Virus record (IMG/VR): IMGVR_UViG_3300045996_002337 | Span: 186,001-250,000 of that record | Direction: 5' to 3' (one strand) | DNA: 64,000 bases | In this document: positions 1 to 64,000 of the stretch, in pieces | Numbering within the stretch: position 1 is the stretch's first letter | Layout: each line of letters starts with the position of its first letter | The notes under the pieces: generated by a model | Seen by the model: the letters and a program-made list of their open reading frames with translations, nothing else | What the model was told of the DNA's origin: nothing | The model's database searches: none | Made by a program: the position numbers and the translations under genes

Positions 1-95
1 TTTGAACCATGCCTTGATTCTTGCAAAGAACTTACGAATTGCTTCCATCATCTTCTCCTTTATGCCAGGACAACTGGCTTGCACTATTTATGCCT

Positions 96-782
96 TCACT
101 TTGGAAGGCGTCGATTTTCAGGTAGTACGTCACGGAAATAAATTTCAGTGCTGATGTTCAAAGTTTCACCTTTGATCGAATCTAACTCCTGCGGGGTTGG
201 AACACGGTTCAAGGAAACGGTAATGTACCCCGAGAACTGTCCGTAGTACGGTGGCAGACTTGTTCTACAGACATACGGAAACCTGTTTCCTAGCCCAGGA
301 AACAACGATGCATTACCACCCTCGTTATACGCCGAGCAGGCAAACTCGCCATTGATGACCCCGACAATGCTCTCGTTGTTCTTCTCGTCAGACGTAAAGA
401 GAGGAATGCCACCGTAGCGTCCATTGAACAGCGTCTCTAGCTGGCGCTGCACTGATGCATCATCAGAGTACCATTGAATCGGCAAGCGCCGGTTGTTTCG
501 AATGTCCGCGTTCAGAACCGTGATTGCAATCACCGCATCATCGACATCAACCAAATGTTTGATTCGCGCCTTAGATGTATCTGACATGGTGAATGTCGTT
601 ACTTGAGGCGTGTCACCTTCTGGCCCATTGACAATGTAATTGACAATCACCGTGCGGTTTTCAAAGATGGTGTAGCCGATCAGTGCCACTAGAGCGGCAA
701 AGGTCCAAATCGCCACGTTCTTCAACGAGATGACGCGAATTACCTTTGCCGCAAGTGAGAACAGCCGGTCTTGAATGGCCAT
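96..782 (-). CDS. T4/T5 holin-T-like membrane protein with GAF-like periplasmic domain (paralog 1)
   Basis: One N-terminal TM segment, then about 170 aa with INGEFAC...VCRTSLPPYYGQFSGYITVSL, alignable by eye to T4 T (HLNGRHY...SCPYFNLDNIYAGTITM). TAAATA motif at 813-818. Confidence 0.6.
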   Translation of the reverse strand: MAIQDRLFSLAAKVIRVISLKNVAIWTFAALVALIGYTIFENRTVIVNYIVNGPEGDTPQVTTFTMSDTSKARIKHLVDVDDAVIAITVLNADIRNNRRLPIQWYSDDASVQRQLETLFNGRYGGIPLFTSDEKNNESIVGVINGEFACSAYNEGGNASLFPGLGNRFPYVCRTSLPPYYGQFSGYITVSLNRVPTPQELDSIKGETLNISTEIYFRDVLPENRRLPK

Positions 783-812
783 TGCGTTTTCCCTAGATTT
801 TTTCTGTCAACC

Positions 813-818
813 TATTTA
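813..818 (-). promoter_or_regulatory. T4-late-like promoter motif TAAATA (representative; about 20 intergenic copies)
   Basis: Also at 2443, 5124, 5620, 6937, 7994, 8453, 9744, 15045, 15075(+), 20038(+), 26679, 37923, 39539(+), 44250, 45831, 51472, 53594, 54928, 59292, oriented with the downstream gene. Confidence 0.6.
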
Positions 819-854
819 GGACAATGACCTCCAACCGTGACACTTACATTGGTG

Positions 855-1643
855 TCATTGGGGCTTTTTTGTGACGTCGTTTAGATAAATTTCTACCGCC
901 AAACGTGAGACTTCTAGTCGAATCGTGTCCAATTCTTGCTTTGTTAGCTGCTGACTCATCCCCACCGAAACGAAGCCGACAAACTGCCCCACGAATGGAG
1001 GGATCGCTAAGCGACAAATCGTGGGCAGTTTGCCGGCCAAGTCAGGTGCAAAACGAAAATAGATGGTGTCCTTGTAGTTGTCACACTTGAATTCATTTCC
1101 CAGGATAGCAACCATTTGAGCCGTGTTTTTTGCGTCATAATCAAACACCGCACGAGGCAAAGAAAGGGCAGATGTTATCTCTGGCGTGATAGCGACTGAG
1201 GCGTCATCGATGTAGTAGTAACGTACGACCCTGCGATTTTTCTTAAGGTCAACCTCAGAGACGCTTACGAAGGAAACGTTTGTTGATTTTGCTAAATTTT
1301 GGAGTGCTGTTTTGCTCGCCTCAGATAATTCCCAGGATGTGACGACTGGCTCGGCGGCGATGGGTGGTTGCACGAGCTTCTCGACGATGGTGAGCCGATT
1401 CTCATATAGCGAGAATAAAATCAACCCAATAATGGTGAGAAGACCGATGAGCGCAACCCGCTTGAACGTAAGCGTATCAATCAGGTCCTCAATGAAGGTT
1501 AAAACCTTTTCCTTGTCTACTTTTGGCGCGGCTGGGGCAGGAGTGGCCTCTGGTTCTGGCGAAGGTTTTGGGGCGGGAAGTTGATCTCCTTCCATTTCGG
1601 GTGCCCGAACTTCTTGATCGCTGAGAGATTTTTTGCTAGGCAT
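855..1643 (-). CDS. holin-T-like membrane protein (paralog 2); true start possibly Met at ~1595
   Basis: TM segment, LGNEFKC...ICRLAIPPFVGQFVGFVSVGM. Clear paralog of 96..782. 5' end overlaps the TAXI gene. Confidence 0.6.
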   Translation of the reverse strand: MPSKKSLSDQEVRAPEMEGDQLPAPKPSPEPEATPAPAAPKVDKEKVLTFIEDLIDTLTFKRVALIGLLTIIGLILFSLYENRLTIVEKLVQPPIAAEPVVTSWELSEASKTALQNLAKSTNVSFVSVSEVDLKKNRRVVRYYYIDDASVAITPEITSALSLPRAVFDYDAKNTAQMVAILGNEFKCDNYKDTIYFRFAPDLAGKLPTICRLAIPPFVGQFVGFVSVGMSQQLTKQELDTIRLEVSRLAVEIYLNDVTKKPQ

Positions 1644-2410
1644 GAATTGAACTCCTTGATAGCATTATCAGGTACATCGGCAGCTGCGATGAGAATAGAT
1701 TGGGTTGCCTTTGTTTCTACGGGATAATCCTGCCAAAGATACGTAAGAGCGGGGATGCGTGCTGGTTGATATACTTTTTCAAATTCTGTCTCCGTTATGG
1801 GAATCATTAGGATGCGTTCGGCCATGCTTTGCCCTAGTTCTTGAAATAGCCGTACAGGGGAACCGCCGACAATTAACATCGCGTCAACTTCACCCGTTAG
1901 AACCAGAAGAATGCTTTCTTCTGGAAGGCGGTCAACTTGAAGCCACTTGATGTTTAGCGCATTTCTGATGGTGTTGGCGGTAAACCACATTCCAGACCCA
2001 GGCAGCCCGCTTGCGACGCGCTTGCCATTGAGGTCCTTTAACGTCTTGATGCCGGATTTTTTATTGGCGATGATGGTAATTTCTTCACTGTAGAACGGCA
2101 TGACCATTTTGTAAACGGTCTTCGCCTTTGGTTCTGATCCGAGGATTGCATCGAGCGCGTCCTTTTGAACGAGCGCCAACCGATGGCCATTTTTAATTAC
2201 GGGAGGAGCAATCAGTGCGTTAATGTTAGCCAGCGAGCCTTGCGTTGGCTCTACGTTGATCTGAAACTGTGGACAGGCCTTTTGAATGTCTTCTGCAATG
2301 AGCGCATACGTGCCCTTTTGAAACCCGGTGTAGACGGTGTACAGCGGTTTACCTTGCCCGAACGTGAATGCGGGCAAGAGCAGCGTGACAACAAGCAAAA
2401 GACGTCTCAT
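1517..2410 (-). CDS. TAXI-family TRAP transporter periplasmic solute-binding protein
   Basis: Signal peptide; TGFQKGTY, TQGSLANI, LKDLNGKRVASGLPGSG, GEVDAMLIVGG, GHPKWKEI motifs. Confidence 0.8.
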   Translation of the reverse strand: MRRLLLVVTLLLPAFTFGQGKPLYTVYTGFQKGTYALIAEDIQKACPQFQINVEPTQGSLANINALIAPPVIKNGHRLALVQKDALDAILGSEPKAKTVYKMVMPFYSEEITIIANKKSGIKTLKDLNGKRVASGLPGSGMWFTANTIRNALNIKWLQVDRLPEESILLVLTGEVDAMLIVGGSPVRLFQELGQSMAERILMIPITETEFEKVYQPARIPALTYLWQDYPVETKATQSILIAAADVPDNAIKEFNSCLAKNLSAIKKFGHPKWKEINFPPQNLRQNQRPLLPQPRQK

Positions 2411-2454
2411 ATGTTTATTCCTCCATGACCCTAGGTCAGACTTATTTATGGAGC

Positions 2455-2485
2455 AAACCCCACAAAGGGCCCGAAGGCCCTAGTG
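2455..2485. terminator. intrinsic terminator-like hairpin
   Basis: gggcc-cgaa-ggccc hairpin at the 3' end of 2501..2749. Confidence 0.5.
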
Positions 2486-2500
2486 CTGGGTGTCGATGAC

Positions 2501-2749
2501 TTAGAAGAGCCAACCCATCGGGAAGCCGGGGTGCTGGCTGCGTGCAGCGTACGTTTCGTTCAGACTTTTGGCAATGTCTTGCATCGCGGTGATGCCTTCA
2601 GCTTCCGTGCCAGAGTGAATTGCGCCGCCCGGGAGGGCCGCCTTGTAGTCATGGTACATCGAGACCAGCCCATCCTGGGTGGCTGCACGAATCTTGATCT
2701 TTTCGACTTCCGTGAGGCGGTTCAGGAGGGCTTGTGCTGCTGCGTTCAT
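2501..2749 (-). CDS. hypothetical protein
   Basis: 82-aa ORF with SD-like AAGGA upstream. Confidence 0.55.
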   Translation of the reverse strand: MNAAAQALLNRLTEVEKIKIRAATQDGLVSMYHDYKAALPGGAIHSGTEAEGITAMQDIAKSLNETYAARSQHPGFPMGWLF

Positions 2750-2812
2750 GAGAGTCCTTTTGTTGATGATGTGTTATTGTACACCATCAAGGCTCTCATG
2801 TACACCGCTAAA

Positions 2813-3934
2813 TCACCTTCTTACGACGGCGCTAATGGCATAGTGCACCTTTTCAGCTGCAGCATCCCATGTAGAGCGCTTCACGATTTCATTTGACAGC
2901 GCTAGTCGGTGCGCCTGCTCAACCTCAGACTCCTTCAGCAGGTGCTCAATGTGCTTGATGAATTCTTCATGGCTGTAGCCAATTTCAACAACACTGCCAT
3001 AAAGTTCAACAACGTCATGCACCGCGGTTGACACGATGGGCTTCTCTGCGGCCATGTACTCAAGGGTCTTCGTTGGTGAAATGAACTTCGTGCTGTCATT
3101 AAGGGCGAAAGGCAGCATGCAGACGTCCCACCCTTGAACGATCATTGGTAGAATGGCGTAATCTTTTTGGCCCAGCCAATGAATGTTTTCACGTTGCGGC
3201 AGAATTGCAGGATCGATCTTAACAACCGGACCAACCATTACAACATGCCAACGTGGATTGGCATCGGCAATTTTTGCCACAAGCTCAACATCAAGTCGTT
3301 CGTCGATAACGCCGAAGAAGCCAATCCGTGGGTGTGGAATTTTTGTTTCTTCTTCAAACAGTGTCTCAGCTTCAATTTCACGAGCTCGAGATGGTGAATA
3401 GTGCTTAGAATCAACGCATGATGGAAGACAAATGGTGTCTGGACGAATTTTTGATTTTGCTGCCCACAATGATGGACCGCCGGCGATGACCACATCCGCG
3501 GTTTGAAGTAGATCGGCCTCACGTTCCTTTAGCTCCTTGGGCGCGTTGTGGAACATCGTCAGTTCGTCCATTACGTCGAACACGACAAAATCTGGCGAGA
3601 ATAGATTATGAAGCGGGTAGGCCTGTGGGGTGTAGAACCAAATACCATAGGAGTCATCACCGCAGCCATTTGAAAAGAACCATTCGCGCAGCAATGGGCC
3701 AAATGAAATCATGTGCTGATTGGTGAAACCCCACCCTTCCTCATTTGTGTGTGGCACTACAACGGTGATGTTAGCTGCCACCTTTGCAGTGTAGAGGTGA
3801 GGTGCGCCAGTCGTAAACATCGGCTCCTCAACGAAGACGATGTTATAGTGCTCAGCCAGCCTCGATAGAAGGTGCTGTGGACGTTGAAAAACGAAGTTCC
3901 AGCGTAGGTGGGAGAATACTAGGAGGGTTTTCAT
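2813..3934 (-). CDS. GT-B glycosyltransferase (family 4-like)
   Basis: FSHLRWNFVFQRPQHLLSRLA N-terminus, IGFFGVIDERLD, PTKTLEYMAAEKPIVST. Confidence 0.9.
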   Translation of the reverse strand: MKTLLVFSHLRWNFVFQRPQHLLSRLAEHYNIVFVEEPMFTTGAPHLYTAKVAANITVVVPHTNEEGWGFTNQHMISFGPLLREWFFSNGCGDDSYGIWFYTPQAYPLHNLFSPDFVVFDVMDELTMFHNAPKELKEREADLLQTADVVIAGGPSLWAAKSKIRPDTICLPSCVDSKHYSPSRAREIEAETLFEEETKIPHPRIGFFGVIDERLDVELVAKIADANPRWHVVMVGPVVKIDPAILPQRENIHWLGQKDYAILPMIVQGWDVCMLPFALNDSTKFISPTKTLEYMAAEKPIVSTAVHDVVELYGSVVEIGYSHEEFIKHIEHLLKESEVEQAHRLALSNEIVKRSTWDAAAEKVHYAISAVVRR

Positions 3935-5096
3935 TACGAGTCTTTCTTTTGAAATGATGTTGCCAACGACGTAGGGTTTTTAGAGACCCAAAATGATGGG
4001 TGCGGGTGTCGTTAATAATCCCGCACCGAATAATAAAACTTGGATCATGCCAACATGGCCTATCCAAGATGGGATAAATGCAAAGACCCTGCAAATTTAC
4101 ACCGTGCTTAAGGGCAACGTTTACTTCGCGCAAAACATATTCTAGCCACTGAGCGCGGTCGTCACCAAAGTGCCCCGTTTCAGATACAATGATTGGCCGT
4201 TGATATCTATCTGATACTTCTGACAGCAACGCCGAGAATGGGAGGCGGCGGGCGTCTGGTGGGTTCCAACTCAAGTGCTTGTCGGTCTGCACCTCCATTT
4301 GTCCGTTGTAATAGTAGTTGACGCCGATGAGATCTAGGGCATCTGGGTGACCGCCTAGATGGGGTTCCATAGAGCCCTTCAACAGTTCCCAAGTCTGCCA
4401 TTGGTAGCCACGTACCTCCTGTGCTAGTTCAGCTAGATCTGGGCGATCCTCTGGCGCGACAACATGTAGAAGCGGCTCGACGTGCAGGAATCGAGCGTCA
4501 GGACTAACGTCCCTCACCGCGTCCATGGCCTTCAACACTGCACGTACGAGCCGACATTTTGTTCTGTAGCCTTCATGCGCGGCTTCACTTTTGGCTCCCT
4601 CAGGGCGCCCTCGATATGGCCACATGAAATCTGTTTGTGAAGTAGCCCAGGCCAAGAAGCTTATCTCATTGATGAGATTGAAGACGGGTGGCCGTGTGTG
4701 ATATGGCTTTAGTGCTTTGGCGGCTTCAACCGCGTACTTCACAAAATGATCAATGAAAGAATCATCGAGCAGGCTCACGCCCGCAGGAGTGCCATAGTGC
4801 ATGAACGTCCAAATAATTTGGATGCCTTGCTCTTTTGCTTCCTTGGCGAATGAAATGGCGCGGCTGAAATCAATTGGCGCGTCAATGCTCGGCTGCGAAA
4901 TGCGCCAACCGATGCTTTCACGAATTGTGTAGATACCGAGTTTGTTGAGCTTTTGATAATCTTGGCGATAGTGGTCCAGGTGGCCGCTACCTTGAACCAT
5001 GTCAAGCTTATTTTCTTGTGCATTGACGTGATCTGCACCTTCAAAGCCACCCATCCAGAATGACTTGTACAGACCCGCTGTGGGTGTTTCGTTCAT
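3852..5096 (-). CDS. glycoside hydrolase, GH1-like (beta-glucosidase-like)
   Basis: SFWMGGFEGADH, INEIS (acid/base Glu), IGVNYY, IVSETG (nucleophile Glu). Confidence 0.8.
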   Translation of the reverse strand: MNETPTAGLYKSFWMGGFEGADHVNAQENKLDMVQGSGHLDHYRQDYQKLNKLGIYTIRESIGWRISQPSIDAPIDFSRAISFAKEAKEQGIQIIWTFMHYGTPAGVSLLDDSFIDHFVKYAVEAAKALKPYHTRPPVFNLINEISFLAWATSQTDFMWPYRGRPEGAKSEAAHEGYRTKCRLVRAVLKAMDAVRDVSPDARFLHVEPLLHVVAPEDRPDLAELAQEVRGYQWQTWELLKGSMEPHLGGHPDALDLIGVNYYYNGQMEVQTDKHLSWNPPDARRLPFSALLSEVSDRYQRPIIVSETGHFGDDRAQWLEYVLREVNVALKHGVNLQGLCIYPILDRPCWHDPSFIIRCGIINDTRTHHFGSLKTLRRWQHHFKRKTRNENPPSILPPTLELRFSTSTAPSIEAG

Positions 5097-5141
5097 CGTT
5101 TGTCATCAGTAGTTCATCGGATATATTTACACCCTGAAAGC

Positions 5142-5170
5142 AAACAAGGGTGCCCTGGGCACCCTTGTAT
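5142..5170. terminator. intrinsic terminator-like hairpin
   Basis: caagggtgcc-ctg-ggcacccttg inverted repeat. Confidence 0.6.
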
Positions 5171-5188
5171 TGAGTAGATTTTACCTAC

Positions 5189-5596
5189 TTACTTACGTTC
5201 ACCGGGCAGGTCGCTCTTGAAGCGCGCAATGAAAAGCATCTTGCTACGTGAGTCATACTGCATGAACCCTGTGCGGATTCTAATTGGGCTACCATCCATT
5301 GGAACACCCAGAATATCAAGCATGAAGGCAACGATCGGGTCTTCATTGCGAATACCGAACACCTTGTCCTTTAGATTAAATGACTTGTCAGAAGGCGATA
5401 GCATCACAGTGTGAATGCGGGACATGCTCAGCTGCTTCGTCGGATCCTTGATTGACTTTCCGTCTTTTGAACCAAAGAGAGAAAATTTCTCATAGAGGTC
5501 TTCAATAGACTCAAGAAGTGATTCGTACTGTTCGTTCGTGACTTCTTCTGTAATTGGTGCTGGAACGTAAGTTGACAGTTCTTTAAGGATGGACAT
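5189..5596 (-). CDS. hypothetical protein
   Basis: 135-aa ORF; TATAAATA at 5620-5627 upstream. Confidence 0.6.
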   Translation of the reverse strand: MSILKELSTYVPAPITEEVTNEQYESLLESIEDLYEKFSLFGSKDGKSIKDPTKQLSMSRIHTVMLSPSDKSFNLKDKVFGIRNEDPIVAFMLDILGVPMDGSPIRIRTGFMQYDSRSKMLFIARFKSDLPGERK

Positions 5597-5674
5597 GGTG
5601 ACCTTTCAAATGTATCGCGTATTTATAAGTTCCGGATACAAAAATGCCCAGCTTAGCTGGGCATTAAGTTCAAC

Positions 5675-5932
5675 TTACTTTGTCTCGACTGTTGTCGAGG
5701 ACTCGGTCGTTGAAGAAGCTGGTGCGTCTGGCGATGAAGCTGCAGATGCTGGATCAGCTGGGACTGTTGGTTCAACGGGTGTTGGAGTCGTGATCACTGG
5801 AGCTGGGACCGTTGTAGGGTTCTCAGTAGTGGTCGTCGATTCCGTTTCCGTTGTCGTCGTAGTCTTCTTCTCGCAGGCTGCGAGACCGAGAGTGGCAGCC
5901 GTAATGGCTACAATAGCGATTGCTGTTTTCAT
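5675..5932 (-). CDS. small Thr/Pro-rich lipoprotein
   Basis: Signal peptide with LAAC lipobox. Confidence 0.75.
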   Translation of the reverse strand: MKTAIAIVAITAATLGLAACEKKTTTTTETESTTTTENPTTVPAPVITTPTPVEPTVPADPASAASSPDAPASSTTESSTTVETK

Positions 5933-6020
5933 GGGGGTTTCCTCCTATCAGCGTGTAAAGGGGGTGGAGGGCGCGGTTAAAACTGCGTCACGCCCACCTC
6001 TAGCATCGAACGAAGGGGTT

Positions 6021-6425
6021 TTACTCGCGAACCCACTTACCTTGCTTCTTGACAACGGTCGTTGTTTCAACCTTGTCACCAGCAGTTACGGTAACTTCCT
6101 TCTTGTCTGCGCCAACTTCCTTGACTTCAGACGTCATTTGAACGCCCTTAGCCGAGGTCCACGACTGAGTCGTGTTGGTTTCGACAGATTTGACAACCAT
6201 CGAGTGATCGTGCTTGTCCATGTGCTTACCAACTGCACCGCCGACAAGAGCACCACCGAGGGTACCAATTACGCCACCAGCGATTGCGCCAGTACCGGAA
6301 CCAATTGCGGCTCCAGCTACGCCGCCGACCATCGCGCCGACGAGCATACCAGTTTGCTGGTGCGTTGCGCAACCAGTTGCGAGTGCGGCTGCTGCGAGAA
6401 CAGCTCCAAGTTTCATTGTCATCAT
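6021..6425 (-). CDS. glycine-zipper outer-membrane lipoprotein (17 kDa surface-antigen-like)
   Basis: ATGC lipobox; GAMVGGVAGAAIG...GALVGGAVG glycine zipper. Confidence 0.8.
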   Translation of the reverse strand: MMTMKLGAVLAAAALATGCATHQQTGMLVGAMVGGVAGAAIGSGTGAIAGGVIGTLGGALVGGAVGKHMDKHDHSMVVKSVETNTTQSWTSAKGVQMTSEVKEVGADKKEVTVTAGDKVETTTVVKKQGKWVRE

Positions 6426-6572
6426 AATAATTCTCCTTCAAGAATATGTGTACACTTCCCCAAAGGGGACGAACAGCCTATTTAATAGGTCTTGATATCG
6501 CTATGAGGTGTTTCAGGCAAAGGCTTTGTAAAACTTACACTCCCGTGTAAGGGACGTACCAGCCTATGAGGA

Positions 6573-6905
6573 TCATTTTGAAATCCAGATTCCGTTTTCT
6601 TGCCGACAAGCGGTGCCTGTTAACGTTCTTCCACCATAGATGGCGCGGAAGTCACGACAATCAAGTTCGCCCTTTTTGAAAGTGCGAGTAGGTGAAACGG
6701 TAAATCGCTTACCGCTTCGTGGATTAACCCAAGACACGGGTTGATTTTCAGAGCCACCTTCAAGGACCTCATTGGCACGAGCATGGTCTGAAGCGTCCAT
6801 CAACGAACCAAAAGAGCCGGAGAGATAACTTGCGGGAATTGTCTGTGGTTGGGTGGCACAGCCCACAAGTGTAATTGCAAGTGCGAGTGCGAGAACCTTC
6901 ATCAA
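6573..6905 (-). CDS. RT0821/Lpp0805-like surface lipoprotein
   Basis: LVGC lipobox; W-x-NP-x-SG...CRDF...GTACRQ-x-x-G-x-W. Confidence 0.7.
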   Translation of the reverse strand: MMKVLALALAITLVGCATQPQTIPASYLSGSFGSLMDASDHARANEVLEGGSENQPVSWVNPRSGKRFTVSPTRTFKKGELDCRDFRAIYGGRTLTGTACRQENGIWISK

Positions 6906-6988
6906 AGACTTCCTCCTTCTAGGTGTCTGAAGTGTTTATTTATAGGAAAAATCTAGAAGCATGGGCGCTAACCCATGCTCTTTGAAGG

Positions 6989-7144
6989 TTACAATCGGAT
7001 TGCACCACTACCGAAAATGAGCCAGAGAACAAGAATCAGCACGATCACACCAACTGGGCCATAACCCCAGTTAGAAGAGTAGCCCCAAGTAGGGAGAGCG
7101 CCAACAAGAAGAAGTACCAGAAGTACGAGTAGAATTGTAGACAT
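6989..7144 (-). CDS. DUF3309-like small membrane protein (51 aa, not in ORF track)
   Basis: MSTILLVLLVLLLVGALPTWGYSSNWGYGPVGVIVLILVLWLIFGSGAIRL; SD AAGGA upstream. Confidence 0.8.
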   Translation of the reverse strand: MSTILLVLLVLLLVGALPTWGYSSNWGYGPVGVIVLILVLWLIFGSGAIRL

Positions 7145-7156
7145 TTCAATTTCCTT

Positions 7157-7969
7157 TCAACGTAATGCGTTAACCTGCTGGAGCAGGCTTTCGTGTTTCG
7201 ACCCTGGTGGTAGCACTCCAAGCAGGTGCATCAAGGTCTGTGCATTATGAGGGGCGTGAGCCCTTCCATCATTATTGAAGAAAATGTAGACTTCTTTGCC
7301 GGCTTCTGCAAGTCGACGAATCATGGCTGCATCGTTCTTCAAGTCTTGGTCTGTGTAGTTACCCCAGTATTTACCGGAGGTTTTTGGCCCGTGTCTGCGA
7401 ATGTAGACAAAATCCGCGGTGTCAGTTGGATCTGTTTCAGTGAAACGGTCTGATGCCACAAGCACTGCGTTGTGACGCTTGAGCTCGTCATACGTCTCCC
7501 GAACAAGCCAAGAGGTGTTGCGCACTTCCAGCGCAAGCTTCAAGCCGCTGGAGTTCAGAAATTCAGCAAGCGGGCCAACTCGATCAAGGAGCTTGCTGCT
7601 CGAGCGCTCTGCGAGCTGCACTAGAACTGGACCTCGTTTGTTGACATCAATCTTGTGAATGCCTTCGACGAAGTACTTCATCAGCTCAATGCCGTCTCTT
7701 GTGTCCCCGTCTGAATGCAGCTTGAGCTGACGCGAATGTGTGAATGACTTTGGCGACTTCAGGACAAGCTTGCTATTTGCATGCATCTTAGCACCCCAAC
7801 GCTCAACTGAATCGGGCTTTGGGATGTTGTAGAAGGACGCGTTAATTTCCAACGTGTTGAAGTGGTCAGCGTAGTACTGGAGCAGATCACCTGTTTTCGG
7901 TGGATAAAATGCTCCATTCTGCCAATGGTGGTACGAGTACCCACTACAACCAATATAAACGTTCTTCAT
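7157..7969 (-). CDS. DUF72 domain protein
   Basis: IGCSGYSYHHW, EINASFY, K-x-PK-x-x-TH, ALEVR-x-x-SW, YIRRHG, YIFFNND...AP-x-NA. Confidence 0.9.
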   Translation of the reverse strand: MKNVYIGCSGYSYHHWQNGAFYPPKTGDLLQYYADHFNTLEINASFYNIPKPDSVERWGAKMHANSKLVLKSPKSFTHSRQLKLHSDGDTRDGIELMKYFVEGIHKIDVNKRGPVLVQLAERSSSKLLDRVGPLAEFLNSSGLKLALEVRNTSWLVRETYDELKRHNAVLVASDRFTETDPTDTADFVYIRRHGPKTSGKYWGNYTDQDLKNDAAMIRRLAEAGKEVYIFFNNDGRAHAPHNAQTLMHLLGVLPPGSKHESLLQQVNALR

Positions 7970-8001
7970 CTGTGCTTCCGAGTCATCGTGGAGTATTTAG
8001 G

Positions 8002-8421
8002 TCACTCTTTATTAGTGAGCGCCTTTTCAACAGCCCTATCTTTTGGAATGACGGCGACACGCGGAAGACGGAGAATGAACGGCCAAATTGCAATTGCAGT
8101 TGCCACGGAGGCAATCGCGGTTGCGGCCTTCACCCAGCCCTGTAGCCAGTAAAGTGGGTACCAGATAACAGCGATATCGACGAGGTGAGTCGTGCCGCAC
8201 AAGAAAATGAAGGCGCAGAAGAGCATGAACACCCAACTTGCAATGATGTCCTTGCGCTTGTCGAGGAGAACAAGCAACGCAACGGGGATGGAATAGTAAG
8301 CAAGGGCGATCAACAGGTCCGAGAGGACCATCAGCAGAACTAGATCGCCGTTCCATTGGAAACAATAGCCATGCGGAAGAAGGCCGTTTCTAGCGACCCA
8401 GTTGACTAGGTTATCACCCAT
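8002..8421 (-). CDS. stand-alone ethylene-receptor-like (ETR1-type) 3-TM sensor domain
   Basis: PHGYC...SDLLIALAYYSIP...FCAFIFLCGTTHL...VKAATAIASVATA; retains the D, Y and C-x3-H residues of ETR1-type domains; no kinase domain. Confidence 0.75.
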   Translation of the reverse strand: MGDNLVNWVARNGLLPHGYCFQWNGDLVLLMVLSDLLIALAYYSIPVALLVLLDKRKDIIASWVFMLFCAFIFLCGTTHLVDIAVIWYPLYWLQGWVKAATAIASVATAIAIWPFILRLPRVAVIPKDRAVEKALTNKE

Positions 8422-8451
8422 GTTATTCTCTCATCGTGTGTGTTGAAAGGT

Positions 8452-9126
8452 TTATTTATGGGGCCAGAGAAGATCAAAGTTTCCCGCCATCACCCTATCA
8501 CAGGCCGCGGATCGCCCAGTTCGATGATCCTTTACAAGATTATCTTGAAAGCGGTACGTTCGAATTTTATCGCCACGTTCGCCACTTCCAACCTGTGCCT
8601 TGCGATCAGCTGCCAGCTCCAGGAGCTGACCATTTCGGGCAACGGAATTCAGGCGCACCATTATTTCTGTTTTGGCTTCGTTCAGAGAATTTTCACGTGA
8701 GCGGCACTGCGCTGTCACAATTTCACTTGATGGAATGTGCGTGATGCGACACGAATTTTGGTGCTTGTTTCTATGCTGGCCTCCAGCACCCGTGCCAGAG
8801 TACCATTCTATCTTGAAGTCACGCTCATTGAAGGTGACTCGTTTGATCTCTCCTGGATGGATGATTGCCACCGTGACGGTCGAGGAGTGTACCCGTCCCC
8901 GTCTCTCGGTTGGCGGTATGCGCTGAATCCGGTGTCCGCCTGGCTCGTTGTTGAGCTCTGACAGATCCTCGCCGGTTACCTCAATGCTGAGTTCGCGAGA
9001 ATCAATCAGGCGGGTAGTTCAGCCGACGCGTTGCGCGTGGGCGATGTAGGCTTTAGCCAGGTCCTTCACGAACAGCTTGCTGTCCTCTCCGCCTTCGGCG
9101 GCTCGAATCTCAATAATGCGTTTCAT
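8452..9126 (-). CDS. RF1-like class-I peptide chain release factor (224 aa) containing an in-frame TGA at codon 36 (9019-9021)
   Basis: SD GGAG and ATG at 9126: MKRIIEIRAAEGGEDSKLFVKDLAKAYIAHAQRVG-TGA-TTRL...GGHRIQRIPPTERRGRVHSSTVTV...GAGGQHRNK...RSRENS...IRTYRF. PxT and GGQ motifs are intact and in one frame. Confidence 0.85.
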
Positions 9127-9138
9127 AACTTCTCCAAA

Positions 9139-9213
9139 TGGCGCCCCTGGCAGGAATCGAACCCACATTCACGCTTTAGAAGAGCGGTGTATTTTCCATT
9201 ATACGACAGGGGC
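9139..9213 (-). tRNA. tRNA-Arg(TCT)
   Basis: Cloverleaf, loop CT-TCT-AA, encoded CCA. Confidence 0.9.
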
Positions 9214-9219
9214 AGAGGT

Positions 9220-9738
9220 TTATTTTAACTCGTTTTTCTTCTCTATCTCAACTATTTGTTCAAGAACTGCGGTTGGGTTTGTTTCATCTGAAAGTCCCTG
9301 TGCTTCCGTGCGGTGTTCTTGTCTAACATCTAACCGCTCAGCTATCTTGTCAAGCAGCCGGAGGATAGCTGTGCTCTCGCGTTCAGCCAGCAGGTTAATT
9401 TGCAGGTCGAGTTTGTGTCGCTTGTCTGCTTCTTCAGCTAGACGATTCTGACTCAACAAAAGGAAACCAGAAAGGAGAATGGCCTCGAGCGAGACGAGTG
9501 TCGTGAGCAGGGTAAATGGGAACGGATCAAACTGCCATACAGTCAAATTAAGGGTTGTCCAGCCAATGAAGATGGCTAGATGAACGGCGATGAAGCTGAC
9601 GGTGCCAGCCCATTGTGCCACAGTATGTGCCACTTTTTCCGGGATGGATTGTTTCTTGAGCTGATCTTGCTCGTGCACAAAGATCGCCTCGATGTTCTCG
9701 TGGGTGATCTGCACTGGGTCATTAGGTGCTTCATTCAT
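9220..9738 (-). CDS. DUF1003 family membrane protein
   Basis: FDPFPFTLLTTLVSLEAILLSGFLLLSQNR...DLQINLLAE-x-E motif. Confidence 0.9.
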   Translation of the reverse strand: MNEAPNDPVQITHENIEAIFVHEQDQLKKQSIPEKVAHTVAQWAGTVSFIAVHLAIFIGWTTLNLTVWQFDPFPFTLLTTLVSLEAILLSGFLLLSQNRLAEEADKRHKLDLQINLLAERESTAILRLLDKIAERLDVRQEHRTEAQGLSDETNPTAVLEQIVEIEKKNELK

Positions 9739-9752
9739 GCACCTATTTATGT

Positions 9753-9879
9753 TGGTGGTGGCGGAAGGAATCGAACCTCCCCTGGCCGTTTATGAGTCGG
9801 ATAACCAATTACGGACGGTTGAGCTAACAACGAAAGGTGCAATCGATGTTTACCGTGCTGTCCACTACACTACGCCACC
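9753..9879 (-). ncRNA. tRNA/Y-RNA hybrid: tRNA acceptor, D and T arms with CCA, and a ~50-nt Ro60-helix-like domain in place of the anticodon arm
   Basis: GGTGGCG/CGCCACC-A-CCA, D arm, T loop TTCGATT; insert contains TCG-TTG[TTAGCT]CAA-C-CG and GGTTATCC/GATTGC, shared with the Y-like family. Confidence 0.6.
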
Positions 9880-9884
9880 ATGTT

Positions 9885-9956
9885 TGGAACCGCGGATGGG
9901 ATTCGAACCCACACATCAATCCTTCGGAGGGATCGTGCCGTTCCACCGGCCGCGGT
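9885..9956 (-). tRNA. tRNA-Arg(CCG)
   Basis: Cloverleaf with weak D arm, CT-CCG-AA, CCA. Confidence 0.8.
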
Positions 9957-9957
9957 A

Positions 9958-10033
9958 TGGTGCTCTCGTCCAGGCTCGAACTGGATCCTCCGGATTACGA
10001 AACCGGCATACCACCATGTAATACTTCGAGAGC
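9958..10033 (-). tRNA. tRNA-Thr(CGT)
   Basis: TT-CGT-AA loop, CCA. Confidence 0.8.
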
Positions 10034-10099
10034 ATAGCCTAGATTCGATGTGAGCAGTTTCTACTCAAGTCATCAGTCTCTAGGCGGGACTTTAATTGA

Positions 10100-10181
10100 T
10101 CTGAACAAAGCCTTGCGGCGGCGCGGTCGAGGGCGAGTTCAAGTAAAAGTTGATAACCCTGCGGGTGCGATCCGGTTCAGA
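10100..10181 (-). ncRNA. Y-RNA-like small RNA (no tRNA module)
   Basis: TCTGAA-C-CG...GGTTATC...pyrimidine-rich loop...GCC-GCAA-GGC-TTTG-TTCAGA; homologous to 13170..13248. Confidence 0.6.
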
Positions 10182-10193
10182 AATTTTGTGTGT

Positions 10194-10418
10194 TCAAACA
10201 GCTTCGAGACCCTTTGCGTTGACCTCGAGCTGTTTTCGGATGTACCGCATGAAGAGCATGGCCTTGTCTTCCGCAAGGAAGACACCATCACCACAGTCTT
10301 CGACAGGCACGACGAAGTCAAAGCCGTCGTCAGTCCGGTAGTGAAGCTCGTTCTTGCGATACATCATGAAGCGGACCCGTTTTCCAGGTCCGACAAGTTC
10401 TTTCAGAGTGCTCATCAC
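10194..10418 (-). CDS. hypothetical protein
   Basis: 74-aa ORF coupled to 10415..10771. Confidence 0.65.
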   Translation of the reverse strand: MMSTLKELVGPGKRVRFMMYRKNELHYRTDDGFDFVVPVEDCGDGVFLAEDKAMLFMRYIRKQLEVNAKGLEAV

Positions 10419-10771
10419 ACCGTGTCTCCAATAAGATGGGGCGCGAGGTCTGGTCGATCAGGGTACTTCGCATCGATGGCATCGATCGCAAGGTGGGGCG
10501 ACGTGCCTCGATCCAGTTCGTGGATCTTGGAGAAGCCATTTTCCTTCGTGATTAGTGACTCGTGAGGCGAGATGCCGCCACGATACTTGCCATCACCCTT
10601 CTTGTGCATGAGGTTGCCAGTTGCTGGGTCGATCGAGCCCCACTTTGGCGTGTGCTCGGTCTCGATCGGCTCGACGTAGTACGTCTTGCCGGTGCGATAG
10701 GAGTAGACGATGAACCTGCCCGTGTCGTCGGTGCGACGCAGAAACGCGGAATGTACTTCACGGCTGATCAT
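10415..10771 (-). CDS. hypothetical protein
   Basis: 118-aa ORF with good SD. Confidence 0.7.
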   Translation of the reverse strand: MISREVHSAFLRRTDDTGRFIVYSYRTGKTYYVEPIETEHTPKWGSIDPATGNLMHKKGDGKYRGGISPHESLITKENGFSKIHELDRGTSPHLAIDAIDAKYPDRPDLAPHLIGDTV

Positions 10772-10810
10772 CTTCTTTCTCCTTAAGGGTTATGAGCACT
10801 ATTGCTCGGG

Positions 10811-11146
10811 TTAATTTTTCTCGAATTTGGCTTTGAGCCGCTGATACTGAGCAAGTTCGGCTTCTTTCTTTTCCTTGCGTTGTTGCTTCTTGCGCTCCTT
10901 TGCAAGGAGCTCGATGCGTTCCATCAGTTCAGTATGAGCAGCCTCGGACGCAATGCGATCAGCTTCTTGCGCATCGGTTTCAAGCCGTTGATAGACCAAA
11001 TAGATTTCGTTATCGTAGTAGCCGTGCCCCCTCTGGATGACAGCCGACTCAATTTCTTCTGGAGACAAGTTCGCGAGCAAGTCGCTCAAGCGATGCTGAT
11101 TAGTGATTTCAAAGAGTTGAAAGGTTTCGGTAATCTTTTGCTTCAT
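10811..11146 (-). CDS. hypothetical protein (coiled-coil C-terminus)
   Basis: 111-aa ORF, SD GAGG. Confidence 0.65.
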   Translation of the reverse strand: MKQKITETFQLFEITNQHRLSDLLANLSPEEIESAVIQRGHGYYDNEIYLVYQRLETDAQEADRIASEAAHTELMERIELLAKERKKQQRKEKKEAELAQYQRLKAKFEKN

Positions 11147-11164
11147 AAAAACCTCTGTTTATTG

Positions 11165-11238
11165 TGGTGCTCAATGAAGGAATTGAACCTTCTCTTCATC
11201 CTTACCAAAGATGCGTACTGCCATTATACGAAGAGAGC
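11165..11238 (-). tRNA. tRNA-Thr(GGT)
   Basis: TT-GGT-AA; two acceptor mismatches; CCA. Confidence 0.8.
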
Positions 11239-11244
11239 ATGGAT

Positions 11245-11319
11245 TGGTGGTGATGGTGGGAATCGGACCCACGACACAGAGCTTATGAGACTCCTGCTTA
11301 ACCATTCAGCTTCATCACC
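11245..11319 (-). tRNA. tRNA-Met/Ile2(CAT)
   Basis: CT-CAT-AA; CCA. Confidence 0.8.
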
Positions 11320-11324
11320 ATGTT

Positions 11325-11397
11325 TGGCAAGCCTCCATGGATTTTAACCACGACCTCCGTTCGCGACACGGCGCACTGACAATTGTGCTAAAGACTT
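11325..11397 (-). tRNA. degenerate tRNA, anticodon CGC (Ala?)
   Basis: Cloverleaf with GT-CGC-GA loop, atypical T loop TTAAAAT, lacks the usual Ala acceptor sequence; CCA. Confidence 0.5.
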
Positions 11398-11403
11398 ATT
11401 GTT

Positions 11404-11479
11404 TGGCAACCCCGGTCAGACTCGAACTGACGCCCTTCGCGCTCAGAACGCGACGCTCTACCAACTAAGCTACGAGGCA
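11404..11479 (-). tRNA. tRNA-Gln(CTG)
   Basis: TT-CTG-AG, weak 1:72 pair, G73, CCA. Confidence 0.85.
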
Positions 11480-11488
11480 ACTGATTTT

Positions 11489-11562
11489 TGGCGATCCGTA
11501 GGGGAATCGAACCCCTTTCTTACGCTAGACAGGCGTAGATAATACCAATATATGAACGGACC
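11489..11562 (-). tRNA. tRNA-Asp(GTC)
   Basis: CT-GTC-TA, G73, CCA. Confidence 0.85.
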
Positions 11563-11567
11563 ATGTT

Positions 11568-11642
11568 TGGTGCCTGAGAAAGGAATCGAACCTTAGGTCT
11601 ACCGCTTATCAAGCGGGTGCTCTACCATTGAGCTACTCAGGC
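11568..11642 (-). tRNA. tRNA-Ile(GAT)
   Basis: TT-GAT-AA, CCA. Confidence 0.9.
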
Positions 11643-12012
11643 GTTTTTTGTTTCCTTTGCCACCTTTGGATGAGGCGGCACGGTGCATTTCCTTCCATCG
11701 CTCTTCACCGTATTTCGCGACGTTTTTCGCATATTGCGACGACCATGTTCCCGCTGCTTTTTGATCAAACAGATTGTCACTGGGCGTTCCCCAATACAGA
11801 TGTTTAGGGTTTGAACACGCGTGAACATTACACGCGTGGCACAGAAGGATCTTCATGCCTGCAGGAATTGTCGTTTTAAGCGTGTGAGCTAAAAGACCTC
11901 GATAATGACGGCTGTCCGCTCCTCCAATGAGAATACAGGGCTCAGTCAAATCTAAATGCGCAATACGTTCTGCCCGAGAGCGCTGTATATAGGCTTCAAT
12001 GTCTTCAAACAT
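11599..12012 (-). mobile_element. free-standing HNH (His-Me finger) homing-endonuclease-like gene inside the tRNA array
   Basis: LLCHACNVHACSNPKHLYWGTPSDN motif; own TATAAT promoter near 12019; stop codon lies inside tRNA-Ile. Confidence 0.7.
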
Positions 12013-12032
12013 GATGCATTATAACACAAATT

Positions 12033-12107
12033 TGGTACTCCTGACGGGTTTCGATCCCGCTTCTCAACCTTGAAAGGGTCGTGTCCTAGCCACTAGACGA
12101 CAGGAGT
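12033..12107 (-). tRNA. tRNA-Glu(TTC)
   Basis: CT-TTC-AA, CCA. Confidence 0.85.
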
Positions 12108-12109
12108 AT

Positions 12110-12183
12110 TGGTACCTGCAGAAGGAATCGAACCTTCTTCTCAACGATGTCAACGTCGCGCTCTACCATTGAGCTATGCGGGT
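12110..12183 (-). tRNA. tRNA-Val(GAC)
   Basis: TT-GAC-AT, CCA. Confidence 0.9.
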
Positions 12184-12189
12184 GATGTT

Positions 12190-12264
12190 TGGCGCCGACG
12201 ACGGGACTCGAACCCGCCTAAACCTCATAGACAGTGAGGTGTTCTCCCTGAGAACTACGTCGGC
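12190..12264 (-). tRNA. tRNA-Asp(GTC)
   Basis: CT-GTC-TA, G73, CCA. Confidence 0.85.
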
Positions 12265-12270
12265 AATGTT

Positions 12271-12346
12271 TGGCAAGGGAGGTGGGACTCGAACCCACAA
12301 CAGGCGCATTCAAAGTGCGGTGCTCTACCAATTGAGCTACTCCCCA
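12271..12346 (-). tRNA. tRNA-Gln(TTG)
   Basis: CT-TTG-AA, CCA. Confidence 0.9.
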
Positions 12347-12366
12347 ACAGAAATTTATGTCTTAAG

Positions 12367-12448
12367 CTCCACGATCTGGGCTCGAACCAGACTTGATCTT
12401 TCGATCGCGGATTAACAGTCCGCTGCCACACCCGGCGGCTCTCGTGGA
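12367..12448 (-). tRNA. tRNA-Asn(GTT)-like with long variable arm, no encoded CCA, flanks extend the acceptor stem
   Basis: GCGGA-CTGTTAA-TCCGC; GATC-GAAA-GATC variable arm; CTTAAGCTCCACGA/TCGTGGAGCTTAAG 14-bp stem. Confidence 0.65.
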
Positions 12449-12476
12449 GCTTAAGACACTTACATAATGTTCTTTG

Positions 12477-12548
12477 CTCCAGAGGCAGGGATCGAACCTA
12501 CGACGGACGCATTAACAGTGCGCTGCTCTACCGCTGAGCTACACTGGA
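12477..12548 (-). tRNA. tRNA-Asn(GTT), no encoded CCA
   Basis: Canonical cloverleaf; leader TGTTCTTTGC pairs with trailer GCAAAGAACA. Confidence 0.85.
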
Positions 12549-12577
12549 GCAAAGAACACGTTTCAAAAATACTTAGG

Positions 12578-12651
12578 AGTGACCAGAGGGACTTGAACCC
12601 TCATTATCTGCATTCACAGTGCAGCGCGTCTACCAATTCCGCCATGGCCAC
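12578..12651 (-). tRNA. tRNA-His(GTG), no encoded CCA
   Basis: CT-GTG-AA; leader ACTTAGG pairs with trailer CCTAAGT; C at -1 and T73 are atypical. Confidence 0.75.
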
Positions 12652-12668
12652 GCCTAAGTATTCTTACT

Positions 12669-12744
12669 TGGTACGTCTGAGAGGATTCGAACCTCCAACC
12701 TGAGCCTTCGTAGGACCCTGCTCTTCCAGTTGAGCTACAGACGT
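12669..12744 (-). tRNA. tRNA-Arg(ACG)
   Basis: CT-ACG-AA, CCA. Confidence 0.9.
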
Positions 12745-12750
12745 ATTGTT

Positions 12751-12826
12751 TGGTAGGGGCACAGGGATTCGAACCCTGACTTGACGGATTAAAAGTCCGC
12801 TGTGATAACCATTTCACCATACCCCC
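12751..12826 (-). tRNA. tRNA-Lys(TTT)
   Basis: CT-TTT-AA, CCA. Confidence 0.85.
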
Positions 12827-12841
12827 GTTAGGAGGTACGTT

Positions 12842-12887
12842 TGGCAGACGCGCTAGGCGTCGAAGACATTTGTCGCATTGCGCGTCC
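12842..12887 (-). ncRNA. 46-nt mini-tRNA-like element
   Basis: GGACGCG...CGCGTCT-G-CCA acceptor stem enclosing a small GACA-AA-TGTC hairpin. Confidence 0.4.
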
Positions 12888-12900
12888 TTTCTTTGTTGAT

Positions 12901-12972
12901 TGGCATCCCGTCAGAGAGTCGAACTCTGTCCATGCGTTTTGGAGACGACAGGCCCTAGCCGTAGGCCGAGAT
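12901..12972 (-). tRNA. degenerate tRNA-Trp(CCA)
   Basis: CT-CCA-AA loop, intact T arm and CCA, irregular D arm and anticodon stem. Confidence 0.6.
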
Positions 12973-12984
12973 ATTAACTTGATT

Positions 12985-13078
12985 TGGCTCCCTCGGACGG
13001 ACTCGAACCGCCATATTACGCCTTACGGCCTTTACGTCTGATTAACAGTCAGGTCTCTTACCATTAGAGTACAAGGGA
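12985..13078 (-). tRNA. tRNA-Asn(GTT) with 24-nt variable region
   Basis: CT-GTT-AA; variable arm GCC-GTAA-GGC; G73; CCA. Confidence 0.8.
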
Positions 13079-13086
13079 ATAGAACT

Positions 13087-13161
13087 TGGTGCGCCTCCCC
13101 AGAATCGAACTGGGCTCTCTCCGGTTAAGAGCCGGGACTTCGCCAGCAAAGTTTGAGACGC
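13087..13161 (-). tRNA. tRNA-Lys(CTT)
   Basis: CT-CTT-AA, CCA. Confidence 0.8.
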
Positions 13162-13169
13162 GAAGAAAG

Positions 13170-13248
13170 TCTGAACAAAAGCCTTGCGGCGTGCGGTCTC
13201 AAGGAGGTTCAATAAAAGTGATAACCTTGAAGTTGCGAGCGGTTCAGA
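13170..13248 (-). ncRNA. Y-RNA-like small RNA (no tRNA module)
   Basis: TCTGAA-C-CG...GGTTATC-ACTTTTA...GCC-GCAA-GGC-TTTTG-TTCAGA; homolog of 10100..10181. Confidence 0.6.
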
Positions 13249-13253
13249 TTGTT

Positions 13254-13328
13254 TGGCGCTCCGTAGGGGTTACGATCCCCTCTAGCCAGGTTGAAAGCCT
13301 GGTGACCTCACCAGATGTCTAACGGAGC
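13254..13328 (-). tRNA. tRNA-Glu(TTC)
   Basis: CT-TTC-AA, CCA. Confidence 0.85.
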
Positions 13329-13334
13329 ATTGTT

Positions 13335-13410
13335 TGGTGGGCCCTCACGGAATCGAACCGTGTCCTTCGGAGCTTCAATCCGACGTACGCACCAGCTATA
13401 CCAAAGACCC
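13335..13410 (-). tRNA. tRNA-Phe(GAA)
   Basis: TT-GAA-GC, CCA. Confidence 0.85.
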
Positions 13411-13418
13411 ATAAATTT

Positions 13419-13494
13419 TGGCTGGCCACCGCGGTCTCGAACCGCGAACCCCTGGTTTTGGAGACCAGTGCTCTGCCAATTGAGCTAGTGACCA
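13419..13494 (-). tRNA. tRNA-Trp(CCA)
   Basis: CT-CCA-AA, G73, CCA. Confidence 0.9.
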
Positions 13495-13498
13495 ATAT

Positions 13499-13735
13499 CT
13501 ATTTCTTCAACGCTCTAGAAGTCGAGGTCGCCTTGAGAGCTTAGTCCAACCGCCGTACGAACGTTGAAGAAATAGTCCATTGCCACCGAGGTGGTACGAG
13601 AATCCTCTTCCGAGAATCCTCCAATGGACTAAAACATATCCATCCCTTTTCGCGCTCGGCAGTCTGAAGAGTACTCGACTGATTCATGGCGGTCCATCTT
13701 GTTTATATCCCGCGAGATGTAGCAACGCGGTAAAA
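13499..13735 (-). ncRNA. structured non-coding leader (several long hairpins)
   Basis: 13-bp IR tatttcttcaacg/cgttgaagaaata, 10-bp IR tagtccattg/caatggacta, direct repeat cgagaatcct x2. Confidence 0.4.
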
Positions 13736-13744
13736 ATTGTCTCT

Positions 13745-13790
13745 AAAAAACAACCCAGGGTCCAATCTTTCGAGAGGACCCTGGTTCTTG
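13745..13790 (-). terminator. intrinsic terminator (attenuator) upstream of tRNA array 1
   Basis: AACCAGGGTCC-loop-GGACCCTGGGTTG followed by TTTTTT on the minus strand. Confidence 0.85.
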
Positions 13791-13808
13791 TGAGTGTGGA
13801 AGAAGCGC

Positions 13809-13946
13809 TTAGCTTACTTTCCTCCCTAGAACCAGGGACGTATCGGTGATAATCTCATCATTTCGCTTATTCTCGAAACGCACAGAGACGTCTTGGCTTT
13901 GTTGCCAATGCATTTCTGTTTGTTTAAAGAAGGTTACGAAGTTCAC
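13809..13946 (-). CDS. putative 45-aa leader peptide (attenuator)
   Basis: SD AGGA then GTG; MNFVTFFKQTEMHWQQSQDVSVRFENKRNDEIITDTSLVLGRKVS*; its 3' part GTCCCTGGTTCT is complementary to the terminator 5' arm. Confidence 0.55.
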   Translation of the reverse strand: MNFVTFFKQTEMHWQQSQDVSVRFENKRNDEIITDTSLVLGRKVS

Positions 13947-14061
13947 GATAAGTTCCTAGTAAGGTTGTTCTGTTGCGACGCTTGCACGTCTTGTTAAATC
14001 TATATATGCGATTTCTCAGAAGTTCAGCGATTGCCTTCATCCTGTGAAGATCAGTTTGTTT

Positions 14062-14198
14062 AACCGATGAAGCAATTATAACATGTCTTCACCGTTTGTA
14101 CACTATCTTTTTCAACCTGTTGTTTGAAGCAGCTTCGTTATGTTGCTGCTTGTTCTCAACCGATGAAGCAATTTTAACACACATGGAGCCGATGTACA
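14062..14198 (-). promoter_or_regulatory. two tandem sigma70-like promoters with a duplicated downstream sequence
   Basis: TGTACA-N16-TATAAT (14102-14075) and TGTACA-N16-TAAAAT (14198-14171), each followed by TGCTTCATCGGTT. Confidence 0.7.
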
Positions 14199-14217
14199 CA
14201 CAAAGAGTGTAACTCTT

Positions 14218-15039
14218 TCAGGTCGGTTTTGGCAACTTGATCTTCTTCAGCCCAAGAATGAAATCGTTGGCGATGAGGTCATTGTCGTCTACGATCGGGT
14301 CAAGAATCACTATTTGACCGTCGCGCAGTGCAAGGTTGCGGTCTGCCACATCATAGCGGTCGTATTTACCCATCACCTTAGCCAGTTTCACAGAGATTGC
14401 CATCAATTCAAGCACATCGGGATTCAGCTTCTCAATGTACTTTGACAAATCTGCACCTTCAATGTCTGAGTCCTCAGCATGGTAGTGAAGCATTTCGATA
14501 AGCGCGGCGCGCGGGTTGTTACCCATGCCTCCCCATTCAAACACCGTTTCGATCGACGTGTAGTTCTCAATGTCGTTGAACTCCATGCCAATCTCTTCAA
14601 GCACCTTCCGGTCCTTGAAGAGCCACAGTACGCTGTCGCCTTTGAATGGTTGAAGAAGCTCCATCTTCACGTACTTCAGACCGCGGAGGATTTCGGCATC
14701 AGCTTCAAGATTATCCGGATCTTCTTTCGCGGACTTCAAATTTAGAAGACGCGGGAGATGCTTGATTTTTGATTTGAACTTTGGCAGCCATCGCGATGGG
14801 TTCTCCATGCAGAACTCAACGAACTTTTCGTAGGCACTGTCACGATGCCAGAACTTGTACACCTTTTCGCCATCAGTTAGGGCGAGGGCATTCGCACCCC
14901 TTCCCAATGGGCGCAGCTTGGTAACCCCAGCATCGATAGCTTGCTGAAGGCGCTGTAAGACAGCAGCAACATGGCTCTCTTCGTCATTTTGCGAAGGCGC
15001 CGTGATGGATTTAATGCCGGTGAGTTCAAGTAGATTCAT
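14218..15039 (-). CDS. Ser/Thr protein kinase-like protein (T7 gp0.7-like fold)
   Basis: LGRGANA G-loop, VYKF lysine, YDVADRN catalytic loop, ILDP. ORF track start 15093; likely start 15039. Confidence 0.7.
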   Translation of the reverse strand: MNLLELTGIKSITAPSQNDEESHVAAVLQRLQQAIDAGVTKLRPLGRGANALALTDGEKVYKFWHRDSAYEKFVEFCMENPSRWLPKFKSKIKHLPRLLNLKSAKEDPDNLEADAEILRGLKYVKMELLQPFKGDSVLWLFKDRKVLEEIGMEFNDIENYTSIETVFEWGGMGNNPRAALIEMLHYHAEDSDIEGADLSKYIEKLNPDVLELMAISVKLAKVMGKYDRYDVADRNLALRDGQIVILDPIVDDNDLIANDFILGLKKIKLPKPT

Positions 15040-15099
15040 GCAGCTATTTACGTGGGGTGGGGTTGCAAACTCACTAAATAGACAAGTTGCCAAGGAGCA

Positions 15100-15804
15100 G
15101 TGACGATGAGAGACTTTCTTGAACAGAACAACACGCTAGTTGTCGGTTTAGCCGTTGGCGGAACCGTGCTTGCGATCATCCTCGGCATTCTTCTGTATGG
15201 AGCTAGGGAACTTCAAGTCGAAACGCTGAAGAGAATTGATCAACCGGCTGTTGGCGCTGTGGAGCTACCAGGGCCTAAGAATCAAATCAGCGACCGTTCG
15301 AAGAAACAGGTGGATACATTGCTAGATGAAACACCCCACATCGTCGGCGGCTGGGTCACGAAGCTCCAGTATGGAAAGACGGAAAACCCCATCATTCACT
15401 TCTGGACAGAGAGTGACACCGTCAAGGACCTGATCATTGAGTTCGGAGAAATTCAGGAGAGTGGACGCGGATCGAGCTCCGCCGAGCTAAACGCGGCGAG
15501 CGAGCAGTCGCTAAGGAATTCTGAAGAAGCCAAAAGCGGTCTCATTAAGTGTGGGCCGTTGAGCGCCACAAACCTTCTTCAAATTGCACCGTCAATCGTC
15601 AACGTTGCAAAGGGAGTCTGCCGAGCAACTATCCCACCATTTGATGAAAACGTTAACCTAGGCGTGGTGGTGCTGATTGACGTTGATCCAAATGACAACA
15701 ATGCGGACATCCAAGCGATTCGCCGCACGCTGCTTCAACTTCAGATTGACGTGTTCAACCGCGATTACCAAGGTCGTGAGACCTGGGCGCGTGCGATAGA
15801 GTGA
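15100..15804 (+). CDS. holin-T-like membrane protein (paralog 3, divergent)
   Basis: TM segment, KSGLIKC...VCRATIPPFDENVNLGVVVLI...LQIDVF; TAAATA at 15075-15080. Confidence 0.55.
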   Translation: MTMRDFLEQNNTLVVGLAVGGTVLAIILGILLYGARELQVETLKRIDQPAVGAVELPGPKNQISDRSKKQVDTLLDETPHIVGGWVTKLQYGKTENPIIHFWTESDTVKDLIIEFGEIQESGRGSSSAELNAASEQSLRNSEEAKSGLIKCGPLSATNLLQIAPSIVNVAKGVCRATIPPFDENVNLGVVVLIDVDPNDNNADIQAIRRTLLQLQIDVFNRDYQGRETWARAIE

Positions 15805-16188
15805 TTACATTCCAGCGCTGATGGCTTCGCGCTGGGCGTTCTTCAGCTCATGATCTATTGCACGTTCTTCACATTCGCTTTTTAGTTTAACGATGTCACG
15901 ATTTGTGATCGGGCGGCGGAGTGAAGTCTTCCAGCCAGTCAGCGTGTTTTTGACGCACGTGTCTGCTTTCATTTCTGCCACGATCGTTTCTGCTGTTGCA
16001 ACTGTATCAAGATACCTTTGCCAAACAACTGCGCCAATAAGGGGACCTAGAAGGACCGTAGTCAGTGTGATACCGAAAATTGATTCTTTGAACCATGTAT
16101 AGAACTTTACAGGCGCTGCCAGGATAGGCGCGATCAACCATCCAGCACGTGCGGCGCGCCGCGCCCAAAGACGACGAGTTGCGGTCAT
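15805..16188 (-). CDS. hypothetical membrane protein (paralog of 16185..16586)
   Basis: ATRRLWARRA, TM segment, D-x-CVK...ITN-x-D...C. Confidence 0.65.
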   Translation of the reverse strand: MTATRRLWARRAARAGWLIAPILAAPVKFYTWFKESIFGITLTTVLLGPLIGAVVWQRYLDTVATAETIVAEMKADTCVKNTLTGWKTSLRRPITNRDIVKLKSECEERAIDHELKNAQREAISAGM

Positions 16189-16586
16189 TTCAAAATCTCC
16201 ATTTGTTTCTCACGCTCACGTAGACCATCACAAGCTTTGATGGCCCAGTCGACATCCCAGTTAGTAATGGCTTTAAGGGTGGCGCCTTGAACCAACAGCT
16301 TTTTCACACACGGGTCTTTTGCGGCTTTCGCAATACTTTCGTTGGTTGCGGCTCGGGTCTCATGGAAAATGACGAAGTAGAGAAGCGCTGTAATAAGCGG
16401 TGGAAGCCAGATTCCCATCCATGCAATCATGAATTTGCGGATGGCTTCGACAAGAGAGCCAAGACCCCATACGAGTCGATGCGCTCGTCGGGCCCACAGG
16501 CGACGGGTTGCTGTACTTTTCACCGTGAGAATCCTTCTTCTAGAGCCATGACCAGCTTTGGAATGTCGGCGGCATAGAAGCCGCAC
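16185..16586 (-). CDS. hypothetical membrane protein (paralog of 15805..16188)
   Basis: Same ATRRLWARRA and Cys motifs. Confidence 0.6.
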   Translation of the reverse strand: MRLLCRRHSKAGHGSRRRILTVKSTATRRLWARRAHRLVWGLGSLVEAIRKFMIAWMGIWLPPLITALLYFVIFHETRAATNESIAKAAKDPCVKKLLVQGATLKAITNWDVDWAIKACDGLREREKQMEILK

Positions 16587-17317
16587 GAGTTCAACGTATT
16601 GATTTCTACAACCTTCATTCCATCTGGCGTGTCACAGACGTCGATCACAAATGCGGCGTGAGGCTGCCATTCAGCAATTCTATCACGCGCGTAGTCGAAG
16701 AAACACTGGTCAACCTCCGAAGAGTAGATGACCTGGTCGCCGCGCTTGTAGAGCGAAGCCGTGATGATGTCACCGTGTACGACCCAGAAACGGTATTCGG
16801 AGTAGATCACCTTCGGTTTGGTGACTTGAACGAGGGTGTTCTTCGTCAAGGAGTTGCCGTAGTCCTCTTCAAGGACGCAGACCTTTCGCTTCCAGGTGTA
16901 GAATTCTTCCTTCTCGAAAACCTTACCGGCGAATACCTTGCTGTCCTCAATTGGTCGAATGAAGGCGAGATGCTCCTCACCACGTTCAAAGAACGGAAAC
17001 ACCGCGTCCTCGAAACGGCTGACCTTCGAGTCGAAGTTAAGCATATGCTCGCCCCACTTCTCGCGCTGCATTTCAAAGTTGCACGGCTCGAGGTCGAACA
17101 CGCCAGGTGTCCAAATCTTGCGCTTCGCATAGTGCCGGAGGGAGTACGACCCCATGCAGATCACGTTCTTGTGGTCAAGCTCGGGCTCTGGCATGAGGTC
17201 ACCAACGAATGGAACGACCTTGTGAATGGAGTAGGGCAAGCCAAGCCGCTCGAGGGTGTCGAGTAGGGTCTGGTAGGCGGCCTCATTGAAGAGGTTGTTC
17301 TGTAGAATCCAATGCAT
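16520..17317 (-). CDS. ATP-grasp protein, R2K/DUF4343-like
   Basis: FIRP...SKVFAG, SEYRFWVVHG, AFVIDV...VVEINTLNSCGFY. Confidence 0.8.
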   Translation of the reverse strand: MHWILQNNLFNEAAYQTLLDTLERLGLPYSIHKVVPFVGDLMPEPELDHKNVICMGSYSLRHYAKRKIWTPGVFDLEPCNFEMQREKWGEHMLNFDSKVSRFEDAVFPFFERGEEHLAFIRPIEDSKVFAGKVFEKEEFYTWKRKVCVLEEDYGNSLTKNTLVQVTKPKVIYSEYRFWVVHGDIITASLYKRGDQVIYSSEVDQCFFDYARDRIAEWQPHAAFVIDVCDTPDGMKVVEINTLNSCGFYAADIPKLVMALEEGFSR

Positions 17318-17318
17318 G

Positions 17319-17666
17319 TCAGTGCAGCGGCGGGCTGTCGTCGAGGTAGATGTTGTCGTCATCTTCAGCTGTCACTTCTATCAGGTGCAAGATGATCGTC
17401 TGAAGAACTTCAGCATCCAGTTCGTGGATGATTGGGGCCTCTTCTCCGTCACCACCTATTTCGTAGCGCATGAGGTCGCGTGACCCACCCTCAATCGGAT
17501 CCGCGATCACGATGTGCGAAAAGTTCATCAGCTGATAGGAGCTGTCAGGACCAACGGTGAACATGGGCGCGAGGTCCCCAAATTCACCGTCATCGTCGAC
17601 GGTAACTTGTGCGAAGCACTTTTCGCCTTCAACGTCAGGCACACGAAAAATGGCAAGCTTTGACAT
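17319..17666 (-). CDS. hypothetical acidic protein
   Basis: ORF; start MSKLAIF at 17666. Confidence 0.55.
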   Translation of the reverse strand: MSKLAIFRVPDVEGEKCFAQVTVDDDGEFGDLAPMFTVGPDSSYQLMNFSHIVIADPIEGGSRDLMRYEIGGDGEEAPIIHELDAEVLQTIILHLIEVTAEDDDNIYLDDSPPLH

Positions 17667-17950
17667 CACATCACCTCGAAAGCAAAGTTGAGCAGTTCTT
17701 GGGCACCCCATAGATCGAAGGGCACAGGGTCAGGGGTTTCACCGCAGCAGAACTCTTCGAGCTCGGCAGGTGAGAGCTTCGAGAGGGCAATGTCCACCGC
17801 CTTGATGTCAGCTTCAGCATAACGCTCCTCGACGAGATGCATCACGTGGTTAACAACCGATTCCTCGGTCACCCCACGGTAAATGACGCCACTGTCGTAG
17901 GCAATCTCAATGACGGCCTTGATGAGCGATGGGTACTTGTGTGGGATCAT
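17666..17950 (-). CDS. hypothetical protein
   Basis: 94-aa ORF coupled to both neighbours. Confidence 0.6.
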   Translation of the reverse strand: MIPHKYPSLIKAVIEIAYDSGVIYRGVTEESVVNHVMHLVEERYAEADIKAVDIALSKLSPAELEEFCCGETPDPVPFDLWGAQELLNFAFEVM

Positions 17951-19014
17951 TTTGCAAGCTCGTTTGGAATGAAGGCGCGGCCGGCCCGCCAGTGTTTTTG
18001 CGTTTGAACATGATTGGCGCGAACGAACTTTGCCACGCTCTTGCGAAAATCGCCGTAGCTAAACTCACCAGCAATCCGAACCACGTAACCTTCGTCCTTT
18101 TCAAAGTCTAGACTCTTCTCAATGTCACGAACAGTTTTCTCATCCCACATGCCATCATAAAGAACTGGGACAGGTGTTAGGCCGAGCAGCTCACACCAGA
18201 CGATGGTGTCATCCCACCTCAAGCAGCGGTTCTTTGCATCCCAAATGCTAAAGCACATGAAGTATGAAGGCAGGGCGGTGTAGTGAATCGAGTGCTCGGC
18301 CCAGAGGTTCTCGCCGCAAACACGCCAGCCTTCAGGAAGATTGAAGCAGACGTTCTCGATCAGGAACTTCTTGACCCAGGCCCGGTCTTCGCCACCACGG
18401 CTGTCAATCGAACGTGCGTGAATGTGACCATCGCTGTACGCGGTGGTGTTCTCACCGTCCATCTTCTTGGTGATGACTACACGGCGACCTTCAAACTGCG
18501 AGCAGTCCTTCAGGGCTTTGTCGTCGTCTTGTTTTCCAGGAGACCAGGGGAGGTGGAACGTCCGCTCGTACTTGACGTACGAGGTAAACAGATCCAACGC
18601 TCCACCCGCGGCCAGAACTTTCTGTACGGACTCGTCAAAGAAGAGCTCGCCCTTGGCGCGGCGACCGTCAGCAAGTACTGGGTTTCCCCATTTGTCGTAC
18701 TGATGGTCAGGGTAGAAGTGCGGAGGAACCACGATCTTCGTGATGCCTGCTGCTTGACGCACGTCCTCGACCGAGTAGAACGTTTTCTCGCAGAGAAGAT
18801 GATGCAGCTCGCACACGGTCGCGCCGTTCTCGAGATAGTAGCCACCATCTGGCCACAGCCGCCGCTCGAGAATGTGATGCGCGTCGAGCTTGCCCTCAGG
18901 GGTTTGCGCTGCAGTGATTCCGCAGAAAACGCACTTGTGACCATCTCGAAGGAACACACCTTCGCGGAAGTTGTCTCGAGTAAGTAGTTTGGGCTCTGCC
19001 ATGTTATTCTCCAT
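17947..19014 (-). CDS. HNH-domain / RNA ligase fusion protein
   Basis: N-terminal CVFC...DAHHI...NGATVC-x-x-HH; C-terminal ligase motifs KMDGEN, CGEN, EGYVVR, K-F-V-R. Confidence 0.85.
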   Translation of the reverse strand: MENNMAEPKLLTRDNFREGVFLRDGHKCVFCGITAAQTPEGKLDAHHILERRLWPDGGYYLENGATVCELHHLLCEKTFYSVEDVRQAAGITKIVVPPHFYPDHQYDKWGNPVLADGRRAKGELFFDESVQKVLAAGGALDLFTSYVKYERTFHLPWSPGKQDDDKALKDCSQFEGRRVVITKKMDGENTTAYSDGHIHARSIDSRGGEDRAWVKKFLIENVCFNLPEGWRVCGENLWAEHSIHYTALPSYFMCFSIWDAKNRCLRWDDTIVWCELLGLTPVPVLYDGMWDEKTVRDIEKSLDFEKDEGYVVRIAGEFSYGDFRKSVAKFVRANHVQTQKHWRAGRAFIPNELAK

Positions 19015-19032
19015 TTACAGAGGATTATAACG

Positions 19033-19260
19033 TCAATAGAGGCTCTTGTACATAGTTGCCAGCATCTGTTTGGCAACTTTGCGACCTTCTTCCGTAATGA
19101 ACGCATGGTTAAAGTGATGATTGGAACAATGGCGGGCGGCCAGTCCGTTTCGCTCAAGCTCAATGATGTGGCCAGCGTGGGCGTCGACAGACATCGGCGT
19201 TTGCCCTTCATCCAAGGCAAGCAGGACAATAGCTGCCCCATGACATGAGAGTGAAGACAT
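19033..19260 (-). CDS. hypothetical protein
   Basis: 75-aa ORF. Confidence 0.5.
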   Translation of the reverse strand: MSSLSCHGAAIVLLALDEGQTPMSVDAHAGHIIELERNGLAARHCSNHHFNHAFITEEGRKVAKQMLATMYKSLY

Positions 19261-19568
19261 CAGAGTGGCACCCCGATGAGATGACAGCTTTCAACGCCAA
19301 ACTTGACAGCCTTGTCAAGGCCGTCCTTATCATCAGCGGCTTTCATCCTCGTCATCATGTCAAGGTAGTGATGCGCGAGATCGACCGCGTTGTGGACGTT
19401 TTTCGCTTTCAGCAGCGCGCGTTCAACGGCTGGGGCATTTGCCGAGATTGCATGAATGGCGGAGCAGGCAGCGGACCGCAGATCAAGTGGATCTGGCTTG
19501 ATGGCCGGAGGCAATGAAGCAGCGGCGGCCGTGTTGGTCGCCACAATCAACGCAAAGAGCAAACTCAT
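19260..19568 (-). CDS. hypothetical exported protein
   Basis: Signal peptide; early promoter TATAAT near 19594. Confidence 0.6.
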   Translation of the reverse strand: MSLLFALIVATNTAAAASLPPAIKPDPLDLRSAACSAIHAISANAPAVERALLKAKNVHNAVDLAHHYLDMMTRMKAADDKDGLDKAVKFGVESCHLIGVPL

Positions 19569-19609
19569 GGAATCACCTCTGTTAAGATGATTCCATTATA
19601 ACACAGGAT

Positions 19610-19966
19610 TTAGTCTTCCATGCGCTCAAGCAGTGCATCTTCTTCGCCTTGTCCTGATTCAATGTAGGCGTTCGAACCGTATGCCGGTCGGGCCCATTCC
19701 CAGTTTGCGAAACCGACGGGGAGCTTGCCCTTCTTGAAACGTTCGGTGAGGCGGGCCGCGAACTCTTCGGCGAAGGGCAGAACTTCGTGCTCATAGCCAA
19801 TTGCGAGTCGAAGGCGCAGGCGATTGCCGTTCTCGTCTTCGGCGCAGACGTAAGCTGCAGATCGAATGATTTCACCGCGAGGATTGTCGTAGTCAGCCAT
19901 TTCGGAATTGTGACCTACGACAACCAGGTCCGTGCTACCGAAGAACGTGAGGTTGGATGTTTGCAT
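19610..19966 (-). CDS. hypothetical protein
   Basis: 118-aa ORF directly behind a TATAAT promoter. Confidence 0.65.
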   Translation of the reverse strand: MQTSNLTFFGSTDLVVVGHNSEMADYDNPRGEIIRSAAYVCAEDENGNRLRLRLAIGYEHEVLPFAEEFAARLTERFKKGKLPVGFANWEWARPAYGSNAYIESGQGEEDALLERMED

Positions 19967-20072
19967 GAATGCATTATAACATCCAACCTGATTTATGTAG
20001 AACTGTTACACAAAATGTTCAACCTTGGCCGTATCCATAAATAGAGGTTTGAGGATGATGAGGAGAACGAAC

Positions 20073-20831
20073 ATGGCAAAACTTTTCGCCGTGCTTTTGC
20101 TCACGCTGCTGACTGGTTGTTTTAATCACGTTGATGAGTCAAAGATTCCACTGACTGAGGATGAGCTGGCATACATTGCTGGGCACCCTACGGTCACCTT
20201 CGCGGCCGAGGATAATCGACCTCCATACATTTTTGTGGAGGGCGATCAAGTGAAGGGGCTTTCGACCGAGTACATTGAGCTGATCGCAAAGAAGACGGGT
20301 CTTAAATTCCAGCCTGTTAAAACGGGCAGCTACATCGAAAGCATGGACGCATTAGAAATGGAAAAGGTAGATGTGATGACCTCCATCAGGCCAACTCCGG
20401 AAAATACTCGGTTTATGGGCTTCACCCCGCCAATTGCATATCAGGGCGGTGTTTACGTTTTTCGGGTAAACACTCTTCCTCGTTCTCCGCTTACAACTGG
20501 ACTTCACAAAGGGTGTCCAGCCCGAGGCTACCTCGTGTCTAGATTTCCGGACATGCAGCTCGTTGACACAGTTGATGATGAAGAAGCGATTTCCCTTCTT
20601 CATAAAGGGCTGCTAGACGGAGTGGTCACTGATGCTGGAACAGCACGATACCTAACAAACAAAAGTGACGTTCAAGTGCGGTGGGCTTCCATTAACTTCG
20701 ACTTCCCGTTTTCATTTGCATACAACAGCAATGCTGTCACGCTTGGCAGCATTCTAACAAAAGCTATCTCCTCAATCACCCCCGAGGATAAGCACACCAT
20801 CAATTCACGTTGGTTAGTAGGAACAAAATAA
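20073..20831 (+). CDS. family-3 (amino-acid/PAAT-type) periplasmic substrate-binding lipoprotein
   Basis: LLTGC lipobox; LTEDELAYI...AEDNRPPYIF...G-x-x-x-EYIELIAKKTGLKF; stop overlaps the next ATG (TAATG); TAAATA at 20038-20043. Confidence 0.85.
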   Translation: MAKLFAVLLLTLLTGCFNHVDESKIPLTEDELAYIAGHPTVTFAAEDNRPPYIFVEGDQVKGLSTEYIELIAKKTGLKFQPVKTGSYIESMDALEMEKVDVMTSIRPTPENTRFMGFTPPIAYQGGVYVFRVNTLPRSPLTTGLHKGCPARGYLVSRFPDMQLVDTVDDEEAISLLHKGLLDGVVTDAGTARYLTNKSDVQVRWASINFDFPFSFAYNSNAVTLGSILTKAISSITPEDKHTINSRWLVGTK

Positions 20832-21493
20832 TGGTCATGAAGGTAACTCCCACCACTACCGCCCGTGAAGAGCGCACGTGGAAAACTCTAGCAATTGCCG
20901 CGTGTGGCGTTGCAGCCCTAACTGCGGGGCTCGTCGTGTACAAGGGGTGGGACGTGAAGGAACGAGTTGACAATCTGCCACCTGTTATCTCAAACACAAA
21001 ATTTCAAATTTCTGATCGTTCAAAAGACGCGCTGGTTGAATACATGCGTGAAGAGCCGCTCATTGTCGGCGTTGCAGCTGTTGAAGTTGATCTTGCAAAG
21101 AACACGCGCCGCACTGTTTTCTTTCAGGCAAGCTTGTCAGCTCTTCAGCGGGTGTGGGATGATTATCTAACACGCAGAGCCCCACCACCTGCAGTCTTTT
21201 CAGCTTCTTCACCTGCCCAGCAAAATGAGCGCATGGCGCACGTGATCAATGGCAACTTTGACTGTCGCCCATTTAGAGACACTGTCGGCTTCAAATACTA
21301 TCCAGAGGCAGAGAACTTTGCACCCTGGATCTGCTCAATTTCCGTTCCGCCTGGATTTACCGGCGGGGATTTTAGCGGCTTCATTACGTTTTACTTAACG
21401 CGAGAACCAGAAGACGCTGAAATGAAGAAGATGACAAAGAACGCAATTGAGCTGTCAGCTTTGATTCACCGTCGCGATATCCAGAAGAAATAA
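20831..21493 (+). CDS. holin-T-like membrane protein (paralog 4)
   Basis: TM segment, VINGNFDC...ICSISVPPGFTGGDFSGFITFYL. Confidence 0.6.
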   Translation: MVMKVTPTTTAREERTWKTLAIAACGVAALTAGLVVYKGWDVKERVDNLPPVISNTKFQISDRSKDALVEYMREEPLIVGVAAVEVDLAKNTRRTVFFQASLSALQRVWDDYLTRRAPPPAVFSASSPAQQNERMAHVINGNFDCRPFRDTVGFKYYPEAENFAPWICSISVPPGFTGGDFSGFITFYLTREPEDAEMKKMTKNAIELSALIHRRDIQKK

Positions 21494-21507
21494 GGATTGT
21501 TCACATA

Positions 21508-22149
21508 ATGCAAAACAGACCAGACCGCCTACAGTTTTGGAAACTGATCACCATCGTCTTTACGCTCATTAGCATTGTGGCCTTGGGCATCTTTGGATTT
21601 CAGCAACGTCAACCGATCGCTCTTCAAATTGTCGGGAAGCGAGTCAATTTAGATAGTGGACGAATGCCGGCACCAAGTGACGCGTCTATCAGCGAGCTGC
21701 AGGATTTTACCGAAGCCGGGGGAAACATCATGGGCATCAACGTCATTCGAGTGGATTTTAGAATGAACACCCGCAATACGACGTTCCGTCATTTTAAGGA
21801 ACCTGCAGTAACTGCTGCTTGGGAAAAATTTCTTGAGACGCAGCAGGTGGCACCGCTGTTTGGCTCTAACGAACAGACAAACCAACGTCTGATTAACCTG
21901 ATCAATGGTCAATTTCTGTGCGTTAATACCACGAACACCGTGGCGGCGCAATTGATTCCTGAAGTTGCATCACACAGTCAAACTACGTGTATGGCACCGA
22001 TCCCGCCTGGCTACGGCGACTTCGTCGGCTTCATCAATGTGTTCCTTCGCAAGGCACCCTCAGTGCAGGAGATCACTGAGCTTGAAGAATCAACTAGAAA
22101 ATTGGCGATTGACATCTACGAACGAGACGTCGTAAAAACTAAAAAATGA
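21508..22149 (+). CDS. holin-T-like membrane protein (paralog 5)
   Basis: TM segment, LINGQFLC...TCMAPIPPGYGDFVGFINVFL. Confidence 0.6.
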   Translation: MQNRPDRLQFWKLITIVFTLISIVALGIFGFQQRQPIALQIVGKRVNLDSGRMPAPSDASISELQDFTEAGGNIMGINVIRVDFRMNTRNTTFRHFKEPAVTAAWEKFLETQQVAPLFGSNEQTNQRLINLINGQFLCVNTTNTVAAQLIPEVASHSQTTCMAPIPPGYGDFVGFINVFLRKAPSVQEITELEESTRKLAIDIYERDVVKTKK

Positions 22150-22180
22150 AGAAAGGGTCCGTAAGGACCCTTTCTTTTTT
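22150..22180. terminator. bidirectional intrinsic terminator
   Basis: aagaaagggtcc-gtaa-ggaccctttctttttt between convergent genes. Confidence 0.85.
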
Positions 22181-23082
22181 CAGCGGTACTTGAACAGCTC
22201 GCGTCGGGATCGGGCTGCCGAGTCTTCCTTGAACTCTGCAGTACCAACGAGGCCAAAGCGCTTGAGCAGCTTGCGGCCAGCGATGCGCTTTTTGAAGTAG
22301 TAACGCCCGCTTGGGCATGGGCTTTGTCGGTAGCCGTAGCCAGGAACAGCAGGAGCCGGAACAGCAGCGTCTTGGTAGACGTATTCCTTGTCACCTTGCT
22401 TCTTCTTCTCGTCGGTGGTCAGAGCGTCCCAGGTGGCGCTGTTGATTCGCCGCCAGGGGCGAACGTAACGTACGGTTGGAGGGGTGCGATCTACGATCGC
22501 AAAAACCCACCAGACGCCATCTTGGAAGTAGAGGTGGTGATCCTTATCGACGACACGGAACACAGCATCCTGGCGCGTCTTAAGCTCCTCAGCCTCCTTC
22601 ACCTTGTAGGAAGGGTCGTTGTCCTTCTCAGTCGTGCAGAGAATTTTGGTGGTGGGGTGCACGTAGAAGTTGCGACGCCAGCTCTTTGCAACTGGGGTCC
22701 AGCCATCGTAGGCGTTGAAGGTGCACACGACACCATCGATCAGCTTGGTCTTGGTTTCGACGAAATCGAGCAGCAGGTGCTGGTGAACGTGGTCCTTGAT
22801 CTGACTGCGACGGTCGAAGAGCTCGGAAACTTCGCTGTAGACGACGTCCCAGTTCTTGCCGACTTGCTTTCGGACCCAGCGTTCGAGCGGGTTCAGCAGG
22901 TCGCCAAAGCGCTTGCGGTCCTGCTTCTTTTGGTTGCGGCGCTGAGCCATGATGGACTCTTTGCCGCCGCTGAACTCCTCGTCGAAGATCGAGTTGAGCT
23001 TGCAGCGACGAATTTGTCCGAACTTGTTGCGGCTGCCCCGACGCGGATCCTCGGTGAGGACGCGGTTGAAGTCTTTACGCAT
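22180..23082 (-). CDS. hypothetical basic protein
   Basis: 300-aa ORF with good SD. Confidence 0.75.
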   Translation of the reverse strand: MRKDFNRVLTEDPRRGSRNKFGQIRRCKLNSIFDEEFSGGKESIMAQRRNQKKQDRKRFGDLLNPLERWVRKQVGKNWDVVYSEVSELFDRRSQIKDHVHQHLLLDFVETKTKLIDGVVCTFNAYDGWTPVAKSWRRNFYVHPTTKILCTTEKDNDPSYKVKEAEELKTRQDAVFRVVDKDHHLYFQDGVWWVFAIVDRTPPTVRYVRPWRRINSATWDALTTDEKKKQGDKEYVYQDAAVPAPAVPGYGYRQSPCPSGRYYFKKRIAGRKLLKRFGLVGTAEFKEDSAARSRRELFKYR

Positions 23083-23186
23083 TTTTCTCCTTTCAGGTTA
23101 AAGTACACTAGTGCATACTAAAAACCTGAAAGGAAATGAGGTGGAAGAATTGGTGCATGTGAAGATTATACAATGTCGGAGGTCAA

Positions 23187-23576
23187 TTATTTACGGTATT
23201 TTGCGACCTCGGTTTCGCGGTAGCCGGGCGGATAAGTGGGGTACATGACGTCGACCTGTTGCCACTTGGGCACATCATTGAAGATGGACCAGTCGTTCGT
23301 AGCATTGAATCGGTCAAGGCGCTCTTGAATTTGCTGTCGTGAGAGGCTGGTCGAGAAGTCGTAGGTTTTCATGGTCACGTTTTTGCAGGCATGCTCAATT
23401 GCTGCGGTGACACGAAGATTTGCAGCATTCAGACCATCGCAGGTGGCTTGAGCTACCTCTTCCTCGGTGAGGTCGAACTGGAGGCCACCGACATGTTGGC
23501 CGTCGGGGCCCACGATGAAGATGCTCCATTCATTGCAGTATTTGCCGCAGTCAAAATCGCGTCGGAGAGTGTACAT
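23187..23576 (-). CDS. hypothetical protein
   Basis: 129-aa ORF. Confidence 0.6.
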   Translation of the reverse strand: MYTLRRDFDCGKYCNEWSIFIVGPDGQHVGGLQFDLTEEEVAQATCDGLNAANLRVTAAIEHACKNVTMKTYDFSTSLSRQQIQERLDRFNATNDWSIFNDVPKWQQVDVMYPTYPPGYRETEVAKYRK

Positions 23577-24151
23577 CAGTTGTGTCCAATCAATTCATCA
23601 AGAAAGCCAAGATCTTCACCAAAGAACTGAATCATTTTATCACGTTCTGCGAAGGATGTAAACCTCAACGCGTAATGCCAGTCATCGTTGCCGAGGAAGA
23701 AGGCGATCGCAGGTTTTTGCCAGTTCAGTTCTGCAACTGCTTTAACAGCTTCGTCTTGGTTGTCAACGTGAATGCCCGGGAGTTCGCTGTCAAAGAGCGC
23801 TTGCGTCATTTCATCGTTGAAGAACACCGGCAACACAAAAGCAGGGTGACCATCAACGTGCGCTTCATGCGCAATTGCGGTGAAGCAATTGTAGACAGGC
23901 TTGTCCCACGTTTGATAGATTGGTGGTGCTGTGTACGGCGTGACAACGATAAACCCTGCCAGTCGGAACTCCTTCCGCCAGCTCTTGTAATAGTCAGACG
24001 TTTGAACTCGAGCTGGGTTGATCAGCAGATTTTTCACGGCGAAGCCATCCAATTGAAAGAAGGTACATGGACTCGTTCGAGAAGATGAAGTCGACTGGAT
24101 CCATACGGTGTTTGTAGAGGTCGGGGCGAAAGAGAATGCCACGACCGCCAA
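23576..24151 (-). CDS. hypothetical protein (true start probably ~24037)
   Basis: ORF coupled to the downstream gene. Confidence 0.5.
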   Translation of the reverse strand: MAVVAFSFAPTSTNTVWIQSTSSSRTSPCTFFQLDGFAVKNLLINPARVQTSDYYKSWRKEFRLAGFIVVTPYTAPPIYQTWDKPVYNCFTAIAHEAHVDGHPAFVLPVFFNDEMTQALFDSELPGIHVDNQDEAVKAVAELNWQKPAIAFFLGNDDWHYALRFTSFAERDKMIQFFGEDLGFLDELIGHN

Positions 24152-24392
24152 GGAAGATCTTCGCTGGGCCCTTCACGTGCATCTTGCCTGTGCCGATGCA
24201 GGGGCTCTTCAGCGCGATGTTCAGACGGTGGTGCTCGTAACCTGGCGCGGCGGGGTCGGTGTGCTCAGGGATTCCACAACCAACGGGAATCTTGATGAGG
24301 TAGACGTCGAACTTCAGGAGCTTCGAAGCTGCGAGCAGCATCTTGCTGTAGCCGCTTAGCTGACGACCAGTGTCCCAACGAAGCCATTTCAT
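23994..24392 (-). CDS. cupin / 2OG-Fe(II) oxygenase-like protein
   Basis: H-x-D (HTDP)...HRLN...LFRPDLYKH-x-M double-stranded beta-helix pattern. Confidence 0.55.
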   Translation of the reverse strand: MKWLRWDTGRQLSGYSKMLLAASKLLKFDVYLIKIPVGCGIPEHTDPAAPGYEHHRLNIALKSPCIGTGKMHVKGPAKIFLGGRGILFRPDLYKHRMDPVDFIFSNESMYLLSIGWLRREKSADQPSSSSNV

Positions 24393-24504
24393 TACCATTT
24401 CCCGCAGCACTTGCACGCCGAAGTGTAATAGGGAGTGCCGAATTGATTTAACCGTCTAAATGGAACGTATTCATTGCGGCCAAGCAACTTACAAATGAAA
24501 TGTT

Positions 24505-24831
24505 TCATGCGGTGTTCAGGGTTGCACCCTGCTCCTTAGTGATTTCGCGTTCACGAGTGTGGGCTTCTGCCTTTCCGCGAACTGTCTCGACTACTTCTAC
24601 CTTGAAGGAGGTGGGACCGTGGCTGCGAATTGCTTCGCACAGCTTCCAGTCCTTTCCTTGAGTTAGGGCCCGGGTTACGTGGCGTTGCCACCGGCCTTCG
24701 ACAGCCTTCTTTGGCGTCATGCCGGAGCATACAGTCATTCCAACGTAGAACTCTCCGGTCTTCGTGTTGAGGATCCGATAGATGGCGTGCATCCGATCAG
24801 ATCGCTTTTTACGTTTCGGCTTGATGTCCAT
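24505..24831 (-). CDS. small GIY-YIG nuclease-domain protein
   Basis: AIYRI...FYVGMT...RWQRH...E-x-E. Confidence 0.75.
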   Translation of the reverse strand: MDIKPKRKKRSDRMHAIYRILNTKTGEFYVGMTVCSGMTPKKAVEGRWQRHVTRALTQGKDWKLCEAIRSHGPTSFKVEVVETVRGKAEAHTREREITKEQGATLNTA

Positions 24832-24893
24832 GAGTCATTATAACACGACTCATGGAGGTTGAACATACTTGATTTCGCTGTTTTACTTCACGC

Positions 24894-25400
24894 TTATCGT
24901 AATCTTCCAGGTTTAACTAATGTCCCAGTGACATGCACTATGAACATACCATCTTCCTTCGTGTGTGGACCGTTTTTGAGACCGCTCATTGCCATGCCAC
25001 TCTTCGGCCCGCTAACCGTAATCTCTAGGTCCGACAGTGCAAATCCCATTGCCCCACCTTTTGCTTTTATTTTAGCAATAGCCTTTTCAAGCGCTGATTT
25101 GGAATCTGGGTGACGGAGGCCGAGCGCTATAGTCAGATCAACCTTTGGGATATTTTTTTCCCAATTGTTTGCAAGGCGACCCGCATCTTTTGGGAACCAT
25201 TGATCTTCACGAATTTTTTCTGGTAAGGACTGCACAATTGAATTATTGAGAGCAAGCCATACTTCCTTAAAGTTTCGTTCCGAAATCTTGACGGGTCTTG
25301 TTGTTCTGCCGGGCGACGAATCAGTTTTATCTCTACTTCCAAGCAAATGATTACGATCATTTGCGTTTCGTTTATTCTCAAACAGGTCACTGACTTTCAT
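24894..25400 (-). CDS. hypothetical protein (possible virion-internal)
   Basis: N-terminus MKVSDLFEN. Confidence 0.6.
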   Translation of the reverse strand: MKVSDLFENKRNANDRNHLLGSRDKTDSSPGRTTRPVKISERNFKEVWLALNNSIVQSLPEKIREDQWFPKDAGRLANNWEKNIPKVDLTIALGLRHPDSKSALEKAIAKIKAKGGAMGFALSDLEITVSGPKSGMAMSGLKNGPHTKEDGMFIVHVTGTLVKPGRLR

Positions 25401-25402
25401 AT

Positions 25403-26305
25403 CTATTCCTTCGTCTGTTTTGCACTAATGTCAGCTGCATCTTGTGCGGCAGTTTTTGCAATTGCGGCGTCCCTAGCAGTTTTTCTGGCGGCTGCAGTTT
25501 CGTCATCCATTGCGCGGCCTGCAGCCGCGATTGTTTTTGCCTTACCGGCAAATTCATCTGATGCATATGCAAAGAGCATGTTAAGCGCTTGAGCCGCATC
25601 AGGGACTCGAGCTGGATCTGTCTGCTTAATCTTTAGTGACAGCATTGACTTGAAATCAAGATCGTCAATCTTGAAATCGTCATTGACCTTCATAAGTCGC
25701 TTGAAGAAAACCGATTCAGCGCGAACGAATTTTGTCAACGCAGAAGGTACCTCCCCCGTTCTACGAATCTTGTTCGCGGCACTTTCGTACTTGCCAATCT
25801 GTTCTTTTGTAACCTTGCCTGCAGCAACCAGTGACTTGTTAAACCCCTCACGAAGTTTTTCAAGACGTGTTGAAATATCACGGTACGCCTTGAAGGCGGC
25901 GAGCGCGGCTTCGCGCGTCTTGTACTTATCGAGCATGTCCTCTGCACCACCTCCACCACCTTGGTAAGGGAAGCGCTCAAAGAAATTGGCCACGAAGGTT
26001 TCAATGTCATCATGCAGTTCAGCGATAGCTTCAGCCGACTTTACCTTGTGGTCGGCAGCGGCAGCTTTGGCCGCTTTTTCAGCCTCGGTCTCAGCCTTCT
26101 TCTTAATGTCGTCCTCAGCCTTAACTGCAGCTTTAGCCTTACGTTCGGCCTCGTCTTGTGCTTGCTTTGCCTTCTGTTCGGCCTCTTTTCGCTTCGATTT
26201 TGCGTCTTTATAACCATCCGCGGCGTCTTTTGCGAGCTTGCGGACGCCAGACGTAATGCCTTCCTCGGCCTCGAGGATTAGCAGTTCAGCCAGGGTCTTG
26301 AACAT
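25403..26305 (-). CDS. hypothetical Ala/Lys-rich coiled-coil protein (possible virion-internal)
   Basis: N-terminus MFKTLAELLILEAEE. Confidence 0.65.
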   Translation of the reverse strand: MFKTLAELLILEAEEGITSGVRKLAKDAADGYKDAKSKRKEAEQKAKQAQDEAERKAKAAVKAEDDIKKKAETEAEKAAKAAAADHKVKSAEAIAELHDDIETFVANFFERFPYQGGGGGAEDMLDKYKTREAALAAFKAYRDISTRLEKLREGFNKSLVAAGKVTKEQIGKYESAANKIRRTGEVPSALTKFVRAESVFFKRLMKVNDDFKIDDLDFKSMLSLKIKQTDPARVPDAAQALNMLFAYASDEFAGKAKTIAAAGRAMDDETAAARKTARDAAIAKTAAQDAADISAKQTKE

Positions 26306-26655
26306 TATTCGTCGTCTTTCTCAATAGGCTGGCGTCGGTCAACCTGTGTTTCACCCATGTTCAACCTGTCAAACTCGCGGTCGATGTCCTTCAGGTTGTC
26401 CTCAAGATCAGTGATCGCCTTGATTGCGTCGCGAGCAGAACCTTCTGTCATGGTGTCCGAGTTACGATCTGTTGCGCGCATGTACTCAATCCACTTTGGG
26501 TGCTTCATGACCTTCTTCATTTTTGTAACCTGAGCGAAGAGGTCGTAGAACTCATCAGTGAATTCACCCGAATCGCTGTACTGCTTTGCCTCAGAGAAGA
26601 AGCCATTGCCTGCTTCATTTAGCGTTGTGAGATTTTTAAGGTGTTTGAGGTCCAT
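26305..26655 (-). CDS. hypothetical protein (possible virion-internal)
   Basis: MDLKHLKNLTTLNEA; TAAATA at 26679-26684. Confidence 0.65.
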   Translation of the reverse strand: MDLKHLKNLTTLNEAGNGFFSEAKQYSDSGEFTDEFYDLFAQVTKMKKVMKHPKWIEYMRATDRNSDTMTEGSARDAIKAITDLEDNLKDIDREFDRLNMGETQVDRRQPIEKDDE

Positions 26656-26787
26656 TTTGGCTCCAGTTCATGTGCCTGTATTTATTGTCCCGGGCAACAA
26701 AAAGGACTCTACAAGAGAGTCCTTATGCTATCTAGCACTAATAAAAGCGCGCGCTATTTGTCAACTAATGCTATAATTGTTGCGCGC

Positions 26788-27618
26788 TCAGTAGACAGGG
26801 TCTGGTGTTCTTACTTCCTCAAATCGGGCGAGAACTTCTTTGTAGGCCTCTTCGTTAGGAATGGGCCAGCGGAAGTTGTAGATCTGTGACAAAGATGGTC
26901 GCTCGAGTGGGATGTTCCAGTTAAGTCCACGGCTCGGCATGAAGTGGTATGCCTCCATCAGCAGTGCGTACGCATCGGCCCACCCAACTACAGCAAGTCC
27001 GAATTCCCAGTTTAGTGGGTGCTGAATGTCCCCAAGGCTCATGATGCCACGTGGTCCATACCCGAGATTGAACGCCTTGTAGATCAGGGCGTCCATCATG
27101 AGCTCGTATTTTTTGTAGATGTCGTAGATGCCCGGAAGCCGCTTGACCGGCGTTGGTAGGTCAACGAGGTAGGCTTCAGCAAAGTCGTGCATCAGCCCGT
27201 GGAATGCGTACATGCGTACATGGCCCATTCTAGATGCATCACGTTGCCTATCTTGAATGCTCGCCCACTTCCCGAATTCAGTCTCATCGGACAAATTGGC
27301 GGTTTTGTCCATCTTACCTTGAATGTACTTCTCGAACACCTCGTACAGATGGGTTCCTGGAGTGAGTGCCTCTTCGACATACTTCGAGACCAAAACGGTG
27401 TGCTGGGCAACTGTATATGGAATCTTGCACATTGTGTGGCCCGCGTACCGCGACTGGCGGCTGAGAGCCCACGCGATATCATGAATTTGAATGTCTTCAA
27501 CCTTTGGATCAAGCAGGTCAATAAAAATGCCGCTAACCGTTTCGGTCATGGTTGGTGTTGTGAGTCCTGTCATTTGAGCGCTCCGTTGTAGCGCTTGCGA
27601 CAGTTCGGTGAAGCGCAA
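26788..27618 (-). CDS. HD-domain phosphohydrolase (YfbR/YfdR-like deoxynucleotidase)
   Basis: HDIAWALS-x-x-x-RYAGH, YTVAQH, LMHDFAEAYLVDLPTPVK. Confidence 0.85.
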   Translation of the reverse strand: MRFTELSQALQRSAQMTGLTTPTMTETVSGIFIDLLDPKVEDIQIHDIAWALSRQSRYAGHTMCKIPYTVAQHTVLVSKYVEEALTPGTHLYEVFEKYIQGKMDKTANLSDETEFGKWASIQDRQRDASRMGHVRMYAFHGLMHDFAEAYLVDLPTPVKRLPGIYDIYKKYELMMDALIYKAFNLGYGPRGIMSLGDIQHPLNWEFGLAVVGWADAYALLMEAYHFMPSRGLNWNIPLERPSLSQIYNFRWPIPNEEAYKEVLARFEEVRTPDPVY

Positions 27619-28157
27619 TAGAAGTCAGTGATCGGGTAGCGAGTCACGGCCTTTGGAATGATTGGATCGGCGGGATCGTATTCAATCTCAACAACGTTGG
27701 CATCCTTGTAGCGACCATCAAGCACGTTCTTCGTGACTCTGTGGCCGATCAGCCTCGTGATGTGGCTACGAAGATCGCCGGCCCGGTTCCAAACCTTGCC
27801 AAATTTTGGGCGCGGTTGCCCGAAGGACACCAAAGTTTTGTCAGCTAGCTCGATCTTGTAGACCGCGTTTGGCTTGGATTTCGGTGAAGCGGGCTCGAAA
27901 TCTAGGAACTGGTAGTAGAACAGCACCTCAGCTTTGGAATCCTTTAGCCCTTTTTCAAGCTCGCGAATGATGATTACTTTCGTAAGATCACTGTGGGCCT
28001 TTGCAGAGTAGCCTGTGCCATAATTGGCGCGTTTCATGTGGCGCTTAACGTCTTTCGCGTTGCGGAAAAACTTAGGCATCATGTTCAGCGAGCCCTTAAG
28101 TCCAAGGTACCGCACACCACCGGGCAAATCAACTTGAACAACGTAGGCAGTGGTCAT
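27570..28157 (-). CDS. hypothetical protein
   Basis: ORF; start MTTAY. Confidence 0.6.
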   Translation of the reverse strand: MTTAYVVQVDLPGGVRYLGLKGSLNMMPKFFRNAKDVKRHMKRANYGTGYSAKAHSDLTKVIIIRELEKGLKDSKAEVLFYYQFLDFEPASPKSKPNAVYKIELADKTLVSFGQPRPKFGKVWNRAGDLRSHITRLIGHRVTKNVLDGRYKDANVVEIEYDPADPIIPKAVTRYPITDFYCASPNCRKRYNGALK

Positions 28158-28158
28158 C

Positions 28159-28710
28159 TTAATCCTCTTTCTTGATTGCAATAAGGCGAACGTCGCGGGT
28201 CAACCGCGGCTGCCATTCCTTTTCATAGATCTGTAGGGGGCTCCAGAGCTCTTTAGCATCCTCATCATAAATGACAGGACCGTAGCTGTTCAAGTCCTTG
28301 AAGTCATGGGCCCAAATGGTGAACTCATCAGAGACGACCATTCTCTTCCACAACTCACGGCCAGTCCTTGACTGTTGATAGCCAGATGCGAGGGTGATAT
28401 TTTCTTGATTGATGATCGTTCGATACAGTAGCTTGCCCCACCCCAGCCCACGAAACGCTTCAAACAAGAATGACTGTGCAACCTCGAGGGCCTCCCACCC
28501 CTTGCGCTGGCCGAGCAGCATCCAGCCCATTATCTCGTACACGCCATTCACTTCGTGAGCGAGCACGTACAGCAGCTTTGTGTTCCACGTCATCTTGTAG
28601 ATCGGAACACCTTCCAACTTCTCAAATCGTTGCTTCTTGAAACACCTAATCGAGTGTTTTAGAAAAGGCTCCCAGTACGGCTTTGAAAGCGGTGTATCTA
28701 CCATATACAT
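28159..28710 (-). CDS. GNAT-like acetyltransferase
   Basis: FRGLGWGKLLY acetyl-CoA-binding motif A. Confidence 0.55.
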   Translation of the reverse strand: MYMVDTPLSKPYWEPFLKHSIRCFKKQRFEKLEGVPIYKMTWNTKLLYVLAHEVNGVYEIMGWMLLGQRKGWEALEVAQSFLFEAFRGLGWGKLLYRTIINQENITLASGYQQSRTGRELWKRMVVSDEFTIWAHDFKDLNSYGPVIYDEDAKELWSPLQIYEKEWQPRLTRDVRLIAIKKED

Positions 28711-28716
28711 GTGATG

Positions 28717-28923
28717 TCACCACTTCCCTGCCGGGCACGAGGCCTGCAGTATCTTTGCCTTGAGGTCCATGAAGCACCCGCACAGGTCACATTGGCGAGC
28801 CAGCTTCTTGAATGACGGGCACTCCTCACAGACCTTGAGCCGTTCATTCTTCAGCTCATCCTCTGAAAGAAGGAGCTTACCTGCAAGTAGGTCCCTCGCA
28901 ATGTCCTTTAACGTGTATGTCAT
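28717..28923 (-). CDS. small Cys-rich (Zn/Fe-S binding) protein
   Basis: RLKVCEEC...CDLCGCFM...SCPAGKW. Confidence 0.7.
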   Translation of the reverse strand: MTYTLKDIARDLLAGKLLLSEDELKNERLKVCEECPSFKKLARQCDLCGCFMDLKAKILQASCPAGKW

Positions 28924-29177
28924 TTTCTAAGTAAGGTTGAGGACAACGAACCGGGTTGCGCGTAGGGGCAGTACGCCTCCCACAGCGCGGATGCCAGCTC
29001 AGGTCGTTGACTGTACAGCGCTCCGACAAGGGTGTGGGCCTGCTTCAGGGCGGCAGTTCCCTTCTCCAGGCGGACGTCATCTGTTGCGTCAATGTCAAAG
29101 TTCCAGTCCATCTTCTTCAGCGCTTCTTCAACACGAACCTCAAGGGACGGCTCGTGAATCAAGTCTTTCAGTTTCAT
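28920..29177 (-). CDS. hypothetical protein
   Basis: MKLKDLIHE N-terminus. Confidence 0.6.
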   Translation of the reverse strand: MKLKDLIHEPSLEVRVEEALKKMDWNFDIDATDDVRLEKGTAALKQAHTLVGALYSQRPELASALWEAYCPYAQPGSLSSTLLRK

Positions 29178-29189
29178 GTCATCCTTTGG

Positions 29190-29630
29190 TTACACACGTC
29201 GCTTGTTACCGCGCAATTGATTTGCGAGTTCTTCCTCTGTCACGAAAACGTCGCCGCCTTTGTTATAGGCCGGCGCGGTGTTGAACTTTCGCTCCCTTGC
29301 AATGCGTTCCCGCTCTGCCAACTCGGGGTCCTCCTTGTACAGAATTTCTGGGCGGATGACCTTCTTTCCTGCCACGCCACCAAATGAATTCAGGCTTTCA
29401 CCTAACTTCGTTTCAAGGCGTTGCTTCGTTGGCAGGGTCCCTTCCACCACTGGCGTAACCTTTTTACCAGGAACGACCTTGGCCCCCTGATATTTCTTTC
29501 CAGGAGAACTGAAGAGCTTCATGCTGTTGATGCTCTTCAGCCACTCTGCTTCTTGCGCTGCAGCATCGCGCCAACCCGGCTTCTTTTTCGGGTTCTTGCA
29601 CTTGCTTCCAGCGTAAATCATCTTTCCCAT
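29190..29630 (-). CDS. hypothetical basic protein
   Basis: ORF with C-terminal APAYNKGG; early promoter near 29663. Confidence 0.65.
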   Translation of the reverse strand: MGKMIYAGSKCKNPKKKPGWRDAAAQEAEWLKSINSMKLFSSPGKKYQGAKVVPGKKVTPVVEGTLPTKQRLETKLGESLNSFGGVAGKKVIRPEILYKEDPELAERERIARERKFNTAPAYNKGGDVFVTEEELANQLRGNKRRV

Positions 29631-29792
29631 ACTACAACGGCTCCAACTAACGTATGCTATCATTATAACACACGTCAATGGAGCCGTACAATTGAAGGGC
29701 TTACTGATCTTTGTTTCGAATGACCCAATCAATCAAAAGCAGGAGAACGAAAGCGACTAAAATTGCGATGATCCAGTCGGTAATGAAGTCAG

Positions 29793-30050
29793 TCATTTCA
29801 TGATCCTCTTGATTTCACTGGTGGCGATGTAGTCGGTGGCAATTTCGCGAACTTCATCGAGCGCCTCAATCAGGGAGGCCCTTGCATGTGCAAGCCGTTT
29901 AGGAATGACAGCCATCATGCCTCCCTCGGTTTTTGCGGCCTCAGCCTCAAGACTACGTTGATACGCAATTGCCTTTTCACGTTGGCCAGGCTCCAGGCTC
30001 CCGATGTAGTCCCACAGGGCCTTCGTCGCTTCCTCGACTGTCTGCGTCAT
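29793..30050 (-). CDS. hypothetical protein
   Basis: Start MTQTVEE with SD GGAG. Confidence 0.55.
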   Translation of the reverse strand: MTQTVEEATKALWDYIGSLEPGQREKAIAYQRSLEAEAAKTEGGMMAVIPKRLAHARASLIEALDEVREIATDYIATSEIKRIMK

Positions 30051-30246
30051 GATTACTCCTTCTGTTCCAAAGTTCAGCCGCCCGCTTCTTACCTTTCGCG
30101 AACGAGCCACCCACAGGTCCGCTAGCTCCACACCGGCAGCCAACGTACCACTTCTCAAAAGAAGGACCGATCTGGGGTTCAGACTGAGTCTCACGAAAGC
30201 CAGGACGGCCCCCGCAAAATGGACAGTCCACGAGATGTGCGCTCAT
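29977..30246 (-). CDS. Lar-like Zn-ribbon (restriction-alleviation family) protein
   Basis: CPFCGG...VGCRCGASGP...AAELWNRR. Confidence 0.65.
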   Translation of the reverse strand: MSAHLVDCPFCGGRPGFRETQSEPQIGPSFEKWYVGCRCGASGPVGGSFAKGKKRAAELWNRRSNHDADSRGSDEGPVGLHREPGAWPT

Positions 30247-30620
30247 CGCGTCGCTCCCACATCTCGCGTTTGAAGAAATCGTTCCACCTTAAGTTCTCTA
30301 AGAGTTATTCTTAACCTATTATACCCTCTTTCGTGGCAAACGGTCAAAAATAATTCCTCAATCTCTTTTGGCTTTTGATCGCGCCTCTCATAGACCTCCT
30401 GTAGGATGCCTTCAACTGGGAAGGTAATGTGCCTATCAGCAGCTCGCTGTTGTAGGGTCTCTGGAGGCACCCCAATGTCACGTACAGCAGCAATGGTGCC
30501 TGCATACGATGCAACTTTTTGACAGTCAGAAAGTGGAGGGGAAGGTGGGAGGCTAGAACAGCCTCCCAGGGCGAGGAGAAGAGTGGTTACTTGATAACCA
30601 GCGTAGCGGTTGAGCAGCAA
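30243..30620 (-). CDS. putative lipoprotein
   Basis: LGGC lipobox. Confidence 0.5.
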   Translation of the reverse strand: MLLNRYAGYQVTTLLLALGGCSSLPPSPPLSDCQKVASYAGTIAAVRDIGVPPETLQQRAADRHITFPVEGILQEVYERRDQKPKEIEELFLTVCHERGYNRLRITLRELKVERFLQTRDVGATR

Positions 30621-30940
30621 TCTACCAACTCCTGGTAAACCTTCGGGTCTACGTTGACGCAGCCCTTAGTAATTCGCCGTTGCTTTGGATCTTTAGCCTT
30701 GAGGCGTTGATCGCGCTTTTCCCATGGGCGTAGAAGCCAAACACGGTGAATGGCGTAAACTTCCTTCGAATCCTCTTTGAATTGAAGGATGTCTCCGCCA
30801 TAACCTGGGCTTTCAACAAGCCGTTGCTGAAGCTGAAACTCCCCTTTCGGGGTGTCTCCACCAATCAGCACTGGATGGCACTGCTCAACACCGTTGCTAA
30901 AGAAACAAATCGTAGCGAGGGCAATTGAGATAGTAACCAT
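30587..30940 (-). CDS. small L,D-transpeptidase-like (YkuD-fold) protein
   Basis: AIH...TKGCVNV catalytic His/Cys pattern; signal peptide. Confidence 0.65.
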   Translation of the reverse strand: MVTISIALATICFFSNGVEQCHPVLIGGDTPKGEFQLQQRLVESPGYGGDILQFKEDSKEVYAIHRVWLLRPWEKRDQRLKAKDPKQRRITKGCVNVDPKVYQELVDCCSTATLVIK

Positions 30941-31368
30941 TATTCGCGCGGCTTCTTGATCGGAACTTCCTTGAGGATGATCCGTTCAGGTCCTGGAACT
31001 GGCACTTCAACGATCGTTGGTGCCTGAGGCTCGATGATCTTCGGCGTGAAGAAGAGGTATTCGCCTCGACCCATCTTCGGGGTCCAGTGATAGCCTTCAC
31101 ACTTCACAACGCTACCATGACGATGGCATGGAACTTCAACGACACGCGGCCAAATGGTAGCTGCAGTTGGGTGGTGCGCCATGTACTGTGGTGCATGGAA
31201 GATGTCGTTCTCAAGAACAGGCAAAGCATGTTCAAAGCCTGACTTTCCAGGGGTACCAGAGCCAAGGGTTTCACGTTCGATGCCAACAACTGGCCCATTC
31301 ATTACTTGGGCTTGGGCAGTTGCCGCCGTAGCGGCAAGGGCCATGATTGCAATGAGTTGCTTGATCAT
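30940..31368 (-). CDS. hypothetical exported protein
   Basis: Signal peptide ending AQA. Confidence 0.7.
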   Translation of the reverse strand: MIKQLIAIMALAATAATAQAQVMNGPVVGIERETLGSGTPGKSGFEHALPVLENDIFHAPQYMAHHPTAATIWPRVVEVPCHRHGSVVKCEGYHWTPKMGRGEYLFFTPKIIEPQAPTIVEVPVPGPERIILKEVPIKKPRE

Positions 31369-31380
31369 GGTCGTGTCCCC

Positions 31381-32055
31381 TTATTCAGCGATCGATGGCA
31401 GACCCATGCGCTTACGAACGATCGGATCTGTTGGCTCTTGGCGAGCAACAGCTGCTGCCGAACCAGTGGTCGAAGCTGCACGTTCACGGCGAGCCGTGGT
31501 TTGCGGGCATTCGAAGCCGGTGATCTCGAGAGCTTCGCGGTTGCGGGAGTCAGTGCACATCAGGGCCATTGCGGCCGCCTTCATGCCCATGTTCCACAGT
31601 TCGCGCGAATTCTTCAGCATGACGCAGTTGTCGTCCGTGTAGGTCTTGCCGAGACCGATGCCGAAGCCAGGGCCGTTGACAGAACCGGAAGCAGAACCCA
31701 TGCAGGTGTCGTTCGAAGACACGAGCGGAGCACCGTTCACTGAAGGGGTGTTCTTGATCTTTTGCGAACCGAACGACTGATGAACAGTGCTGTTCGTACC
31801 GCCGCTGATGACTTGACGGTTGGTCGTGTCAGTCGGGACTTCCGAGGCTTCGATCGTGAAGTTGTTTGAGCCAGTAACGCCAGCGTTTGCATTCGAAGAT
31901 GCTTGCTGTTGTTGCTGGGACGAGCCGTTACCATTGCTACCAAGAGCCGGCATGGCGGCTCCGGTGTTATTGACGGTGGTATCACCAATGGTAGTTTGAG
32001 CGTTTGCTCCAACGGCCAAAATGGCGATAACGGCCATAATTGCGAATTTCTTCAT
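31381..32055 (-). CDS. hypothetical exported protein (Ser/Asn/Gln-rich, 4 Cys)
   Basis: Signal peptide; DTCMGSASG...DDNCVML...ALMC...FEC. Confidence 0.75.
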   Translation of the reverse strand: MKKFAIMAVIAILAVGANAQTTIGDTTVNNTGAAMPALGSNGNGSSQQQQQASSNANAGVTGSNNFTIEASEVPTDTTNRQVISGGTNSTVHQSFGSQKIKNTPSVNGAPLVSSNDTCMGSASGSVNGPGFGIGLGKTYTDDNCVMLKNSRELWNMGMKAAAMALMCTDSRNREALEITGFECPQTTARRERAASTTGSAAAVARQEPTDPIVRKRMGLPSIAE

Positions 32056-32119
32056 CTTTGTCCTTTGTGGTGGAAGGAGGAAGGGCCGAAGCCCTTCCGC
32101 TCATCTTTTCAGCAGTTGC

Positions 32120-32905
32120 TTAGTTGTGCGAAGTCGAGACGAACCCCGAGACGCTCGAGACAGCGTTACCGTTCGCAGAGCTATTCTGCAGAACGCCTCC
32201 AACGGCGGAACCGGTAGACGTCGAGGTGTTGAAGGTTGTGCCAGCTTGGACGTTCACGCTTGTTGCTGCGTTCTTGACGTCACCTTGCGAAACTTTCGTG
32301 CCGATGCCAAGGCCAGACAAGGCGCCCTTGATGGCAGTTGTAGTCGTCAGGTCAGCCGAAGCTTGGCTGTTGAAAGCGGACAGTTGGCCACCGATTTGCG
32401 TCGATGTACCATTACCGACCGAAACTGCGCCAGTGACAGTCAGGGCGTTCGAAGAACCGGCAACCGAACCTTGTGGGCCAGTACCAGTCGTGTGGAATTG
32501 GCCAGAGCCTTGCGCTTGGGCAAAGGCCTTACCACCAGCAGCGCCGAAAGCGGAAGCGCCACCAGTAGACGTCGTAGCAACATCAGTGCGGTTGTAAGTT
32601 TCGGTAACACCTGTCACGCCGACATTGCCAGAGCGCGTGTCAGTGAACGTGGTAACCTTGCTGCCACCAGAACCGGTGGAGCTGGAACCGAATTGGCTAC
32701 CAGCGGCACCGGTAGTGCCAACTTCGGTGCGAGCATATCCGACGTTGCCAACCGACGCGGTCGCAGAGCCGGCGCCGTTAGACGACACCGAAGCGGTAGA
32801 GCCTGAAACGACAATGTTCGACCCAGAGGCCGAAGCAGAAGAACCGTGGGCTTGTGCACCAGCGGAGAAAGCCATAATGGCCAGAGCGAGGAGGGAGAAC
32901 TTCAT
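32120..32905 (-). CDS. exported Gly/Ser/Thr/Ala-rich beta-repeat-like protein
   Basis: Signal peptide; low-complexity polar sequence. Confidence 0.7.
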   Translation of the reverse strand: MKFSLLALAIMAFSAGAQAHGSSASASGSNIVVSGSTASVSSNGAGSATASVGNVGYARTEVGTTGAAGSQFGSSSTGSGGSKVTTFTDTRSGNVGVTGVTETYNRTDVATTSTGGASAFGAAGGKAFAQAQGSGQFHTTGTGPQGSVAGSSNALTVTGAVSVGNGTSTQIGGQLSAFNSQASADLTTTTAIKGALSGLGIGTKVSQGDVKNAATSVNVQAGTTFNTSTSTGSAVGGVLQNSSANGNAVSSVSGFVSTSHN

Positions 32906-33103
32906 GAGGGATTTCCTTTGAGATTGCATGTCAAAGGTAACCACATCGGTTAGCTACGCCCAGGACGGGTTTGGCCTATCAACGTTGTTACCGCTTAGAT
33001 TCATCTTAACAATTTGTTTCAGATGAGAGGTTGATTATAACCACTTTTAATGATTACGGTCAAATCCTTTTATAGGTCAAATCATCTTTCTGACCCACGT
33101 TAT

Positions 33104-33319
33104 TTATTCGGAAGCGCCTGTTGCGAGCTGCCAGCCGAACCACATTGCAGAGATGGCTTCGTCGGCGTAATCGCCGTCTTCGCCCTTCGCAAGCAGCTCA
33201 GCTTTCGTCTTCATGTCGGGTGAAGGGCGAAGACCCATTGGGCCCTCTTCCACCACGATTGACTTAATGAAGTAAGCTTTGTAGACCTCTTCTTCAAAGG
33301 TCTCTTGGCTCAACGTCAC
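33104..33319 (-). CDS. hypothetical protein
   Basis: 71-aa ORF. Confidence 0.55.
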   Translation of the reverse strand: MTLSQETFEEEVYKAYFIKSIVVEEGPMGLRPSPDMKTKAELLAKGEDGDYADEAISAMWFGWQLATGASE

Positions 33320-33552
33320 TTCGAAGCTCCACCGGCTTCAGCGAGGATCTTCTTGGCCGCAGTCTTTTCAGACGACCCCGTGGCCTTCAGCTGTTCAGCA
33401 ATCCGCTTCTGAACTTCCGGGTTGTTCCGATACGTCCAACGCTTCCCGTGCTGGGGATTCGTCTTGCTAGGACCCTTCTCGCCGTTCTTGTGCATGGCGG
33501 AGATTTGGCGGGCCTTGGCCAGATTGCGGGCGTTCTTGCTTTGACGGGACAT
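33316..33552 (-). CDS. hypothetical basic protein
   Basis: 78-aa ORF with SD. Confidence 0.6.
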   Translation of the reverse strand: MSRQSKNARNLAKARQISAMHKNGEKGPSKTNPQHGKRWTYRNNPEVQKRIAEQLKATGSSEKTAAKKILAEAGGASK

Positions 33553-33617
33553 TTGTTTCCTTTTGTTAAACGATGAGTGATTATAGACTGAGTGTTACGT
33601 AATGAACACCAAATTAT

Positions 33618-34712
33618 TCAGGTCAGAGCACCAGCAATTGCTTCGCGGCGAGCCTGCTCAATTGCCTGACCGAGCTCCTTACCTGGAGGAATATCAGGAA
33701 AATCTGCAGCTTTAACTGGCTTTGTAACTGAGGCTGCCCTCCACAGATCAAAAGAGTTCACCTTAGGTGACTCACCAATCGATGGCATCAGTTCAACTGC
33801 TTGCACCAAATCATCGAAGGTAGAGCCTTCGCTCCATGCCTTCGCTGCTTTCAGTAAGTTGAAGACGTCATCAACGGTGCGTTCCATGGTTCGAACCCGA
33901 TTCACATTCTCAAACAGCGTTCGCGTGCGAGTGTCAGCGCTGACACGAACAGTGGTCGAAGACGGAACAGCTGCGAGCGCAGTGTGAAACATGACGCGTT
34001 CTGCTTCATCAACAAACACCGAGACTACTGACGCAGCGGCGATGACAGATTTCAGTCGAGCTGCATCAATGTGACCATACAGGCCTTCGAAGAACAAAAC
34101 GTTTTCATCGCAGTGCATGGCCTTCATGAGCCAGAAAAAGCGCCACGGTGTTTCTTCTTGGAAGACCTTGTGGAGCTCTGCCCAGAAGCGTTCAGCGGGC
34201 AGTTGATTCAGATCGCCGTTCTCGACCATGCGCTTCGCCAAATCCATCGTTTCGGTTGCAACACTGAAGTTGTCGTAGCGTGCAAAGAAGCGGGCTAGCC
34301 GCACCACCCGCAGTGGATCTTCACCGAAGGCAGCAGAGACGTGGCGCAGAACGCGCGCTTCCAGATCTTGCTGTCCACCCCAAGGATCGATGATTTTGCC
34401 GTCCTCATCCTCAGCCATCGCATTGATGGTCAGGTCTCGTCTCGACAGGTCGTCGGCCAGGGTCACACCGTCGGTTTCAACTGCGAAGCCGAGGTAGCCC
34501 TTGCCCGTCTTGCGCTCGGTTCTAGCAAGGGCGAACTCCTCACCACGTTCGTTCAGAAACACGGGGAAATCCGCACCCACCTGCTGAAAGCCCATGGCAA
34601 TCATTTGCTCGGGCGTGGAGCCGACAACGACGTAGTCAAAATCCTTCGGATCTCGCCCCATCAGCTTGTCACGAACTGCACCACCGACCGTGTAGACCTG
34701 ATATGTTTTCAT
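33618..34712 (-). CDS. cca: tRNA nucleotidyltransferase (class II CCA-adding enzyme)
   Basis: VGGAVRD...[45 protein letters not shown]. Confidence 0.92.
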
Positions 34713-34748
34713 AGATGCATTATACACTGCCCACTCTAGGTTGTAAAC

Positions 34749-35408
34749 TCATTTCTTCCAAATCATCTGAGTGGGGTAAGAGATTGAGGACTCCTCATCG
34801 CCTTCATCGTTCTTGACAATGGTTGTGAACGAGTGCCCCTTCGAATCGGCAACGACCTTAAATTCCTTGATTGCGCCGTGGCACAGCAAAAAGCCAGACC
34901 CGTATCGTGCGTTGATGTAGAGCACTTGGTCGCCGACAGACAACAACTTACCGTCGATGTCCCTCTGGTCTGGATCCTTGAGCAGTTCGTTTTTGGCCGC
35001 TTTCCTGTCGAACATTTCGTAGACTGTAGGCCCTGTGTAGTTCGGGAGAAAAATGACTGATGCATCCGGTAACGAAAGTTGGCAGCTGTTCTTACGTTTG
35101 TCCCATTTCGCGATGCCACCAAAAATGTACGGGTTTGTGATCATGTACTGCGTCTCGCCTTGCCAGCTGCGTGACTGCATTACGGCACGTCCGTACACAA
35201 CTTCTGGGTCCATTTGCACTTTTGCAATCGACCCCTTCCGATCACCAGCAATGAACTTCACATACAGCTTGCCGCCCAGAATCTTATCGAGGAGAGCATT
35301 TCTGGCCGCGCAGTACGATACTGCCAAAGGATCATCTTCAGTTTCGAAATACTGAGGTACTTGTGGGAGCTGAAACTCATCTGGAAATTCAAAATCGCTC
35401 ATAGTCAT
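34749..35408 (-). CDS. hypothetical protein
   Basis: 219-aa ORF. Confidence 0.65.
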   Translation of the reverse strand: MTMSDFEFPDEFQLPQVPQYFETEDDPLAVSYCAARNALLDKILGGKLYVKFIAGDRKGSIAKVQMDPEVVYGRAVMQSRSWQGETQYMITNPYIFGGIAKWDKRKNSCQLSLPDASVIFLPNYTGPTVYEMFDRKAAKNELLKDPDQRDIDGKLLSVGDQVLYINARYGSGFLLCHGAIKEFKVVADSKGHSFTTIVKNDEGDEESSISYPTQMIWKK

Positions 35409-35568
35409 ACATGCCCCTCAAAGGTTCGATGGCGACCGCACTTCGAGCATTCCATCTTCACAGACGTGTGTTCGTACCCACCGCGAAAGTTGTAATCGCG
35501 AAGAACGGCTGGATTGACCCAACGATGCTCGCAAAAGAAAAGCGCCTTGATTCTCTTGAAGATTGATT

Positions 35569-35835
35569 TCACGTTGTCTCTCCATTCATGATTCGCGCAA
35601 GAGAAACGAGCTCACGCGAGGTTACCAATTTTGCACCGGCCGCAAGCGCTAGCGTTTGTTGATCACTCGTGATGTCGAAGTGCGAAAGGGCTTCTTGCGA
35701 ATGCCAAAAATGCTTCTTCACACCGATTCGCTCTGCAAATTCGCGTACCTCTTCAATTGAATCTGCTACCATGTGGGCGTAGGACTTTCTCCCACCGGCA
35801 GATTTCTTGAAAACTGGCGAATCAACGTAGATCAT
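35569..35835 (-). CDS. DUF4031 family protein
   Basis: MIYVD...HMVADS-x-EE...FAERIG...HFDIT. Confidence 0.8.
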   Translation of the reverse strand: MIYVDSPVFKKSAGGRKSYAHMVADSIEEVREFAERIGVKKHFWHSQEALSHFDITSDQQTLALAAGAKLVTSRELVSLARIMNGETT

Positions 35836-36242
35836 TAAGACCACGCAAGTAGGCGGGGGATGTCGATATCCATCGTAACGCTGTGTGGGCCCTGCGCACT
35901 GATGGGCATGGGCCACACTAGGGTGTTCGGTTCGATGTGATGCGCGCTGAGATGTTTCTGAAGGCTGATTTCAAAGTTCTTGTCAGTTGCGATGTGGCCG
36001 AACGTATCAGCGTGGTACCCGTCCAGGGTAATTGCAACTGCAGCGAAAATGAGAATGGGGTCATCATTGTCATCACAAACAACGTCGACTTTTACCCGTG
36101 AAATTGTGAACCACTGGGCGATGTCATTTCGACCGTATTGGCCATTCCCATCCTCGCCAAAGGCGCAGACAGTCTTTCCAATCAGGGCGCGCTCAAGAAG
36201 GGTAGTGCAGTCCTCTTCCAGAAGTTGACGCATGTTTTTCAT
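35835..36242 (-). CDS. hypothetical protein
   Basis: 135-aa coupled ORF. Confidence 0.6.
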   Translation of the reverse strand: MKNMRQLLEEDCTTLLERALIGKTVCAFGEDGNGQYGRNDIAQWFTISRVKVDVVCDDNDDPILIFAAVAITLDGYHADTFGHIATDKNFEISLQKHLSAHHIEPNTLVWPMPISAQGPHSVTMDIDIPRLLAWS

Positions 36243-36442
36243 TCCAAATTTCCGTTATGCCAGACGGGGCGCTTGTTGTCCCCAGTCATGGCGTTCCATT
36301 GTTGATACCAGACATCGACCCACATCATTAAAATGCGGTCGTTTTCCAGCTGCGCTTTAGATTGGCATTCCTGGAGCATGGTCCAGAATGATGTGATTAC
36401 ATCACCTTGAATTTCGATTTCGATGCGATCTAGCTGCATCAT
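36239..36442 (-). CDS. hypothetical protein
   Basis: 67-aa coupled ORF. Confidence 0.55.
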   Translation of the reverse strand: MMQLDRIEIEIQGDVITSFWTMLQECQSKAQLENDRILMMWVDVWYQQWNAMTGDNKRPVWHNGNLE

Positions 36443-36636
36443 TCCCGAAAAATGACGATGTCAGATTTGCTCGCACCAAGGATTACAGAGCGCCGCTGAG
36501 TTCTGCCGACGCATTTCAGATCGACATACGGGTGGCGAACTGCAATGACCGCAAAGACCTTGTGCCCGATCTCGGAATAGACCGGATCACGCTTGATTGC
36601 CTCGGGATGAAGTTTGACGAGCGAGCCGGCGCGCAT
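36439..36636 (-). CDS. hypothetical protein
   Basis: 65-aa coupled ORF. Confidence 0.55.
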   Translation of the reverse strand: MRAGSLVKLHPEAIKRDPVYSEIGHKVFAVIAVRHPYVDLKCVGRTQRRSVILGASKSDIVIFRE

Positions 36637-36637
36637 C

Positions 36638-36820
36638 TTAATCCTCGAAAGAAAGACGACGAAGTTCCTGCTTTTCCTTTTGCCGAGAATGGTCCTTAGG
36701 ACTCTTCATGCGGCCACCAGGTCGACTCAGCAACACGTCGTTGAGATGCTTGTTACGAGGTTTGAGCGGTTCGATGATGATCGCGTCATCATCCTTGGTG
36801 TGTTGTTTGGTCTTGTACAT
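36638..36820 (-). CDS. hypothetical basic protein
   Basis: 60-aa ORF behind a TATAAT promoter. Confidence 0.55.
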   Translation of the reverse strand: MYKTKQHTKDDDAIIIEPLKPRNKHLNDVLLSRPGGRMKSPKDHSRQKEKQELRRLSFED

Positions 36821-36886
36821 TTTCCGTCATCAAGTAAGGTTGCCAAGAATCATTATACCATCAGCGAGCCCTTAAGTAAACCGTCG

Positions 36887-37489
36887 TTACTTCTTACGCT
36901 TTCTATCAACAATGCCAATGAACTTAGGGTGCGACATGATGAACTTAACGTTCTCATCGTCTTCCCCGAAGATCTCAATGGTGGCCTTTTCGATGTAGAC
37001 GCCCTTAAGAAAGCTGTTCAAGTTCTTCACCTCACCACCTGGGGCTTCGAAGCGCTTCATGTCTATCACTGGCCTGTCGAGCTTGTCACCATCTGAATCG
37101 TGCGTCTTCATGTACGTATCAGGTGTGGCCTGGACGACGAGAAATTCTTCACGTTCCCGCTTGTGATTGTTACCGCGCGGAAGACTGTAACCCCAGTTGA
37201 ATGGGATGAACTTGTACTTTTGGCGCAGCTTGTCTTGGTCGATCACGAAAACCACCCCACCCCAGCTGATTGCATATTCACGATCGCGGGTGAAGGAAAG
37301 CCCCTTCATCCAGTACGATCCTTGATACTCTGGATCGTCGTCCTTCCGCCGCTTGCCATCAGGCCACCAGCGCTGTGTTGTGGTCGCCAACATCTTGTTG
37401 TCACGCAGCGCCTGAGCTGCATATTCGAGCTTCATGCCATGGAATAGCGGGGCTCGTGCCTGCTCCTGAAGAAGGTCAATGATTTTCAT
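36887..37489 (-). CDS. hypothetical protein, possible ADP-ribosyltransferase fold
   Basis: LFHG...GLSFTRD...EREE order resembles the ART beta1/beta2/E-x-E pattern; MKIIDLLQEQ N-terminus. Confidence 0.45.
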   Translation of the reverse strand: MKIIDLLQEQARAPLFHGMKLEYAAQALRDNKMLATTTQRWWPDGKRRKDDDPEYQGSYWMKGLSFTRDREYAISWGGVVFVIDQDKLRQKYKFIPFNWGYSLPRGNNHKREREEFLVVQATPDTYMKTHDSDGDKLDRPVIDMKRFEAPGGEVKNLNSFLKGVYIEKATIEIFGEDDENVKFIMSHPKFIGIVDRKRKK

Positions 37490-37689
37490 GTTGCTAATGT
37501 CAGCAGCCACTGCGCTGATTCAATGACAAGTTCGGCCTTGACGATTTTGCATGTAGGGTGCTTTTTGCGGGCATGATTTAACATCCACGCCCTTTCATCT
37601 GGAAGCATCCCAAGCTCCTTGCCGCCAAACAAGTGATCCGCTATAACGTCCTCTTGTTCTGGAGAAACTGGAATGCTGAGCTGAATCAC
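37486..37689 (-). CDS. hypothetical protein
   Basis: 67-aa coupled ORF. Confidence 0.5.
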   Translation of the reverse strand: MIQLSIPVSPEQEDVIADHLFGGKELGMLPDERAWMLNHARKKHPTCKIVKAELVIESAQWLLTLAT

Positions 37690-37895
37690 TTCAGGCCCTT
37701 TGCTTTCCGCTTTTCTGTCATGCTATCAGCCATGCGCTTCAGGTCCTCTGCCGAATACTCGAGCGCGCGAATTTGGCTGTTGACAGGAAGGTCAATTTGC
37801 TGAACGAGCTTCTCAAGGCGCTCGACCGCGTCTTGGATCTTCATCATTTGCGCGTTGAACATGTCGTCGGCGTTTGCTTCTTGGATCAGTTTCAT
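37686..37895 (-). CDS. hypothetical coiled-coil protein
   Basis: 69-aa ORF; TAAATA at 37923-37928. Confidence 0.55.
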   Translation of the reverse strand: MKLIQEANADDMFNAQMMKIQDAVERLEKLVQQIDLPVNSQIRALEYSAEDLKRMADSMTEKRKAKGLK

Positions 37896-37905
37896 GGTGT
37901 GTCCG

Positions 37906-38841
37906 TTAGATAAGGTCAGCCTTATTTATTGTCAGCGGTTCCACAGTTCGGAATTCTTTTTCAGTCGCCTGATAGAAAGTCCAGCTGCCCAGTTCAATGC
38001 AGGTAAGGGCACACCAGCCCCGGACCTTTATGTTGCCGCTGTAGCTCTGCTCACCGAATGAACCGTACGCACATGTATCGATGTTCGTCTGTCCGACAAT
38101 CGTGACTGGCCGCTGCATGATGGTGTGACCACTGATGATGTGCGACAACTTGTCGTTGAAGACAGCAGTGCCGTTTCGCAGCTTCAATGTGCGAATGATC
38201 TTTTCGCGGTTGCTTAGGTCGGCACGATAAAAATCGTAGAACAGATGGCGGCCCCACAGAAAAGAATCACCATCCCCGTTCTGCTTGGTCGCCAAGGCGT
38301 GAACCTTCTGCCCATCCGACAGAATTTCATCGGTTATGACGTTGCCTGGCGGCAGTTCGGCGTGGATCACATGGAACTTCTTCCCATCCGGTCGATTGAT
38401 CGTGATCATGAAAGGAAGGTTCTCAACGAAGGTCAGCAGGTCAATCAGCTCCATGTCCTCGTCACTGATCAGTGGCATGTGCTCAACACGCCCAGCTTCC
38501 TTCGCTTCAAGAGCGCGAGAAACGTTCCACGCCTCAGCTCCCCACATGCCACCGTTCTGGAACCAAAATTGCCCCATGTAGCCACCGCGAAACGCTTCAA
38601 GCATCATCTGCTCGTGGTTAGAGAGGACTGCATGGAACCAGGGCTTGCGTAGCAGGGCAAGGCAGCCAAGTGAATCTGGTCCGCGATCGACGAGGTCACC
38701 AACTGAGAACATTCGGTCCTTTGTGGAATCAAATGCAAGGTTCTCAAGCAGGTTCTCGAAGCATGCAAGTGATCCATGCAGGTCACCGATTACGAAGTCC
38801 CTACCATCGTTGTTTGGTTCAAATGTTTTGAGAATTGGCAT
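37906..38841 (-). CDS. metallophosphoesterase (lambda-PP/PphA-like Ser/Thr phosphatase)
   Basis: GDLHG, VGDLVDRGPDS, LSNHE, IHAE, SGHT. Confidence 0.9.
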   Translation of the reverse strand: MPILKTFEPNNDGRDFVIGDLHGSLACFENLLENLAFDSTKDRMFSVGDLVDRGPDSLGCLALLRKPWFHAVLSNHEQMMLEAFRGGYMGQFWFQNGGMWGAEAWNVSRALEAKEAGRVEHMPLISDEDMELIDLLTFVENLPFMITINRPDGKKFHVIHAELPPGNVITDEILSDGQKVHALATKQNGDGDSFLWGRHLFYDFYRADLSNREKIIRTLKLRNGTAVFNDKLSHIISGHTIMQRPVTIVGQTNIDTCAYGSFGEQSYSGNIKVRGWCALTCIELGSWTFYQATEKEFRTVEPLTINKADLI

Positions 38842-38843
38842 GA

Positions 38844-39470
38844 TCAGATCTTAAAAACACCATGGAACGCGCGGCGCACAACACGGCTAGACATTTTTGT
38901 AATGGCATTCGCGATGCCGGTGAAAACATTGAGGAGCAGGTCGCCGATGATCAGACTGACGGCGTAAAATGGCCAGAAAAACGTCCAGCAAAACAGGTGG
39001 TCGCCCAGCGCATCACGGTTGACCTTAGGCACGATGTTGCCATGTTCTACCTCAACGTTGATGATTCGATCGACTCGGAAACCTCCTTCAAGTCTCATAA
39101 ACGCGACCGCCACTTCAGCTGGATGTTCACGCGTGCCCTGCCGGTTCTTATGGGTTTCCCATTTCACGGCCCAATGCTTCGCGGCCTTCCTGACCGCGAG
39201 ACCGAACTCAAGCAGCGAGTACACCAAGCCAATTGTGAGGTACGTGCCCGCCGCCGCCCAAAAGCTCTCTGATAGGAATAGAGACCATGAGAGACGGCCA
39301 CCATCTAAAACGTAAGAAATGCACAGCACCATCACGCCGATTACCAACGCCCACCACTTTGGTTCTGGTCGTCCACTGCGGTCAATCGCACATCCAACAA
39401 CCAGTGCGATAAAAAAGAGCCCAATGACGATTGCGAGCCACACATTCAGCACAAAGCCAAAAACTTCCAT
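38844..39470 (-). CDS. hypothetical multi-pass membrane protein
   Basis: 3-4 hydrophobic segments. Confidence 0.65.
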   Translation of the reverse strand: MEVFGFVLNVWLAIVIGLFFIALVVGCAIDRSGRPEPKWWALVIGVMVLCISYVLDGGRLSWSLFLSESFWAAAGTYLTIGLVYSLLEFGLAVRKAAKHWAVKWETHKNRQGTREHPAEVAVAFMRLEGGFRVDRIINVEVEHGNIVPKVNRDALGDHLFCWTFFWPFYAVSLIIGDLLLNVFTGIANAITKMSSRVVRRAFHGVFKI

Positions 39471-39555
39471 GCAATTCTCCTAAGATGAGTTAAGTCATTA
39501 TACCACGAAAAATGCACTGGGTTCCAGTTGTTTCAGAATAAATAGGCAGACCACC

Positions 39556-40626
39556 TTGGAGACCTACACGATGACTACCCGCTCACTCTTTATCCTAAAG
39601 CGCCGTGCCGATTATGGCACTGACCCATCCTATGAAAGCTCGTACCAAATTGCCACTGGCATGTACAACTCCGCAAAGTTCGTTGTTGACGAGCTTGAAG
39701 CGGCAGGCCGCGAAGCAAAGTTGGTGATCGTAATCGACGGCAATGACATCGACCGTGAGGTAACGGAGTACAAACCTACCCACGTGTTCATCGAAGGTTT
39801 GTGGGTAACACCGCTGAAGTTTCGACAGTTGAAGTCAATTGCTCGACACAAGGACGTTAAGTGGCACGTCCGCATTCACTCTGAAATTCCGTTTGTGGCA
39901 ACTGAAGGAACAGCGTTTGATTGGATTCCGCAGTACCTTGATGAGCGCGTCTATGTTGCCCCAAATGCTCCAAGGGCCCATGAGCAGGTCAAGTGGCTCG
40001 CCACAAACATGATTGGCGATGCTAACGCCACGACGTACGTGCCCTTGCTGCCAAACTGCTATCCTGTGGATGACTTCCAACCAATTGGGAACTTGAGCAC
40101 TCGTGACAAGGACACCCTTGACATCGCCTGCTTTGGCGCCCACCGTCCAATGAAGAACCACCTGCAGTCGGCATTTATCGCGCTACGCTACGCCGAATCG
40201 CAAGGAAAGAAGCTTCGATTCCACGTCAACAACCGTACTGACCAAGGTGGCGATAGCCCCGCGAAAAACGTGCGAAACCTTTTGTCTGTTGTCAACAACG
40301 CTGAGCTTGTTGAGCACAGCTGGGAAGATCGTGAGACGTTCCTTCAAAGCCTGTCTGAAATCGATCTGTTGCTGCAGGTATCAATGTCCGAGACGTTTAA
40401 CATCGTGGCTGCTGATGCAACTCTAGTGGGTCGCCCAATGTTGGTCTCTAAGGAAATCTCTTGGGCTTATCCTACCTACGGCGATCCTCAATCGGTCGAT
40501 GATTGCCTGAAGAAGCTTGAGCTGATCATGTCGAACAAGAAGTTCTTCATCAACAGCAATAGAGCCGGCCTCAACATTTACGCTGCGTCAGCGCGTCGTC
40601 GCTGGTTGAACTACTTGGGGGTATGA
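39556..40626 (+). CDS. GT-B glycosyltransferase-like protein
   Basis: FGAHRPMKN and SMSETFNIVAADATLVGRPMLVS resemble GT4 donor-binding motifs; TAAATA at 39539-39544. Confidence 0.65.
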   Translation: METYTMTTRSLFILKRRADYGTDPSYESSYQIATGMYNSAKFVVDELEAAGREAKLVIVIDGNDIDREVTEYKPTHVFIEGLWVTPLKFRQLKSIARHKDVKWHVRIHSEIPFVATEGTAFDWIPQYLDERVYVAPNAPRAHEQVKWLATNMIGDANATTYVPLLPNCYPVDDFQPIGNLSTRDKDTLDIACFGAHRPMKNHLQSAFIALRYAESQGKKLRFHVNNRTDQGGDSPAKNVRNLLSVVNNAELVEHSWEDRETFLQSLSEIDLLLQVSMSETFNIVAADATLVGRPMLVSKEISWAYPTYGDPQSVDDCLKKLELIMSNKKFFINSNRAGLNIYAASARRRWLNYLGV

Positions 40627-41222
40627 TGGGACTTATTGCTGATCGTGACGGAGTGGACGTTGTTATCACTCCAGCTGGAAATGAACACCCATTCAAGGAG
40701 ACATTGGATTTCAACTATGGGCGCCTTCAGCTTGCAAAGCTTGAGGACCGCTCGAAGGAATGGAAGATCAATGTCTATGATGGACGCACCCGCCTAGGTA
40801 AAGCCGAGTTCAAGGCCTACCAATTCATCGCTGATGGTGTCACAAGACGAACCATCAGTCTTTCATTTCTAGAACTTGATGAACGTCAACGTGGCATGAA
40901 GCGAAGCTATGAGCTCGTCAACTTCATTATCGACATGGTCACGAAGTCATGCGACCGTGATTGGGGTGAAGCCCACGGAAAGCCAGTTGTCTTCATCGAA
41001 CAAAAGTTCTTTGACAACGTGAAGAAAGAAGATCGCGGTCTCTTTTTCGGCATCTTCAAGAAGGTCATTGGCGCCATTGTTGGTGGCAAGGATGACAAGC
41101 CAAAAGTAACGCCAGACCACGATCTGGTGCTTTCACCAATAGGTGATGACGTGTCAATGCAGCTGATTGAAGGGCACGTCCTCAGGTCTGATGGGCTTAT
41201 TTCCCCGATTGGTCATCGCTGA
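40623..41222 (+). CDS. hypothetical protein
   Basis: 199-aa ORF coupled to the glycosyltransferase. Confidence 0.6.
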   Translation: MMGLIADRDGVDVVITPAGNEHPFKETLDFNYGRLQLAKLEDRSKEWKINVYDGRTRLGKAEFKAYQFIADGVTRRTISLSFLELDERQRGMKRSYELVNFIIDMVTKSCDRDWGEAHGKPVVFIEQKFFDNVKKEDRGLFFGIFKKVIGAIVGGKDDKPKVTPDHDLVLSPIGDDVSMQLIEGHVLRSDGLISPIGHR

Positions 41223-41385
41223 GATAGACAATAACTGACATCATGTAACCGGCTTTTGCGAGCTCGGTTACAATGTCACCGACTTCATCCTGACTGAAGT
41301 TGAAGGTTACACGATCAGCGCCATCAGCCCCCGCTTTTTCCAGAGCAGCATCCACAAGGTCCATTGTTGACTTGGTGTTTTTCAT
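41197..41385 (-). CDS. hypothetical protein
   Basis: 62-aa ORF. Confidence 0.5.
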   Translation of the reverse strand: MKNTKSTMDLVDAALEKAGADGADRVTFNFSQDEVGDIVTELAKAGYMMSVIVYLSDDQSGK

Positions 41386-41391
41386 GTTGAC

Positions 41392-41928
41392 TCACTTTCT
41401 ATGTTTCAGGATGACTTCATCGCTCAGCTTGTAGCAGAGCACCGCGAGCTGGTCGTAGTATTCCAACGTCATGTCGATGACCTGTTCGATCTGTTCGCGT
41501 GTTGCCATGATGCGAACAGGAATCATTCGCTCAATGAAGAGCTCACCACATGGTGACTTCCACTGCCCCTTTGCCGGCGACATGATCGTCAGCCCGCCAG
41601 AGATAGCACGAACCTTTTCGTCCCAGACTTTGTGATAGCGTGTGGAGTATGAGTTCCTCTTTTCCCAACGATGAATCTCGCCGGCGTAAGCTTCTTCGTC
41701 ATCCCACTCTTTGCGACGGGGCGTTTTCACACGCTTCTCAGTCGGAATCAAAATTTCCCACATGCACGCCTTCACTTCTTCCTCCATCGTTTCAAGCACC
41801 AGTGGTTGCCCATCATTATCTCGTTGAAGGTGCCGAAAAATGTAATCGCGGTGGCCAGTATCCATGAACTCACGGTTCACTGGAATCCGGCTAACCTCGC
41901 CCCATCTTTCAAAGAGATAGTACTTCAT
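41392..41928 (-). CDS. hypothetical protein
   Basis: 178-aa ORF. Confidence 0.65.
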   Translation of the reverse strand: MKYYLFERWGEVSRIPVNREFMDTGHRDYIFRHLQRDNDGQPLVLETMEEEVKACMWEILIPTEKRVKTPRRKEWDDEEAYAGEIHRWEKRNSYSTRYHKVWDEKVRAISGGLTIMSPAKGQWKSPCGELFIERMIPVRIMATREQIEQVIDMTLEYYDQLAVLCYKLSDEVILKHRK

Positions 41929-42389
41929 TTCTCATAATCGAAGTTGATCTTCACGCAGGTCTTTTCCTTAAACGACTGGTAAGCCATTTGGAAAAAGGTC
42001 GGTTCGCGATACTCAAACCTTCTGTTAAACTTACGTTCATTCCTTGCGTCTTCCCAGCGATAAAAAGCTTTTAGCAGCGTGTAAACAACAAACGTTATGA
42101 TCGCGGCGAGAGCAATTCCAAAAATCATGCCGAGCGCCATTCGAGCTTCTTCTTCGGGGGCCACAAACCCGTGCACTGAGATCGCGCCAATCCAACCGAT
42201 AAGATCAGCGACACCAACCATGACGAGCACGACTGAAACAGCCGCCACGCCGAAAATGATTTTCAGCAGCCCATACATGACGTACTTAAGATAGGAACAG
42301 AGATCCATGCAGCACCGCGCTCTAATAGATCCATAGCCCGTAGCAAGTCGGTAATGGAGGCTTCGCGTCTTGAGGGTGAATTCTTTCAT
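41925..42389 (-). CDS. hypothetical membrane protein
   Basis: Two TM segments. Confidence 0.6.
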   Translation of the reverse strand: MKEFTLKTRSLHYRLATGYGSIRARCCMDLCSYLKYVMYGLLKIIFGVAAVSVVLVMVGVADLIGWIGAISVHGFVAPEEEARMALGMIFGIALAAIITFVVYTLLKAFYRWEDARNERKFNRRFEYREPTFFQMAYQSFKEKTCVKINFDYEK

Positions 42390-42401
42390 GATTTTCCTAG
42401 G

Positions 42402-42617
42402 TTACGAAAGTGCGTAGTGAAGCATGTGGGCCGCCGTAAGAAGGCAGATCACGAGGCCGGTGACGAATGCGAACACGATAGAAAGTCCATTTCGAACTTT
42501 TTCGCTGAATCGGCGGAAGAGGTAGGTGTAAAGCAACCAGTCGATCGCGACCATGATTACGCCACCCGCAAGAACGCTTAGACCTAGAAGTGCAATCAGC
42601 CAATGTACGAATGTCAT
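42402..42617 (-). CDS. small membrane protein
   Basis: Likely start MTFVHW downstream of the tRNA; two TM segments. Confidence 0.5.
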   Translation of the reverse strand: MTFVHWLIALLGLSVLAGGVIMVAIDWLLYTYLFRRFSEKVRNGLSIVFAFVTGLVICLLTAAHMLHYALS

Positions 42618-42631
42618 CTCATTCCTTTTTG

Positions 42632-42706
42632 TGGTACCGCCGGCGGGAATCGAACCCACGTCTCAGGCTTAGGAGGCCCGCGCACTTTCCACTGTACTAC
42701 GGCGGT
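42632..42706 (-). tRNA. tRNA-Arg(CCT), isolated
   Basis: CT-CCT-AA, CCA. Confidence 0.9.
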
Positions 42707-42718
42707 GCAATACTTACG

Positions 42719-42961
42719 TCAAAGCCCTTCAGACGCGTTTCGGACCTTCAGCGCTTCGATTTCAAATTCAAGCACGAGCCGCTTGCAGGCGTGTGTATCG
42801 AAGCTCATCAACATGTAGGCTTCCACGAAAGCAAGGGATTTCTCATGCATTGGGATGTCCGACCGCATCTTGGTCTTTAGAGCGGCGAGCTTTGGCGCCC
42901 GCTCCGCGATCAGCACCATCGCCTGAGCATTGGCGAACTCATCATGATAGATGTTACACAT
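42719..42961 (-). CDS. hypothetical protein
   Basis: 80-aa ORF. Confidence 0.55.
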   Translation of the reverse strand: MCNIYHDEFANAQAMVLIAERAPKLAALKTKMRSDIPMHEKSLAFVEAYMLMSFDTHACKRLVLEFEIEALKVRNASEGL

Positions 42962-43214
42962 CCTTCTTTTCCTTCTTTGGCTTTCCGCCCTTTACAAAGA
43001 AGGACGTGAGCAGATCGTCGGTCATGCTCTTCATGTGGGCGTGCAACCCGTCGTGGGGACGGGTGCCAGCCATGTAGAACTCCTTCTTCTGACCGGTGGT
43101 CAGGAACGTGAGCGCAAGCACGACTCCGACGCGAGGAACGGCGTGTGCACCCCATTCGTAGGCGTCATCTACATCGCGGACCGTGTAGCTGAAAAGATCA
43201 GGAGAGAAGTTCAT
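42954..43214 (-). CDS. hypothetical protein
   Basis: 86-aa ORF directly behind an early promoter. Confidence 0.6.
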   Translation of the reverse strand: MNFSPDLFSYTVRDVDDAYEWGAHAVPRVGVVLALTFLTTGQKKEFYMAGTRPHDGLHAHMKSMTDDLLTSFFVKGGKPKKEKKDV

Positions 43215-43219
43215 GATGC

Positions 43220-43249
43220 ATTATAACCAACATCATGAACCTTGTACAC
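43220..43249 (-). promoter_or_regulatory. sigma70-like early promoter (representative copy)
   Basis: TGTACA(43248-43243)-N17-TATAAT(43225-43220); same spacing at 48246-48274 and 49924-49952. Confidence 0.75.
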
Positions 43250-43426
43250 TCACTCGCTACGTTTATGCGCTTCTAACTGCTCATCCGAAATACCAGCCAA
43301 ATCAACAATAGCTTCATTGGTGTCCGACTTTTTCTTACCGAAGATCCGATCCCACCCATCGCGGTACGACTCGGTTGAGGTCTTCGTGGCGATTGAATCA
43401 CCCGTGATGTCGTTGCGAGCGGTCAT
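43250..43426 (-). CDS. hypothetical 58-aa protein (not in ORF track)
   Basis: MTARNDITGDSIATKTSTESYRDGWDRIFGKKK... Confidence 0.55.
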   Translation of the reverse strand: MTARNDITGDSIATKTSTESYRDGWDRIFGKKKSDTNEAIVDLAGISDEQLEAHKRSE

Positions 43427-43641
43427 GGAAGATTCCTAAACAGCTCATAGGCGTCATCGCTGTTCTTCTTGATTTCTTTCTCAGTCCGCACCTTACTGCC
43501 GGTGCCGACGTTTGCCATGACCCACTTATCAGCAAGTTCAAGGAGGGCATCCACCTTCTTCTCGTTCATGCTGACGGTGCGGTGAAAATTGAGGCGATAG
43601 AGGAACTGTTCTACGAGTTCGAATTTTTCTTTCTGTGTCAT
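43423..43641 (-). CDS. hypothetical protein
   Basis: 72-aa coupled ORF. Confidence 0.55.
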   Translation of the reverse strand: MTQKEKFELVEQFLYRLNFHRTVSMNEKKVDALLELADKWVMANVGTGSKVRTEKEIKKNSDDAYELFRNLP

Positions 43642-43877
43642 GATAGGCTAGATTTGGTTACAGAAGTTGAACGAAGATGTGCTGCGTCATCGGGTACCTG
43701 CGGACGTGTCGTTGCAGGGCGCAAACATTCCTGTGCAAAGGTAGCCCGCTCGAACAGTCCAGTCACCTCATTGAAATAAACCACATGAACACCTGGGATA
43801 CCATCACTAACCACTGTTAGTATCGGGCTTGACGAGCGAAGCTGCACCAGTTCGCCCGGTTGAAATTGAACTTTCAT
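43638..43877 (-). CDS. YodC/DUF2158-like protein
   Basis: FQPGELVQLRSSSPILTV. Confidence 0.65.
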   Translation of the reverse strand: MKVQFQPGELVQLRSSSPILTVVSDGIPGVHVVYFNEVTGLFERATFAQECLRPATTRPQVPDDAAHLRSTSVTKSSLS

Positions 43878-44140
43878 AGGTCCTTAAGGATTGAGTTAAG
43901 CCATTCATGAGGAAAATTTGGGTCCTCATAGAGTTCATGTTTGAAAAGGATGCCGGCCCGGATATCCTCTTTCCACATGGTGACATGAACATTGAGGTAC
44001 TGCTTGCCCACCGCAAAGCCATTCTTCGGCGTCAGAGACGTGCCGTAGCTTTCATGGTTGTACAGGGAAAGCAGGGCCTCGTCAGAGAAGTCAAGCACGT
44101 GAACCCAGTCATTCGCAAAGACGCGATAGAGCTGGGACAT
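43874..44140 (-). CDS. hypothetical protein
   Basis: 88-aa coupled ORF. Confidence 0.55.
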   Translation of the reverse strand: MSQLYRVFANDWVHVLDFSDEALLSLYNHESYGTSLTPKNGFAVGKQYLNVHVTMWKEDIRAGILFKHELYEDPNFPHEWLNSILKDL

Positions 44141-44276
44141 TTTCTTGAACTTCTTAGAAACTCCGTTTACAGAGTGACGTGGAATACCATTCGTTTTGCG
44201 TTTAGCTGGGACATGCGAACCTCCTCATAAGTTGAATCATTCTAACTTCTATTTACGAAGTGGGCGGCAACATTTT

Positions 44277-44897
44277 TCAGGACGATGCGAGCCTTATCAC
44301 GCGCTCGTTAGTCGATGTTCTGAGTGTCTCAGGTAAGGCCTCAAGGTACTTTAGCGACTCATGAATGTTTCGAAGGCGGTGGGTCCTAAGCACTGAGTCG
44401 TCAAATTCCCACCAATTGAGCTTCTTTAGGCGCTCAATTGTTAAAGCATCAAATCTGAACCTTAGAAATCTTGCCGGCACGCCAGCGACTACAGCGTAAT
44501 CTGGAACGTCCTTCGTTACAATTGCACCAGCCCCAATCACCGCCCCATTGCCCACTGTAACACCAGTAAGAATGATAGCTTTATCACCGATCCACACGTC
44601 GTTCTTAATTCGAACGAGGACGCCTGGCTCAGCGGGTCGGTATGATGGAGGTGCATCAAGCTCAAACCAAGAACTCGTTGACAGCTGGGACATGTCATGA
44701 TGTCCCGTGCCCAAAGTTACGTCATAGCCAATTGAGCAGTAACGACCAATGTAAACCCCGCTGTGAATGCGCCCACCATTCATGTAGGTGTGGGAAAGAA
44801 TTCTTACTCCTGGGTCCACGTGCACGTCTCCCAGCCGAACCGGCGGTTCGTAGAAAAATGGTGCTCTTGGAAGCTTAAGTGCGGTTAGGCCTTGCAT
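44277..44897 (-). CDS. CatB/Vat-like hexapeptide-repeat O-acetyltransferase
   Basis: [10 protein letters not shown]-x-x-x-x-LST, IKNDVWIG...[32 protein letters not shown]. Confidence 0.85.
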
Positions 44898-45813
44898 TTG
44901 TCTTTAGCAGCTGCGCAATTTGAACAATGCGCTCTTGAAGCGCGGTGATTTTCAAGATGGCTTGGGTCAACTTCATCTGGGTGGCGATGATGTCGCCTTG
45001 AATTTTATGGGCAAAGTAGAGAAGGTCCGCCTGCTCAGTCGAAATGCTCATGCTACGTTCGTATGGATCGGGAATTTTTGGAAGTTGTGGGCGAGGTGGC
45101 TTCTGAACTTCATCGTAAATGATGTAGCCATTTTCATCATATGAAATGGTATACGCGCTGTCACCGTACCCCCACTTCGCGTCGTACTCCATCTGCGCTT
45201 CCCAAATCTTTTGCTCGAGCTGTTGGTCTGACGCAGCGAGCTGGGCTTCATCAATGGCTTTCTCTTCGCCGTATTGGTACCAGCGCCGAAGCATTTTTTG
45301 ACGCGAGGCAGAAACGTCAGTAAGATGGCGACGAAGAACTTGAAGACGTGCGAGCTGTGTCTCGGTCGCCGGCCCGTCCAGAATTTCTCCCGCTCTTGCG
45401 TGTTCAAACATTACCTCTAGTCTGAATGTTGACTCATACGCGTCAAACGCGGGGGTCACATCATGCCGGTCAAGGTTTGAGGCAGGACCCAATTTCGCAA
45501 AAAGGTGTGGATGCAAACGATGGCGGGTGTCAACTTCAACAAGGGCGTTGAAGAGCCTGCCATAAAGCTGATCCTGCAGACGGACGTAGTGGCTTAAACC
45601 CGTCTCAAACTTTTGAATTTGCAGCTCAAGCTGTTCGAGCTGAGTCGACAAGGCGGCCCGTTCATCAGCGCGCAGCTCAATGAATTTTGGTTGTGGCGCA
45701 TCTGGCTTTGGGCGCAGATTCTGATAGAAAAGAACGCCAACAAACACGCACGCCACCAATGAAATTGATGTGACGAGGGTATGAACATCGTTGTTAACTG
45801 TCAGCTTTGGCAT
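44875..45813 (-). CDS. hypothetical membrane-anchored coiled-coil protein
   Basis: N-terminal TM segment; TAAATA at 45831-45836. Confidence 0.65.
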
Positions 45814-45895
45814 AGAACCGTCCTCTCAAGTATTTAGGGCCGGTGCATGTCAAAAAGGGACCTAATCATAGGTCCCTTTCCAAGGATGGTAAGAT

Positions 45896-47413
45896 TTACT
45901 TCTTCATGATTTCAATCAGCACCAGCTCGTGCATTGCACGGGTAGAAGCGACGTAGCAGAGGTTGTTTTCCTGCACAACTTCCCATTCCTGCTTCGCAAA
46001 ACCAGACGGGCCGGTCTGAAGCCAGACCACCTTCTTCCACTCACGGCCCTTGCTCTTGTGAATCGAGGAGAGCAGAACCACCGGCTTGAGGTTGTCCTTG
46101 TCGTTGGTGCCGAAGATCGCATCGATCTCGGCGATCACCGCGGTCTGTGGGGGCTGGGTGATGGTGCCCTTTGCGATCACCCGATCGATGATGACTCGCA
46201 GACATTCAACCTTGTCGGCCACATCTTGAGCGCGCTTCGGTTGCTCCTTCTCGGTGAACTTCTTCACTTCACGCTCGAGGAAATCGTCGAGCTTGGTGAT
46301 CAGTGCGTCGATGGACTTGACCTTCCAGCGATTTGCAAGCTGCTTGAGACCGGCCCCGATTTCGCGGCCTTCAACACGGGCCGGAATACCTGCGGCGATC
46401 AGTTGGTAGACGTACTTGATGAGCGGTGCGTTGAAGCGGCAGAGGATGGCATCGCCGACCTTGACCTCGTTCTGCAGCTCGGCGATTTCAACCGTGCGAA
46501 CCACGCCTTCAGGTGCGGTCTCAGCTGCTTGAATGTGGTTTACCCATTGTTGTGAGTAGAGAACAACCGCCTTCGGGCAACGGAAGGTCGTGGTCAGCGG
46601 CATGCGGGTTGCATTGACTGCATCACCGATCTTGTCGAGAGCATCTGCATCAGCGCCAGTGAAACCGTAGATCGCTTGATGACGATCACCAACAGCAACG
46701 AGGCGAGAGGTGTCTTTCATCATCCGCAGGGCCATTTCGCGGCGGCTAGCATTCGTGTCTTGAGCCTCGTCGATCAGCACCCAATCGTACTTGTCGAAGG
46801 TGACATTGAAGAACAACGGGGCAAAAATCATGTCATCAAAGTCGATGACCTTGCGGCATGCATTGGCGGATTCCATGAAGAGGTCCTTCGCCAGCATGAT
46901 GATAGTGTCGGTGTTGTCAATGCCGCGGTATTCGTCGAAGCACTCCACGTTGAAGTGGGTGATCAGCTGCATCCAGACGCTGCGGTCGTTTTGGTCAGAG
47001 ATGACGCCGACAGCGGCTTGCTTGGCGTAGGATACCAGCTGAATAACCGGGCTTTCGAGAACACCGTAGTCCATCTGTCGGAACGTCATGTCGCGAAAAA
47101 TGGAGCGGCACTTGTCACCATCGACCTTACAGAACTTGTCTGCAACCCGACGCCATGCTCGCATCCCTGCGGCATGCATCGTGGAAACTTCCAGCCCGTT
47201 GCGCATTCCAGCGCGACCTGCAATTTCTTCCGCGATCTTCTTGTTGTATGCACCGAAGAAGATCTTCCCCGTCATGAGCTTGAGCGCCTCAATCAGGGTG
47301 GTGGTCTTGCCCGCACCAGCGACCGCCTCCAGAATGCAGGAACCCTTCCCGTTAATCACCCAGTCATAAAAACCGGCTTGTTGGAGGGATGGCTTGAGTT
47401 TCGGAGTCTTCAT
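45896..47413 (-). CDS. SF1 (UvrD/Rep-like) helicase
   Basis: AVAGAGKTT, LIDEAQD, VGD-x-x-QAIYGF, TFRCP, SIHKSKGREW, YVASTRA. Confidence 0.92.
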   Translation of the reverse strand: MKTPKLKPSLQQAGFYDWVINGKGSCILEAVAGAGKTTTLIEALKLMTGKIFFGAYNKKIAEEIAGRAGMRNGLEVSTMHAAGMRAWRRVADKFCKVDGDKCRSIFRDMTFRQMDYGVLESPVIQLVSYAKQAAVGVISDQNDRSVWMQLITHFNVECFDEYRGIDNTDTIIMLAKDLFMESANACRKVIDFDDMIFAPLFFNVTFDKYDWVLIDEAQDTNASRREMALRMMKDTSRLVAVGDRHQAIYGFTGADADALDKIGDAVNATRMPLTTTFRCPKAVVLYSQQWVNHIQAAETAPEGVVRTVEIAELQNEVKVGDAILCRFNAPLIKYVYQLIAAGIPARVEGREIGAGLKQLANRWKVKSIDALITKLDDFLEREVKKFTEKEQPKRAQDVADKVECLRVIIDRVIAKGTITQPPQTAVIAEIDAIFGTNDKDNLKPVVLLSSIHKSKGREWKKVVWLQTGPSGFAKQEWEVVQENNLCYVASTRAMHELVLIEIMKK

Positions 47414-47476
47414 TTGGTACCTGCGGCGGTTGGTCTAAGGTCATTATAACCAACCTGCCCGCAAAGTACACAACTT

Positions 47477-47839
47477 TTACTCAGTAAAGTACTGCGTCAC
47501 CATTACTTGACGCGGCACGACGATGTCGAAGGTTCGGTCCCACTCCGTCCCATCATAGGAGGTGTAGTGACCCGTCACTCGGAAGTACACGTCCGCTGTG
47601 GGCCCGTGATGATCGCTAATCAAGAACACCCGCACAACGCGTTCGCCTTCACCCTCGTCGCCACCCACACTATGGACAAGAGCGAGTGAGAAGCCATCCG
47701 CGTCCAGCTCGAGTCGTCTGTACGACGCGTTCTCGTAGTGATCACCGACCGCCCAAGGGGCAGTGCCGATGGACTCGAGAAATGCTTCAACGAAGGCCCG
47801 CGGATCTTCACTTCGCAGTTGGATTAGTTCGTCGCGCAT
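47477..47839 (-). CDS. hypothetical acidic protein (paralog of 47843..48220)
   Basis: GGDEGEGE...YFRVTGHYTSYDGTEWD...VPRQVMVTQY. Confidence 0.7.
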   Translation of the reverse strand: MRDELIQLRSEDPRAFVEAFLESIGTAPWAVGDHYENASYRRLELDADGFSLALVHSVGGDEGEGERVVRVFLISDHHGPTADVYFRVTGHYTSYDGTEWDRTFDIVVPRQVMVTQYFTE

Positions 47840-47842
47840 GGC

Positions 47843-48220
47843 TTACTTCGCGAAGTATTGAACAACCGTGACGTCGCGGGGCTCAACGACATAGAAGCCG
47901 TTGTCCCATTCGGTGCCGTAGTCAGACGAGTAGTAGCCGGTCGTTTCGACGTAGGCGAGGGCACCTTCAACACGACCGTCCTTGGCAACACGACCCTTTG
48001 CGGCAATCGCGAAGGTAACTTCTGCGTGCTCACCACCGCCCTCGCAGCCACCTTCAGAAGACACCTCGATGAGCTGAAGACCATCGAGCTCGAGGCCATC
48101 CATTTCGCCAACGTCACTCTGTTCCAAATCGTGGGCCGCGAGGACCGCGTCGAGCCACTTGAGCGGCTGCTCGACGGCGAGGGTTGCGAGTTCGGCGGTG
48201 GTAAAATCGGTTTGCGACAT
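47843..48220 (-). CDS. hypothetical acidic protein (paralog of 47477..47839)
   Basis: GGCEGGGE...YVETTGYYSSDYGTEWD...EPRDVTVVQY. Confidence 0.7.
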   Translation of the reverse strand: MSQTDFTTAELATLAVEQPLKWLDAVLAAHDLEQSDVGEMDGLELDGLQLIEVSSEGGCEGGGEHAEVTFAIAAKGRVAKDGRVEGALAYVETTGYYSSDYGTEWDNGFYVVEPRDVTVVQYFAK

Positions 48221-48285
48221 TTTGTTTCCTTCGTTGAAAAATTCAATTATACAACCTATGGTTAGGGCTGTACACAGTGTAAAAA

Positions 48286-48684
48286 TTACCAGTCGATCAC
48301 GATCTGGTATTCACCGGCCGGCAAGAGCCCCTTGTTGTGCAGATCATCGGCGACCATGTTGAGGCTCGGATAGAAATTGCGCTCCCAAAACCGTTCTAGA
48401 TCATAGTCATCACGCGGCCCATTTGGCGCGTTGCTCGGCTGCTTTGGATCACGAGCCAACCATGCCGCGAAGGAGACACCCATCTCTTCACCATTGACTT
48501 CCTCTGTGATTGTTTCATCTTCGTAATCGTCGACATAGGGATATGGAACGATGAGGTATTCGAGCCCACGGTCCTTGCAGCCGTCTTGCTGTTGGAGCGA
48601 ATATGGGCGACCGTACGTCTCAACAACCAAGTTATCCCAGTCTTGGAGGTCAATGCTTTGAATAGTTTGAATCTTCAGTTTCAT
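48286..48684 (-). CDS. hypothetical protein
   Basis: Start MKLKIQ. Confidence 0.65.
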   Translation of the reverse strand: MKLKIQTIQSIDLQDWDNLVVETYGRPYSLQQQDGCKDRGLEYLIVPYPYVDDYEDETITEEVNGEEMGVSFAAWLARDPKQPSNAPNGPRDDYDLERFWERNFYPSLNMVADDLHNKGLLPAGEYQIVIDW

Positions 48685-49463
48685 TTTGCTTCCAGTGCTT
48701 GAAGGGCGGCATCCATCTTTGTCATCCATTTGTCTTTTCGTTCGTGTAGCAGCTCGTTGCGGTTCAAGATGAGAAATTCGGCGAACCAGCCTTTAGTCAT
48801 CGACGTGCAAAGCTGAAAGTGGGCCCTGCTCATTGCAATTCGCTTCTCGCTCACCTTGTTGGCTTCCTTTAGGCGACTACGTTCGATCGCAACCGCCATC
48901 ATCTCCTCGAGAGCCGTCTCAAACTGCTGCTCAACCGGCAACTGTTCAAAGAGCTCTCGGCTGCACCATGCGGTGTTGTGATCAGCACGAAGCTCCTCAT
49001 GCATGGGGCGATCGTTGAAGGCGACGAGCAGGTGAAGGTACTCATGGTCGTATTCTCGCTTGACCGCGTCCTTGAAGAAGGTGTCCATGGTTTTCGCCAT
49101 GTTTACGCGCTTCTTCCCATGCACCTCCTCCCAAACTTCCTTCAGGATTCGGAGCAGGCGGTAGTTGATCTTGCAGCCCTTCCGCTTCAGGAAGGAGATG
49201 TCTGCCATCGTCTTTTCCCACTTCACGTTCCATTCGGCGTGCGAAAGCTTCAGTGTGAAGAGAAGATCGGGATCCAAAAACACGGGATCCTTGTTCGCAT
49301 CGATCAGTTCCTGTGCAGCACGGTGCCAGCTCACGTCAACCACGCAGACCTTGGAATCGTTTCCACTGATCTGCGCTGGTGTCAGGAGGTCGATATCACT
49401 CGGAACCCGGGCGTCCGGGAACCAGTGATACATCGCGACAGAACCGATGATGCGGTAGTTCAC
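48681..49463 (-). CDS. nucleotidyltransferase-fold protein
   Basis: IIGS...SDIDL (GS, DxD) motif. Confidence 0.6.
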   Translation of the reverse strand: MNYRIIGSVAMYHWFPDARVPSDIDLLTPAQISGNDSKVCVVDVSWHRAAQELIDANKDPVFLDPDLLFTLKLSHAEWNVKWEKTMADISFLKRKGCKINYRLLRILKEVWEEVHGKKRVNMAKTMDTFFKDAVKREYDHEYLHLLVAFNDRPMHEELRADHNTAWCSRELFEQLPVEQQFETALEEMMAVAIERSRLKEANKVSEKRIAMSRAHFQLCTSMTKGWFAEFLILNRNELLHERKDKWMTKMDAALQALEAK

Positions 49464-49681
49464 TTAGCGTTCCTCAATTTCAGCTCTTCATCTAGGATGG
49501 CTGCGATCTCGGCTTCGACGTCAATAATTCCGCTACATTCGAGATCATCAACGCAAGTCGCAGCAAGATGAAAGGTTGTTCCTTTGTAGGAGATCGGAAT
49601 CTGAACCGGCTTAAAAAAGTTAGGGTTTCTAAGCTCCGCTTCTCGTCCGCGCCGCCGCAGATCCTCCACATCAATCATCAT
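49460..49681 (-). CDS. hypothetical protein
   Basis: 73-aa coupled ORF. Confidence 0.5.
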   Translation of the reverse strand: MMIDVEDLRRRGREAELRNPNFFKPVQIPISYKGTTFHLAATCVDDLECSGIIDVEAEIAAILDEELKLRNAK

Positions 49682-49899
49682 GTTGCCTGACGTTCGCGAA
49701 TTTGCTTTTGCAGATCGGCCAGATCGAGGTACTCGGTTTCGTAACCGCTGTCGATGAAGTAACGCGTGTCGTAACCAGCTTCCTTCGCTTCCTCATTCAG
49801 CTGTCGAACGTACTTCTCTGCGAGATCACGGTTCGAAAGATTGGTGATGAAGATGGTCTTCATCTCGTCTTGAATCTGCTGAATGATGGCAACTGACAT
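49678..49899 (-). CDS. hypothetical protein
   Basis: 73-aa ORF behind an early promoter. Confidence 0.6.
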   Translation of the reverse strand: MSVAIIQQIQDEMKTIFITNLSNRDLAEKYVRQLNEEAKEAGYDTRYFIDSGYETEYLDLADLQKQIRERQAT

Positions 49900-49955
49900 G
49901 CTGGCTCCAATGTTGATAGGTTCATTATATCAAGCGGCTACCAACCTGTACAACG

Positions 49956-50363
49956 TTACTTGAGCACGATTACGCGGTTCGTGTAGATCAGCGCGCGAGG
50001 TGAGTTGTCGAGATACACATTCATGCCCTCGACCCGCGTCACCTCGCAGATCGAAAGGTAGGGCGAGCTACCAAAGGTCATCGCGCGAGCTACCTTCTGA
50101 CCAACCTGTAGCTCGGTACCTTGAAAGTCCTTGGGCACGGGAGCTGCCTTCTTTGGGACGGGTGGCATGGGAAGGACGGGTGGCTTAAGCCCCTTGGCCG
50201 CTTGCGCGGCGGAAAATTCTGCAGCTCGACGAGCTTGCTCTGCTTTGTTGAATCCATTCATTCGTTTCTCCTGTTGTTTGTACTCATAGATCGTCAAGCT
50301 AACACCATCACCGGTTGCTAGTTGACGATCTGCGACTTCTGTTGGGTCGTACGTGCGCCGCAT
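49956..50363 (-). CDS. hypothetical protein
   Basis: 135-aa ORF; start uncertain. Confidence 0.55.
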   Translation of the reverse strand: MRRTYDPTEVADRQLATGDGVSLTIYEYKQQEKRMNGFNKAEQARRAAEFSAAQAAKGLKPPVLPMPPVPKKAAPVPKDFQGTELQVGQKVARAMTFGSSPYLSICEVTRVEGMNVYLDNSPRALIYTNRVIVLK

Positions 50364-50366
50364 GAA

Positions 50367-51407
50367 TTAGCGCGCTGACGGACCTTCAAGAAACGCCTTG
50401 CCCACGTCCTTCCAGTACATGAGCTGAGTGCCCTTGTCAAGCTTGCGGTTGACTGAGGTAGATTGAATGAACACTTCAAAATTGCCCAATTCATCGGGGG
50501 CCAGTCGCACCGTGCCGATAGTTGGCAGCGCAAGCATCTGACGTGCAGCGTCACCTGCGTAGACTGCTCCGGTCTTCTTGTCACGGATCGCGATGCGTTT
50601 GTTGGCCTGCACCTTCGGTTCGGTCTTGACGAGCTGGTAGAAAGCACCACCACGGACCATCGCTTCACCGAGCTTGGACTCAACGAATGGACGGATAAGA
50701 GCTTGATCGTCGGCCGGCGTGACAGGGATGAATTGCACTGCAGCCGAGATGTCGGTGAGGGTCTTCTGCACGTCAGCAATCGAAACATCAGCGAGGTTCG
50801 CATAGAACTTCGTGGTCGACTTCATACCAGCAGAGCGATTCGTCATGAAGTCGGAGAATGCCTGCGTGTTGGCCTGAGCGGCAACTTGCATGCCTCGTTC
50901 GGTTTGATCCCACTCAAGAATGTTGCCAGGCTGAATGCCGTAACGGGTGAGCTCGCTCGAGTAGCCGCGCGGCACCCGGAAGACAAAGGTCCAACGATCA
51001 GTGCCTTGAAGTTCTCGAATGGCTTGAGTGAGACGAGGCGCCAAACCTGGATCGGTTGCTTGACCGTCAGTAGTTGCCATGACGAGGAATGAAACATCCG
51101 GGTCGTTGTAATCCGGAACGGCCTTGAGGATGCTGATCAGGTCGAGAATGGATTCGAACAGAGGGGTGCCGCCGCCGGTGCGGTAACCGTTTTCCGGGAT
51201 CGGTTGGAGAACAGAGATGTTGGAGTTGACGACTTCTCGTGTGACTGAACCGCCACAGCGGACGACAGAAACGATGGTGTCTTGGTTGTTTGCAACCGCA
51301 GCTTCTTTAACTGCTTGAATCGTGGAGTTGTAATCGCGAGCTGCTGCTCGAGCGATTGTTGACATGGAACCTGAGTGGTCGCGGGACATGCCGATGTAGT
51401 TTTTCAT
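50367..51407 (-). CDS. vWA-domain protein
   Basis: DHSGSM (DxSxS MIDAS), GGTPL, TDG. Confidence 0.8.
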   Translation of the reverse strand: MKNYIGMSRDHSGSMSTIARAAARDYNSTIQAVKEAAVANNQDTIVSVVRCGGSVTREVVNSNISVLQPIPENGYRTGGGTPLFESILDLISILKAVPDYNDPDVSFLVMATTDGQATDPGLAPRLTQAIRELQGTDRWTFVFRVPRGYSSELTRYGIQPGNILEWDQTERGMQVAAQANTQAFSDFMTNRSAGMKSTTKFYANLADVSIADVQKTLTDISAAVQFIPVTPADDQALIRPFVESKLGEAMVRGGAFYQLVKTEPKVQANKRIAIRDKKTGAVYAGDAARQMLALPTIGTVRLAPDELGNFEVFIQSTSVNRKLDKGTQLMYWKDVGKAFLEGPSAR

Positions 51408-51514
51408 TTCTTAAACCTTTCAAAGATGTAAACGCACAAAATTAAACTTCACTGCTCATTTGCAGTGAAGTTATTTATAGGACGAAAGGCCTCAGGTTGA
51501 TTTTAGCCTGTGCT

Positions 51515-51697
51515 TCATGCGCCATTGAGAAAGTTCTCGGGATGGTGGTACGTGTGAAGGTGGTTGCCATCTGCGTACAGCACAAGATAGCCACTGTCTT
51601 CGCCGATGCAATCACGCCAGTAGGCGATCGTACCGTCCTCAAGGGTAACAGCATTCCAGCAGCTGTCAAGAACAAACTGATCAAGGGCGTAGGCCAT
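51515..51697 (-). CDS. hypothetical protein
   Basis: 60-aa ORF behind an early promoter. Confidence 0.55.
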   Translation of the reverse strand: MAYALDQFVLDSCWNAVTLEDGTIAYWRDCIGEDSGYLVLYADGNHLHTYHHPENFLNGA

Positions 51698-51784
51698 GTG
51701 TTTCTCCGTTGTGATGTTGCATTATAGAACAACCTACAAAAGAAGTACACAGCAAAAAGGGCCCGAAGGCCCTTTTCTTAAACG

Positions 51785-51961
51785 TTACAACCGTGGTCCT
51801 CTTCGATTGATACCGCCCATAATGAGCGACACAATGAAGAGCACGATAAAGATCCAGAAGAGAATCTTTGCAATGCCTGCCGCCGCAGAGGCAACAAGGC
51901 CAAAGCCAAAGAGACCTGCGATCAGCGCAATGACAAAAAATACGGCGGCGTAGTAAAGCAT
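51785..51961 (-). CDS. DUF1328 (UPF0391/YtjA-like) small membrane protein (58 aa, not in ORF track)
   Basis: [47 protein letters not shown]; SD GGAG. Confidence 0.9.
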
Positions 51962-51974
51962 TTTGGCTCCTTAA

Positions 51975-52550
51975 TTACTGGTTGTCTTCAAGAACTTCAC
52001 GGAAGCTTTGGAAGAGAAGGCGTTCCCAACCGTCTGTGCGACCATCACCGTTCAGATCAAGGCTGTTCGAACGTGGTTGGCGGCGAACTACTTCGCGCTC
52101 GACTTGTTGATCCCAATCGAAGCAAAGAGCTTCAGTGCGTGATGGGTTCCAACGGGCATCAGAGCATGTGTAAGTTGTCGTTACGATCACACGGCGACCG
52201 TATTGATCACGCTCGACTGAACGATAGACGACTGGGTCAATTGATGGTCGGTTGGGACCACCGGCAACTGGGCCGGATTCAATGTAGCGACGGACAGTTA
52301 CGTCTTCGTCAAGGCAGCGAAGGTGGTTGTTGCGTGGGTTAACGCGTGTTTGACCGCACGAAGTTGTCGTTTCAACGCGAATGGTTCGACCATAACGATC
52401 ACGCTCGTACGTTGTCTCGGTTTTAGATTCAAAGCCGCGAGAGAACGTTACCGTGCCATCATCATTGTGATAGTGAATTCGGTTTGATTGGTGCGCTGAA
52501 GCGCCAAGTGCAGTAACTGCAAGAGCTGCAGCAAGTAGAAATTTCTTCAT
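51975..52550 (-). CDS. hypothetical exported protein with internal duplication
   Basis: Signal peptide; ERD-x-YGR-x-I-x-V-x-TT-x-x-C...C unit repeated twice. Confidence 0.7.
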   Translation of the reverse strand: MKKFLLAAALAVTALGASAHQSNRIHYHNDDGTVTFSRGFESKTETTYERDRYGRTIRVETTTSCGQTRVNPRNNHLRCLDEDVTVRRYIESGPVAGGPNRPSIDPVVYRSVERDQYGRRVIVTTTYTCSDARWNPSRTEALCFDWDQQVEREVVRRQPRSNSLDLNGDGRTDGWERLLFQSFREVLEDNQ

Positions 52551-52585
52551 CGAGTAATACCTTTCATCGTGAATCAACAGGAATG

Positions 52586-52843
52586 TTAGTCTTCTTTTCG
52601 AGCGCGGAGAAGTTCCTTTGCCTTTTCAACTTTTTCTTTTTGATCGGAGGGTAGGTTATCACCGCCACGATTTACGTAAAAGTTTAAAGAGGCCATCGCC
52701 TTTCGAAGATTACCACCATGTGATGACCATGCCCAATCAGCTATCTTTTTGGCAGAGCCATCGGCAAAGAGCCCCTCTGGAGGGTGCTTCTTCGTCTTGA
52801 CATCGCTCAATTGCTTCTCGCAAAGAAGTTCATTGACGAGCAT
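52586..52843 (-). CDS. DUF3175 family protein
   Basis: PPEGLF...SAKKIA...AMASLNFYVNRGG-x-NL. Confidence 0.8.
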   Translation of the reverse strand: MLVNELLCEKQLSDVKTKKHPPEGLFADGSAKKIADWAWSSHGGNLRKAMASLNFYVNRGGDNLPSDQKEKVEKAKELLRARKED

Positions 52844-52901
52844 TTCATCTCCTTATTCATTTGCCCCAGAGGGCAGGGAGGACCGAAGCCCTCCCTTGGT
52901 C

Positions 52902-53510
52902 TTACTTCGTACCCTTGAAAGCAGGCGACTGCTCTTCAAGTTTCTCTGCGCCGATGTCCTTGATCTTTTGTGCGTCTTCAACGGCGCCTGGCAGAACAGT
53001 GTTCATGTCCATTGCGCGTTGCTTAGCAACTGGATCGCGGGTTGGATCACCTGCAGCGAGGAGAGCTTCGCGCTCACGTTCGATACGGGCGGCACGGCGG
53101 AAGCTGTCTTCACCTTCGCGCTCTTCAAAAGCTTCTCCGAAAACACGCTGCTGTTCGAAGTAGTCCTTACCTTCGACTTCGGCAGTGATGCTCTTCAGAG
53201 TTTCTTGCTCTTGGTTAACTTCAGCCTTGCGATCAACTTGCTTGTCGCCTTCTTGGGCCTTCTTATCACCTTCAACCGACTTAGCGGCTTCACGTGAATC
53301 AGCTGGCTGCGTTTGCGCGGTACGAGCAGTTGGTGCTGGTGCTGGTGCTGGTGCTGCAGTTGGTGTAACTGGAACTGCAGTAGCATTTGCGGTTGTTTGG
53401 TTGCCGGTAGGCAGCTGAGCTGGTTGCTGAGCCGTTACCTTTGCGTTCGGTGCTGAAGTTTCGGCAGTTGCCTTTTGATCAGCTGGAACGTTTGGGTTGG
53501 TTGTTGCCAT
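52902..53510 (-). CDS. hypothetical low-complexity hydrophilic protein
   Basis: 202 aa, Ala/Thr/Glu-rich; SD AGGAG. Confidence 0.7.
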   Translation of the reverse strand: MATTNPNVPADQKATAETSAPNAKVTAQQPAQLPTGNQTTANATAVPVTPTAAPAPAPAPTARTAQTQPADSREAAKSVEGDKKAQEGDKQVDRKAEVNQEQETLKSITAEVEGKDYFEQQRVFGEAFEEREGEDSFRRAARIEREREALLAAGDPTRDPVAKQRAMDMNTVLPGAVEDAQKIKDIGAEKLEEQSPAFKGTK

Positions 53511-53648
53511 TTGTCATCTCCTAAAAAGGTTGGAATGTTCCTGGCTCGTTTGAGGGAACCAGCATTCAGGAAGAATCAACTTCATCCTGACTTTATTTAC
53601 AGCGCTGGTCCCAAATAGAGCCGGGATCGGTGTCACATTTTGAAAAAT

Positions 53649-54080
53649 TTACATTAGCTGCTGTTTGCGGGCCAGCATCTGTTGCCCAAGTTTTGCCGTT
53701 TCGAGCCCACGTTCTTGAAGCTGAGGAAACATTTCTGTTTCTTCTTCCTTGACGTGATGCTCAATTGCCAACTTTAATGCCTTGATTTCCATGTCAAGGC
53801 GCATGCCAGTCTTGAGCTTCTCAATGTCAGCGATAAGCTTCTTCGCCATTGAGTGCTCCTTGACAGCTTCCTCAATGAGGTCGTCATCGCCAAGAACATC
53901 ACGAGCAGCCGGGTAGAAGAGTTCTTCTTCAATGGTTGTGTGTGCCTTTAGCGACTTGCAGATGTTGAACGCGATCGCTGCTTTTTCGGCGGCGTCGTTG
54001 TCGTTGTCAAGCTTTTCGAACTGCGCGAAGAGGGCTTCTACTTCACGGTGATCTTTTTCAAGAAGTTGAATTGCGTCCAT
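53649..54080 (-). CDS. hemerythrin/HHE cation-binding domain protein
   Basis: DH...H-x-x-IEEELFYPA...EH...HHVKEEETEMFP. Confidence 0.9.
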   Translation of the reverse strand: MDAIQLLEKDHREVEALFAQFEKLDNDNDAAEKAAIAFNICKSLKAHTTIEEELFYPAARDVLGDDDLIEEAVKEHSMAKKLIADIEKLKTGMRLDMEIKALKLAIEHHVKEEETEMFPQLQERGLETAKLGQQMLARKQQLM

Positions 54081-54090
54081 AATTGCCTCC

Positions 54091-54444
54091 TTAGATGTCA
54101 GTTTTCTTGGCCCCGCTTTGGGCGCGGGTGCGTTGAGCAGTCTGCCGTTCAGCTTCAAGTGGATCATAGATCGTCGATTGATCAATCTTCTTATCCTCTT
54201 TGATGCCGACAGCAACAGCTGGAAGAGATTGTCCCTGATTTACGGACTGGAGCGTCGTATCACCAACACCTTTTTGACCATCGTCTGGAGTTGGCTGTGG
54301 CGGTAGACGATTGATATCACCTTCGCGCTCGAGGCGCTTTAGGCGTTCATCTTCTGTTTCAACTTCTAGCGGCTCAACTGCTTCAAGATCTGGATCTTTA
54401 GGGAGCGAGTCGAAGTCCTTGCCTTTTTGAATTGGCGTGTTCAT
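54091..54444 (-). CDS. hypothetical hydrophilic protein
   Basis: 117-aa ORF. Confidence 0.6.
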   Translation of the reverse strand: MNTPIQKGKDFDSLPKDPDLEAVEPLEVETEDERLKRLEREGDINRLPPQPTPDDGQKGVGDTTLQSVNQGQSLPAVAVGIKEDKKIDQSTIYDPLEAERQTAQRTRAQSGAKKTDI

Positions 54445-54502
54445 GTCATCATCCTTTCATTCTACATGAAAGGTGCGGTGCCTCGGCACCGCACTCTGCA
54501 TC

Positions 54503-54886
54503 TTATTCGCGAACTGGTTTTGGCTGTTCTTGTGGTGGCATTGGAGCCGGAACAGGTTTTGGAGTTTGATCAACCTTAGGCGGCACTACTGGCGCGGGAG
54601 CTGCAGTGACAGGTGGAACTACAACTTGAACTGGGCGTTCAATTTCGCAGTCGTAAAACTCCGTGATTTCGCCGCGGTCAATGCGCTTTGGATTTTGACC
54701 AAGCGTATGATTGCCAGCGTAAAACCAAGGAAGGATGCAACCGTTGTCAACGGTGCCCTTACCAGCGTGGTGGTTGCTATAGTATTCAAAGCCACCGTTT
54801 GGTGTGCGCTTTCCCACAGGCTCGTGAGCGAAAGCGGATCCAGCGGCCGCCGAAACGGCGATAGCCGTAAGAAGTACCTTCATCAT
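54503..54886 (-). CDS. hypothetical exported protein
   Basis: Signal peptide; Pro-rich tail ending KPVRE. Confidence 0.65.
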   Translation of the reverse strand: MMKVLLTAIAVSAAAGSAFAHEPVGKRTPNGGFEYYSNHHAGKGTVDNGCILPWFYAGNHTLGQNPKRIDRGEITEFYDCEIERPVQVVVPPVTAAPAPVVPPKVDQTPKPVPAPMPPQEQPKPVRE

Positions 54887-54940
54887 GTAATCCCCTTAGG
54901 AATCGCTACAACATCGTAGCGTAATCCTATTTATTGAGGA

Positions 54941-55129
54941 TCACCCGTTGACGATCTTTGTTACGACATCTTGATCATCAACAAAGACCTTTAGTCTGGA
55001 AGGTTTTACACTGGCGTCAGTGTAATAGCCAGGGCGGAGCACCACAACAGACCCATGAAAGTTGGCTCTGATCAGAGGCAGAACCACAATAAGGGGGCGG
55101 CCGATGTATTGAGTGAAGGCTGGAGTCAT
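54941..55129 (-). CDS. peptidase-inhibitor I78-like small protein
   Basis: LRPGYYT-D...RL-x-VFVD...VV-x-KI-x-x-G. Confidence 0.55.
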   Translation of the reverse strand: MTPAFTQYIGRPLIVVLPLIRANFHGSVVVLRPGYYTDASVKPSRLKVFVDDQDVVTKIVNG

Positions 55130-55166
55130 AAATCTCTCCTAAATTTGAAATGCCATTAAACATGTC

Positions 55167-55243
55167 TGGTGCCCAAGGTCGGACTCGAACCGACAGATTG
55201 CAGGTTTTGAATCTGCTGCCTATACCAATTCGGCTACTTGGGC
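55167..55243 (-). tRNA. tRNA-Leu(CAA) with short variable arm
   Basis: TT-CAA-AA, A73, CCA. Confidence 0.75.
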
Positions 55244-55390
55244 AGTATTTAATTGACACCTTTCGTTTCGTAGCCAAATTACGAGAACCTTCTCCAGTCA
55301 AGGGAGCGTTTGTCGTAAAATCAAACCACGGTCTCGAAGAAGCAAGGTGCGTTCCGAGGCGACTAACTCTCAGTAGCACGTGTCAAAACT

Positions 55391-55484
55391 TGGCGGTGAC
55401 GATGGGATTCGAACCCATGGAGCCCGATGAAGGACCCTCTTCCTTAGCAGGGAAGTGCAATAAACCTGGCTCTGCCACGTCACC
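55391..55484 (-). tRNA. tRNA-Ser(GCT)
   Basis: CT-GCT-AA, long variable arm, G73, CCA. Confidence 0.9.
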
Positions 55485-55696
55485 ATAAATTCTTGCGCGC
55501 TGGTATTCGTTGCAGAACGACTTGTAGCTTTCACCTACCAGCAAGATCCAGTTGCACACCGTCAGCCACTGGCAATCTCCACCTCCGCACTCTTAAGGGC
55601 CGCTGAGGTCTCCCTAGCCTTCTTAACGAATCAGACCAAAACGTTCCTTTAGAGTCAAGGACAACTACCACATAGACGCTGTGGCCTCGCGAATTC

Positions 55697-55783
55697 TGGA
55701 GGAGAATAACGGAATCGAACCGTCACCTGTAAACAAATGGGCTGGCTTTCGAAACCAGTTACGCGCCATGCGTCCTATTCTCC
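55697..55783 (-). tRNA. tRNA-Ser(CGA)
   Basis: TT-CGA-AA, long variable arm, CCA; 5' part overlaps the NADAR stop. Confidence 0.8.
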
Positions 55784-56211
55784 ATGACTAACTTCCAGAG
55801 ATCAGCTCGAATTTCCATCAGCATGATCCCCAGCCTGTTCTTTCCAACACCTCGGCAAACTCCCCAGTACGTGTCGTTCCAGTGGTTAGTTTCCTCGATG
55901 TAAGCATCTCCTGTTGCCAAGAGCTGCGTCATAAACGGTTCCTGTGAGAACTTCTGGATCAAGAGGTCTCTCATGACGTCCTCTTTGATCTGTTCCCAAT
56001 CTTCTCGAATCTGAATCACGCGACCAAACTTCTTTGCCTCTGCGCCAGAAGCCGCCCTTGCGATCTTCTTTCTAAGCTCAATGTCAAGCGTCTTTGCCGC
56101 CTGGTATGCGTGTTCAGTGGATGGAAACGCGACGCCTTCAAACTGGACCCATACGGACCAAAAGTTTGACAGGAACCTATGGTCTCCGCTAAATCCCTTG
56201 ATCTCGTCCAT
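55759..56211 (-). CDS. NADAR (YbiA/DUF1768) family protein
   Basis: FLSNF...STEHAYQAAK...KFSQ...LLATG...E-x-x-x-W-x-D-x-YWG...GKNRLG-x-x-LME-x-R. Confidence 0.92.
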   Translation of the reverse strand: MDEIKGFSGDHRFLSNFWSVWVQFEGVAFPSTEHAYQAAKTLDIELRKKIARAASGAEAKKFGRVIQIREDWEQIKEDVMRDLLIQKFSQEPFMTQLLATGDAYIEETNHWNDTYWGVCRGVGKNRLGIMLMEIRADLWKLVMENRTHGA

Positions 56212-56224
56212 CTTAGTTTCCTAT

Positions 56225-56332
56225 TGGCTCCCCAACCTGGGCTCGAACCAGGGACCTGCGGATTAACTAGAACACCCGATAAACCAGATGTTCGGTGTCA
56301 GTCCGACGCTCTACCAACTGAGCTATTGGGGA
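56225..56332 (-). tRNA. tRNA-Asn(GTT) interrupted by a 32-nt insertion in the anticodon loop
   Basis: Canonical Asn body; loop reads CTG[ACACCGAACATCTGGTTTATCGGGTGTTCTAG]TTAA; removing 32 nt restores CT-GTT-AA. Confidence 0.8.
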
Positions 56333-56338
56333 ATTGAT

Positions 56339-56665
56339 TTACCAGCTAACGGTAACGTTTGCGATAAAACCGTTGCGGCTGTTCACCGTTACTGTAAAGC
56401 CATCATTCTGCATGAGAACAACCGCGGCTTGCAGCTGATCGTCAATTTCTTGTTCGGTTAGGTGAAAGATCCCCAGCGCCCCGATTGAAACGTTGACGTT
56501 TAACGTCTTCGTAAACAGCCCAGCTTCAGCAGCATTTGAAACGGCGTTCTCGACGCTTCCATAGAAGCTGTTCATGACTTCAGCCTTCGTTGCGTCCTTA
56601 GCTTCAGGCGTGGTCAGAAGTGCAAGCTGTTCAACAGCGCGGGCATTAGCATCACTTGCTAGCAT
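56339..56665 (-). CDS. hypothetical protein
   Basis: 108-aa ORF, SD AAGGA. Confidence 0.65.
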   Translation of the reverse strand: MLASDANARAVEQLALLTTPEAKDATKAEVMNSFYGSVENAVSNAAEAGLFTKTLNVNVSIGALGIFHLTEQEIDDQLQAAVVLMQNDGFTVTVNSRNGFIANVTVSW

Positions 56666-56679
56666 AACATTTCCTTAAT

Positions 56680-56763
56680 TGGTGCGTACGGGGAGACTCG
56701 AACTCCCAATCCTTTCGGCGCTGGCTTCTAAGACCAGAGTGTATACCATTCCACCACGTACGC
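56680..56763 (-). tRNA. tRNA-Leu(TAG)
   Basis: CT-TAG-AA, variable arm, CCA. Confidence 0.9.
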
Positions 56764-56865
56764 ATTGTTTGGGTGACTAAAAGCCGGTGGGGTATCCGAG
56801 GTCAGGCTTCAACTCCATCCTCTTCCCATCCTCCGTTTACTTTCCTTACTTTCAGTCAGTTGTTT

Positions 56866-56939
56866 TGGTTCCTCTAGGTGGAATTGAACCACCGTCAGCC
56901 CCTTATAAGGAGGCCGCTCTACCATTGAGCTATAGAGGC
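56866..56939 (-). tRNA. tRNA-Ile(TAT)
   Basis: CT-TAT-AA; G1.A72 mismatch; CCA. Confidence 0.8.
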
Positions 56940-56940
56940 A

Positions 56941-57273
56941 TCAGATGGCAAAGCACTCAGCATGAGCTTTCACGTGAGTGAGAACATCACCACGGGCTGC
57001 AAAAACCTTTGTGCTATCATCAAACATCTTGGCATGAACGACCACTTTGCGGGTATTTCCAATGGTCACACCGCGAAACGTCTTGCCTGTAACCGTGATC
57101 TCGCACTCAATGCTGTCGTTGAAATTGTTCTTGATAACGCAGCGACCAGCCGACTTATTCCACAGACACCCTGGAGTAAGCTCAACGAGATCACGTTGTC
57201 GCTCTTGCCCATGTGAGGCAAGTGACATGAAAAGTGCAAATGCACCGATAAAATAAGCAGCAAGTTTCTTCAT
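56941..57273 (-). CDS. hypothetical exported protein
   Basis: Signal peptide, 4 Cys. Confidence 0.65.
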   Translation of the reverse strand: MKKLAAYFIGAFALFMSLASHGQERQRDLVELTPGCLWNKSAGRCVIKNNFNDSIECEITVTGKTFRGVTIGNTRKVVVHAKMFDDSTKVFAARGDVLTHVKAHAECFAI

Positions 57274-57481
57274 GTCAACATCTCCAACGTGGGGTTATTT
57301 GATTTCGTATTTGTCCGTTTTTCGGTATTAGGGTTCAGCGGTAACCCAGGGAATTCTTGATGGGCCAGGGTAAGCATCCATCATGTCCTACTTCGCCCGT
57401 TGCAGCTCCGGCTTTCGCGAGATACTGACGTGTCTAAGGACTTTGCGTCTGTCGGTGCACCGACAGGGTCGCCAAATTAAC

Positions 57482-57618
57482 AAAGCATAGAAACAACAAA
57501 AGGCGCTATCGGGAATTCCTGCCCCTGGACCACCTGCAGGATGCCACGAATCGAACGGGCTTGGGTTTATTTCCAATAATAGTAGATAACCGACAACAAA
57601 CGGTTGATTCTATGCTTT
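57482..57618 (-). ncRNA. Y-RNA-like RNA with degenerate T-loop module
   Basis: AAAGCATAGAA terminal stem; CAA-C-CG / TTG-TTG helix; GTTATC/GATAGC; TTCGATT hairpin. Confidence 0.55.
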
Positions 57619-57864
57619 GCCAACATTGGTGCGGGTGGAGGGACTTGAACCCTCAAAGCCGAAGCTGTCGGATTTTAAGTCCGATGTGGTTACCGATTTC
57701 ACCACACCCGCGCGTGTGATCCCCTCTGTTATCTCTAAAAGAGCGTCGAAACATTTTCCACAATTCATTGCACAGTTCGTTTTCATCATGATCTCTTCCG
57801 TCGTAAGAGGGAGAAGATCACGAATTGTCTGTTCAGAAACTCCAGCACAGATACAAACGATCAT
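57610..57864 (-). CDS. bfd: Bfd-like [2Fe-2S] ferredoxin whose frame runs through tRNA-Leu(TAA)
   Basis: MIVCIC...CGKC motif; own TATAAT promoter at ~57870. Confidence 0.75.
   Translation of the reverse strand: MIVCICAGVSEQTIRDLLPLTTEEIMMKTNCAMNCGKCFDALLEITEGITRAGVVKSVTTSDLKSDSFGFEGSSPSTRTNVGKA
57627..57711 (-). tRNA. tRNA-Leu(TAA)
   Basis: CT-TAA-AA, variable arm, CCA. Confidence 0.9.
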
Positions 57865-57903
57865 GAATCATTATAACACTAGTGGGAGCTAAGTGGAACC
57901 TAT

Positions 57904-58077
57904 TTACCGAAGAGCGATCATGCGCGAACGAAGACGTTCTTCATTGTCATACTCCGAGATCCAAAATTCAATCTCCTGTGGAGATTGCGGGTTCTTCGAA
58001 GCGACGAAACGTTCGAGCGCCGTCATTTGACGGGTGGAGAAAGCCTGCTTAAGCCAAGCGAAAATACGTGAGATCAT
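57904..58077 (-). CDS. small protein, DUF3563-like (57 aa, not in ORF track)
   Basis: MISRIFAWLKQAF...LERFVASKNPQSPQEIEFWISEYD. Confidence 0.5.
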   Translation of the reverse strand: MISRIFAWLKQAFSTRQMTALERFVASKNPQSPQEIEFWISEYDNEERLRSRMIALR

Positions 58078-58318
58078 GGTTCATGATCCTTTCTTTAAAA
58101 AGTTCCTTGTGGGAACGGTTTAGTGAAAGGCAGAACCGACATCCATCGACTACTCTGTTGAGTGATCCGCCATAGCCAACATTATTTACAGGTCTTGCTT
58201 CTTGTTAGGCTCTGTCCGCGCCTTTGCCACCGCGTAAGCGACAAAACGAACAGTAGCAACAAGCGCGATAAGACCCTTCAAAAACTTACTCATACGATCT
58301 TTCTTACAGTGGTGAAAA

Positions 58319-59266
58319 TTATCTCTCTACAATCACCAGCGTTCCCTTCTCAACGAGGTCAGCAACTTCAAGCGCGTCCCAGTTAGTGAGACGAATGCAG
58401 CCGTTAGAAGCGGTCTTTGAAATCTTTGAAGGTTCTGGTGTACCGTGAATTCCGTAATGCTTACGCGACAGCGCGATCCAGACTTCGCCAACTGGGTTGT
58501 TGGGGCCTGGACGAAGTGTTACCTTGGTGTTTGTCCCTGGGCTGACAAAGCGTTCAGGGTCGTAGTTGTAATACGGGTCCTTTGCGACTGCGACGACCTT
58601 CAGCTGACCAAACGGTGGAGGGCTCTTAGGAGAACCAAGCGTCGTTGGGTAGAAGCCGATAAGCTTCTCGCTGGCGTCATAAATGCGTACCGAACTTTCG
58701 GACTGGCTTACGACGATCTTCGCTACCTTCGTCGACAGGGTTTGCCCAACGCCCGGCACCTTGAGGACCGTGCCCTCAACAAGCTCAACGTCAGGATTCA
58801 ATTTCTTCAGCAGCTTCGGGCTGATCTGGAACTTCTCACCAAGCGCTTCTTCAAGCGACGTGTAGTGGAGATTGCCAGCCTTGCTCATACCCAGCATCGT
58901 ACGGGGGATTGAACGTTTGAGTGGCTGGTTCACATCTTCAGCCGTCAGTGTGTAGCTTACCATCAGGTCCGAACCGTTGTCACCCAGAGCGGTGAGGGTT
59001 GGCTGATCAATTTCTCCAGATGGCTCGAGACCTTTCTCTTGTTGGAAAGCTTTCAGCGAGCGCCGAACATTCGAACCCATCACGCCGTCAATTTCACCAA
59101 CTGAAAAGTGCCAACGATCGAGAAGGACTTGAACGCGTAGTGTCTGCGTGAACTCCTGTTCCTCGGTCATTTGTGGTGCTGAAGCAGGCTTAGCTGCTGG
59201 AGCAGGGGTCTGGGCCATCGCAGCAGAAACGCTGAGGGCCAAAAAGGTCATCAAGATCTTCTTCAT
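58319..59266 (-). CDS. L,D-transpeptidase (YkuD) with peptidoglycan-binding domain
   Basis: Signal peptide; QVLLD...GEIDG...ALKAFQ PG-binding domain; YGIHGT...ASNGCIRL. Confidence 0.92.
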   Translation of the reverse strand: MKKILMTFLALSVSAAMAQTPAPAAKPASAPQMTEEQEFTQTLRVQVLLDRWHFSVGEIDGVMGSNVRRSLKAFQQEKGLEPSGEIDQPTLTALGDNGSDLMVSYTLTAEDVNQPLKRSIPRTMLGMSKAGNLHYTSLEEALGEKFQISPKLLKKLNPDVELVEGTVLKVPGVGQTLSTKVAKIVVSQSESSVRIYDASEKLIGFYPTTLGSPKSPPPFGQLKVVAVAKDPYYNYDPERFVSPGTNTKVTLRPGPNNPVGEVWIALSRKHYGIHGTPEPSKISKTASNGCIRLTNWDALEVADLVEKGTLVIVER

Positions 59267-59311
59267 GTCATCTCCTTACGATCATCAGATCTATTTAGAA
59301 GATAACGAATT

Positions 59312-59433
59312 TGGAGCGCCGCCGAGGAATCGAACCTCTGATGCCAAGGTTGATCAGACCCAGCCTTATTTCCAACGTGAGTCACATCGATTGCTCGACA
59401 CTCACATGGTGCTACCATTACACCAAACAACGC
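59312..59433 (-). ncRNA. tRNA-like RNA without anticodon (GNRA-capped long arm)
   Basis: Acceptor plus T-CCA, D and T arms; GTGAGT-GTCGA-GCAA-TCGAT-GTG-ACTCAC replaces the anticodon arm; ~36-nt variable region. Confidence 0.6.
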
Positions 59434-59437
59434 ATAA

Positions 59438-59568
59438 AGCAACAAAGGAGCGATAACGAGTCTGCCTTTCGGCGAGGCGGCTGTCCTACCATTAGACTAC
59501 AGCTCATTGAGCCGGCGGGAATCGAACCCACGTTAACTGCTTGGGATAAACGTCATCTATCGGTTGCT
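59438..59568 (-). ncRNA. YrlA-like Y RNA (permuted tRNA module)
   Basis: GCAA-C-CGA...T arm (GTGGG TTCGATT CCCGC), acceptor closed by a loop (CGGCTC AAT GAGCTG), D arm (GTCT AATGGTA GGAC)...GCC-GAAA-GGC...TTG-TTGC. Confidence 0.75.
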
Positions 59569-59760
59569 AATCTTTTCACTCGGCCGGTGCGGTGGCTGAG
59601 GGCTTGGGCCACTTGTTAGGCTCCATTCCCCATGCTGCCCAGCGCTGCGCCCAAGTTGCCCAGTTCGTGGTGTTGTTGCCCGCGCACCGAATCGCACGTA
59701 GGGCCTCTTCCATCGAAGAAGGTTCTGTATTCAGGTCTTCGTTCATGCTGCGTTCCTTAT

Positions 59761-59847
59761 TGGTACGGGTGAGAGGATTCGAACCTCCATGGTCGCGATG
59801 ACCAACGCCTTCTGAAGACGCCGCGGCTCCCTTTTCGCCACACCCGC
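59761..59847 (-). tRNA. tRNA-Leu(CAG)
   Basis: TT-CAG-AA, variable arm, CCA. Confidence 0.8.
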
Positions 59848-60181
59848 AAATTTATGCGCCCACCTTCCGAGTACACGACTTCAAAGCATTCACCTTAGCA
59901 GCATAGTAGGATTGAGCTGACGTTCTCGAGTCCAACGAAATTAAGGCTTACTGTTCTCATGGGAAGTTGCCTCACGGACAGTTCATTCTACACGTTGACT
60001 AATTTGTAGTCAACTTGGAACACTGACAAACCAACCTGTTGACGGCGGGTGCCGGCTTTCAATTTATCGACACAGAAAAAGCGGGAACGGCTCTGTACTC
60101 CACAGCTCGAGGGAATTAGAGGGAACAGTGCGAAACTACTTCCCGAGGTCCTGCTTCCGCGGCCTCATATATCTAACTAAG

Positions 60182-60255
60182 TGGTTGCGGAGCCACGGAA
60201 TCGAACCGGCCCTTAGGGTTATGAGCCCCACGTGCTACCATCACACTCGCCCGCA
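60182..60255 (-). tRNA. initiator-like tRNA-fMet(CAT), irregular
   Basis: GGG/CCC anticodon stem, 1:72 mismatch, CT-CAT-AA, CCA. Confidence 0.7.
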
Positions 60256-60370
60256 ATTGATCGTGTCGTGGCAGGTTCTCGTAGGACACCTGCGTTTTGG
60301 TTGTCGACGTGTTTCCTCGACTTGGATTAGTCCAAGGAGTTCACTCACGTCTTTTGTCTACGACTTTGTT

Positions 60371-60460
60371 TGGAGGAGAAGGTGGGATTCGAACCCACGG
60401 GCCCCTTACGGAACCTCAACCTTTCCAAGGTTGTGCAATCGGCCGCTCTGCCACATCTCC
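60371..60460 (-). tRNA. tRNA-Ser(GGA)
   Basis: TT-GGA-AA, long variable arm, CCA. Confidence 0.9.
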
Positions 60461-60466
60461 ATTGTT

Positions 60467-60552
60467 TGGTGGGTCATCTAGGATTCGAACCTAGTGTGGC
60501 CGAAGCCGACGGGGTTACAGCCCGCTGCAGTCGCCAATGCTGCTCACAACCC
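60467..60552 (-). tRNA. tRNA-Tyr(GTA)
   Basis: CT-GTA-AC, variable arm, CCA. Confidence 0.9.
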
Positions 60553-60631
60553 AATGTTCTTGAACGACCTCAGACTTTTTATGTCGTTCGTTGCTGACAT
60601 TATCACCGCCACGTTCGCGGTAGTCAAATCT

Positions 60632-60749
60632 TGGTGGGGACTCGTGGGCTCGAACCACGGACCTACTAGATGTCTACTTTCTGCATGGACAATGGGCGCC
60701 GTTCCATGCAGTTTCGCTCTAATCGCTCTACCAACTGAGCTAAGTCCCC
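60632..60749 (-). ncRNA. tRNA-like RNA with a hairpin inserted in the anticodon loop
   Basis: Near-consensus acceptor, D and T arms plus CCA; loop holds a CTGCATGGA/TCCATGCAG hairpin; no clean 7-nt anticodon loop. Confidence 0.65.
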
Positions 60750-60842
60750 ATTTCACAGAACACACATCGAATCAACTTGTTCCCTTGGGCAGGAACACGC
60801 TGCAGGCGCTTGATTCTTTCCACTAATGTATGTGCTGTGAAA

Positions 60843-60919
60843 TGGAGCGGACAGTCGGATTCGAACCGACACTTCAAGTTTGGAAGACTCACGTGCTAAC
60901 CGTTGAACACTATGCCCGC
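60843..60919 (-). tRNA. tRNA-Gly(TCC)
   Basis: CT-TCC-AA, T73, CCA. Confidence 0.9.
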
Positions 60920-60954
60920 GCATAAACCAAGTGTTAAGGCACTTGGACACTATT

Positions 60955-61030
60955 TGGTGCCCCCACTACGATTCGAACGCAGGACCCCCGCATTACAAGT
61001 GCGGTGCTCTACCAACTGAGCTATAAGGGC
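60955..61030 (-). tRNA. tRNA-Thr(TGT)
   Basis: CT-TGT-AA, CCA. Confidence 0.92.
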
Positions 61031-61162
61031 AAAATTACAATGATTGAGTCCACCCTCAAACTCTCTTACTCTTGGATGGAAATGTCTTGTCTTCGCAAAG
61101 GCGACCCCGAAGAGTTATCCGAATCGCCACGGACTTCAGCCGCTAAGCCGCATCAATCAAAC

Positions 61163-61249
61163 TGGTGGGTACTGTAGGATTCGAACCTACTCACGCAATA
61201 GCGAACGGGGTTACAGCCCGCTTCAGCTCTCCAACTCTGACGAGTACCC
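61163..61249 (-). tRNA. tRNA-Tyr(GTA)
   Basis: CT-GTA-AC, variable arm, CCA. Confidence 0.88.
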
Positions 61250-61260
61250 ATAAAACTAAA

Positions 61261-61321
61261 GTCAACAAAAGATACGGCGAGGGGTTGCCTAATGAATGAT
61301 AACCCTCAACCTACGGTTGAC
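61261..61321 (-). ncRNA. minimal Y-RNA-like RNA (61 nt)
   Basis: GTCAA-C-CG...GAGGGTTATC...CCCCTC...TTTTG-TTGAC. Confidence 0.55.
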
Positions 61322-61326
61322 AAATT

Positions 61327-61401
61327 TGAGATTCGAAGAAGGAATCGAACCTTCGTTGCCCGACTTTAATGTGGGGTGCGTTACCACTACGCCATTCGAA
61401 T
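61327..61401 (-). pseudogene. pseudo-tRNA, anticodon unresolved (loop contains ATTAAA)
   Basis: Good acceptor, D and T arms; distorted anticodon arm; 3' end C-TCA. Confidence 0.5.
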
Positions 61402-61406
61402 GTTTG

Positions 61407-61479
61407 TGGAGGTAGGGAGGATCGAACTCCCGACATCTAGCTTGCAAAGCTAGCGCTCTCCCAGCTGAGCTATACCCCC
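61407..61479 (-). tRNA. tRNA-Ala(TGC), no encoded CCA
   Basis: G3.U70, TT-TGC-AA. Confidence 0.88.
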
Positions 61480-61613
61480 GAGATTTGGCGGGCAAGTAGC
61501 CTTCAATAGGGGCCCAATCCTATGAAGCGGTATCGGATCTACAAGACAGAAGACCTTCCATTCCGGTTTTTGATGTCTGACGCTTAGCGTAACCGGCGAA
61601 ACATTCAGCTGAT

Positions 61614-61688
61614 GTAAGACGGCAGGAGTCGAACCTGCAAAGTATCCCGTGGTCGGTGTGCCAATTCCCGTTTAACTACCACGTCTTA
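61614..61688 (-). ncRNA. tRNA-like RNA lacking an anticodon arm
   Basis: TAAGACG/CGTCTTA acceptor, GCAGG-TTCGACT-CCTGC T arm, GGAATTGGCA D-loop-like segment. Confidence 0.5.
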
Positions 61689-61694
61689 ACATTT

Positions 61695-61770
<76 letters not shown>

Positions 61771-61999
61771 ATAAATTCTTGGGAAGCTGTTAACTTACGC
61801 TAGACCGCTCCCCACGTCGTCGCAGCCGAATCAAAGCTTCGGAAGGCTTTAGGACCGGCATAGTTTCCACAGCCGGGCTCCACCACTCGGTGTCTAATGT
61901 CACCGAGACCATAGGGCAATTATCGGCCAGGGCCCCTCAACAGTGTTCCGACACCGTAAGATGTGGTACCGTCCATCGCTTTCACGACGCTGTTGTTCT

Positions 62000-62076
<77 letters not shown>

Positions 62077-62112
62077 AATGTTCTATTTAGCAATTATATT
62101 ACATGTGCTTTG

Positions 62113-62188
62113 TCTGGGCGACAGGATTCGAACCTGCGACCTCTCACTTCCAAGGCGAGCCGTCTGACCTGACTGACAATACGCCCAG
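62113..62188 (-). tRNA. tRNA-Pro(TGG), no encoded CCA
   Basis: CT-TGG-AA; leader TGTGTTTTGT pairs with trailer ACAAAGCACA. Confidence 0.8.
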
Positions 62189-62360
62189 ACAAAACACACA
62201 TAAACAAAAGATTGTTGAAGCTTCCTCTTGAGGCTCTGGGCCGGTTTTATCGGGATCCCAGCTGGGCCTTGTACCCAGTCAACAAAACTTTATTGAAATC
62301 GGCGGATCTAAACAGCCTCCTGGCGTCCTAAACCCCGGATAGGGGAACCGAAATATAACT

Positions 62361-62444
62361 TGGTGCGCTCGGGGAGACTCGAACTCCCACGCCTTTCGGC
62401 ATCAGTCCCTCAAACTGACGTGTCTACCGTTCCACCACGAGCGC
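62361..62444 (-). tRNA. tRNA-Leu(GAG)
   Basis: TT-GAG-GG, variable arm, CCA. Confidence 0.9.
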
Positions 62445-62520
62445 TTTTACCTCTGAATTTTCCTTTTGAGAAGGTGTGCGTTGACAGTTTGGACAGAGCA
62501 ACGCCCAGAAACACATGAGA

Positions 62521-62613
62521 TGTTGAACGACGGGATTCGAACCCGCACATTGCGCCGGTGATTAGCCGGTGCTAAGTATACCAATTCCTCACGTTATGCA
62601 AACACGTTCAACA
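62521..62613 (-). ncRNA. tRNA-like RNA, anticodon AAT, 9-bp acceptor, 12-nt insert before the D arm
   Basis: TGTTGAACG/CGTTCAACA; CT-AAT-CA loop; T arm intact; no CCA. Confidence 0.55.
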
Positions 62614-62663
62614 AAATCAACCATGCGCGGCTACCAATTACGCCACGAGTGCATTAAAACAAG

Positions 62664-62794
62664 AGCAACAAAGGGCGATAACGAAAAGCCTTTCGGCGAG
62701 CCGGCTGCCTTACCACTTGGCGACTATCAATTGCTCGATAGGTAGGATTCGAACCTACGTTTAGCTGGATAGATAATCATCATCAACGGTTGCT
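62664..62794 (-). ncRNA. YrlA-like Y RNA (permuted tRNA module)
   Basis: GCAA-C-CG...T arm (GTAGG TTCGAAT CCTAC), 7-bp acceptor capped by GCAA tetraloop, D arm (GCC AAGTGGTAA GGC)...GCC-GAAA-GGC...TTG-TTGC. Confidence 0.8.
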
Positions 62795-62801
62795 AATTCT
62801 G

Positions 62802-62875
62802 TGGTGCCCCGTGGGTGAATCGAACACCCGACACCGGGTTACAAAGCCAGTGTTATACCACTTAACTAACGGGGC
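62802..62875 (-). tRNA. tRNA-Thr(TGT)
   Basis: TT-TGT-AA, CCA. Confidence 0.88.
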
Positions 62876-62901
62876 AAAATTTGATATGCAAAAGTGTAAC
62901 C

Positions 62902-62978
62902 TGGAGTGCGAGGCCGGAATTGAACCGATGCGTCTCTTGTTTTGCAGACAAGCGGAAGGACCACTCTCCCACTCGCAC
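62902..62978 (-). tRNA. tRNA-Cys(GCA)
   Basis: CT-GCA-AA, T73, CCA. Confidence 0.88.
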
Positions 62979-63123
62979 ATAAAAATTGATGATCGTGAAG
63001 AGCTTTCCGAGGTGCGTCCCATGTCTATTAGGTCTAAGCATTCCCCTCGGCAATTCGTGGATTCCCCTTGCAACTTTTCGAGGGTTGCAAGCTCTTCTTG
63101 GCGCCGTCACTTACGATCAAACT

Positions 63124-63216
63124 TGGCGGAGACGGTGAGACTCGAACTCACACACCCATTTCTGAGCCTTCTGCTTTCAAGGCAGCTGCCGCTATGCCGA
63201 TTCGGCTAACGTCTCC
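63124..63216 (-). tRNA. tRNA-Ser(TGA)
   Basis: CT-TGA-AA, long variable arm, G73, CCA. Confidence 0.9.
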
Positions 63217-63221
63217 ATATT

Positions 63222-63297
63222 TGGTGGAGGCGACAGGGATCGAACCTGCGACCTGATGCTTGCAAAGCACCTGCTCTCCCAGCTGAGCTACACCCCC
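63222..63297 (-). tRNA. tRNA-Ala(TGC)
   Basis: G3.U70, TT-TGC-AA, CCA. Confidence 0.93.
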
Positions 63298-63307
63298 GTT
63301 ATTCATT

Positions 63308-63407
63308 GAACTCATTTGGATAGGACTCGAACCTACACGAGGACCTCGCGGTTTGCTCTGCTCCTACTACGGAGCCGCGTCTACCAATTCCGCCAGCTTC
63401 AGAGTTC
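63308..63407 (-). ncRNA. tRNA-like RNA with open acceptor and 6-nt anticodon loop
   Basis: Leu/Tyr-type D arm, GCTCC-GTAGTA-GGAGC, T arm; acceptor replaced by an internal loop closed by GAACTC/GAGTTC. Confidence 0.5.
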
Positions 63408-63460
63408 GCCGGGGTAATTAAGCCCGACAGCTGCTAGAAGGAGCGACCCTCTTCGCGACA

Positions 63461-63674
63461 TTTGTTTTGCTCTGAACTCCGGGTTTTCTCCGGCAAAGGT
63501 TCCAGCTTCGGCAGTAAAGATACTCTTTCCAACGTCAGGCCAGACAGCATTCAAGCTGAGGGGAATCGAACCCCCAATCGGATTTTTCTCACATAACGTG
63601 TCAGTTAGGTCCTAGTCCTGGACGACTGCTATTTCCCCTTCACGCTGATGTCTGCTAGTTCAGAGCAAAACAAA
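63461..63674 (-). ncRNA. ~210-nt structured RNA with a T-arm, closed by an 18-bp stem
   Basis: tttgttttgctctgaact/agttcagagcaaaacaaa perfect IR; GGGG-TTCGATT-CCCC T arm inside. Confidence 0.55.
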
Positions 63675-63781
63675 CATGTTGAACAGTTTCATCCGTAGGA
63701 TAACTGAAAACCTACCACCGCGGGTTGCATCCCGTTTCTCTTCGTGTATGGTGACACTAGCTGATGCTAATCAGCACGTAT

Positions 63782-63871
63782 TGGTGGATGCTGTCCGAAT
63801 CGAACGGACCTTAATGCTCAAAGCATTCATAAGCAAGTAACTTATGCCCACTCGTACCAACTACCACATCC
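63782..63871 (-). tRNA. degenerate Ser-like tRNA (anticodon ACT)
   Basis: CATAAG-TTACTTG-CTTATG arm, long variable hairpin, T arm, CCA; bulged acceptor. Confidence 0.45.
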
Positions 63872-63876
63872 AATAC

Positions 63877-63952
63877 TGGTGGACCTAGAGGGAATCGAAC
63901 CCTACCCACAGATCACTTGCAAGGCGATCCGGCAACCCCAATGCTTAAGCCC
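63877..63952 (-). tRNA. tRNA-Ala(TGC)
   Basis: G3.U70, CT-TGC-AA, 7-bp anticodon stem, CCA. Confidence 0.8.
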
Positions 63953-64000
63953 ATGTTGAATCAGGAATTCTTGTCAGCGTCCCGACTGAATAGGCAAGAA

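What the first reader, a model, noticed from the sequence alone, without database searches (positions are those of the whole stretch)
10100..13248. Two homologous ~80-nt Y-RNA-like genes without a tRNA module embedded in tRNA array 1
Seen: 10100..10181 and 13170..13248 are clear homologs with a TCTGAA/TTCAGA terminal stem, bulged C then C-G and G.U pairs, GGTTATC, a pyrimidine-rich internal segment and a GCC-GCAA-GGC hairpin. Known: the Ro60-binding site of Y RNAs is a terminal helix with a bulged C followed by C-G, G.U and A-U pairs, next to a pyrimidine-rich loop. No Ro60/TROVE gene is in this window. Inference: these are phage Y RNAs that tether or sequester a host or phage Ro60-exonuclease complex.
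Basis: partly seen in the sequence, partly recalled or inferred. Interest (0 to 1): 0.72.

Follow-up and report, generated by a model that had tools for sequence, protein, structure and literature searches.

The report
Phage Y RNA genes inside tRNA arrays
The two ~80-nt elements are real, structured small-RNA genes of the Y RNA family (partners of the Ro60 RNA-quality-control protein). The 350-kb phage does encode Ro60 just outside the window, so they are diverged new members of a known RNA class sitting in an unusual place, between tRNA genes.

Summary
Window 10100-10181 and 13170-13248 are paralogs with 68 identical positions. They read on the minus strand, like all 47 tRNAs.

Each has these features:
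- a 7-bp terminal helix
- a bulged C followed by G
- a covarying upper stem that ends in GGUUAUC
- a U-rich loop
- a GCC-GCAA-GGC mini-hairpin

Rfam does not recognise either element. Three results support a Y RNA reading.
- **Ro60 gene.** The genome, a 349,660-bp IMG/VR phage, encodes a full-length Ro60 (TROVE plus Ro60-vWA domains). It lies 13-16 kb away on the same strand.
- **Paralogs.** The genome holds at least nine elements with the same ACCG...GGUUAUC...UUU-G module. Two sit directly upstream of Ro60 and two carry YrlA-like tRNA modules.
- **Covariance model.** A model built from relatives finds this module next to Ro60 in phages and in 68 of 80 bacterial Ro60 loci. All 155 bacterial hits are on the Ro60 strand. 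In the phage-locus alignment behind the model, 95% of cells pair and 14 of 16 pairs show compensatory change.

An ortholog with compensatory changes sits in the tRNA array of the closest relative.

Most likely these are Y RNAs cut out of the tRNA precursor and bound by the phage Ro60. Binding and expression are untested. Neither element has the full CGAA motif.

This is a new member of a known kind.

The parts
10100..10181 (-). el1, an 82-nt Y RNA-like gene. Lower helix 10175-10181 with 10100-10106. Bulged C at 10174. GGUUAUC at 10152-10158. GCC-GCAA-GGC hairpin at 10110-10119. It lies between a small ORF (10194-10418) and tRNA-Thr(cgt).
13170..13248 (-). el2, a 79-nt Y RNA-like gene. Lower helix 13242-13248 with 13170-13176. 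Bulged C at 13241. Upper stem 13225-13231 with 13198-13204. GGUUAUC at 13220-13226. Hairpin at 13181-13190. It occupies a tRNA slot, 5 nt after tRNA-Glu(ttc) and 8 nt before tRNA-Lys(ctt).
61261..61321 (-). el3, a 61-nt short-form paralog without the extra hairpin, between tRNA-Tyr and tRNA-Leu. It is the best match in this genome to the family model R2 (38.9 bits, E 2.5e-5).
57484..57616 (-). el6, a 133-nt paralog with a long lower helix (9+4 bp), the same C-G...GGUUAUC...UUUU-G module and a T-loop-like insert. It follows tRNA-Leu(taa).
59438..59568 (-). el8, a 131-nt paralog. It has the same AGCAAC-C-G / UUU-GUUGCU lower helix, enclosing T-arm, capped acceptor-like and D-arm modules. It matches Rfam YrlA RF02553 over the whole model at 39.1 bits, E 2.4e-7, below the gathering score of 69.
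62664..62794 (-). el10, a 131-nt second YrlA-like paralog of el8 (RF02553 21.3 bits, E 0.025).
9753..9879 (-). el4, a tRNA-shaped RNA with a 7-bp acceptor stem, D-arm, T-arm and encoded ACCA. The anticodon-arm position carries a circularly permuted copy of the module: UUUC-GUUG-loop-CAAC-C-G-N11-GGUUAUC.

Best explanation
el1 and el2 are diverged, tRNA-module-free members of the Y RNA family and partners of the phage's own Ro60.

Shown:
- They are paralogous structured RNA genes on the tRNA strand.
- They share a specific module with at least seven other elements in this genome. The module is a 6-11-bp terminal helix, a bulged C then G, a covarying upper stem ending in GG, UUAUC at the start of the loop, and a U-rich bulge before the 3' strand.
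- That module is genetically linked to Ro60 across phages and bacteria.
- The phage encodes an intact Ro60.

Inferred:
1. They are transcribed as part of the polycistronic tRNA-array precursor. They are freed when RNase P and the tRNA 3'-end enzymes cut out the neighbouring tRNAs. el2 sits 5 and 8 nt from its neighbours.
2. Exonucleases trim them back to the 7-bp helix, where the phage Ro60 binds the bulged-C helix and stabilises them.
3. The variable part acts as adaptor or gate. This part is the GGUUAUC motif, the U-rich loop and, in el1 and el2, an extra GNRA-capped mini-hairpin. It would couple Ro60 to a partner enzyme or regulate access to its cavity.
4. The phage has no PNPase-type or RtcB gene, so the partner would be a host exoribonuclease such as PNPase, as shown in vitro for Thermus phage phiLo. 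Alternatively it could be one of the phage's own RNA-repair enzymes (three Rnl-type ligase domains, a Thg1-like enzyme, a CCA-adding enzyme).
5. The many paralogs with different loops would give one Ro60 several specificities during an infection that depends on about 50 phage tRNAs.
For: Ro60 gene:
- A 566-aa ORF at genome 181253-182953(-) has TROVE and vWA_Ro60 domains.
- It matches D. radiodurans Rsr at E 4e-102 and Xenopus Ro60 at E 6.5e-96.

Family in this genome:
- The motif occurs 7 times, all on the minus strand, against 1.3 expected.
- The full descriptor gives 5 hits against 0.375 expected.
- Two copies lie directly upstream of Ro60, at genome 182932-183229 and 183260-183366.
- el8 joins the same lower helix to a YrlA-like tRNA module.

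Family elsewhere:
- Model R1/R2 finds 28 hits at E<0.1 in 31 related phage Ro60 loci (plus el3 in the window). All are on the Ro60 strand, 18 within 1 kb upstream of Ro60, and often in tandem.
- In alignment A6, 95.2% of cells pair and 14 of 16 pairs show double changes. Slid controls pair at 35-48%.
- In A6 the bulged C and the G are each 28/29, and GGUUAYC is essentially invariant.
- There are 155 hits at E<=0.01 in 80 bacterial Ro60 loci, all on the Ro60 strand, in about 68 loci.
- Hits also occur in the cultured phages Limpid, Zooman and ET08, some between tRNA genes.

Link of el1 and el2 to the family:
- The closest relative (76% Ro60 identity) has an 83-nt ortholog between tRNA-Ile and tRNA-Gln. 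It shows compensatory changes in the lower helix, the upper stem and the mini-hairpin, where the loop GCAA becomes CUCG.
- The loop and upper stem of that ortholog are nearly identical to a 63-nt short form in another relative's tRNA array. That short form scores 42.3 bits, E 3e-6, with R2.

Architecture: it matches the published Ro60 site, a seven-bp helix with a single bulged C and a bulge on the opposite strand (PMC4726728). The family consensus carries the bacterial GNCGAAN0-1G motif (PMC4201824).

Precedent: phage Y RNA-like RNAs bind a phage Ro60 and host PNPase in vitro (PMC12135203).
Against: - el1 and el2 get no hit from Rfam Y_RNA, YrlA or sbRNA models.
- With the session's own family model, el2 gets only a local 15.9-bit match (E 0.8) and el1 gets none. 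Their membership therefore rests on shared motifs plus a chain of orthologs.
- They read CCGG and CCGC where the family has CGAA. In phiLo Yrl2, each CGAA base contributes 3-4 fold to affinity.
- They lie 13 and 16 kb from Ro60, outside the 4-kb window used as a criterion by Chen et al. 2014.
- There is no expression evidence. The metatranscriptome contigs that share words with the stretch cover only neighbouring tRNA-like sequence of other organisms.
- The pair counts come from an alignment fitted to the model.
Confidence: 0.68

Rival explanations
1. The elements are cis-acting modules rather than free RNAs. The Y-type helices embedded in the polycistronic tRNA precursor recruit Ro60, and through it an exonuclease, to the precursor itself. 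This would help trim or triage the flanking tRNAs, and the module would be degraded afterwards.
For: - The elements sit at tRNA-like spacing inside arrays in this phage and in relatives, including cultured actinophages.
- No promoter- or terminator-like signals flank them.
- One variant (el4 type) is physically fused into a tRNA-shaped RNA.
Against: - The closed 7-bp terminal helix with conserved ends is the design of a stand-alone Y RNA.
- Family members next to Ro60 stand in tandem without tRNAs.
- In every studied system Y RNAs accumulate as stable, Ro60-protected species (PMC4201824).
Confidence: 0.12
2. The elements are Y RNA relics or specialised derivatives that no longer bind Ro60. They keep the fold but have lost the CGAA contact motif. 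They either do nothing or bind another protein through the conserved CGCA / ACCGCAC internal loop and the mini-hairpin.
For: - CGAA is replaced by CCGG and CCGC.
- The match to the family model is weak.
- The distance from Ro60 is 13-16 kb.
- The subtype-specific conserved internal-loop sequences and hairpin are shared with the ortholog in the nearest relative.
Against: - Two paralogs and an ortholog keep the helix, bulged C, G and GGUUAUC, with compensatory changes. This indicates selection on the Y-type fold.
- Positions after CG vary across this phage clade even in copies directly upstream of Ro60, which read CGUC, CGAA, CGCA and CGGC.
- Vertebrate Ro60 sites read CCGA, not GNCGAA.
Confidence: 0.12
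3. The elements are decoys for host anticodon nucleases. The apical 3-4-bp mini-stem with the 7-nt loop C-U-U-U-U-A-Y imitates the anticodon stem-loop of tRNA-Lys(UUU), a classical target of anticodon nucleases, and soaks them up.
For: - el1, el2 and the ortholog in the nearest relative all have a 7-nt loop CUUUUAC or CUUUUAU closed by a short stem.
- The phage carries a tRNA arsenal and RNA-repair genes.
Against: - The next relative has CUUCUAC in that loop.
- Loops of the wider family are merely U-rich and not conserved.
- U-rich loops are typical of Y RNAs.
- Nothing else in the element resembles a tRNA (no tRNA-model hit at E<=10).
Confidence: 0.05
4. The elements are decayed tRNA genes or other array debris with a chance resemblance to Y RNA.
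For: They have tRNA-like length, a 7-bp terminal helix and a position in a tRNA slot.
Against: - There is no D- or T-loop motif and no tRNA-model hit.
- Two copies are kept at 84% identity with compensatory changes.
- An ortholog is conserved in a relative.
- The motif shows enrichment and complete strand bias.
- The family is linked to Ro60.
Confidence: 0.03

Closest known systems
Bacterial 'long hairpin' Y RNAs without a full tRNA module: S. Typhimurium YrlB, M. smegmatis YrlB, D. radiodurans Yrn2 (Chen et al. 2014, PMC4201824)
   Same: - Ro60-linked small RNAs encoded on the Ro60 strand.
[quoted passage not shown]
- The published M. smegmatis YrlA and YrlB probe sequences imply UUACC and UAUC at the expected place. 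This is my reading of the probes.
- The session's model hits short forms next to Ro60 in Mycobacterium and Nocardia loci.
   Different: - el1 and el2 are 13-16 kb from Ro60, inside a tRNA array.
- They read ACCGG and ACCGC instead of GNCGAA.
- They carry an extra GNRA-capped mini-hairpin in the 3' bulge.
- No binding data exist for them.
YrlA (Rfam RF02553), the tRNA-mimicking bacterial and phage Y RNA
   Same: - The lower-helix design is the same.
- Two paralogs in this window (59438-59568 and 62664-62794) have the identical helix plus T, D and capped acceptor modules. They match RF02553 at 39.1 and 21.3 bits.
- YrlA was reported in 22 phages near Ro60.
   Different: - el1 and el2 have no tRNA-like module and no RF02553 hit.
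- Even the YrlA-like paralogs stay below the gathering score of 69.
Thermus phage phiLo Yrl1 and Yrl2 with phiRo60 (PMC12135203)
   Same: - They are phage-encoded stem-bulge-stem RNAs without a tRNA module, paired with a phage Ro60.
- The phage lacks PNPase. In phiLo the RNAs bridge Ro60 to host PNPase in vitro.
   Different: - The phiLo RNAs lie directly upstream of Ro60 and have CGAA.
- phiRo60 is only distantly related to this phage's Ro60 (E 6e-5, against 1e-96 to 1e-102 for the animal and Deinococcus proteins).
Metazoan Y RNA (RF00019) and nematode stem-bulge RNA (RF01656)
   Same: - A seven-bp lower helix, a single bulged C followed by G-U, an opposite-strand bulge, an upper stem ending in GGG, then UUAUC at the start of the loop.
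- Family members in a related phage locus reach 31.7 bits (Y_RNA) and 33.2 and 32.5 bits (sbRNA). The gathering score is 38 in both cases.
   Different: - All hits are below threshold.
- el1, el2 and el3 themselves give no hit.
- There is no Pol III context or La-binding U tail.
- Homology versus convergence is not resolved.

Membership tests
Y RNA (functional class: small RNA bound by Ro60) | A Ro60/TROVE protein is available in the same genome or host | tested here: met
   The 566-aa ORF at genome 181253-182953(-) has TROVE (100 bits) and vWA_Ro60 (171 bits) domains. It matches Rsr 2NVO at E 4e-102.
Y RNA (functional class: small RNA bound by Ro60) | The 5' and 3' ends pair in a helix of about 7 bp, with a single bulged C and a bulge on the opposite strand | tested here: met
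   Both copies have the 7-bp helix UCUGAAC/GUUCAGA, an unpaired C, then G opposite UUU(U). The 3' bulge is enlarged by a mini-hairpin. The helix covaries in the ortholog and across the family.
Y RNA (functional class: small RNA bound by Ro60) | Conserved Ro60-contact sequence (bacterial GNCGAAN0-1G / CGAA; vertebrate GGUCCGA) | tested here: not met
   el1 reads GAACCGGAU and el2 reads GAACCGCUC, so only C-C-G is kept. In the family alignment CGAA is present in 18 of 29 sequences, and the C and G in 28 of 29.
Y RNA (functional class: small RNA bound by Ro60) | Encoded near Ro60 on the same strand (within 4 kb in Chen et al. 2014) | tested here: inconclusive
   The strand is the same but the distances are 13.1 and 16.2 kb. 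Other copies of the module lie 0-0.4 kb upstream of Ro60.
Y RNA (functional class: small RNA bound by Ro60) | Physical binding to Ro60 and Ro60-dependent accumulation | not testable with these tools
   No RNA data cover the elements.
Rfam Y_RNA RF00019, sbRNA RF01656 and YrlA RF02553 | Covariance-model score at or above the gathering threshold | tested here: not met
   There is no hit at E<=10 on el1, el2 or el3. Relatives reach 31.7 of 38 bits (Y_RNA), 33.2 of 38 (sbRNA) and 43 of 69 (YrlA).
Ro60-linked GGUUAUC stem-bulge family (session model R2) | Significant match to the model built from Ro60-adjacent elements | tested here: inconclusive
   el3 scores 38.9 bits at E 2.5e-5. el2 gets a local match only, 15.9 bits at E 0.8. 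el1 gets no hit at E<=10. The link comes through orthologs: L036 15494-15576 has the el2 architecture, and L038 8974-9036 has the same loop and scores 42.3 bits.
tRNA (RF00005) | Cloverleaf with D and T arms, and a model score of at least 29 bits | tested here: not met
   ARAGORN and Rfam report nothing on either element, even at E<=10.

The most novel reading that the evidence does not exclude
The upper-stem-GG / UUAUC loop motif has so far been discussed as a feature of vertebrate Y RNAs and nematode sbRNAs and tied to DNA-replication initiation. On this reading it is instead an ancient, Ro60-linked part of Y RNAs shared by animals, bacteria and phages. Phage and bacterial short Y RNAs would then be true homologs of animal Y RNAs. 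Phages would also have spread this module through their tRNA arrays, even grafting a circularly permuted copy into a tRNA body, to couple Ro60 to tRNA surveillance during infection.
Probability: 0.3. Interest if true: 0.8.

Novelty: new member of a known kind. Interest (0 to 1): 0.5.

Why it matters
Ro60 and Y RNAs are conserved from bacteria to humans, where Ro60 is a lupus and Sjogren autoantigen. Their function in bacteria and phages is still only partly understood, and only a few bacterial and phage Y RNAs have been studied experimentally.

This phage carries at least nine Y RNA paralogs of four architectures:
- short hairpin
- hairpin plus mini-hairpin
- YrlA-like
- permuted inside a tRNA body

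Most are interleaved with tRNA genes, and they sit beside RNA ligase, Thg1-like and CCA-adding genes. That points to Ro60 ribonucleoproteins as part of a phage tRNA maintenance or counter-defence kit, and it supplies natural variants for binding studies.

The covariance model made here picks up unannotated Y RNA candidates next to Ro60 in most bacterial and phage loci examined, including well-studied actinophages. Y RNA repertoires are therefore probably much larger than annotated.

For el1 and el2 themselves the result is more modest. They are diverged members of a known class.

Tried and rejected
- **Rfam.** Searches at gathering thresholds and at E<=10 on 5-kb and 110-120-nt slices found nothing on el1, el2 or el3.
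- **Megablast** of the region against GenBank phages found no match.
- **MAFFT** alignments of the elements (A1, A2, A3, A7) put the stems out of register. They were not used for pair counts. A two-sequence seed (A4) plus alignment by the model was used instead.
- **Strict subtype pattern** scanned over IMG/VR. It returned the ortholog in the nearest relative plus three hits in tRNA-free contigs (L039, L040, L042) that I judged chance or coding sequence and rejected.
- **Candidate copy at window 30593-30611.** I set it aside because it lies inside overlapping minus-strand ORFs.
- **Expression.** No DNA-independent evidence was found. The RNA runs sharing words with 12980-13420 hold only tRNA-like pieces at 90-95% likeness, and nothing covers 13160-13250.
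- **Complex prediction** with Ro60 and el2 was not folded, because this job type gets no verdict with RNA. It is not evidence either way.
- **Partner enzymes in the phage.** RtcB (PF01139) and the RNase_PH/PNPase domain (PF01138) are absent.
- **Neighbouring small ORFs** (10194-11146, 11599-12012) have no Pfam family. The ORF at 9220-9738 is DUF1003.
- **Supplementary tables** of Chen et al. 2014 and two Wolin-lab reviews are not held.

Full report
**What is there.** The window is bases 186001-250000 of a 349,660-bp, about 97% complete IMG/VR virus record. It holds 47 tRNA genes in two arrays, all on the minus strand.

The two flagged stretches, 10100-10181 (el1) and 13170-13248 (el2), are clear paralogs. 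They share 68 identical positions, with an alignment score of 45 against a maximum of 7 in 2000 shuffles. Read on the minus strand, each has the following features:
- a 7-bp terminal helix UCUGAAC/GUUCAGA
- an unpaired C then G
- an imperfect middle region
- an upper stem that ends in GG, followed by UUAUC
- a short apical stem with a 7-nt U-rich loop
- a GCC-GCAA-GGC mini-hairpin on the 3' side
- UUU(U) and the 3' strand of the helix

The minus strand is the RNA strand. The U-G pairs of the upper stems would be mismatches on the plus strand, and the tRNAs run the same way.

Differences between the copies cluster in the upper stem and include two compensatory changes. el2 fills a tRNA slot exactly, 5 nt after tRNA-Glu with its encoded CCA and 8 nt before tRNA-Lys. 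el1 lies between a small ORF and tRNA-Thr. No promoter- or terminator-like sites flank them.

**Known-family searches.** Rfam gives no match to either element at gathering thresholds or at E<=10, including on a 121-nt slice. ARAGORN and the tRNA model also see nothing.

**The Ro60 gene.** A search of the whole genome with Pfam TROVE finds a gene at 181.3-183.0 kb on the minus strand. This is about 3 kb left of the window, and 13.1 and 16.2 kb from el1 and el2.

The 566-aa product has TROVE and Ro60-type vWA domains. It aligns over its full length with D. radiodurans Rsr (E 4e-102), human-type RO60 (1e-99) and Xenopus Ro60 (6.5e-96). Its neighbours include NADAR and Thg1-like genes. Elsewhere the genome has three Rnl-type RNA ligase domains and a CCA-adding enzyme, but no RtcB and no PNPase-type domain.

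**A family within the genome.**
- The motif ACCG-N(3-30)-GGTTATC occurs seven times, all on the minus strand between 183 and 247 kb, against 1.3 expected.
- Requiring a terminal helix and a U-rich 3' side leaves five hits, against 0.375 expected.

Besides el1 and el2, the members are:
- el3, a 61-nt short form between two tRNAs (61261-61321)
- el6, a 133-nt form with a long helix (57484-57616)
- el8 (59438-59568) and el10 (62664-62794), two 131-nt forms in which the same helix (AGCAAC-C-G ... UUU-GUUGCU) encloses T-arm, capped acceptor and D-arm modules. They match Rfam YrlA over the whole model at 39.1 bits (E 2.4e-7) and 21.3 bits, both below the threshold of 69.
- el7, a 298-nt form with an 11-bp helix, and el9, a 107-nt form, in tandem directly upstream of Ro60
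- el4, a tRNA-shaped RNA (9753-9879) described in the side observations

The lower-helix module of el1 and el2 is therefore the one used by YrlA-like RNAs and by the RNAs next to Ro60 in the same genome.

**The family elsewhere.** Thirty-two IMG/VR loci encode relatives of this Ro60. A covariance model seeded from two short forms (R1) found 28 matches at E<0.1 in 31 of these loci, plus el3 in the window. All 28 are on the Ro60 strand. Eighteen lie within 1 kb upstream of Ro60, often as tandem runs of three or four.

In the resulting alignment A6:
- 95.2% of cells pair, against 63% in shuffles and 35-48% when partners are slid.
- 14 of 16 pairs show compensatory double changes.
- The alignment was fitted to the model, which favours the structure.
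- The bulged C and the following G are each 28/29. GGUUAYC is essentially invariant. CGAA is present in 18 of 29.

The consensus reads CGGGC-C-GAAG...GGUUAUC...CC...UUG-CCCG. That is the bacterial GNCGAAN0-1G motif of Chen et al. 2014, set in the 'seven-bp helix, bulged C, opposite bulge' arrangement described for vertebrate Ro60 sites.

The rebuilt model R2 gave these results:
- el3 scores 38.9 bits (E 2.5e-5).
- It hits Streptomyces phage Limpid, Microbacterium phage Zooman and Mycobacterium phage ET08, partly between tRNA genes.
- It gives 155 hits at E<=0.01 in 80 bacterial Ro60 loci from many phyla. All are on the Ro60 strand, immediately up- or downstream of Ro60, in about 68 of the loci.
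- Longer hits in Nocardia carry a T-arm insert, so they are YrlA-type.

In one related phage locus the short forms also reach 31.7 bits against metazoan Y_RNA and 33 bits against nematode sbRNA, with a threshold of 38 for both. A 43-bit YrlA match lies beside them.

**Tying el1 and el2 to the family.** R2 gives el2 only a local 15.9-bit match over the upper stem and loop, and gives el1 nothing. Their 5' spacer is longer, the 3' bulge holds a 10-nt hairpin, and they read ACCGG and ACCGC instead of GNCGAA.

The link is by orthologs.
- The nearest relative (76% Ro60 identity) has an 83-nt element between tRNA-Ile and tRNA-Gln with the el2 layout. It shares the conserved CGCA and ACCGCAC stretches. 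It has a lower helix changed by compensation (UUCUUUGAC/GUCGAAGAA), an upper stem ACAAGG/CCUUGU, and the mini-hairpin kept with another loop, GCC-CUCG-GGC.
- Its upper stem and loop are almost identical to a 63-nt short form in the tRNA array of another relative. That short form scores 42.3 bits (E 3e-6) with R2.
- A further relative has about eight such elements in a tRNA array 95 kb from its Ro60.

Placement of Y-type genes among tRNA genes is therefore a conserved habit of these phages.

**Mechanism.** *Shown:* these are structured, conserved RNA genes of a Ro60-linked family, in a phage with an intact Ro60.

*Inferred:*
- They are co-transcribed with the tRNAs and released by tRNA end-processing.
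- They are trimmed to the helix and protected by Ro60.
- The variable half adapts or gates Ro60.

By analogy, Y RNA tethers Ro60 to PNPase in D. radiodurans and S. Typhimurium, and phiLo Yrl RNAs bridge the phage Ro60 to host PNPase and dampen it in vitro. Because this phage lacks PNPase and RtcB, a host exonuclease or the phage's own RNA-repair enzymes are the candidate partners.

The weak points are the missing CGAA, the sub-threshold model scores and the complete lack of expression or binding data. I put about 0.85 on family membership and about 0.65-0.7 on actual Ro60 binding.

**Rivals.**
- Cis-acting Ro60 recruitment sites in the precursor: 0.12.
- Derivatives that no longer bind Ro60: 0.12.
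- Anticodon-loop decoys, since the loop CUUUUAY resembles the tRNA-Lys(UUU) loop: 0.05. The next relative has CUUCUAC in that loop.
- tRNA debris: 0.03.

**Novelty.** Phage Y RNAs are known. YrlA has been reported in 22 phages and Yrl1 and Yrl2 in phiLo. Y RNAs without tRNA modules are also known (YrlB, Yrn2, animal Y RNAs). el1 and el2 are new, diverged members.

The papers I could search do not describe the following:
- placement of Y RNA genes inside tRNA arrays
- the number of paralogs per genome
- the permuted tRNA-embedded form
- the near-invariant GGUUAYC motif shared with animal Y RNAs and sbRNAs

**Side observation: el4.** The RNA at 9753-9879 has an acceptor stem, D-arm, T-arm and encoded ACCA. 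The place of its anticodon arm holds UUUC-GUUG-[loop]-CAAC-C-G-N11-GGUUAUC, a circular permutation of the lower helix. Orthologs in two relatives keep this layout with compensatory changes: GUCGCA-[GCAA]-UGUGAC and GUUGG-[CAACG]-CCAAC.

Noticed in passing
window 9753-9879 (-); L036 12772-12897 (-); L008 about 1992-2127 (+): A tRNA-shaped RNA with a 7-bp acceptor stem, D-arm, T-arm and encoded ACCA. Its anticodon-arm position carries a circularly permuted Y module: U-run, 3' strand, capping loop, 5' strand, C-G, N11, GGUUAUC. The layout is conserved with compensatory changes in two relatives. It has no Rfam match.
   Followed up: partly
window 59438-59568 (-) and 62664-62794 (-): Two YrlA-like paralogs with T-arm, capped acceptor and D-arm inside the same lower helix as el1 and el2. 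Their RF02553 scores are 39.1 and 21.3 bits, below the gathering score, so standard annotation would miss them.
   Followed up: yes
outside the window: genome 181253-183366 (L003 11253-13366, minus strand): The Ro60 gene (TROVE plus vWA_Ro60) with two tandem Y-like elements directly upstream, of 298 nt and 107 nt. The longest-ORF TTG start of Ro60 overlaps the 3' strand of the 298-nt element, so the true start is probably further downstream. NADAR, Thg1-like, HNH, NUDIX and PrkA genes lie nearby.
   Followed up: partly
window 18022-18483 (-) and 34344-34697 (-); genome 278776-279321 and 283989-284459: RNA-repair and maturation genes: three RNA_ligase (PF09414) domains and a CCA-adding / PolyA_pol (PF01743) enzyme. 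RtcB and PNPase-type domains are absent.
   Followed up: partly
L043 3627-3970 (Mycobacterium phage ET08); L044 1289-2665 (Streptomyces phage Limpid); L045 374-1500 and 3892-4002 (Microbacterium phage Zooman): The family model hits several unannotated elements in cultured actinophages. Some lie between tRNA genes. One in ET08 overlaps the annotated hypothetical CDS gp219 just upstream of Ro60, which may therefore be a mis-call.
   Followed up: partly
L026 9359-9948; L072 5822-6996; L025 9348-9932: Tandem runs of four to seven Y-like elements flank Ro60 in phage and bacterial loci. In L026 the short forms come close to the Rfam thresholds for metazoan Y_RNA (31.7 of 38 bits) and nematode sbRNA (33.2 of 38 bits).
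   Followed up: partly
window 12827-12984, 61480-61694, 62445-62663 (-): Other inter-tRNA gaps contain T-arm-like hairpins (GTTCGA motifs) that neither ARAGORN nor Rfam calls as tRNAs. They may be further tRNA-like or Y-like RNAs, or interrupted tRNAs.
   Followed up: no
window 12366-12448 and 12985-13078 (-): Two tRNA-Asn(gtt) calls are unusually long, at 83 and 94 nt, which suggests insertions or introns. A relative also has a 92-nt tRNA-Asn (L036 15298-15389).
   Followed up: no
window about 13745-13795 (-): A strong hairpin followed by a U run (CCAGGGUCC...GGACCCUGG then UUGUUUUUU) lies upstream of the first tRNA of array 1. It looks like an intrinsic terminator separating the array from the preceding genes. 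The simple scan did not list it.
   Followed up: no
L046 (contig NZ_JAZQPV010000081.1): A 36.6-kb contig binned into an Acinetobacter MAG encodes a Ro60 75% identical to this phage's. It has an ACCGAAAGG...GGTTATC element about 450 nt upstream. It is probably a related phage fragment and only a weak host hint.
   Followed up: no

What the first reader, a model, noticed from the sequence alone, without database searches (positions are those of the whole stretch)
12361..56332. Four tRNA-Asn(GTT) genes with four different architectures
Seen: canonical without CCA (12477), long variable arm (12985), long arm plus 14-bp acceptor (12367), and anticodon insertion (56225). The other GUN-anticodon tRNAs are also present in multiples (Asp x2, Tyr x2, His x1). 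Known: bacterial tRNA-Asn is type I, and GUN/queuosine tRNAs are the targets of colicin-E5-like anticodon nucleases. Inference: structural diversification to evade or decoy a host tRNase.
Basis: partly seen in the sequence, partly recalled or inferred. Interest (0 to 1): 0.6.

Follow-up and report, generated by a model that had tools for sequence, protein, structure and literature searches.

The report
Four variant phage tRNA-Asn genes
A 350-kb phage carries four asparagine tRNA genes, each with an add-on that also recurs in other phages (an extra arm, a tiny intron, or a long clamping helix in place of an encoded CCA end), so they look like working genes whose purpose is still untested.

Summary
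The window lies in a 349,660-bp jumbo-phage genome with about 50 tRNA genes, four of them tRNA-Asn(GUU). All four keep the Asn hallmarks (CUGUUAA loop, U1-A72, G73).

None looks like decay. Each variant has relatives in other viral contigs with compensatory base changes.

Three recurrent modules explain the four architectures:
1. **CCA-less genes in a leader-trailer helix.** The helix extends the acceptor stem by at least 11 bp (12366, 12476; also His 12576 and Pro 62112).
2. **An extra stem-loop in the variable region.** There are two unrelated types (12366, 12985). The GAAA-capped type occurs in 47 viral contigs but only 2 contigs among 185,579 prokaryote species genomes.
3. **A 32-nt hairpin mini-intron between nucleotides 34 and 35 (56225).** Nearly the same element sits at the same position in Tyr(GUA) and Leu(UAA) tRNAs of other phages. 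It is neither group I nor an evident bulge-helix-bulge intron.

These modules also occur in Lys, Met, Glu, Ile, Pro, Gly and Leu tRNAs, so the proposed GUN/queuosine and colicin-E5 link is not supported. A broader counter-defence role is plausible: the phage encodes an RNA ligase and a CCA-adding enzyme. It remains untested, and no RNA data were available.

The parts
12366..12448 (-). tRNA-Asn(GUU), 83 nt. Class-II-like, with a variable arm GAUC-GAAA-GAUC, an unusual 5-bp D stem with 5-nt loop, U1-A72, G73 and no encoded CCA.
   Evidence: ARAGORN; fold. Orthologues L128 and L135 share the odd D arm and show compensatory changes. Variable-stem covariation in 34 sequences.
12357..12459 (-). Leader-trailer helix enclosing the 12366 gene. 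Leader 12449-12459 pairs with 12357-12367, so the helix runs on from the acceptor stem.
   Evidence: Fold z = -7.8; 11 contiguous pairs. Orthologue L128 has a 16-bp helix of different sequence.
12476..12548 (-). Canonical-length tRNA-Asn(GUU), 73 nt, no encoded CCA.
   Evidence: ARAGORN and Rfam 60.5 bits. Orthologue in L157/L164/L010 is also CCA-less.
12467..12559 (-). Leader-trailer helix enclosing the 12476 gene (leader 12549-12559 pairs with 12467-12477).
   Evidence: Fold z = -4.9; 11 contiguous pairs here and 12 of 13 in the orthologue.
12985..13078 (-). tRNA-Asn(GUU), 94 nt, with a 24-nt variable region: outer GUA/UAU pairs, an internal loop, then a 3-bp stem capped by a GNRA loop. CCA is encoded.
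   Evidence: ARAGORN and Rfam 52.2 bits. Family of 13 distinct members. 100% of 232 cells paired, 13 of 26 pairs with compensatory change, 0 of 500 shuffles as high.
56225..56332 (-). tRNA-Asn(GUU) gene interrupted in the anticodon loop. The exons make a canonical 76-nt tRNA with CCA.
   Evidence: Rfam 55 bits with a 34-nt unaligned insertion in the loop. ARAGORN intron mode and in-silico removal. Alignment with intron-less relatives.
56267..56298 (-). 32-nt mini-intron between nucleotides 34 and 35: a 5-nt 5' tail, a 10-bp hairpin with tetraloop (56270-56293) and a 3-nt 3' tail.
   Evidence: The same element sits at the same position in six other tRNAs, Tyr GUA and Leu UAA. The tenth stem pair covaries. 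There is one copy in the genome.
12566..12662 (-). tRNA-His(GUG) (12576-12651) of the same processing class: no CCA, with a leader-trailer helix.
   Evidence: L019 His has the same architecture.
62101..62199 (-). tRNA-Pro(UGG) (62112-62188) of the same processing class: no CCA, with a 15-bp leader-trailer helix.
   Evidence: Orthologue L050:7526-7600 has six compensated positions in the helix.
33618..34727 (-). Class II nucleotidyltransferase, CCA-adding-enzyme-like. It is the likely supplier of CCA to the CCA-less tRNAs.
   Evidence: Pfam PolyA_pol head domain E = 2.5e-20. Best solved relatives are CCA-adding enzymes, E = 1e-21.
17947..19014 (-). RNA ligase (PF09414 domain in the C-terminal half). 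It is a candidate sealing enzyme for tRNA repair or splicing.
   Evidence: Pfam E = 7e-27. 62% identical to a Ralstonia phage RsoM2USA protein.
37906..38841 (-). Calcineurin-like, lambda-phosphatase-like phosphoesterase. It is a possible RNA end-healing enzyme (inference only).
   Evidence: Pfam Metallophos. Closest solved structure is the lambda Ser/Thr phosphatase 1g5b, E = 1e-22.

Best explanation
**Shown**
- The four genes are separate, conserved paralogues of a phage tRNA-Asn.
- All retain the Asn identity set: GUU in a CUGUUAA loop, G73 and U1-A72.
- Each carries one or two of three structural modules that recur across tRNA-rich phages regardless of amino-acid type:
  1. A CCA-less gene clamped in a selected leader-trailer duplex.
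  2. An extra GNRA- or UUCG-capped stem-loop in the variable region, which turns a class I tRNA into a class-II-like one. This class is essentially phage-specific.
  3. A sequence-conserved 32-nt hairpin mini-intron between nucleotides 34 and 35.

**Inferred**
- All four mature into Asn-decoding tRNAs charged by host enzymes. The phage has no AsnRS/AspRS-type synthetase.
- The duplex class is released by an endonuclease that cuts double-stranded RNA, probably host RNase III, and then receives CCA from the phage CCA-adding enzyme.
- The mini-intron is removed by a protein endonuclease that recognises the hairpin sequence. The exons are then joined by an RNA ligase, for which the phage's own enzyme is a candidate.
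- The net effect is an Asn-tRNA supply that differs from the host's in body shape and in maturation route. A host factor that recognises the standard tRNA body or precursor (a tRNase, a modifier or a decay pathway) could then not remove all of it. This would be counter-defence by diversification, and it is not specific to GUN tRNAs.
For: **Reality and constraint**
- Detection.
- 12985 family: 100% pairing and 13 of 26 pairs with compensatory change.
- GAAA-arm class: 34 sequences, two arm pairs with four pair types each and no unpaired cells.
- Orthologues of 12366 (L128, L135) and of 12476 (L157/L164) exist.

**Leader-trailer helix**
- 8 of 30 CCA-less tRNAs have an extension of at least 7 bp, against 0 of 226 CCA-encoding tRNAs.
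- Orthologous helices differ by compensated changes.
- The same architecture occurs in unrelated contigs.

**Phage specificity of the long-arm Asn**
- 47 viral contigs against 2 contigs in 185,579 species genomes.
- It is annotated as tRNA-Asn in Phapecoctavirus, Novosibvirus and Henunavirus records.
- It is the only Asn tRNA in 12 of 28 tRNA-rich stretches.

**Mini-intron**
- There are seven distinct carriers.
- Removal at 34|35 gives Asn GUU, Tyr GUA and Leu UAA, which fit the tRNA bodies.
- The exons are intact in all carriers.
- The loop and the tenth stem pair vary while nine stem pairs are fixed, G.U pairs included.

**Context**
- CCA-adding enzyme and RNA ligase are present.
- No synthetase of the Asn/Asp/Lys type and no TGT are present.
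Against: - There are no expression, processing or charging data. No RNA run holds the region.
- No splicing endonuclease, RtcB or RNase III gene was found in the phage.
- The RNA ligase was not found on the three other intron-bearing contigs, although these are only 4-32% complete.
- The invariance of nine stem pairs is partly an artefact of the search. The element was found with exact or nearly exact patterns, and a covariance model found no diverged copies in about 2 Mb of held sequence.
- Ralstonia phage RsoM2USA, a relative by RNA ligase, has only canonical-length Asn genes. The modules are therefore dispensable.
- The counter-defence purpose rests on analogy alone.
Confidence: 0.5

Rival explanations
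1. One reading: the diversification is aimed at colicin-E5-like or PrrC-like anticodon nucleases that hit queuosine (GUN) tRNAs. The variants would act as resistant copies or as decoys.
For: - The mini-intron splits the 34|35 bond, which is the bond colicin E5 cuts (established knowledge). It occurs in Asn and Tyr tRNAs.
- RNA ligase and CCA-adding enzyme are present.
- In a capped scan, the GAAA-arm architecture is most frequent on GUU, CAU, CUU and UUU anticodons. These are families that include known nuclease targets.
Against: - Five of the seven distinct mini-intron carriers (four lineages) are Leu(UAA), which is not a GUN tRNA.
- The helix class includes Pro and Gly.
- Extra arms occur on many non-GUN isotypes.
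- All four Asn loops are canonical, so a loop-reading nuclease would still cut the mature tRNAs.
- The identity elements are intact, which a decoy does not need.
Confidence: 0.12
2. Maturation or handling logic rather than defence. The helix, the arm and the intron would route copies through different processing pathways or timings. Alternatively, they would give phage enzymes (CCA-adding enzyme, ligase, modifiers) a handle to tell phage tRNAs from host tRNAs.
For: - The helix is strictly tied to absence of CCA.
- The phage encodes its own CCA-adding enzyme.
- The modules are independent of isotype.
Against: No enzyme with a matching specificity was identified, and no expression-timing data exist.
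Confidence: 0.2
3. The interrupted gene at 56225 is dead. The 32-nt hairpin would be a selfish DNA-level insertion (REP- or MITE-like) that is never spliced out, tolerated because other Asn copies exist.
For: - Its distribution is sporadic. It is absent from relatives G001-G004, whose cognate genes are uninterrupted.
- Sequence identity is very high between carriers whose exons differ.
- No splicing enzyme was found.
Against: - The insertion is at exactly the same phosphodiester in three isotypes, and the length is always exactly 32 nt.
- Exons in all seven carriers keep perfect cloverleaves and CCA. The four Leu lineages have different but fully paired acceptor stems.
- The G.U pairs make the hairpin specific to the tRNA-sense strand.
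Confidence: 0.25
4. Recoding. The long variable arm would recruit SerRS (or LeuRS or TyrRS), so that AAC/AAU codons are partly read as another amino acid.
For: - SerRS reads the long arm rather than the anticodon, and it shares G73 with the Asn identity set (established knowledge).
- The arms are stable, capped helices.
Against: - The acceptor stems are Asn-type (U1-A72, C2-G71), not Ser-type.
- The arms are short (3-4 bp) compared with tRNA-Ser arms.
- In many phages the long-arm gene is the only Asn tRNA held.
Confidence: 0.04
5. Simple decay of redundant duplicates.
For: - There are four copies where one would do.
- Rfam misses 12366.
- RsoM2USA manages with canonical-length Asn genes.
Against: - Compensatory substitutions occur in every helix, including the added ones.
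- Orthologues exist in many contigs.
Confidence: 0.04

Closest known systems
Phage-encoded tRNAs that counter tRNA-targeting defences: T5 tRNA-Lys against PARIS (PMC11464382), T5/SP15 tRNA-Tyr against retron Eco7 (PMC11555353), and the anticodon-loop-variant hypothesis (PMC10264068)
   Same: Large tRNA arrays in a virulent-type phage, several copies per anticodon, and RNA repair genes alongside.
   Different: The known cases work through loop substitutions or over-expression. Here the loops are canonical, and the differences lie in the variable arm, the precursor helix and an intron. No defence system is identified.
Class II tRNAs (Leu, Ser, Tyr, Sec) and allo-tRNAs with long variable arms on unusual anticodons (the latter recalled from the literature, not read here)
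   Same: A helical extra arm lies between the anticodon and T arms, and some members have class-II-like D arms.
   Different: The anticodon and acceptor identity are Asn, the arms are only 3-4 bp with GNRA caps, and the class is almost confined to viral contigs. In the same phages, tRNA-Leu often lacks its arm.
Enigmatic tRNA introns of Lak megaphages and other jumbo phages (PMC6784885, PMC13037316)
   Same: Short, sequence-conserved insertions in phage tRNA genes with no known splicing mechanism.
   Different: This is a different phage group using the standard genetic code. The element is a defined 32-nt hairpin, shared between three isotypes at one fixed position.
Group I intron of cyanobacterial and plastid tRNA-Leu(UAA), and archaeal/eukaryal bulge-helix-bulge introns
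   Same: The insertion site 34|35 equals the tRNA-Leu(UAA) group I site (established knowledge), and most carriers are Leu(UAA).
   Different: 32 nt is far too short for a group I ribozyme, and the Leu/Tyr copies cannot end in the terminal G that group I introns have. No conserved bulge-helix-bulge could be drawn by eye, and ViennaRNA MFE folds of six carriers show none. The phage has no splicing endonuclease.
Leader-trailer processing helices of bacterial rRNA operons (RNase III substrates), and T4 CCA-less tRNAs that need host 3' trimming and CCA addition (recalled)
   Same: A long helix forms between the 5' leader and the 3' trailer of a stable RNA, and the genes lack CCA.
   Different: Here the helix encloses single tRNAs and is continuous with the acceptor stem, so the discriminator base is paired. 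The processing enzyme is unknown, and no phage RNase III was found.

Membership tests
tRNA (Rfam RF00005 / cloverleaf) | Cloverleaf with acceptor, D, anticodon and T arms that scores above the family threshold. | tested here: met
   12476 scores 60.5 bits, 12985 scores 52.2 and 56225 scores 55 (gathering score 29). 12366 fails Rfam, but ARAGORN finds it, it folds as a cloverleaf, and it has covarying orthologues.
tRNA-Asn | GUU anticodon in a 7-nt loop, discriminator G73, and the U1-A72 pair that bacterial GatCAB uses (established identity rules). | tested here: met
   All four genes read CUGUUAA, G73 and U1-A72, the 56225 gene after removal of the 32 nt. Charging itself was not tested.
Class II (long-arm) tRNA | A helical variable arm of more than 10 nt that is conserved by covariation. 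| tested here: met
   12366 has a 15-nt arm and 12985 a 24-nt arm. Arm pairs covary.
tRNA-Ser-like identity (for mischarging) | G1-C72, G2-C71 and C11-G24, with a long arm of at least 5 bp. | tested here: not met
   The window genes have U1-A72 and C2-G71. The 12985 gene has U11-A24, and the arm stems are 3-4 bp.
Group I intron | A ribozyme core of about 200 nt or more (P3-P9), with a U before the 5' splice site and a terminal G. | tested here: not met
   The insert is 32 nt. The 5' exon ends in G in the Asn and Tyr carriers, and the Leu/Tyr copies end in A. There is no Rfam intron hit.
Archaeal/eukaryal BHB tRNA intron | Two 3-nt bulges separated by a 4-bp helix at the splice sites, plus an EndA-type endonuclease. 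| tested here: inconclusive
   Apart from the hairpin, no pairing around the splice sites is shared by the carriers. This rests on the aligned carriers read by eye and on ViennaRNA MFE folds of six of them; no dedicated BHB search was run. PF01974 is absent from the phage, as is RtcB. Host enzymes could not be examined.
Colicin-E5 target set (queuosine tRNAs) | The feature is restricted to Tyr, His, Asn and Asp tRNAs. | tested here: not met
   The modules also occur on Leu, Pro, Gly, Lys, Met, Glu, Ile and other isotypes.
RNase III processing stem | About 20 bp of continuous or coaxial duplex, with cleavage demonstrated. | not testable with these tools
   The continuous helices are 16-18 bp, and stacking on the T stem would make about 22 bp. 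Cleavage cannot be tested here.

The most novel reading that the evidence does not exclude
The 32-nt hairpin could be a new kind of tRNA intron in bacterial viruses. It would be protein-dependent, recognised by its sequence, and inserted between the wobble base and position 35 of Asn, Tyr and Leu(UAA) tRNAs. An unidentified endonuclease would remove it, and a phage RNA ligase would join the exons. Together with the phage-specific class-II-like tRNA-Asn and the leader-trailer-clamped CCA-less precursors, it would define a virus-specific repertoire of tRNA architectures and maturation routes.
Probability: 0.35. Interest if true: 0.8.

Novelty: new variant of a known kind. Interest (0 to 1): 0.66.

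Why it matters
Phage tRNAs are now seen as weapons against host tRNA-cutting defences, but the known tricks are loop substitutions and over-expression.

This locus shows that phages also alter tRNA body plan and precursor architecture, and that selection maintains the changes. A class-II-like tRNA-Asn is present in cultured coliphages (Phapecoctavirus), in a Proteus T5-like phage and in an Erwinia phage. The extra arm can therefore be tested directly in laboratory strains.

If the mini-intron is spliced, it would be a tRNA intron type with no known splicing machinery in bacteria. Annotation pipelines also miss or mislabel these genes: Rfam missed one and ARAGORN's default mode missed another.

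Tried and rejected
1. **Relatives through a neighbouring 291-aa ORF.** None were found in IMG/VR.
2. **Nucleotide searches of GenBank phages with the two tRNA clusters.** These gave only generic tRNA matches. The 12985 gene alone gave no match.
3. **Expression evidence.** No RNA run holds the region. Laying three DNA metagenome runs showed only intron-less bacterial tRNA-Asn halves that stop at the exon boundary. It also showed two short near-identical contigs from soil and wastewater.
4. **An HNH endonuclease gene shared by intron-bearing contigs.** It was rejected as a marker because intron-free relatives have it too.
5. **RNA ligase on the other intron-bearing contigs.** It was not found, but the contigs are only 4-32% complete, so the result is uninformative.
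6. **Splicing at the canonical 37|38 site.** This would give Val, Ile, Arg or Lys anticodons. It was rejected because the tRNA bodies and 3' loop halves match Asn, Tyr and Leu.
7. **Diverged copies of the mini-intron.** A relaxed pattern and a covariance model over about 2 Mb of held phage loci found none.
8. **Phage genes for RtcB, EndA, RNase III, AsnRS/AspRS/LysRS and TGT.** All are absent.
9. **TAG recoding as an explanation for the two CUA tRNAs.** It is not supported.
10. **Other interrupted tRNA-like hits in relatives (107-125 nt).** The inserts are heterogeneous and ARAGORN's intron calls are unconvincing, so these were left unresolved.
11. **The stretch 12901-12972 as a fifth, degenerate tRNA.** The fold is no better than shuffled sequence.

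Full report
**Setting.** The window is bases 186,001-250,000 of a single-contig virus record of 349,660 bp with 51% G+C. ARAGORN finds 51 tRNA genes, a permuted tmRNA and two CUA-anticodon tRNAs in the genome. Of these, 47 tRNAs lie in the window, all on the minus strand, and Rfam adds three more. By RNA ligase similarity the nearest cultured relatives are Ralstonia phage RsoM2USA (62% amino-acid identity) and Caulobacter phages CcrBL9 and CcrSC (59%). IMG/VR contigs reach 76%. The window also encodes an RNA ligase, a CCA-adding-enzyme-like nucleotidyltransferase and a lambda-phosphatase-like phosphoesterase.

**The observation.** All four GUU genes exist at the stated places.
- 12476-12548 is a canonical 73-nt tRNA without CCA.
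- 12366-12448 has a 15-nt variable arm (4 bp plus GAAA), a 5-bp D stem and no CCA. Rfam does not see it even at E<=1.
- 12985-13078 has a 24-nt variable region and encodes CCA.
- 56225-56332 is seen by Rfam with an unaligned stretch in the anticodon loop. ARAGORN's intron mode sees it as Asn with a 32-nt intron.

All four begin UCC, pair U1 with A72 and have G73.

**Module 1: CCA-less genes in a leader-trailer helix.**
- In the genome, 45 tRNA genes encode CCA and six do not. Four of the six (Asn 12366, Asn 12476, His 12576, Pro 62112) have a 5' leader that pairs with the 3' trailer for 11-15 bp, continuous with the acceptor stem.
- Over ten sources, 0 of 226 CCA-encoding tRNAs have an extension of at least 7 bp, against 8 of 30 CCA-less tRNAs.
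- Orthologous helices differ by compensated changes. The Pro helix of a 332-kb relative differs at six positions, all compensated, and the helix of the 12366 orthologue L128 has a different sequence and 16 bp.
- The same architecture occurs on long-arm Asn genes of unrelated contigs L106 and L146.
- The helix is therefore under selection. Its function is inferred: release by a double-strand-specific nuclease, then CCA addition by the phage enzyme. The phage has no RNase III gene.

**Module 2: extra variable arms.**
- The 12985 type forms a family of 13 distinct genes in related viral contigs. On nine co-linear members, every one of 232 pair cells is a standard pair and 13 of 26 pairs show changes on both sides. 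No shuffle out of 500 reaches this. In four other members the inner arm is replaced by other hairpins, such as a 5-bp stem with a UUCG loop.
- The 12366 type (NNNC-GAAA-GNNN) matched annotated tRNA-Asn genes of 85-86 nt in Escherichia phage ESCO13, Proteus phage Stubb and Erwinia phage Hena1.
- A pattern for this arm on a GUU loop hits 47 IMG/VR contigs (33 distinct genes). It hits only two metagenome-assembled contigs among one genome each of 185,579 prokaryote species.
- In 34 aligned genes, the two central arm pairs each show four pair types, with 17-18 double changes and no unpaired cell.
- L128 and L135 share the peculiar D arm of 12366 and differ by compensated changes.

**Arm changes are not peculiar to Asn.**
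- The closest relative has long-arm Lys, Asp, Glu (two) and Ile genes. Other relatives have long-arm Gln, Gly and Pro.
- The own genome and its relatives carry 77-nt tRNA-Leu genes that lack the usual arm.
- Among 857 distinct tRNAs in held loci, 5-19% of most class I isotypes are 82 nt or longer.
- A capped scan for the same arm on any anticodon gave GUU 25, CAU 17, CUU 11, UUU 10 and a few others.

**Module 3: the mini-intron.**
- Between the anticodon-stem strands of the 56225 gene lie 39 nt instead of 7.
- The core (GAACAUCUG, six bases, CGGGUGUUC) occurs once in the genome. An exact-pattern scan found it inside tRNA genes of four viral contigs and further metagenome contigs. The remaining hits are coding or chance matches.
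- In all seven distinct carriers the insert is 32 nt, and removing it between nucleotides 34 and 35 gives Asn GUU, Tyr GUA or Leu UAA.
- Only this site fits all carriers and their bodies. The Leu carriers have Leu-type D arms and long arms with A73, and the Tyr carrier is class II with A73. The window gene aligns with intron-less Asn genes of relatives across a clean 32-nt gap.
- The stem is 10 bp. Nine pairs are identical in all carriers, including G.U pairs that exist only on the tRNA-sense strand. The tenth pair is C-G, U-A, A-U or G.U, and the tetraloops differ.
- The invariance is partly built into the searches. However, a relaxed pattern and a covariance model found no diverged copies.
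- The element is too small for a group I intron. No conserved bulge-helix-bulge could be drawn by eye from the aligned carriers, and single-sequence folds of six of them show none; no dedicated motif search was run.
- The phage lacks EndA-type endonuclease and RtcB.
- Relatives G001-G004 lack the element.

**Interpretation.**
- The three non-canonical copies are not decaying, and the interrupted copy keeps intact exons.
- All keep Asn identity, and the phage has no synthetase of the Asn/Asp/Lys type and no TGT. Host enzymes must therefore serve them.
- I take them to be working Asn decoders with different bodies and maturation routes.
- A counter-defence purpose fits the repair genes and the literature on tRNA-targeting immunity (PMC7824862, PMC10264068, PMC11464382, PMC11555353), but nothing here tests it.
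- The queuosine and colicin-E5 reading fails on distribution and on the unchanged loops.
- One coincidence remains a lead: the intron splits the bond that colicin E5 cuts, which is also the site of the tRNA-Leu(UAA) group I intron.

**Limits.** There are no RNA data and the host is unknown. Most comparison contigs are fragments. The isotype counts come from loci chosen through Asn patterns or from a capped scan.

Noticed in passing
window 55167-55243 (minus); also L050:9851-10009, L053 and L054: There are 77-nt tRNA-Leu genes without the long variable arm that bacterial tRNA-Leu always has: one in this genome, three in relative G002 and six in G005. In held phage loci, 57% of the distinct Leu genes are shorter than 82 nt.
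   Followed up: partly
genome positions 258611-258769, about 8.6 kb beyond the window end: Two adjacent tRNAs carry the amber-suppressor anticodon CUA. Long ORFs do not lengthen when TAG is read as sense, so the phage appears to use the standard code. TAG is its rarest stop codon, ending 51 of 418 long ORFs.
   Followed up: partly
genome 259276-259675: ARAGORN predicts a permuted (two-piece) tmRNA gene with the tag peptide ANEANYRMAA.
   Followed up: no
window 12842-12887 (minus): A 46-nt hairpin has an 8-bp stem followed by GCCA and a UUCGA motif in its loop, which resembles a tRNA minihelix. It lies in the 158-nt gap between Asn 12985 and Lys 12826. The fold z-score is -1.9.
   Followed up: partly
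window 11248-11319 and 60186-60254 (minus): Rfam finds two further tRNA hits (60.6 and 29.4 bits) that ARAGORN does not list.
   Followed up: no
G005:38694-38816 and 40813-40924; G002:167880-167987 and 120643-120749; G001:217771-217895: Relatives have tRNA-family hits of 107-125 nt carrying other, unrelated insertions. Interrupted tRNA genes therefore seem common in this phage group.
   Followed up: partly
window 9139-13494 and 55167-63952, spacers between tRNA genes: Most CCA-encoding tRNAs are followed by a short conserved spacer (AACAAT or AACAT) that abuts the next tRNA. The trailers of the CCA-less class resemble it (for example GCAAAGAACAT). This is probably a shared processing signal.
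   Followed up: no
window 55759-56211 (minus), next to the interrupted Asn gene; also 53649-54215, 16520-17362 and 9220-9738: A NADAR-domain protein (ADP-ribose-related) lies directly downstream of the interrupted tRNA. A hemerythrin-like protein, an R2K-type ATP-grasp protein and a DUF1003 protein lie among the tRNA arrays.
   Followed up: no
L249:1210-1803 (genome about 184.2-184.8 kb): An HNH endonuclease is conserved at 47-74% identity in relatives G001, G002, G004 and G005, with a weak 39% partial match in G003. It does not track the mini-intron.
   Followed up: yes

Follow-up and report, generated by a model that had tools for sequence, protein, structure and literature searches.

Putative codon-matched leader-peptide attenuators in front of the tRNA arrays of a giant uncultured phage

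Leader-peptide transcription attenuators are known from proteobacterial amino-acid operons (trpL, hisL, leuL, thrL, ilvL and pheL; for pheL see PMC3082878) and from pheST, in which a short ORF led by a Shine-Dalgarno (SD) sequence sits upstream of the regulated genes and the position of the ribosome decides whether an intrinsic terminator forms or an antiterminator which shares a strand with it. T-box riboswitches (Rfam RF00230) also couple tRNA status to a terminator/antiterminator choice upstream of translation-related genes; however, these bind uncharged tRNA directly, need no ORF and are bacterial, mostly from Firmicutes. Phage tRNA arrays have been studied as counter-measures to host tRNA loss or anticodon nucleases (PMC10264068, PMC11555353, PMC11464382), yet why phages carry tRNA genes has been debated for decades, the main ideas being codon compensation, the replacement of degraded host tRNAs and escape from anticodon nucleases. 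Here we describe a locus in which a short ORF and a terminator/antiterminator switch precede each of the two tRNA arrays of one phage, and in which each ORF is built from the codons read by the tRNAs of its own array, thus suggesting that tRNAs are made on demand when decoding slows.

Organisation of the leader 1 locus

The window analysed is a stretch of 64,000 nucleotides (positions 186,001 to 250,000) of a 349,660-bp uncultured viral contig, IMGVR_UViG_3300045996_002337. The features are collected in Table 1. All of the elements proposed in an earlier sequence-only reading, namely promoters, an SD, a 45-codon ORF, a U-tailed terminator and an alternative pairing with the terminator 5' arm, were found to be present on the minus strand, with minor corrections: the shared strand starts 20 nt after the stop codon and the terminator stem 22-24 nt after it, rather than 19, and the complementary strand covers the last base of codon 36 to the second base of codon 40. 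A simple terminator scan missed the hairpin only because its loop limit is 8 nt. The two promoters are near-identical and belong to a motif family, TGTACA-N16/17-(TG)TTATAAT, for which 18 hits were found in the window against 2.2 expected, nearly all on the minus strand, and which is probably the main promoter class of the phage. A conserved TATATAGA box lies between the second promoter and the SD. No promoter-like site was found between the terminator and tRNA-Trp (13745..13495).

Table 1. Coordinates of the features of the two leaders and their surroundings. Coordinates are those of the window unless preceded by L025 (DNA of the same contig reaching beyond the window end) or L035 (a relative that carries leader 2).
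Feature	Coordinates	Strand	Remarks
Distal phage-type promoter	14171..14198	-	TGTACA-N16-TAAAAT
Second phage-type promoter	14075..14102	-	TGTACA-N16-TATAAT, with TG before the -10; conserved in relatives
Conserved 16-mer	14062..14077	-	Directly after the -10; identical copy at 14158..14173; the same box follows three promoters in front of array 2
Conserved GCATATATAGA box	13999..14009	-	Possibly the -10 of a proximal promoter (inferred); present about 30-45 nt upstream of the SD of both leader types and in relatives
SD	13954..13957	-	AGGA, 7 nt before the GTG start; (T)AGGA or AAGGA conserved in most relatives
Leader ORF 1	13809..13946	-	45 codons plus TAA; codons 2-36 form the proposed sensing part
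Mid-ORF hairpin	13893..13908	-	TTGGC-N6-GCCAA, containing the single conserved Trp codon; candidate RNA polymerase pause hairpin (inferred)
Antiterminator 5' strand	13828..13837	-	CCCTGGTTCT, inside codons 37-40
Stop codon	13809..13811	-	In the apical loop of the antiterminator structure
Shared strand	13779..13788	-	AGAACCAGGG; pairs with the antiterminator strand or, in part, with the terminator 3' arm
Terminator hairpin	13755..13784	-	Arms CCAGGGTCC (13784..13776) and GGACCCTGG (13763..13755); 9-bp GC-rich lower stem, short upper stem, invariant CGAAAG apex; dG about -22 kcal/mol
U-tract	13745..13753	-	TTGTTTTTT; T-rich tail conserved in all relatives
First proposed gated transcript segment	13641..13730	-	CCGCG/CGCGG hairpin (13710..13730), then a near-invariant RNA core of about 55 nt (13641..13695) with unknown function
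Two long hairpins	13499..13631	-	Vary between relatives
tRNA array 1	9139..13494	-	23 tRNAs, starting with Trp-CCA, interspersed with small ORFs
Release-factor-like ORF	8460..9168	-	GGQ motif; in-frame TGA at about 9019..9021; directly after the last tRNA of array 1
Unusually long tRNA genes	12985..13078, 12366..12448 and 56228..56332	-	Asn-GTT at 94 and 83 nt; one Rfam-only tRNA with an insert of about 32 nt after the anticodon
Ser tRNA, anticodon ACT (ARAGORN)	63782..63871
Lone tRNA-Arg(CCT)	42.6 kb		No leader; inside a protein operon
Examples of the promoter motif	19024..19052, 43220..43248, 48246..48274	-
Roughly 50 tRNA genes, in two arrays	9139..13494 and 55167..63952; L025 4903-14100		Split by amino acid
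Leader ORF 2	L025 3864-3962		GTG start, 32 codons; about 1.3 kb past window position 64000
Leader ORF 2 with terminator/antiterminator	L025 3864-4015		About window-equivalent 65250-65400
Three phage-type promoters with the conserved GCTTCATCGGTT box	L025 4038-4485		Between leader 2 and the first tRNA
tRNA with a CUA anticodon	L035 8377-8453		Amber-suppressor type
Region covered by a soil metatranscriptome contig	13650..13787		Contig of 253 nt; relative about 82% identical

The alternative helix consists of 10 contiguous Watson-Crick pairs and uses 6 of the 9 bases of the terminator 5' arm. When the terminator 3' arm is left out of the fold it becomes the minimum-energy structure, a long irregular hairpin, whereas with the full sequence the terminator wins. 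A small local hairpin (CCCUG..AGGG) could compete with the antiterminator. Compared with random 36-nt windows of the same locus, the duplex energy gives p = 0.002 for the window alone and 8e-20 when combined over 10 relatives, although the latter are not independent.

Conservation of the ORF and covariation of both helices in relatives

A DNA similarity search of 50,697 phage records found only tRNA-Trp matches and no relative of the leader, and homologues of the 291-aa gene upstream of the leader were at most 46% identical and not syntenic. However, a soil metatranscriptome contig of a diverged relative was found which runs from the leader end across the terminator to about 95 nt beyond, with no differences listed within the hairpin; this is either read-through RNA or DNA carry-over. 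Otherwise, searches of sequencing runs gave no RNA run that clearly holds this phage, the contigs aligned being relatives or tRNA look-alikes. Exact-pattern scans with the hairpin and with a conserved motif just downstream then recovered leader-bearing loci from IMG/VR and JGI metagenomes, together with a 10-kb contig at about 1x coverage (JAUMAI010000012.1) which carries leader 1 and an array-1-type tRNA array and is binned in a Pirellula sp. MAG; the latter is either a weak host hint or a mis-binned phage contig. With those found by synteny there are sixteen leader loci in diverged uncultured phages, of which about 10 are distinct leader-1 lineages once duplicates are removed. All of these share the same order: promoter(s), SD, ORF, switch, a conserved RNA core and then tRNA-Trp as the first tRNA. 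The RNA core is also found in an unrelated AT-rich 141-kb phage contig, where it lies next to tRNA-Tyr and tRNA-Thr without any leader. It is not coding, has only one covarying pair and has no Rfam match at E<=10; likewise, no Rfam match supports the "Y-RNA" label given to part of the array in the sequence-only reading.

Every leader-1 lineage has an ORF of 40-45 codons with ATG or GTG and, in most lineages, an SD. All length differences in the peptide-guided codon alignment are whole codons, and synonymous differences are near saturation (pS 0.46-0.91) while pN is 0.16-0.56, giving an uncorrected pN/pS of 0.36-0.67. In three of the relatives, L011, L020 and L014, the CCCTGG strand sits one base out of phase, yet the frame returns before the stop; in L011 and L020 the stop stays at the same place in the loop whilst in L014 it falls a few codons earlier. 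This indicates selection on the RNA strand and on where translation ends. In all leader-1 relatives the stop codon lies 7-17 nt after the antiterminator strand, and always between the two antiterminator strands.

Both of the mutually exclusive helices show compensatory changes in a 12-sequence alignment. In the antiterminator (12 pairs) 86% of cells are paired and 5 pairs have changes on both sides, for example TTCT/AGAA becoming TCTT/AAGA, TTCAAG/CTTGAA or GGAG/CTCC, whilst sliding the partner strand by 1-3 columns drops pairing to 18-53%. In the terminator (15 pairs) 89% of cells are paired and 4 pairs are changed on both sides, the central T-A pair having flipped to A-T in two separate clades. 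For neither helix did any of 500 shuffles reach the covariation score. Two mutually exclusive, individually conserved helices are the signature of a switch. One pair of the mid-ORF hairpin also shows a UA to CG compensatory change, in 4 sequences.

Codon content of the leaders and the tRNA arrays

In this genome and in every relative examined the tRNAs are partitioned into two arrays. That behind leader 1 carries Trp, Phe, Glu, Lys, Asn, Arg, His, Gln, Asp, Met, Val(GAC/CAC), Ile(GAT) and Thr(GGT/CGT), and in the window also a single Ala tRNA, whereas the other carries Val(TAC), Tyr, Ala, Ser, Cys, Thr(TGT), Leu, Pro, Gly and Ile(TAT). Upstream of the antiterminator strand, the leader-1 peptides contain 0-4 residues in 30-35 from L, S, Y, G, P, C and A, which make up 38% of the long ORFs of this phage (P of 6e-7 to 1e-3 per lineage). 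The match is not perfect, as a few wrong-set codons occur (Ser in the window, Cys in L011 and L014); otherwise such residues appear only in the last 9 codons, which are constrained by the RNA switch.

The DNA beyond the window end was retrieved in order to look upstream of array 2, and a second leader was found there. Its ORF is rich in Leu, Ser, Ala, Gly, Pro, Thr, Val, Cys and Tyr, using five different Leu codons and three Ser codon types once each, and is followed by a hairpin with the same apex, a T-rich tail and a 9-bp antiterminator between the last codons of the ORF and the hairpin 5' arm. Within this one genome, the counts of set-1-only to set-2-only residues are 24:2 in leader 1 and 3:18 in leader 2 (Fisher p = 7e-8). 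Five further leader-2 lineages were found, one by the hairpin scan and four through homologues of the syntenic upstream gene, with different peptide sequences but the same composition. All sit in front of arrays that start with Val(TAC), followed in four of the five by Tyr, and each folds into the same antiterminator architecture (L035 and a second relative, L045, were assessed by folding rather than by the duplex test). The antiterminator strand, shared strand and 3' arm change together, for example GACCC/GGGTC, GTCCC/GGGAC and GCTCCC/GGGAGC. Further scans of IMG/VR for leader-2 relatives found only the window's own contig and L035. A tblastn search with the 217-aa gene upstream of leader 2 found nothing in cultured phages, and although the neighbouring RNA-ligase gene finds Ralstonia phage RsoM2USA and Caulobacter jumbo phages, the RsoM2USA region has no tRNA array; no cultured model phage was identified.

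The strongest control comes from Thr, Val and Ile, which both arrays serve. Leader 1 uses the codons read by GGT, CGT, GAC and GAT whereas leader 2 uses ACA, GTA and ATA, the counts being 55:5 against 14:14 (p = 3e-5), and for Thr alone 30:4 against 4:10. Peptide chemistry cannot explain this synonymous codon choice. In addition, leader 2 samples 16 of 19 array-2 anticodon species in 27 codons, against 9.0 +/- 2.1 expected at random (P = 0.002), and only 6 of array 1. For leader 1, however, coverage of array-1 anticodons is only modestly above random (15 of 19 against 12.3, P = 0.09). The pooled p-values should be considered with caution as the relatives are phylogenetically related and independence is therefore overstated, but the within-genome contrast and the two independent leader families do not depend on this.

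Proposed mechanism and comparison with known systems

The locus is best explained as a ribosome-mediated transcription attenuator controlling a phage tRNA array, a reading in which we have fairly high confidence although it rests on anatomy, conservation, covariation and codon match rather than on experimental evidence of translation, termination or read-through. This supports the core of the sequence-only reading, in which the array is transcribed when translation is impaired, and sharpens it, as each of the two leaders is made of codons served by its own array; the wider circuit that it proposed with the UGA-containing RF gene and the RNA-repair genes is neither supported nor refuted. The direction of the switch is inferred from geometry and from the established logic of attenuation. 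With fast translation, the ribosome would sit on the antiterminator strand, or just past it at the stop codon in the 27-nt loop between the two strands, without reaching the terminator stem, so that the terminator forms and the array is not transcribed. A ribosome which lags or stalls in codons 2 to about 32 would leave the strand free to capture the shared strand before the 3' arm is made, and the polymerase would read through into the RNA core and the tRNAs. The circuit is therefore best read as a negative feedback on tRNA supply, in which a shortage of any tRNA species of an array, for example after host tRNA loss or cleavage, switches that array on. The mid-ORF hairpin, and GC-rich mid-ORF hairpins in leader 2, are candidates for the pause that couples ribosome and polymerase. 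In front of array 2, however, three promoters lie downstream of the leader-2 terminator, thus this array can be expressed without passing the attenuator, which can only modulate transcription arriving from upstream.

Other explanations appear unlikely. A real RNA switch set by a trans-acting factor, such as a phage or host RNA-binding protein, a small RNA or direct tRNA binding, would equally produce covariation in both helices; the invariant CGAAAG apex and the near-invariant RNA core could be protein-binding sites, and leader-1 peptide residues overlap conserved RNA hairpins. Yet a factor-binding model does not predict that codon content tracks the array down to synonymous choice, nor would the ORF be more than secondary, whereas its start, frame and stop position are kept in all 16 leaders of two unrelated sequence families. 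Somewhat less likely still is an arrest or release sensor, as in TnaC, in which the nascent peptide or the speed of release at the stop codon decides how long the ribosome blocks the antiterminator. The leader-1 peptide does conserve W-Q and R-F-E-R beyond what a pure codon sampler needs, the stop codon always lies inside the antiterminator loop and an RF-like ORF lies downstream of array 1. However, part of this conservation is accounted for by covarying RNA hairpins, leader-2 peptides share composition but almost no sequence, so that no arrest motif is conserved there, and the codon-array match is left unexplained; moreover, slow release would increase termination and so lower expression of the RF gene, which is not homeostatic.

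The possibility that this is an ordinary small protein gene with its own terminator, and that the alternative pairing is fortuitous, is already disfavoured and seems very unlikely. Hairpins of the form GGGNCC-N3-CGAAAG-N3-GGNCCC followed by a T run do end ordinary protein genes in other phage contigs, and the peptide is under some purifying selection. However, the compensatory pairs in the alternative helix, the strand kept in a different reading frame in one clade, the recurrence of the design in a second leader family with unrelated sequence, the lack of a promoter between the terminator and array 1 and the codon match to the arrays all stand against it.

It is, in our view, somewhat more likely than not that large phages run their tRNA arrays as demand-driven modules, each switched on only when one of the tRNAs whose codons are test-translated by its leader runs short. 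This would be the first case of leader-peptide attenuation that controls tRNA genes and the first built-in sensor of tRNA depletion in a virus. Such an element makes the question of why phages carry tRNA genes directly testable, as it predicts that the arrays are induced by tRNA shortage and which tRNA species each array responds to. The leaders are also small (about 200 nt), portable parts which could in principle serve as reporters of the availability of defined tRNA sets in laboratory bacteria.

The cargo and likely purpose are the same as those in the studies of phage tRNA arrays as counter-measures to tRNA loss, although those studies concern the tRNAs themselves, and no report of a translation-sensing control element in front of the arrays was found in the literature searched, which is not proof of its absence. 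With the T-box riboswitches the locus would share the coupling of tRNA status to a terminator/antiterminator choice, but no Stem I/specifier or T-box sequence was detected and no Rfam family other than tRNA matches 13450..14250 at E<=10 or the window at gathering score. It is the leader-peptide attenuators of the amino-acid operons and pheST which are most similar: here too there is a short SD-led ORF, an intrinsic terminator, an antiterminator which shares a strand with it and leader codons which name the thing being regulated, while a mid-leader hairpin could act as a pause site. In the folds examined no clear 1:2-type anti-antiterminator was found, so that, unlike trp, an untranslated leader should read through rather than super-attenuate. 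The cargo is tRNA genes rather than enzymes or a synthetase, and the element is viral. In place of a run of one or two regulatory codons, the leader samples about 12-13 amino acids and about 15-16 anticodon species once or a few times each, and two such leaders in one genome divide the genetic code between them.
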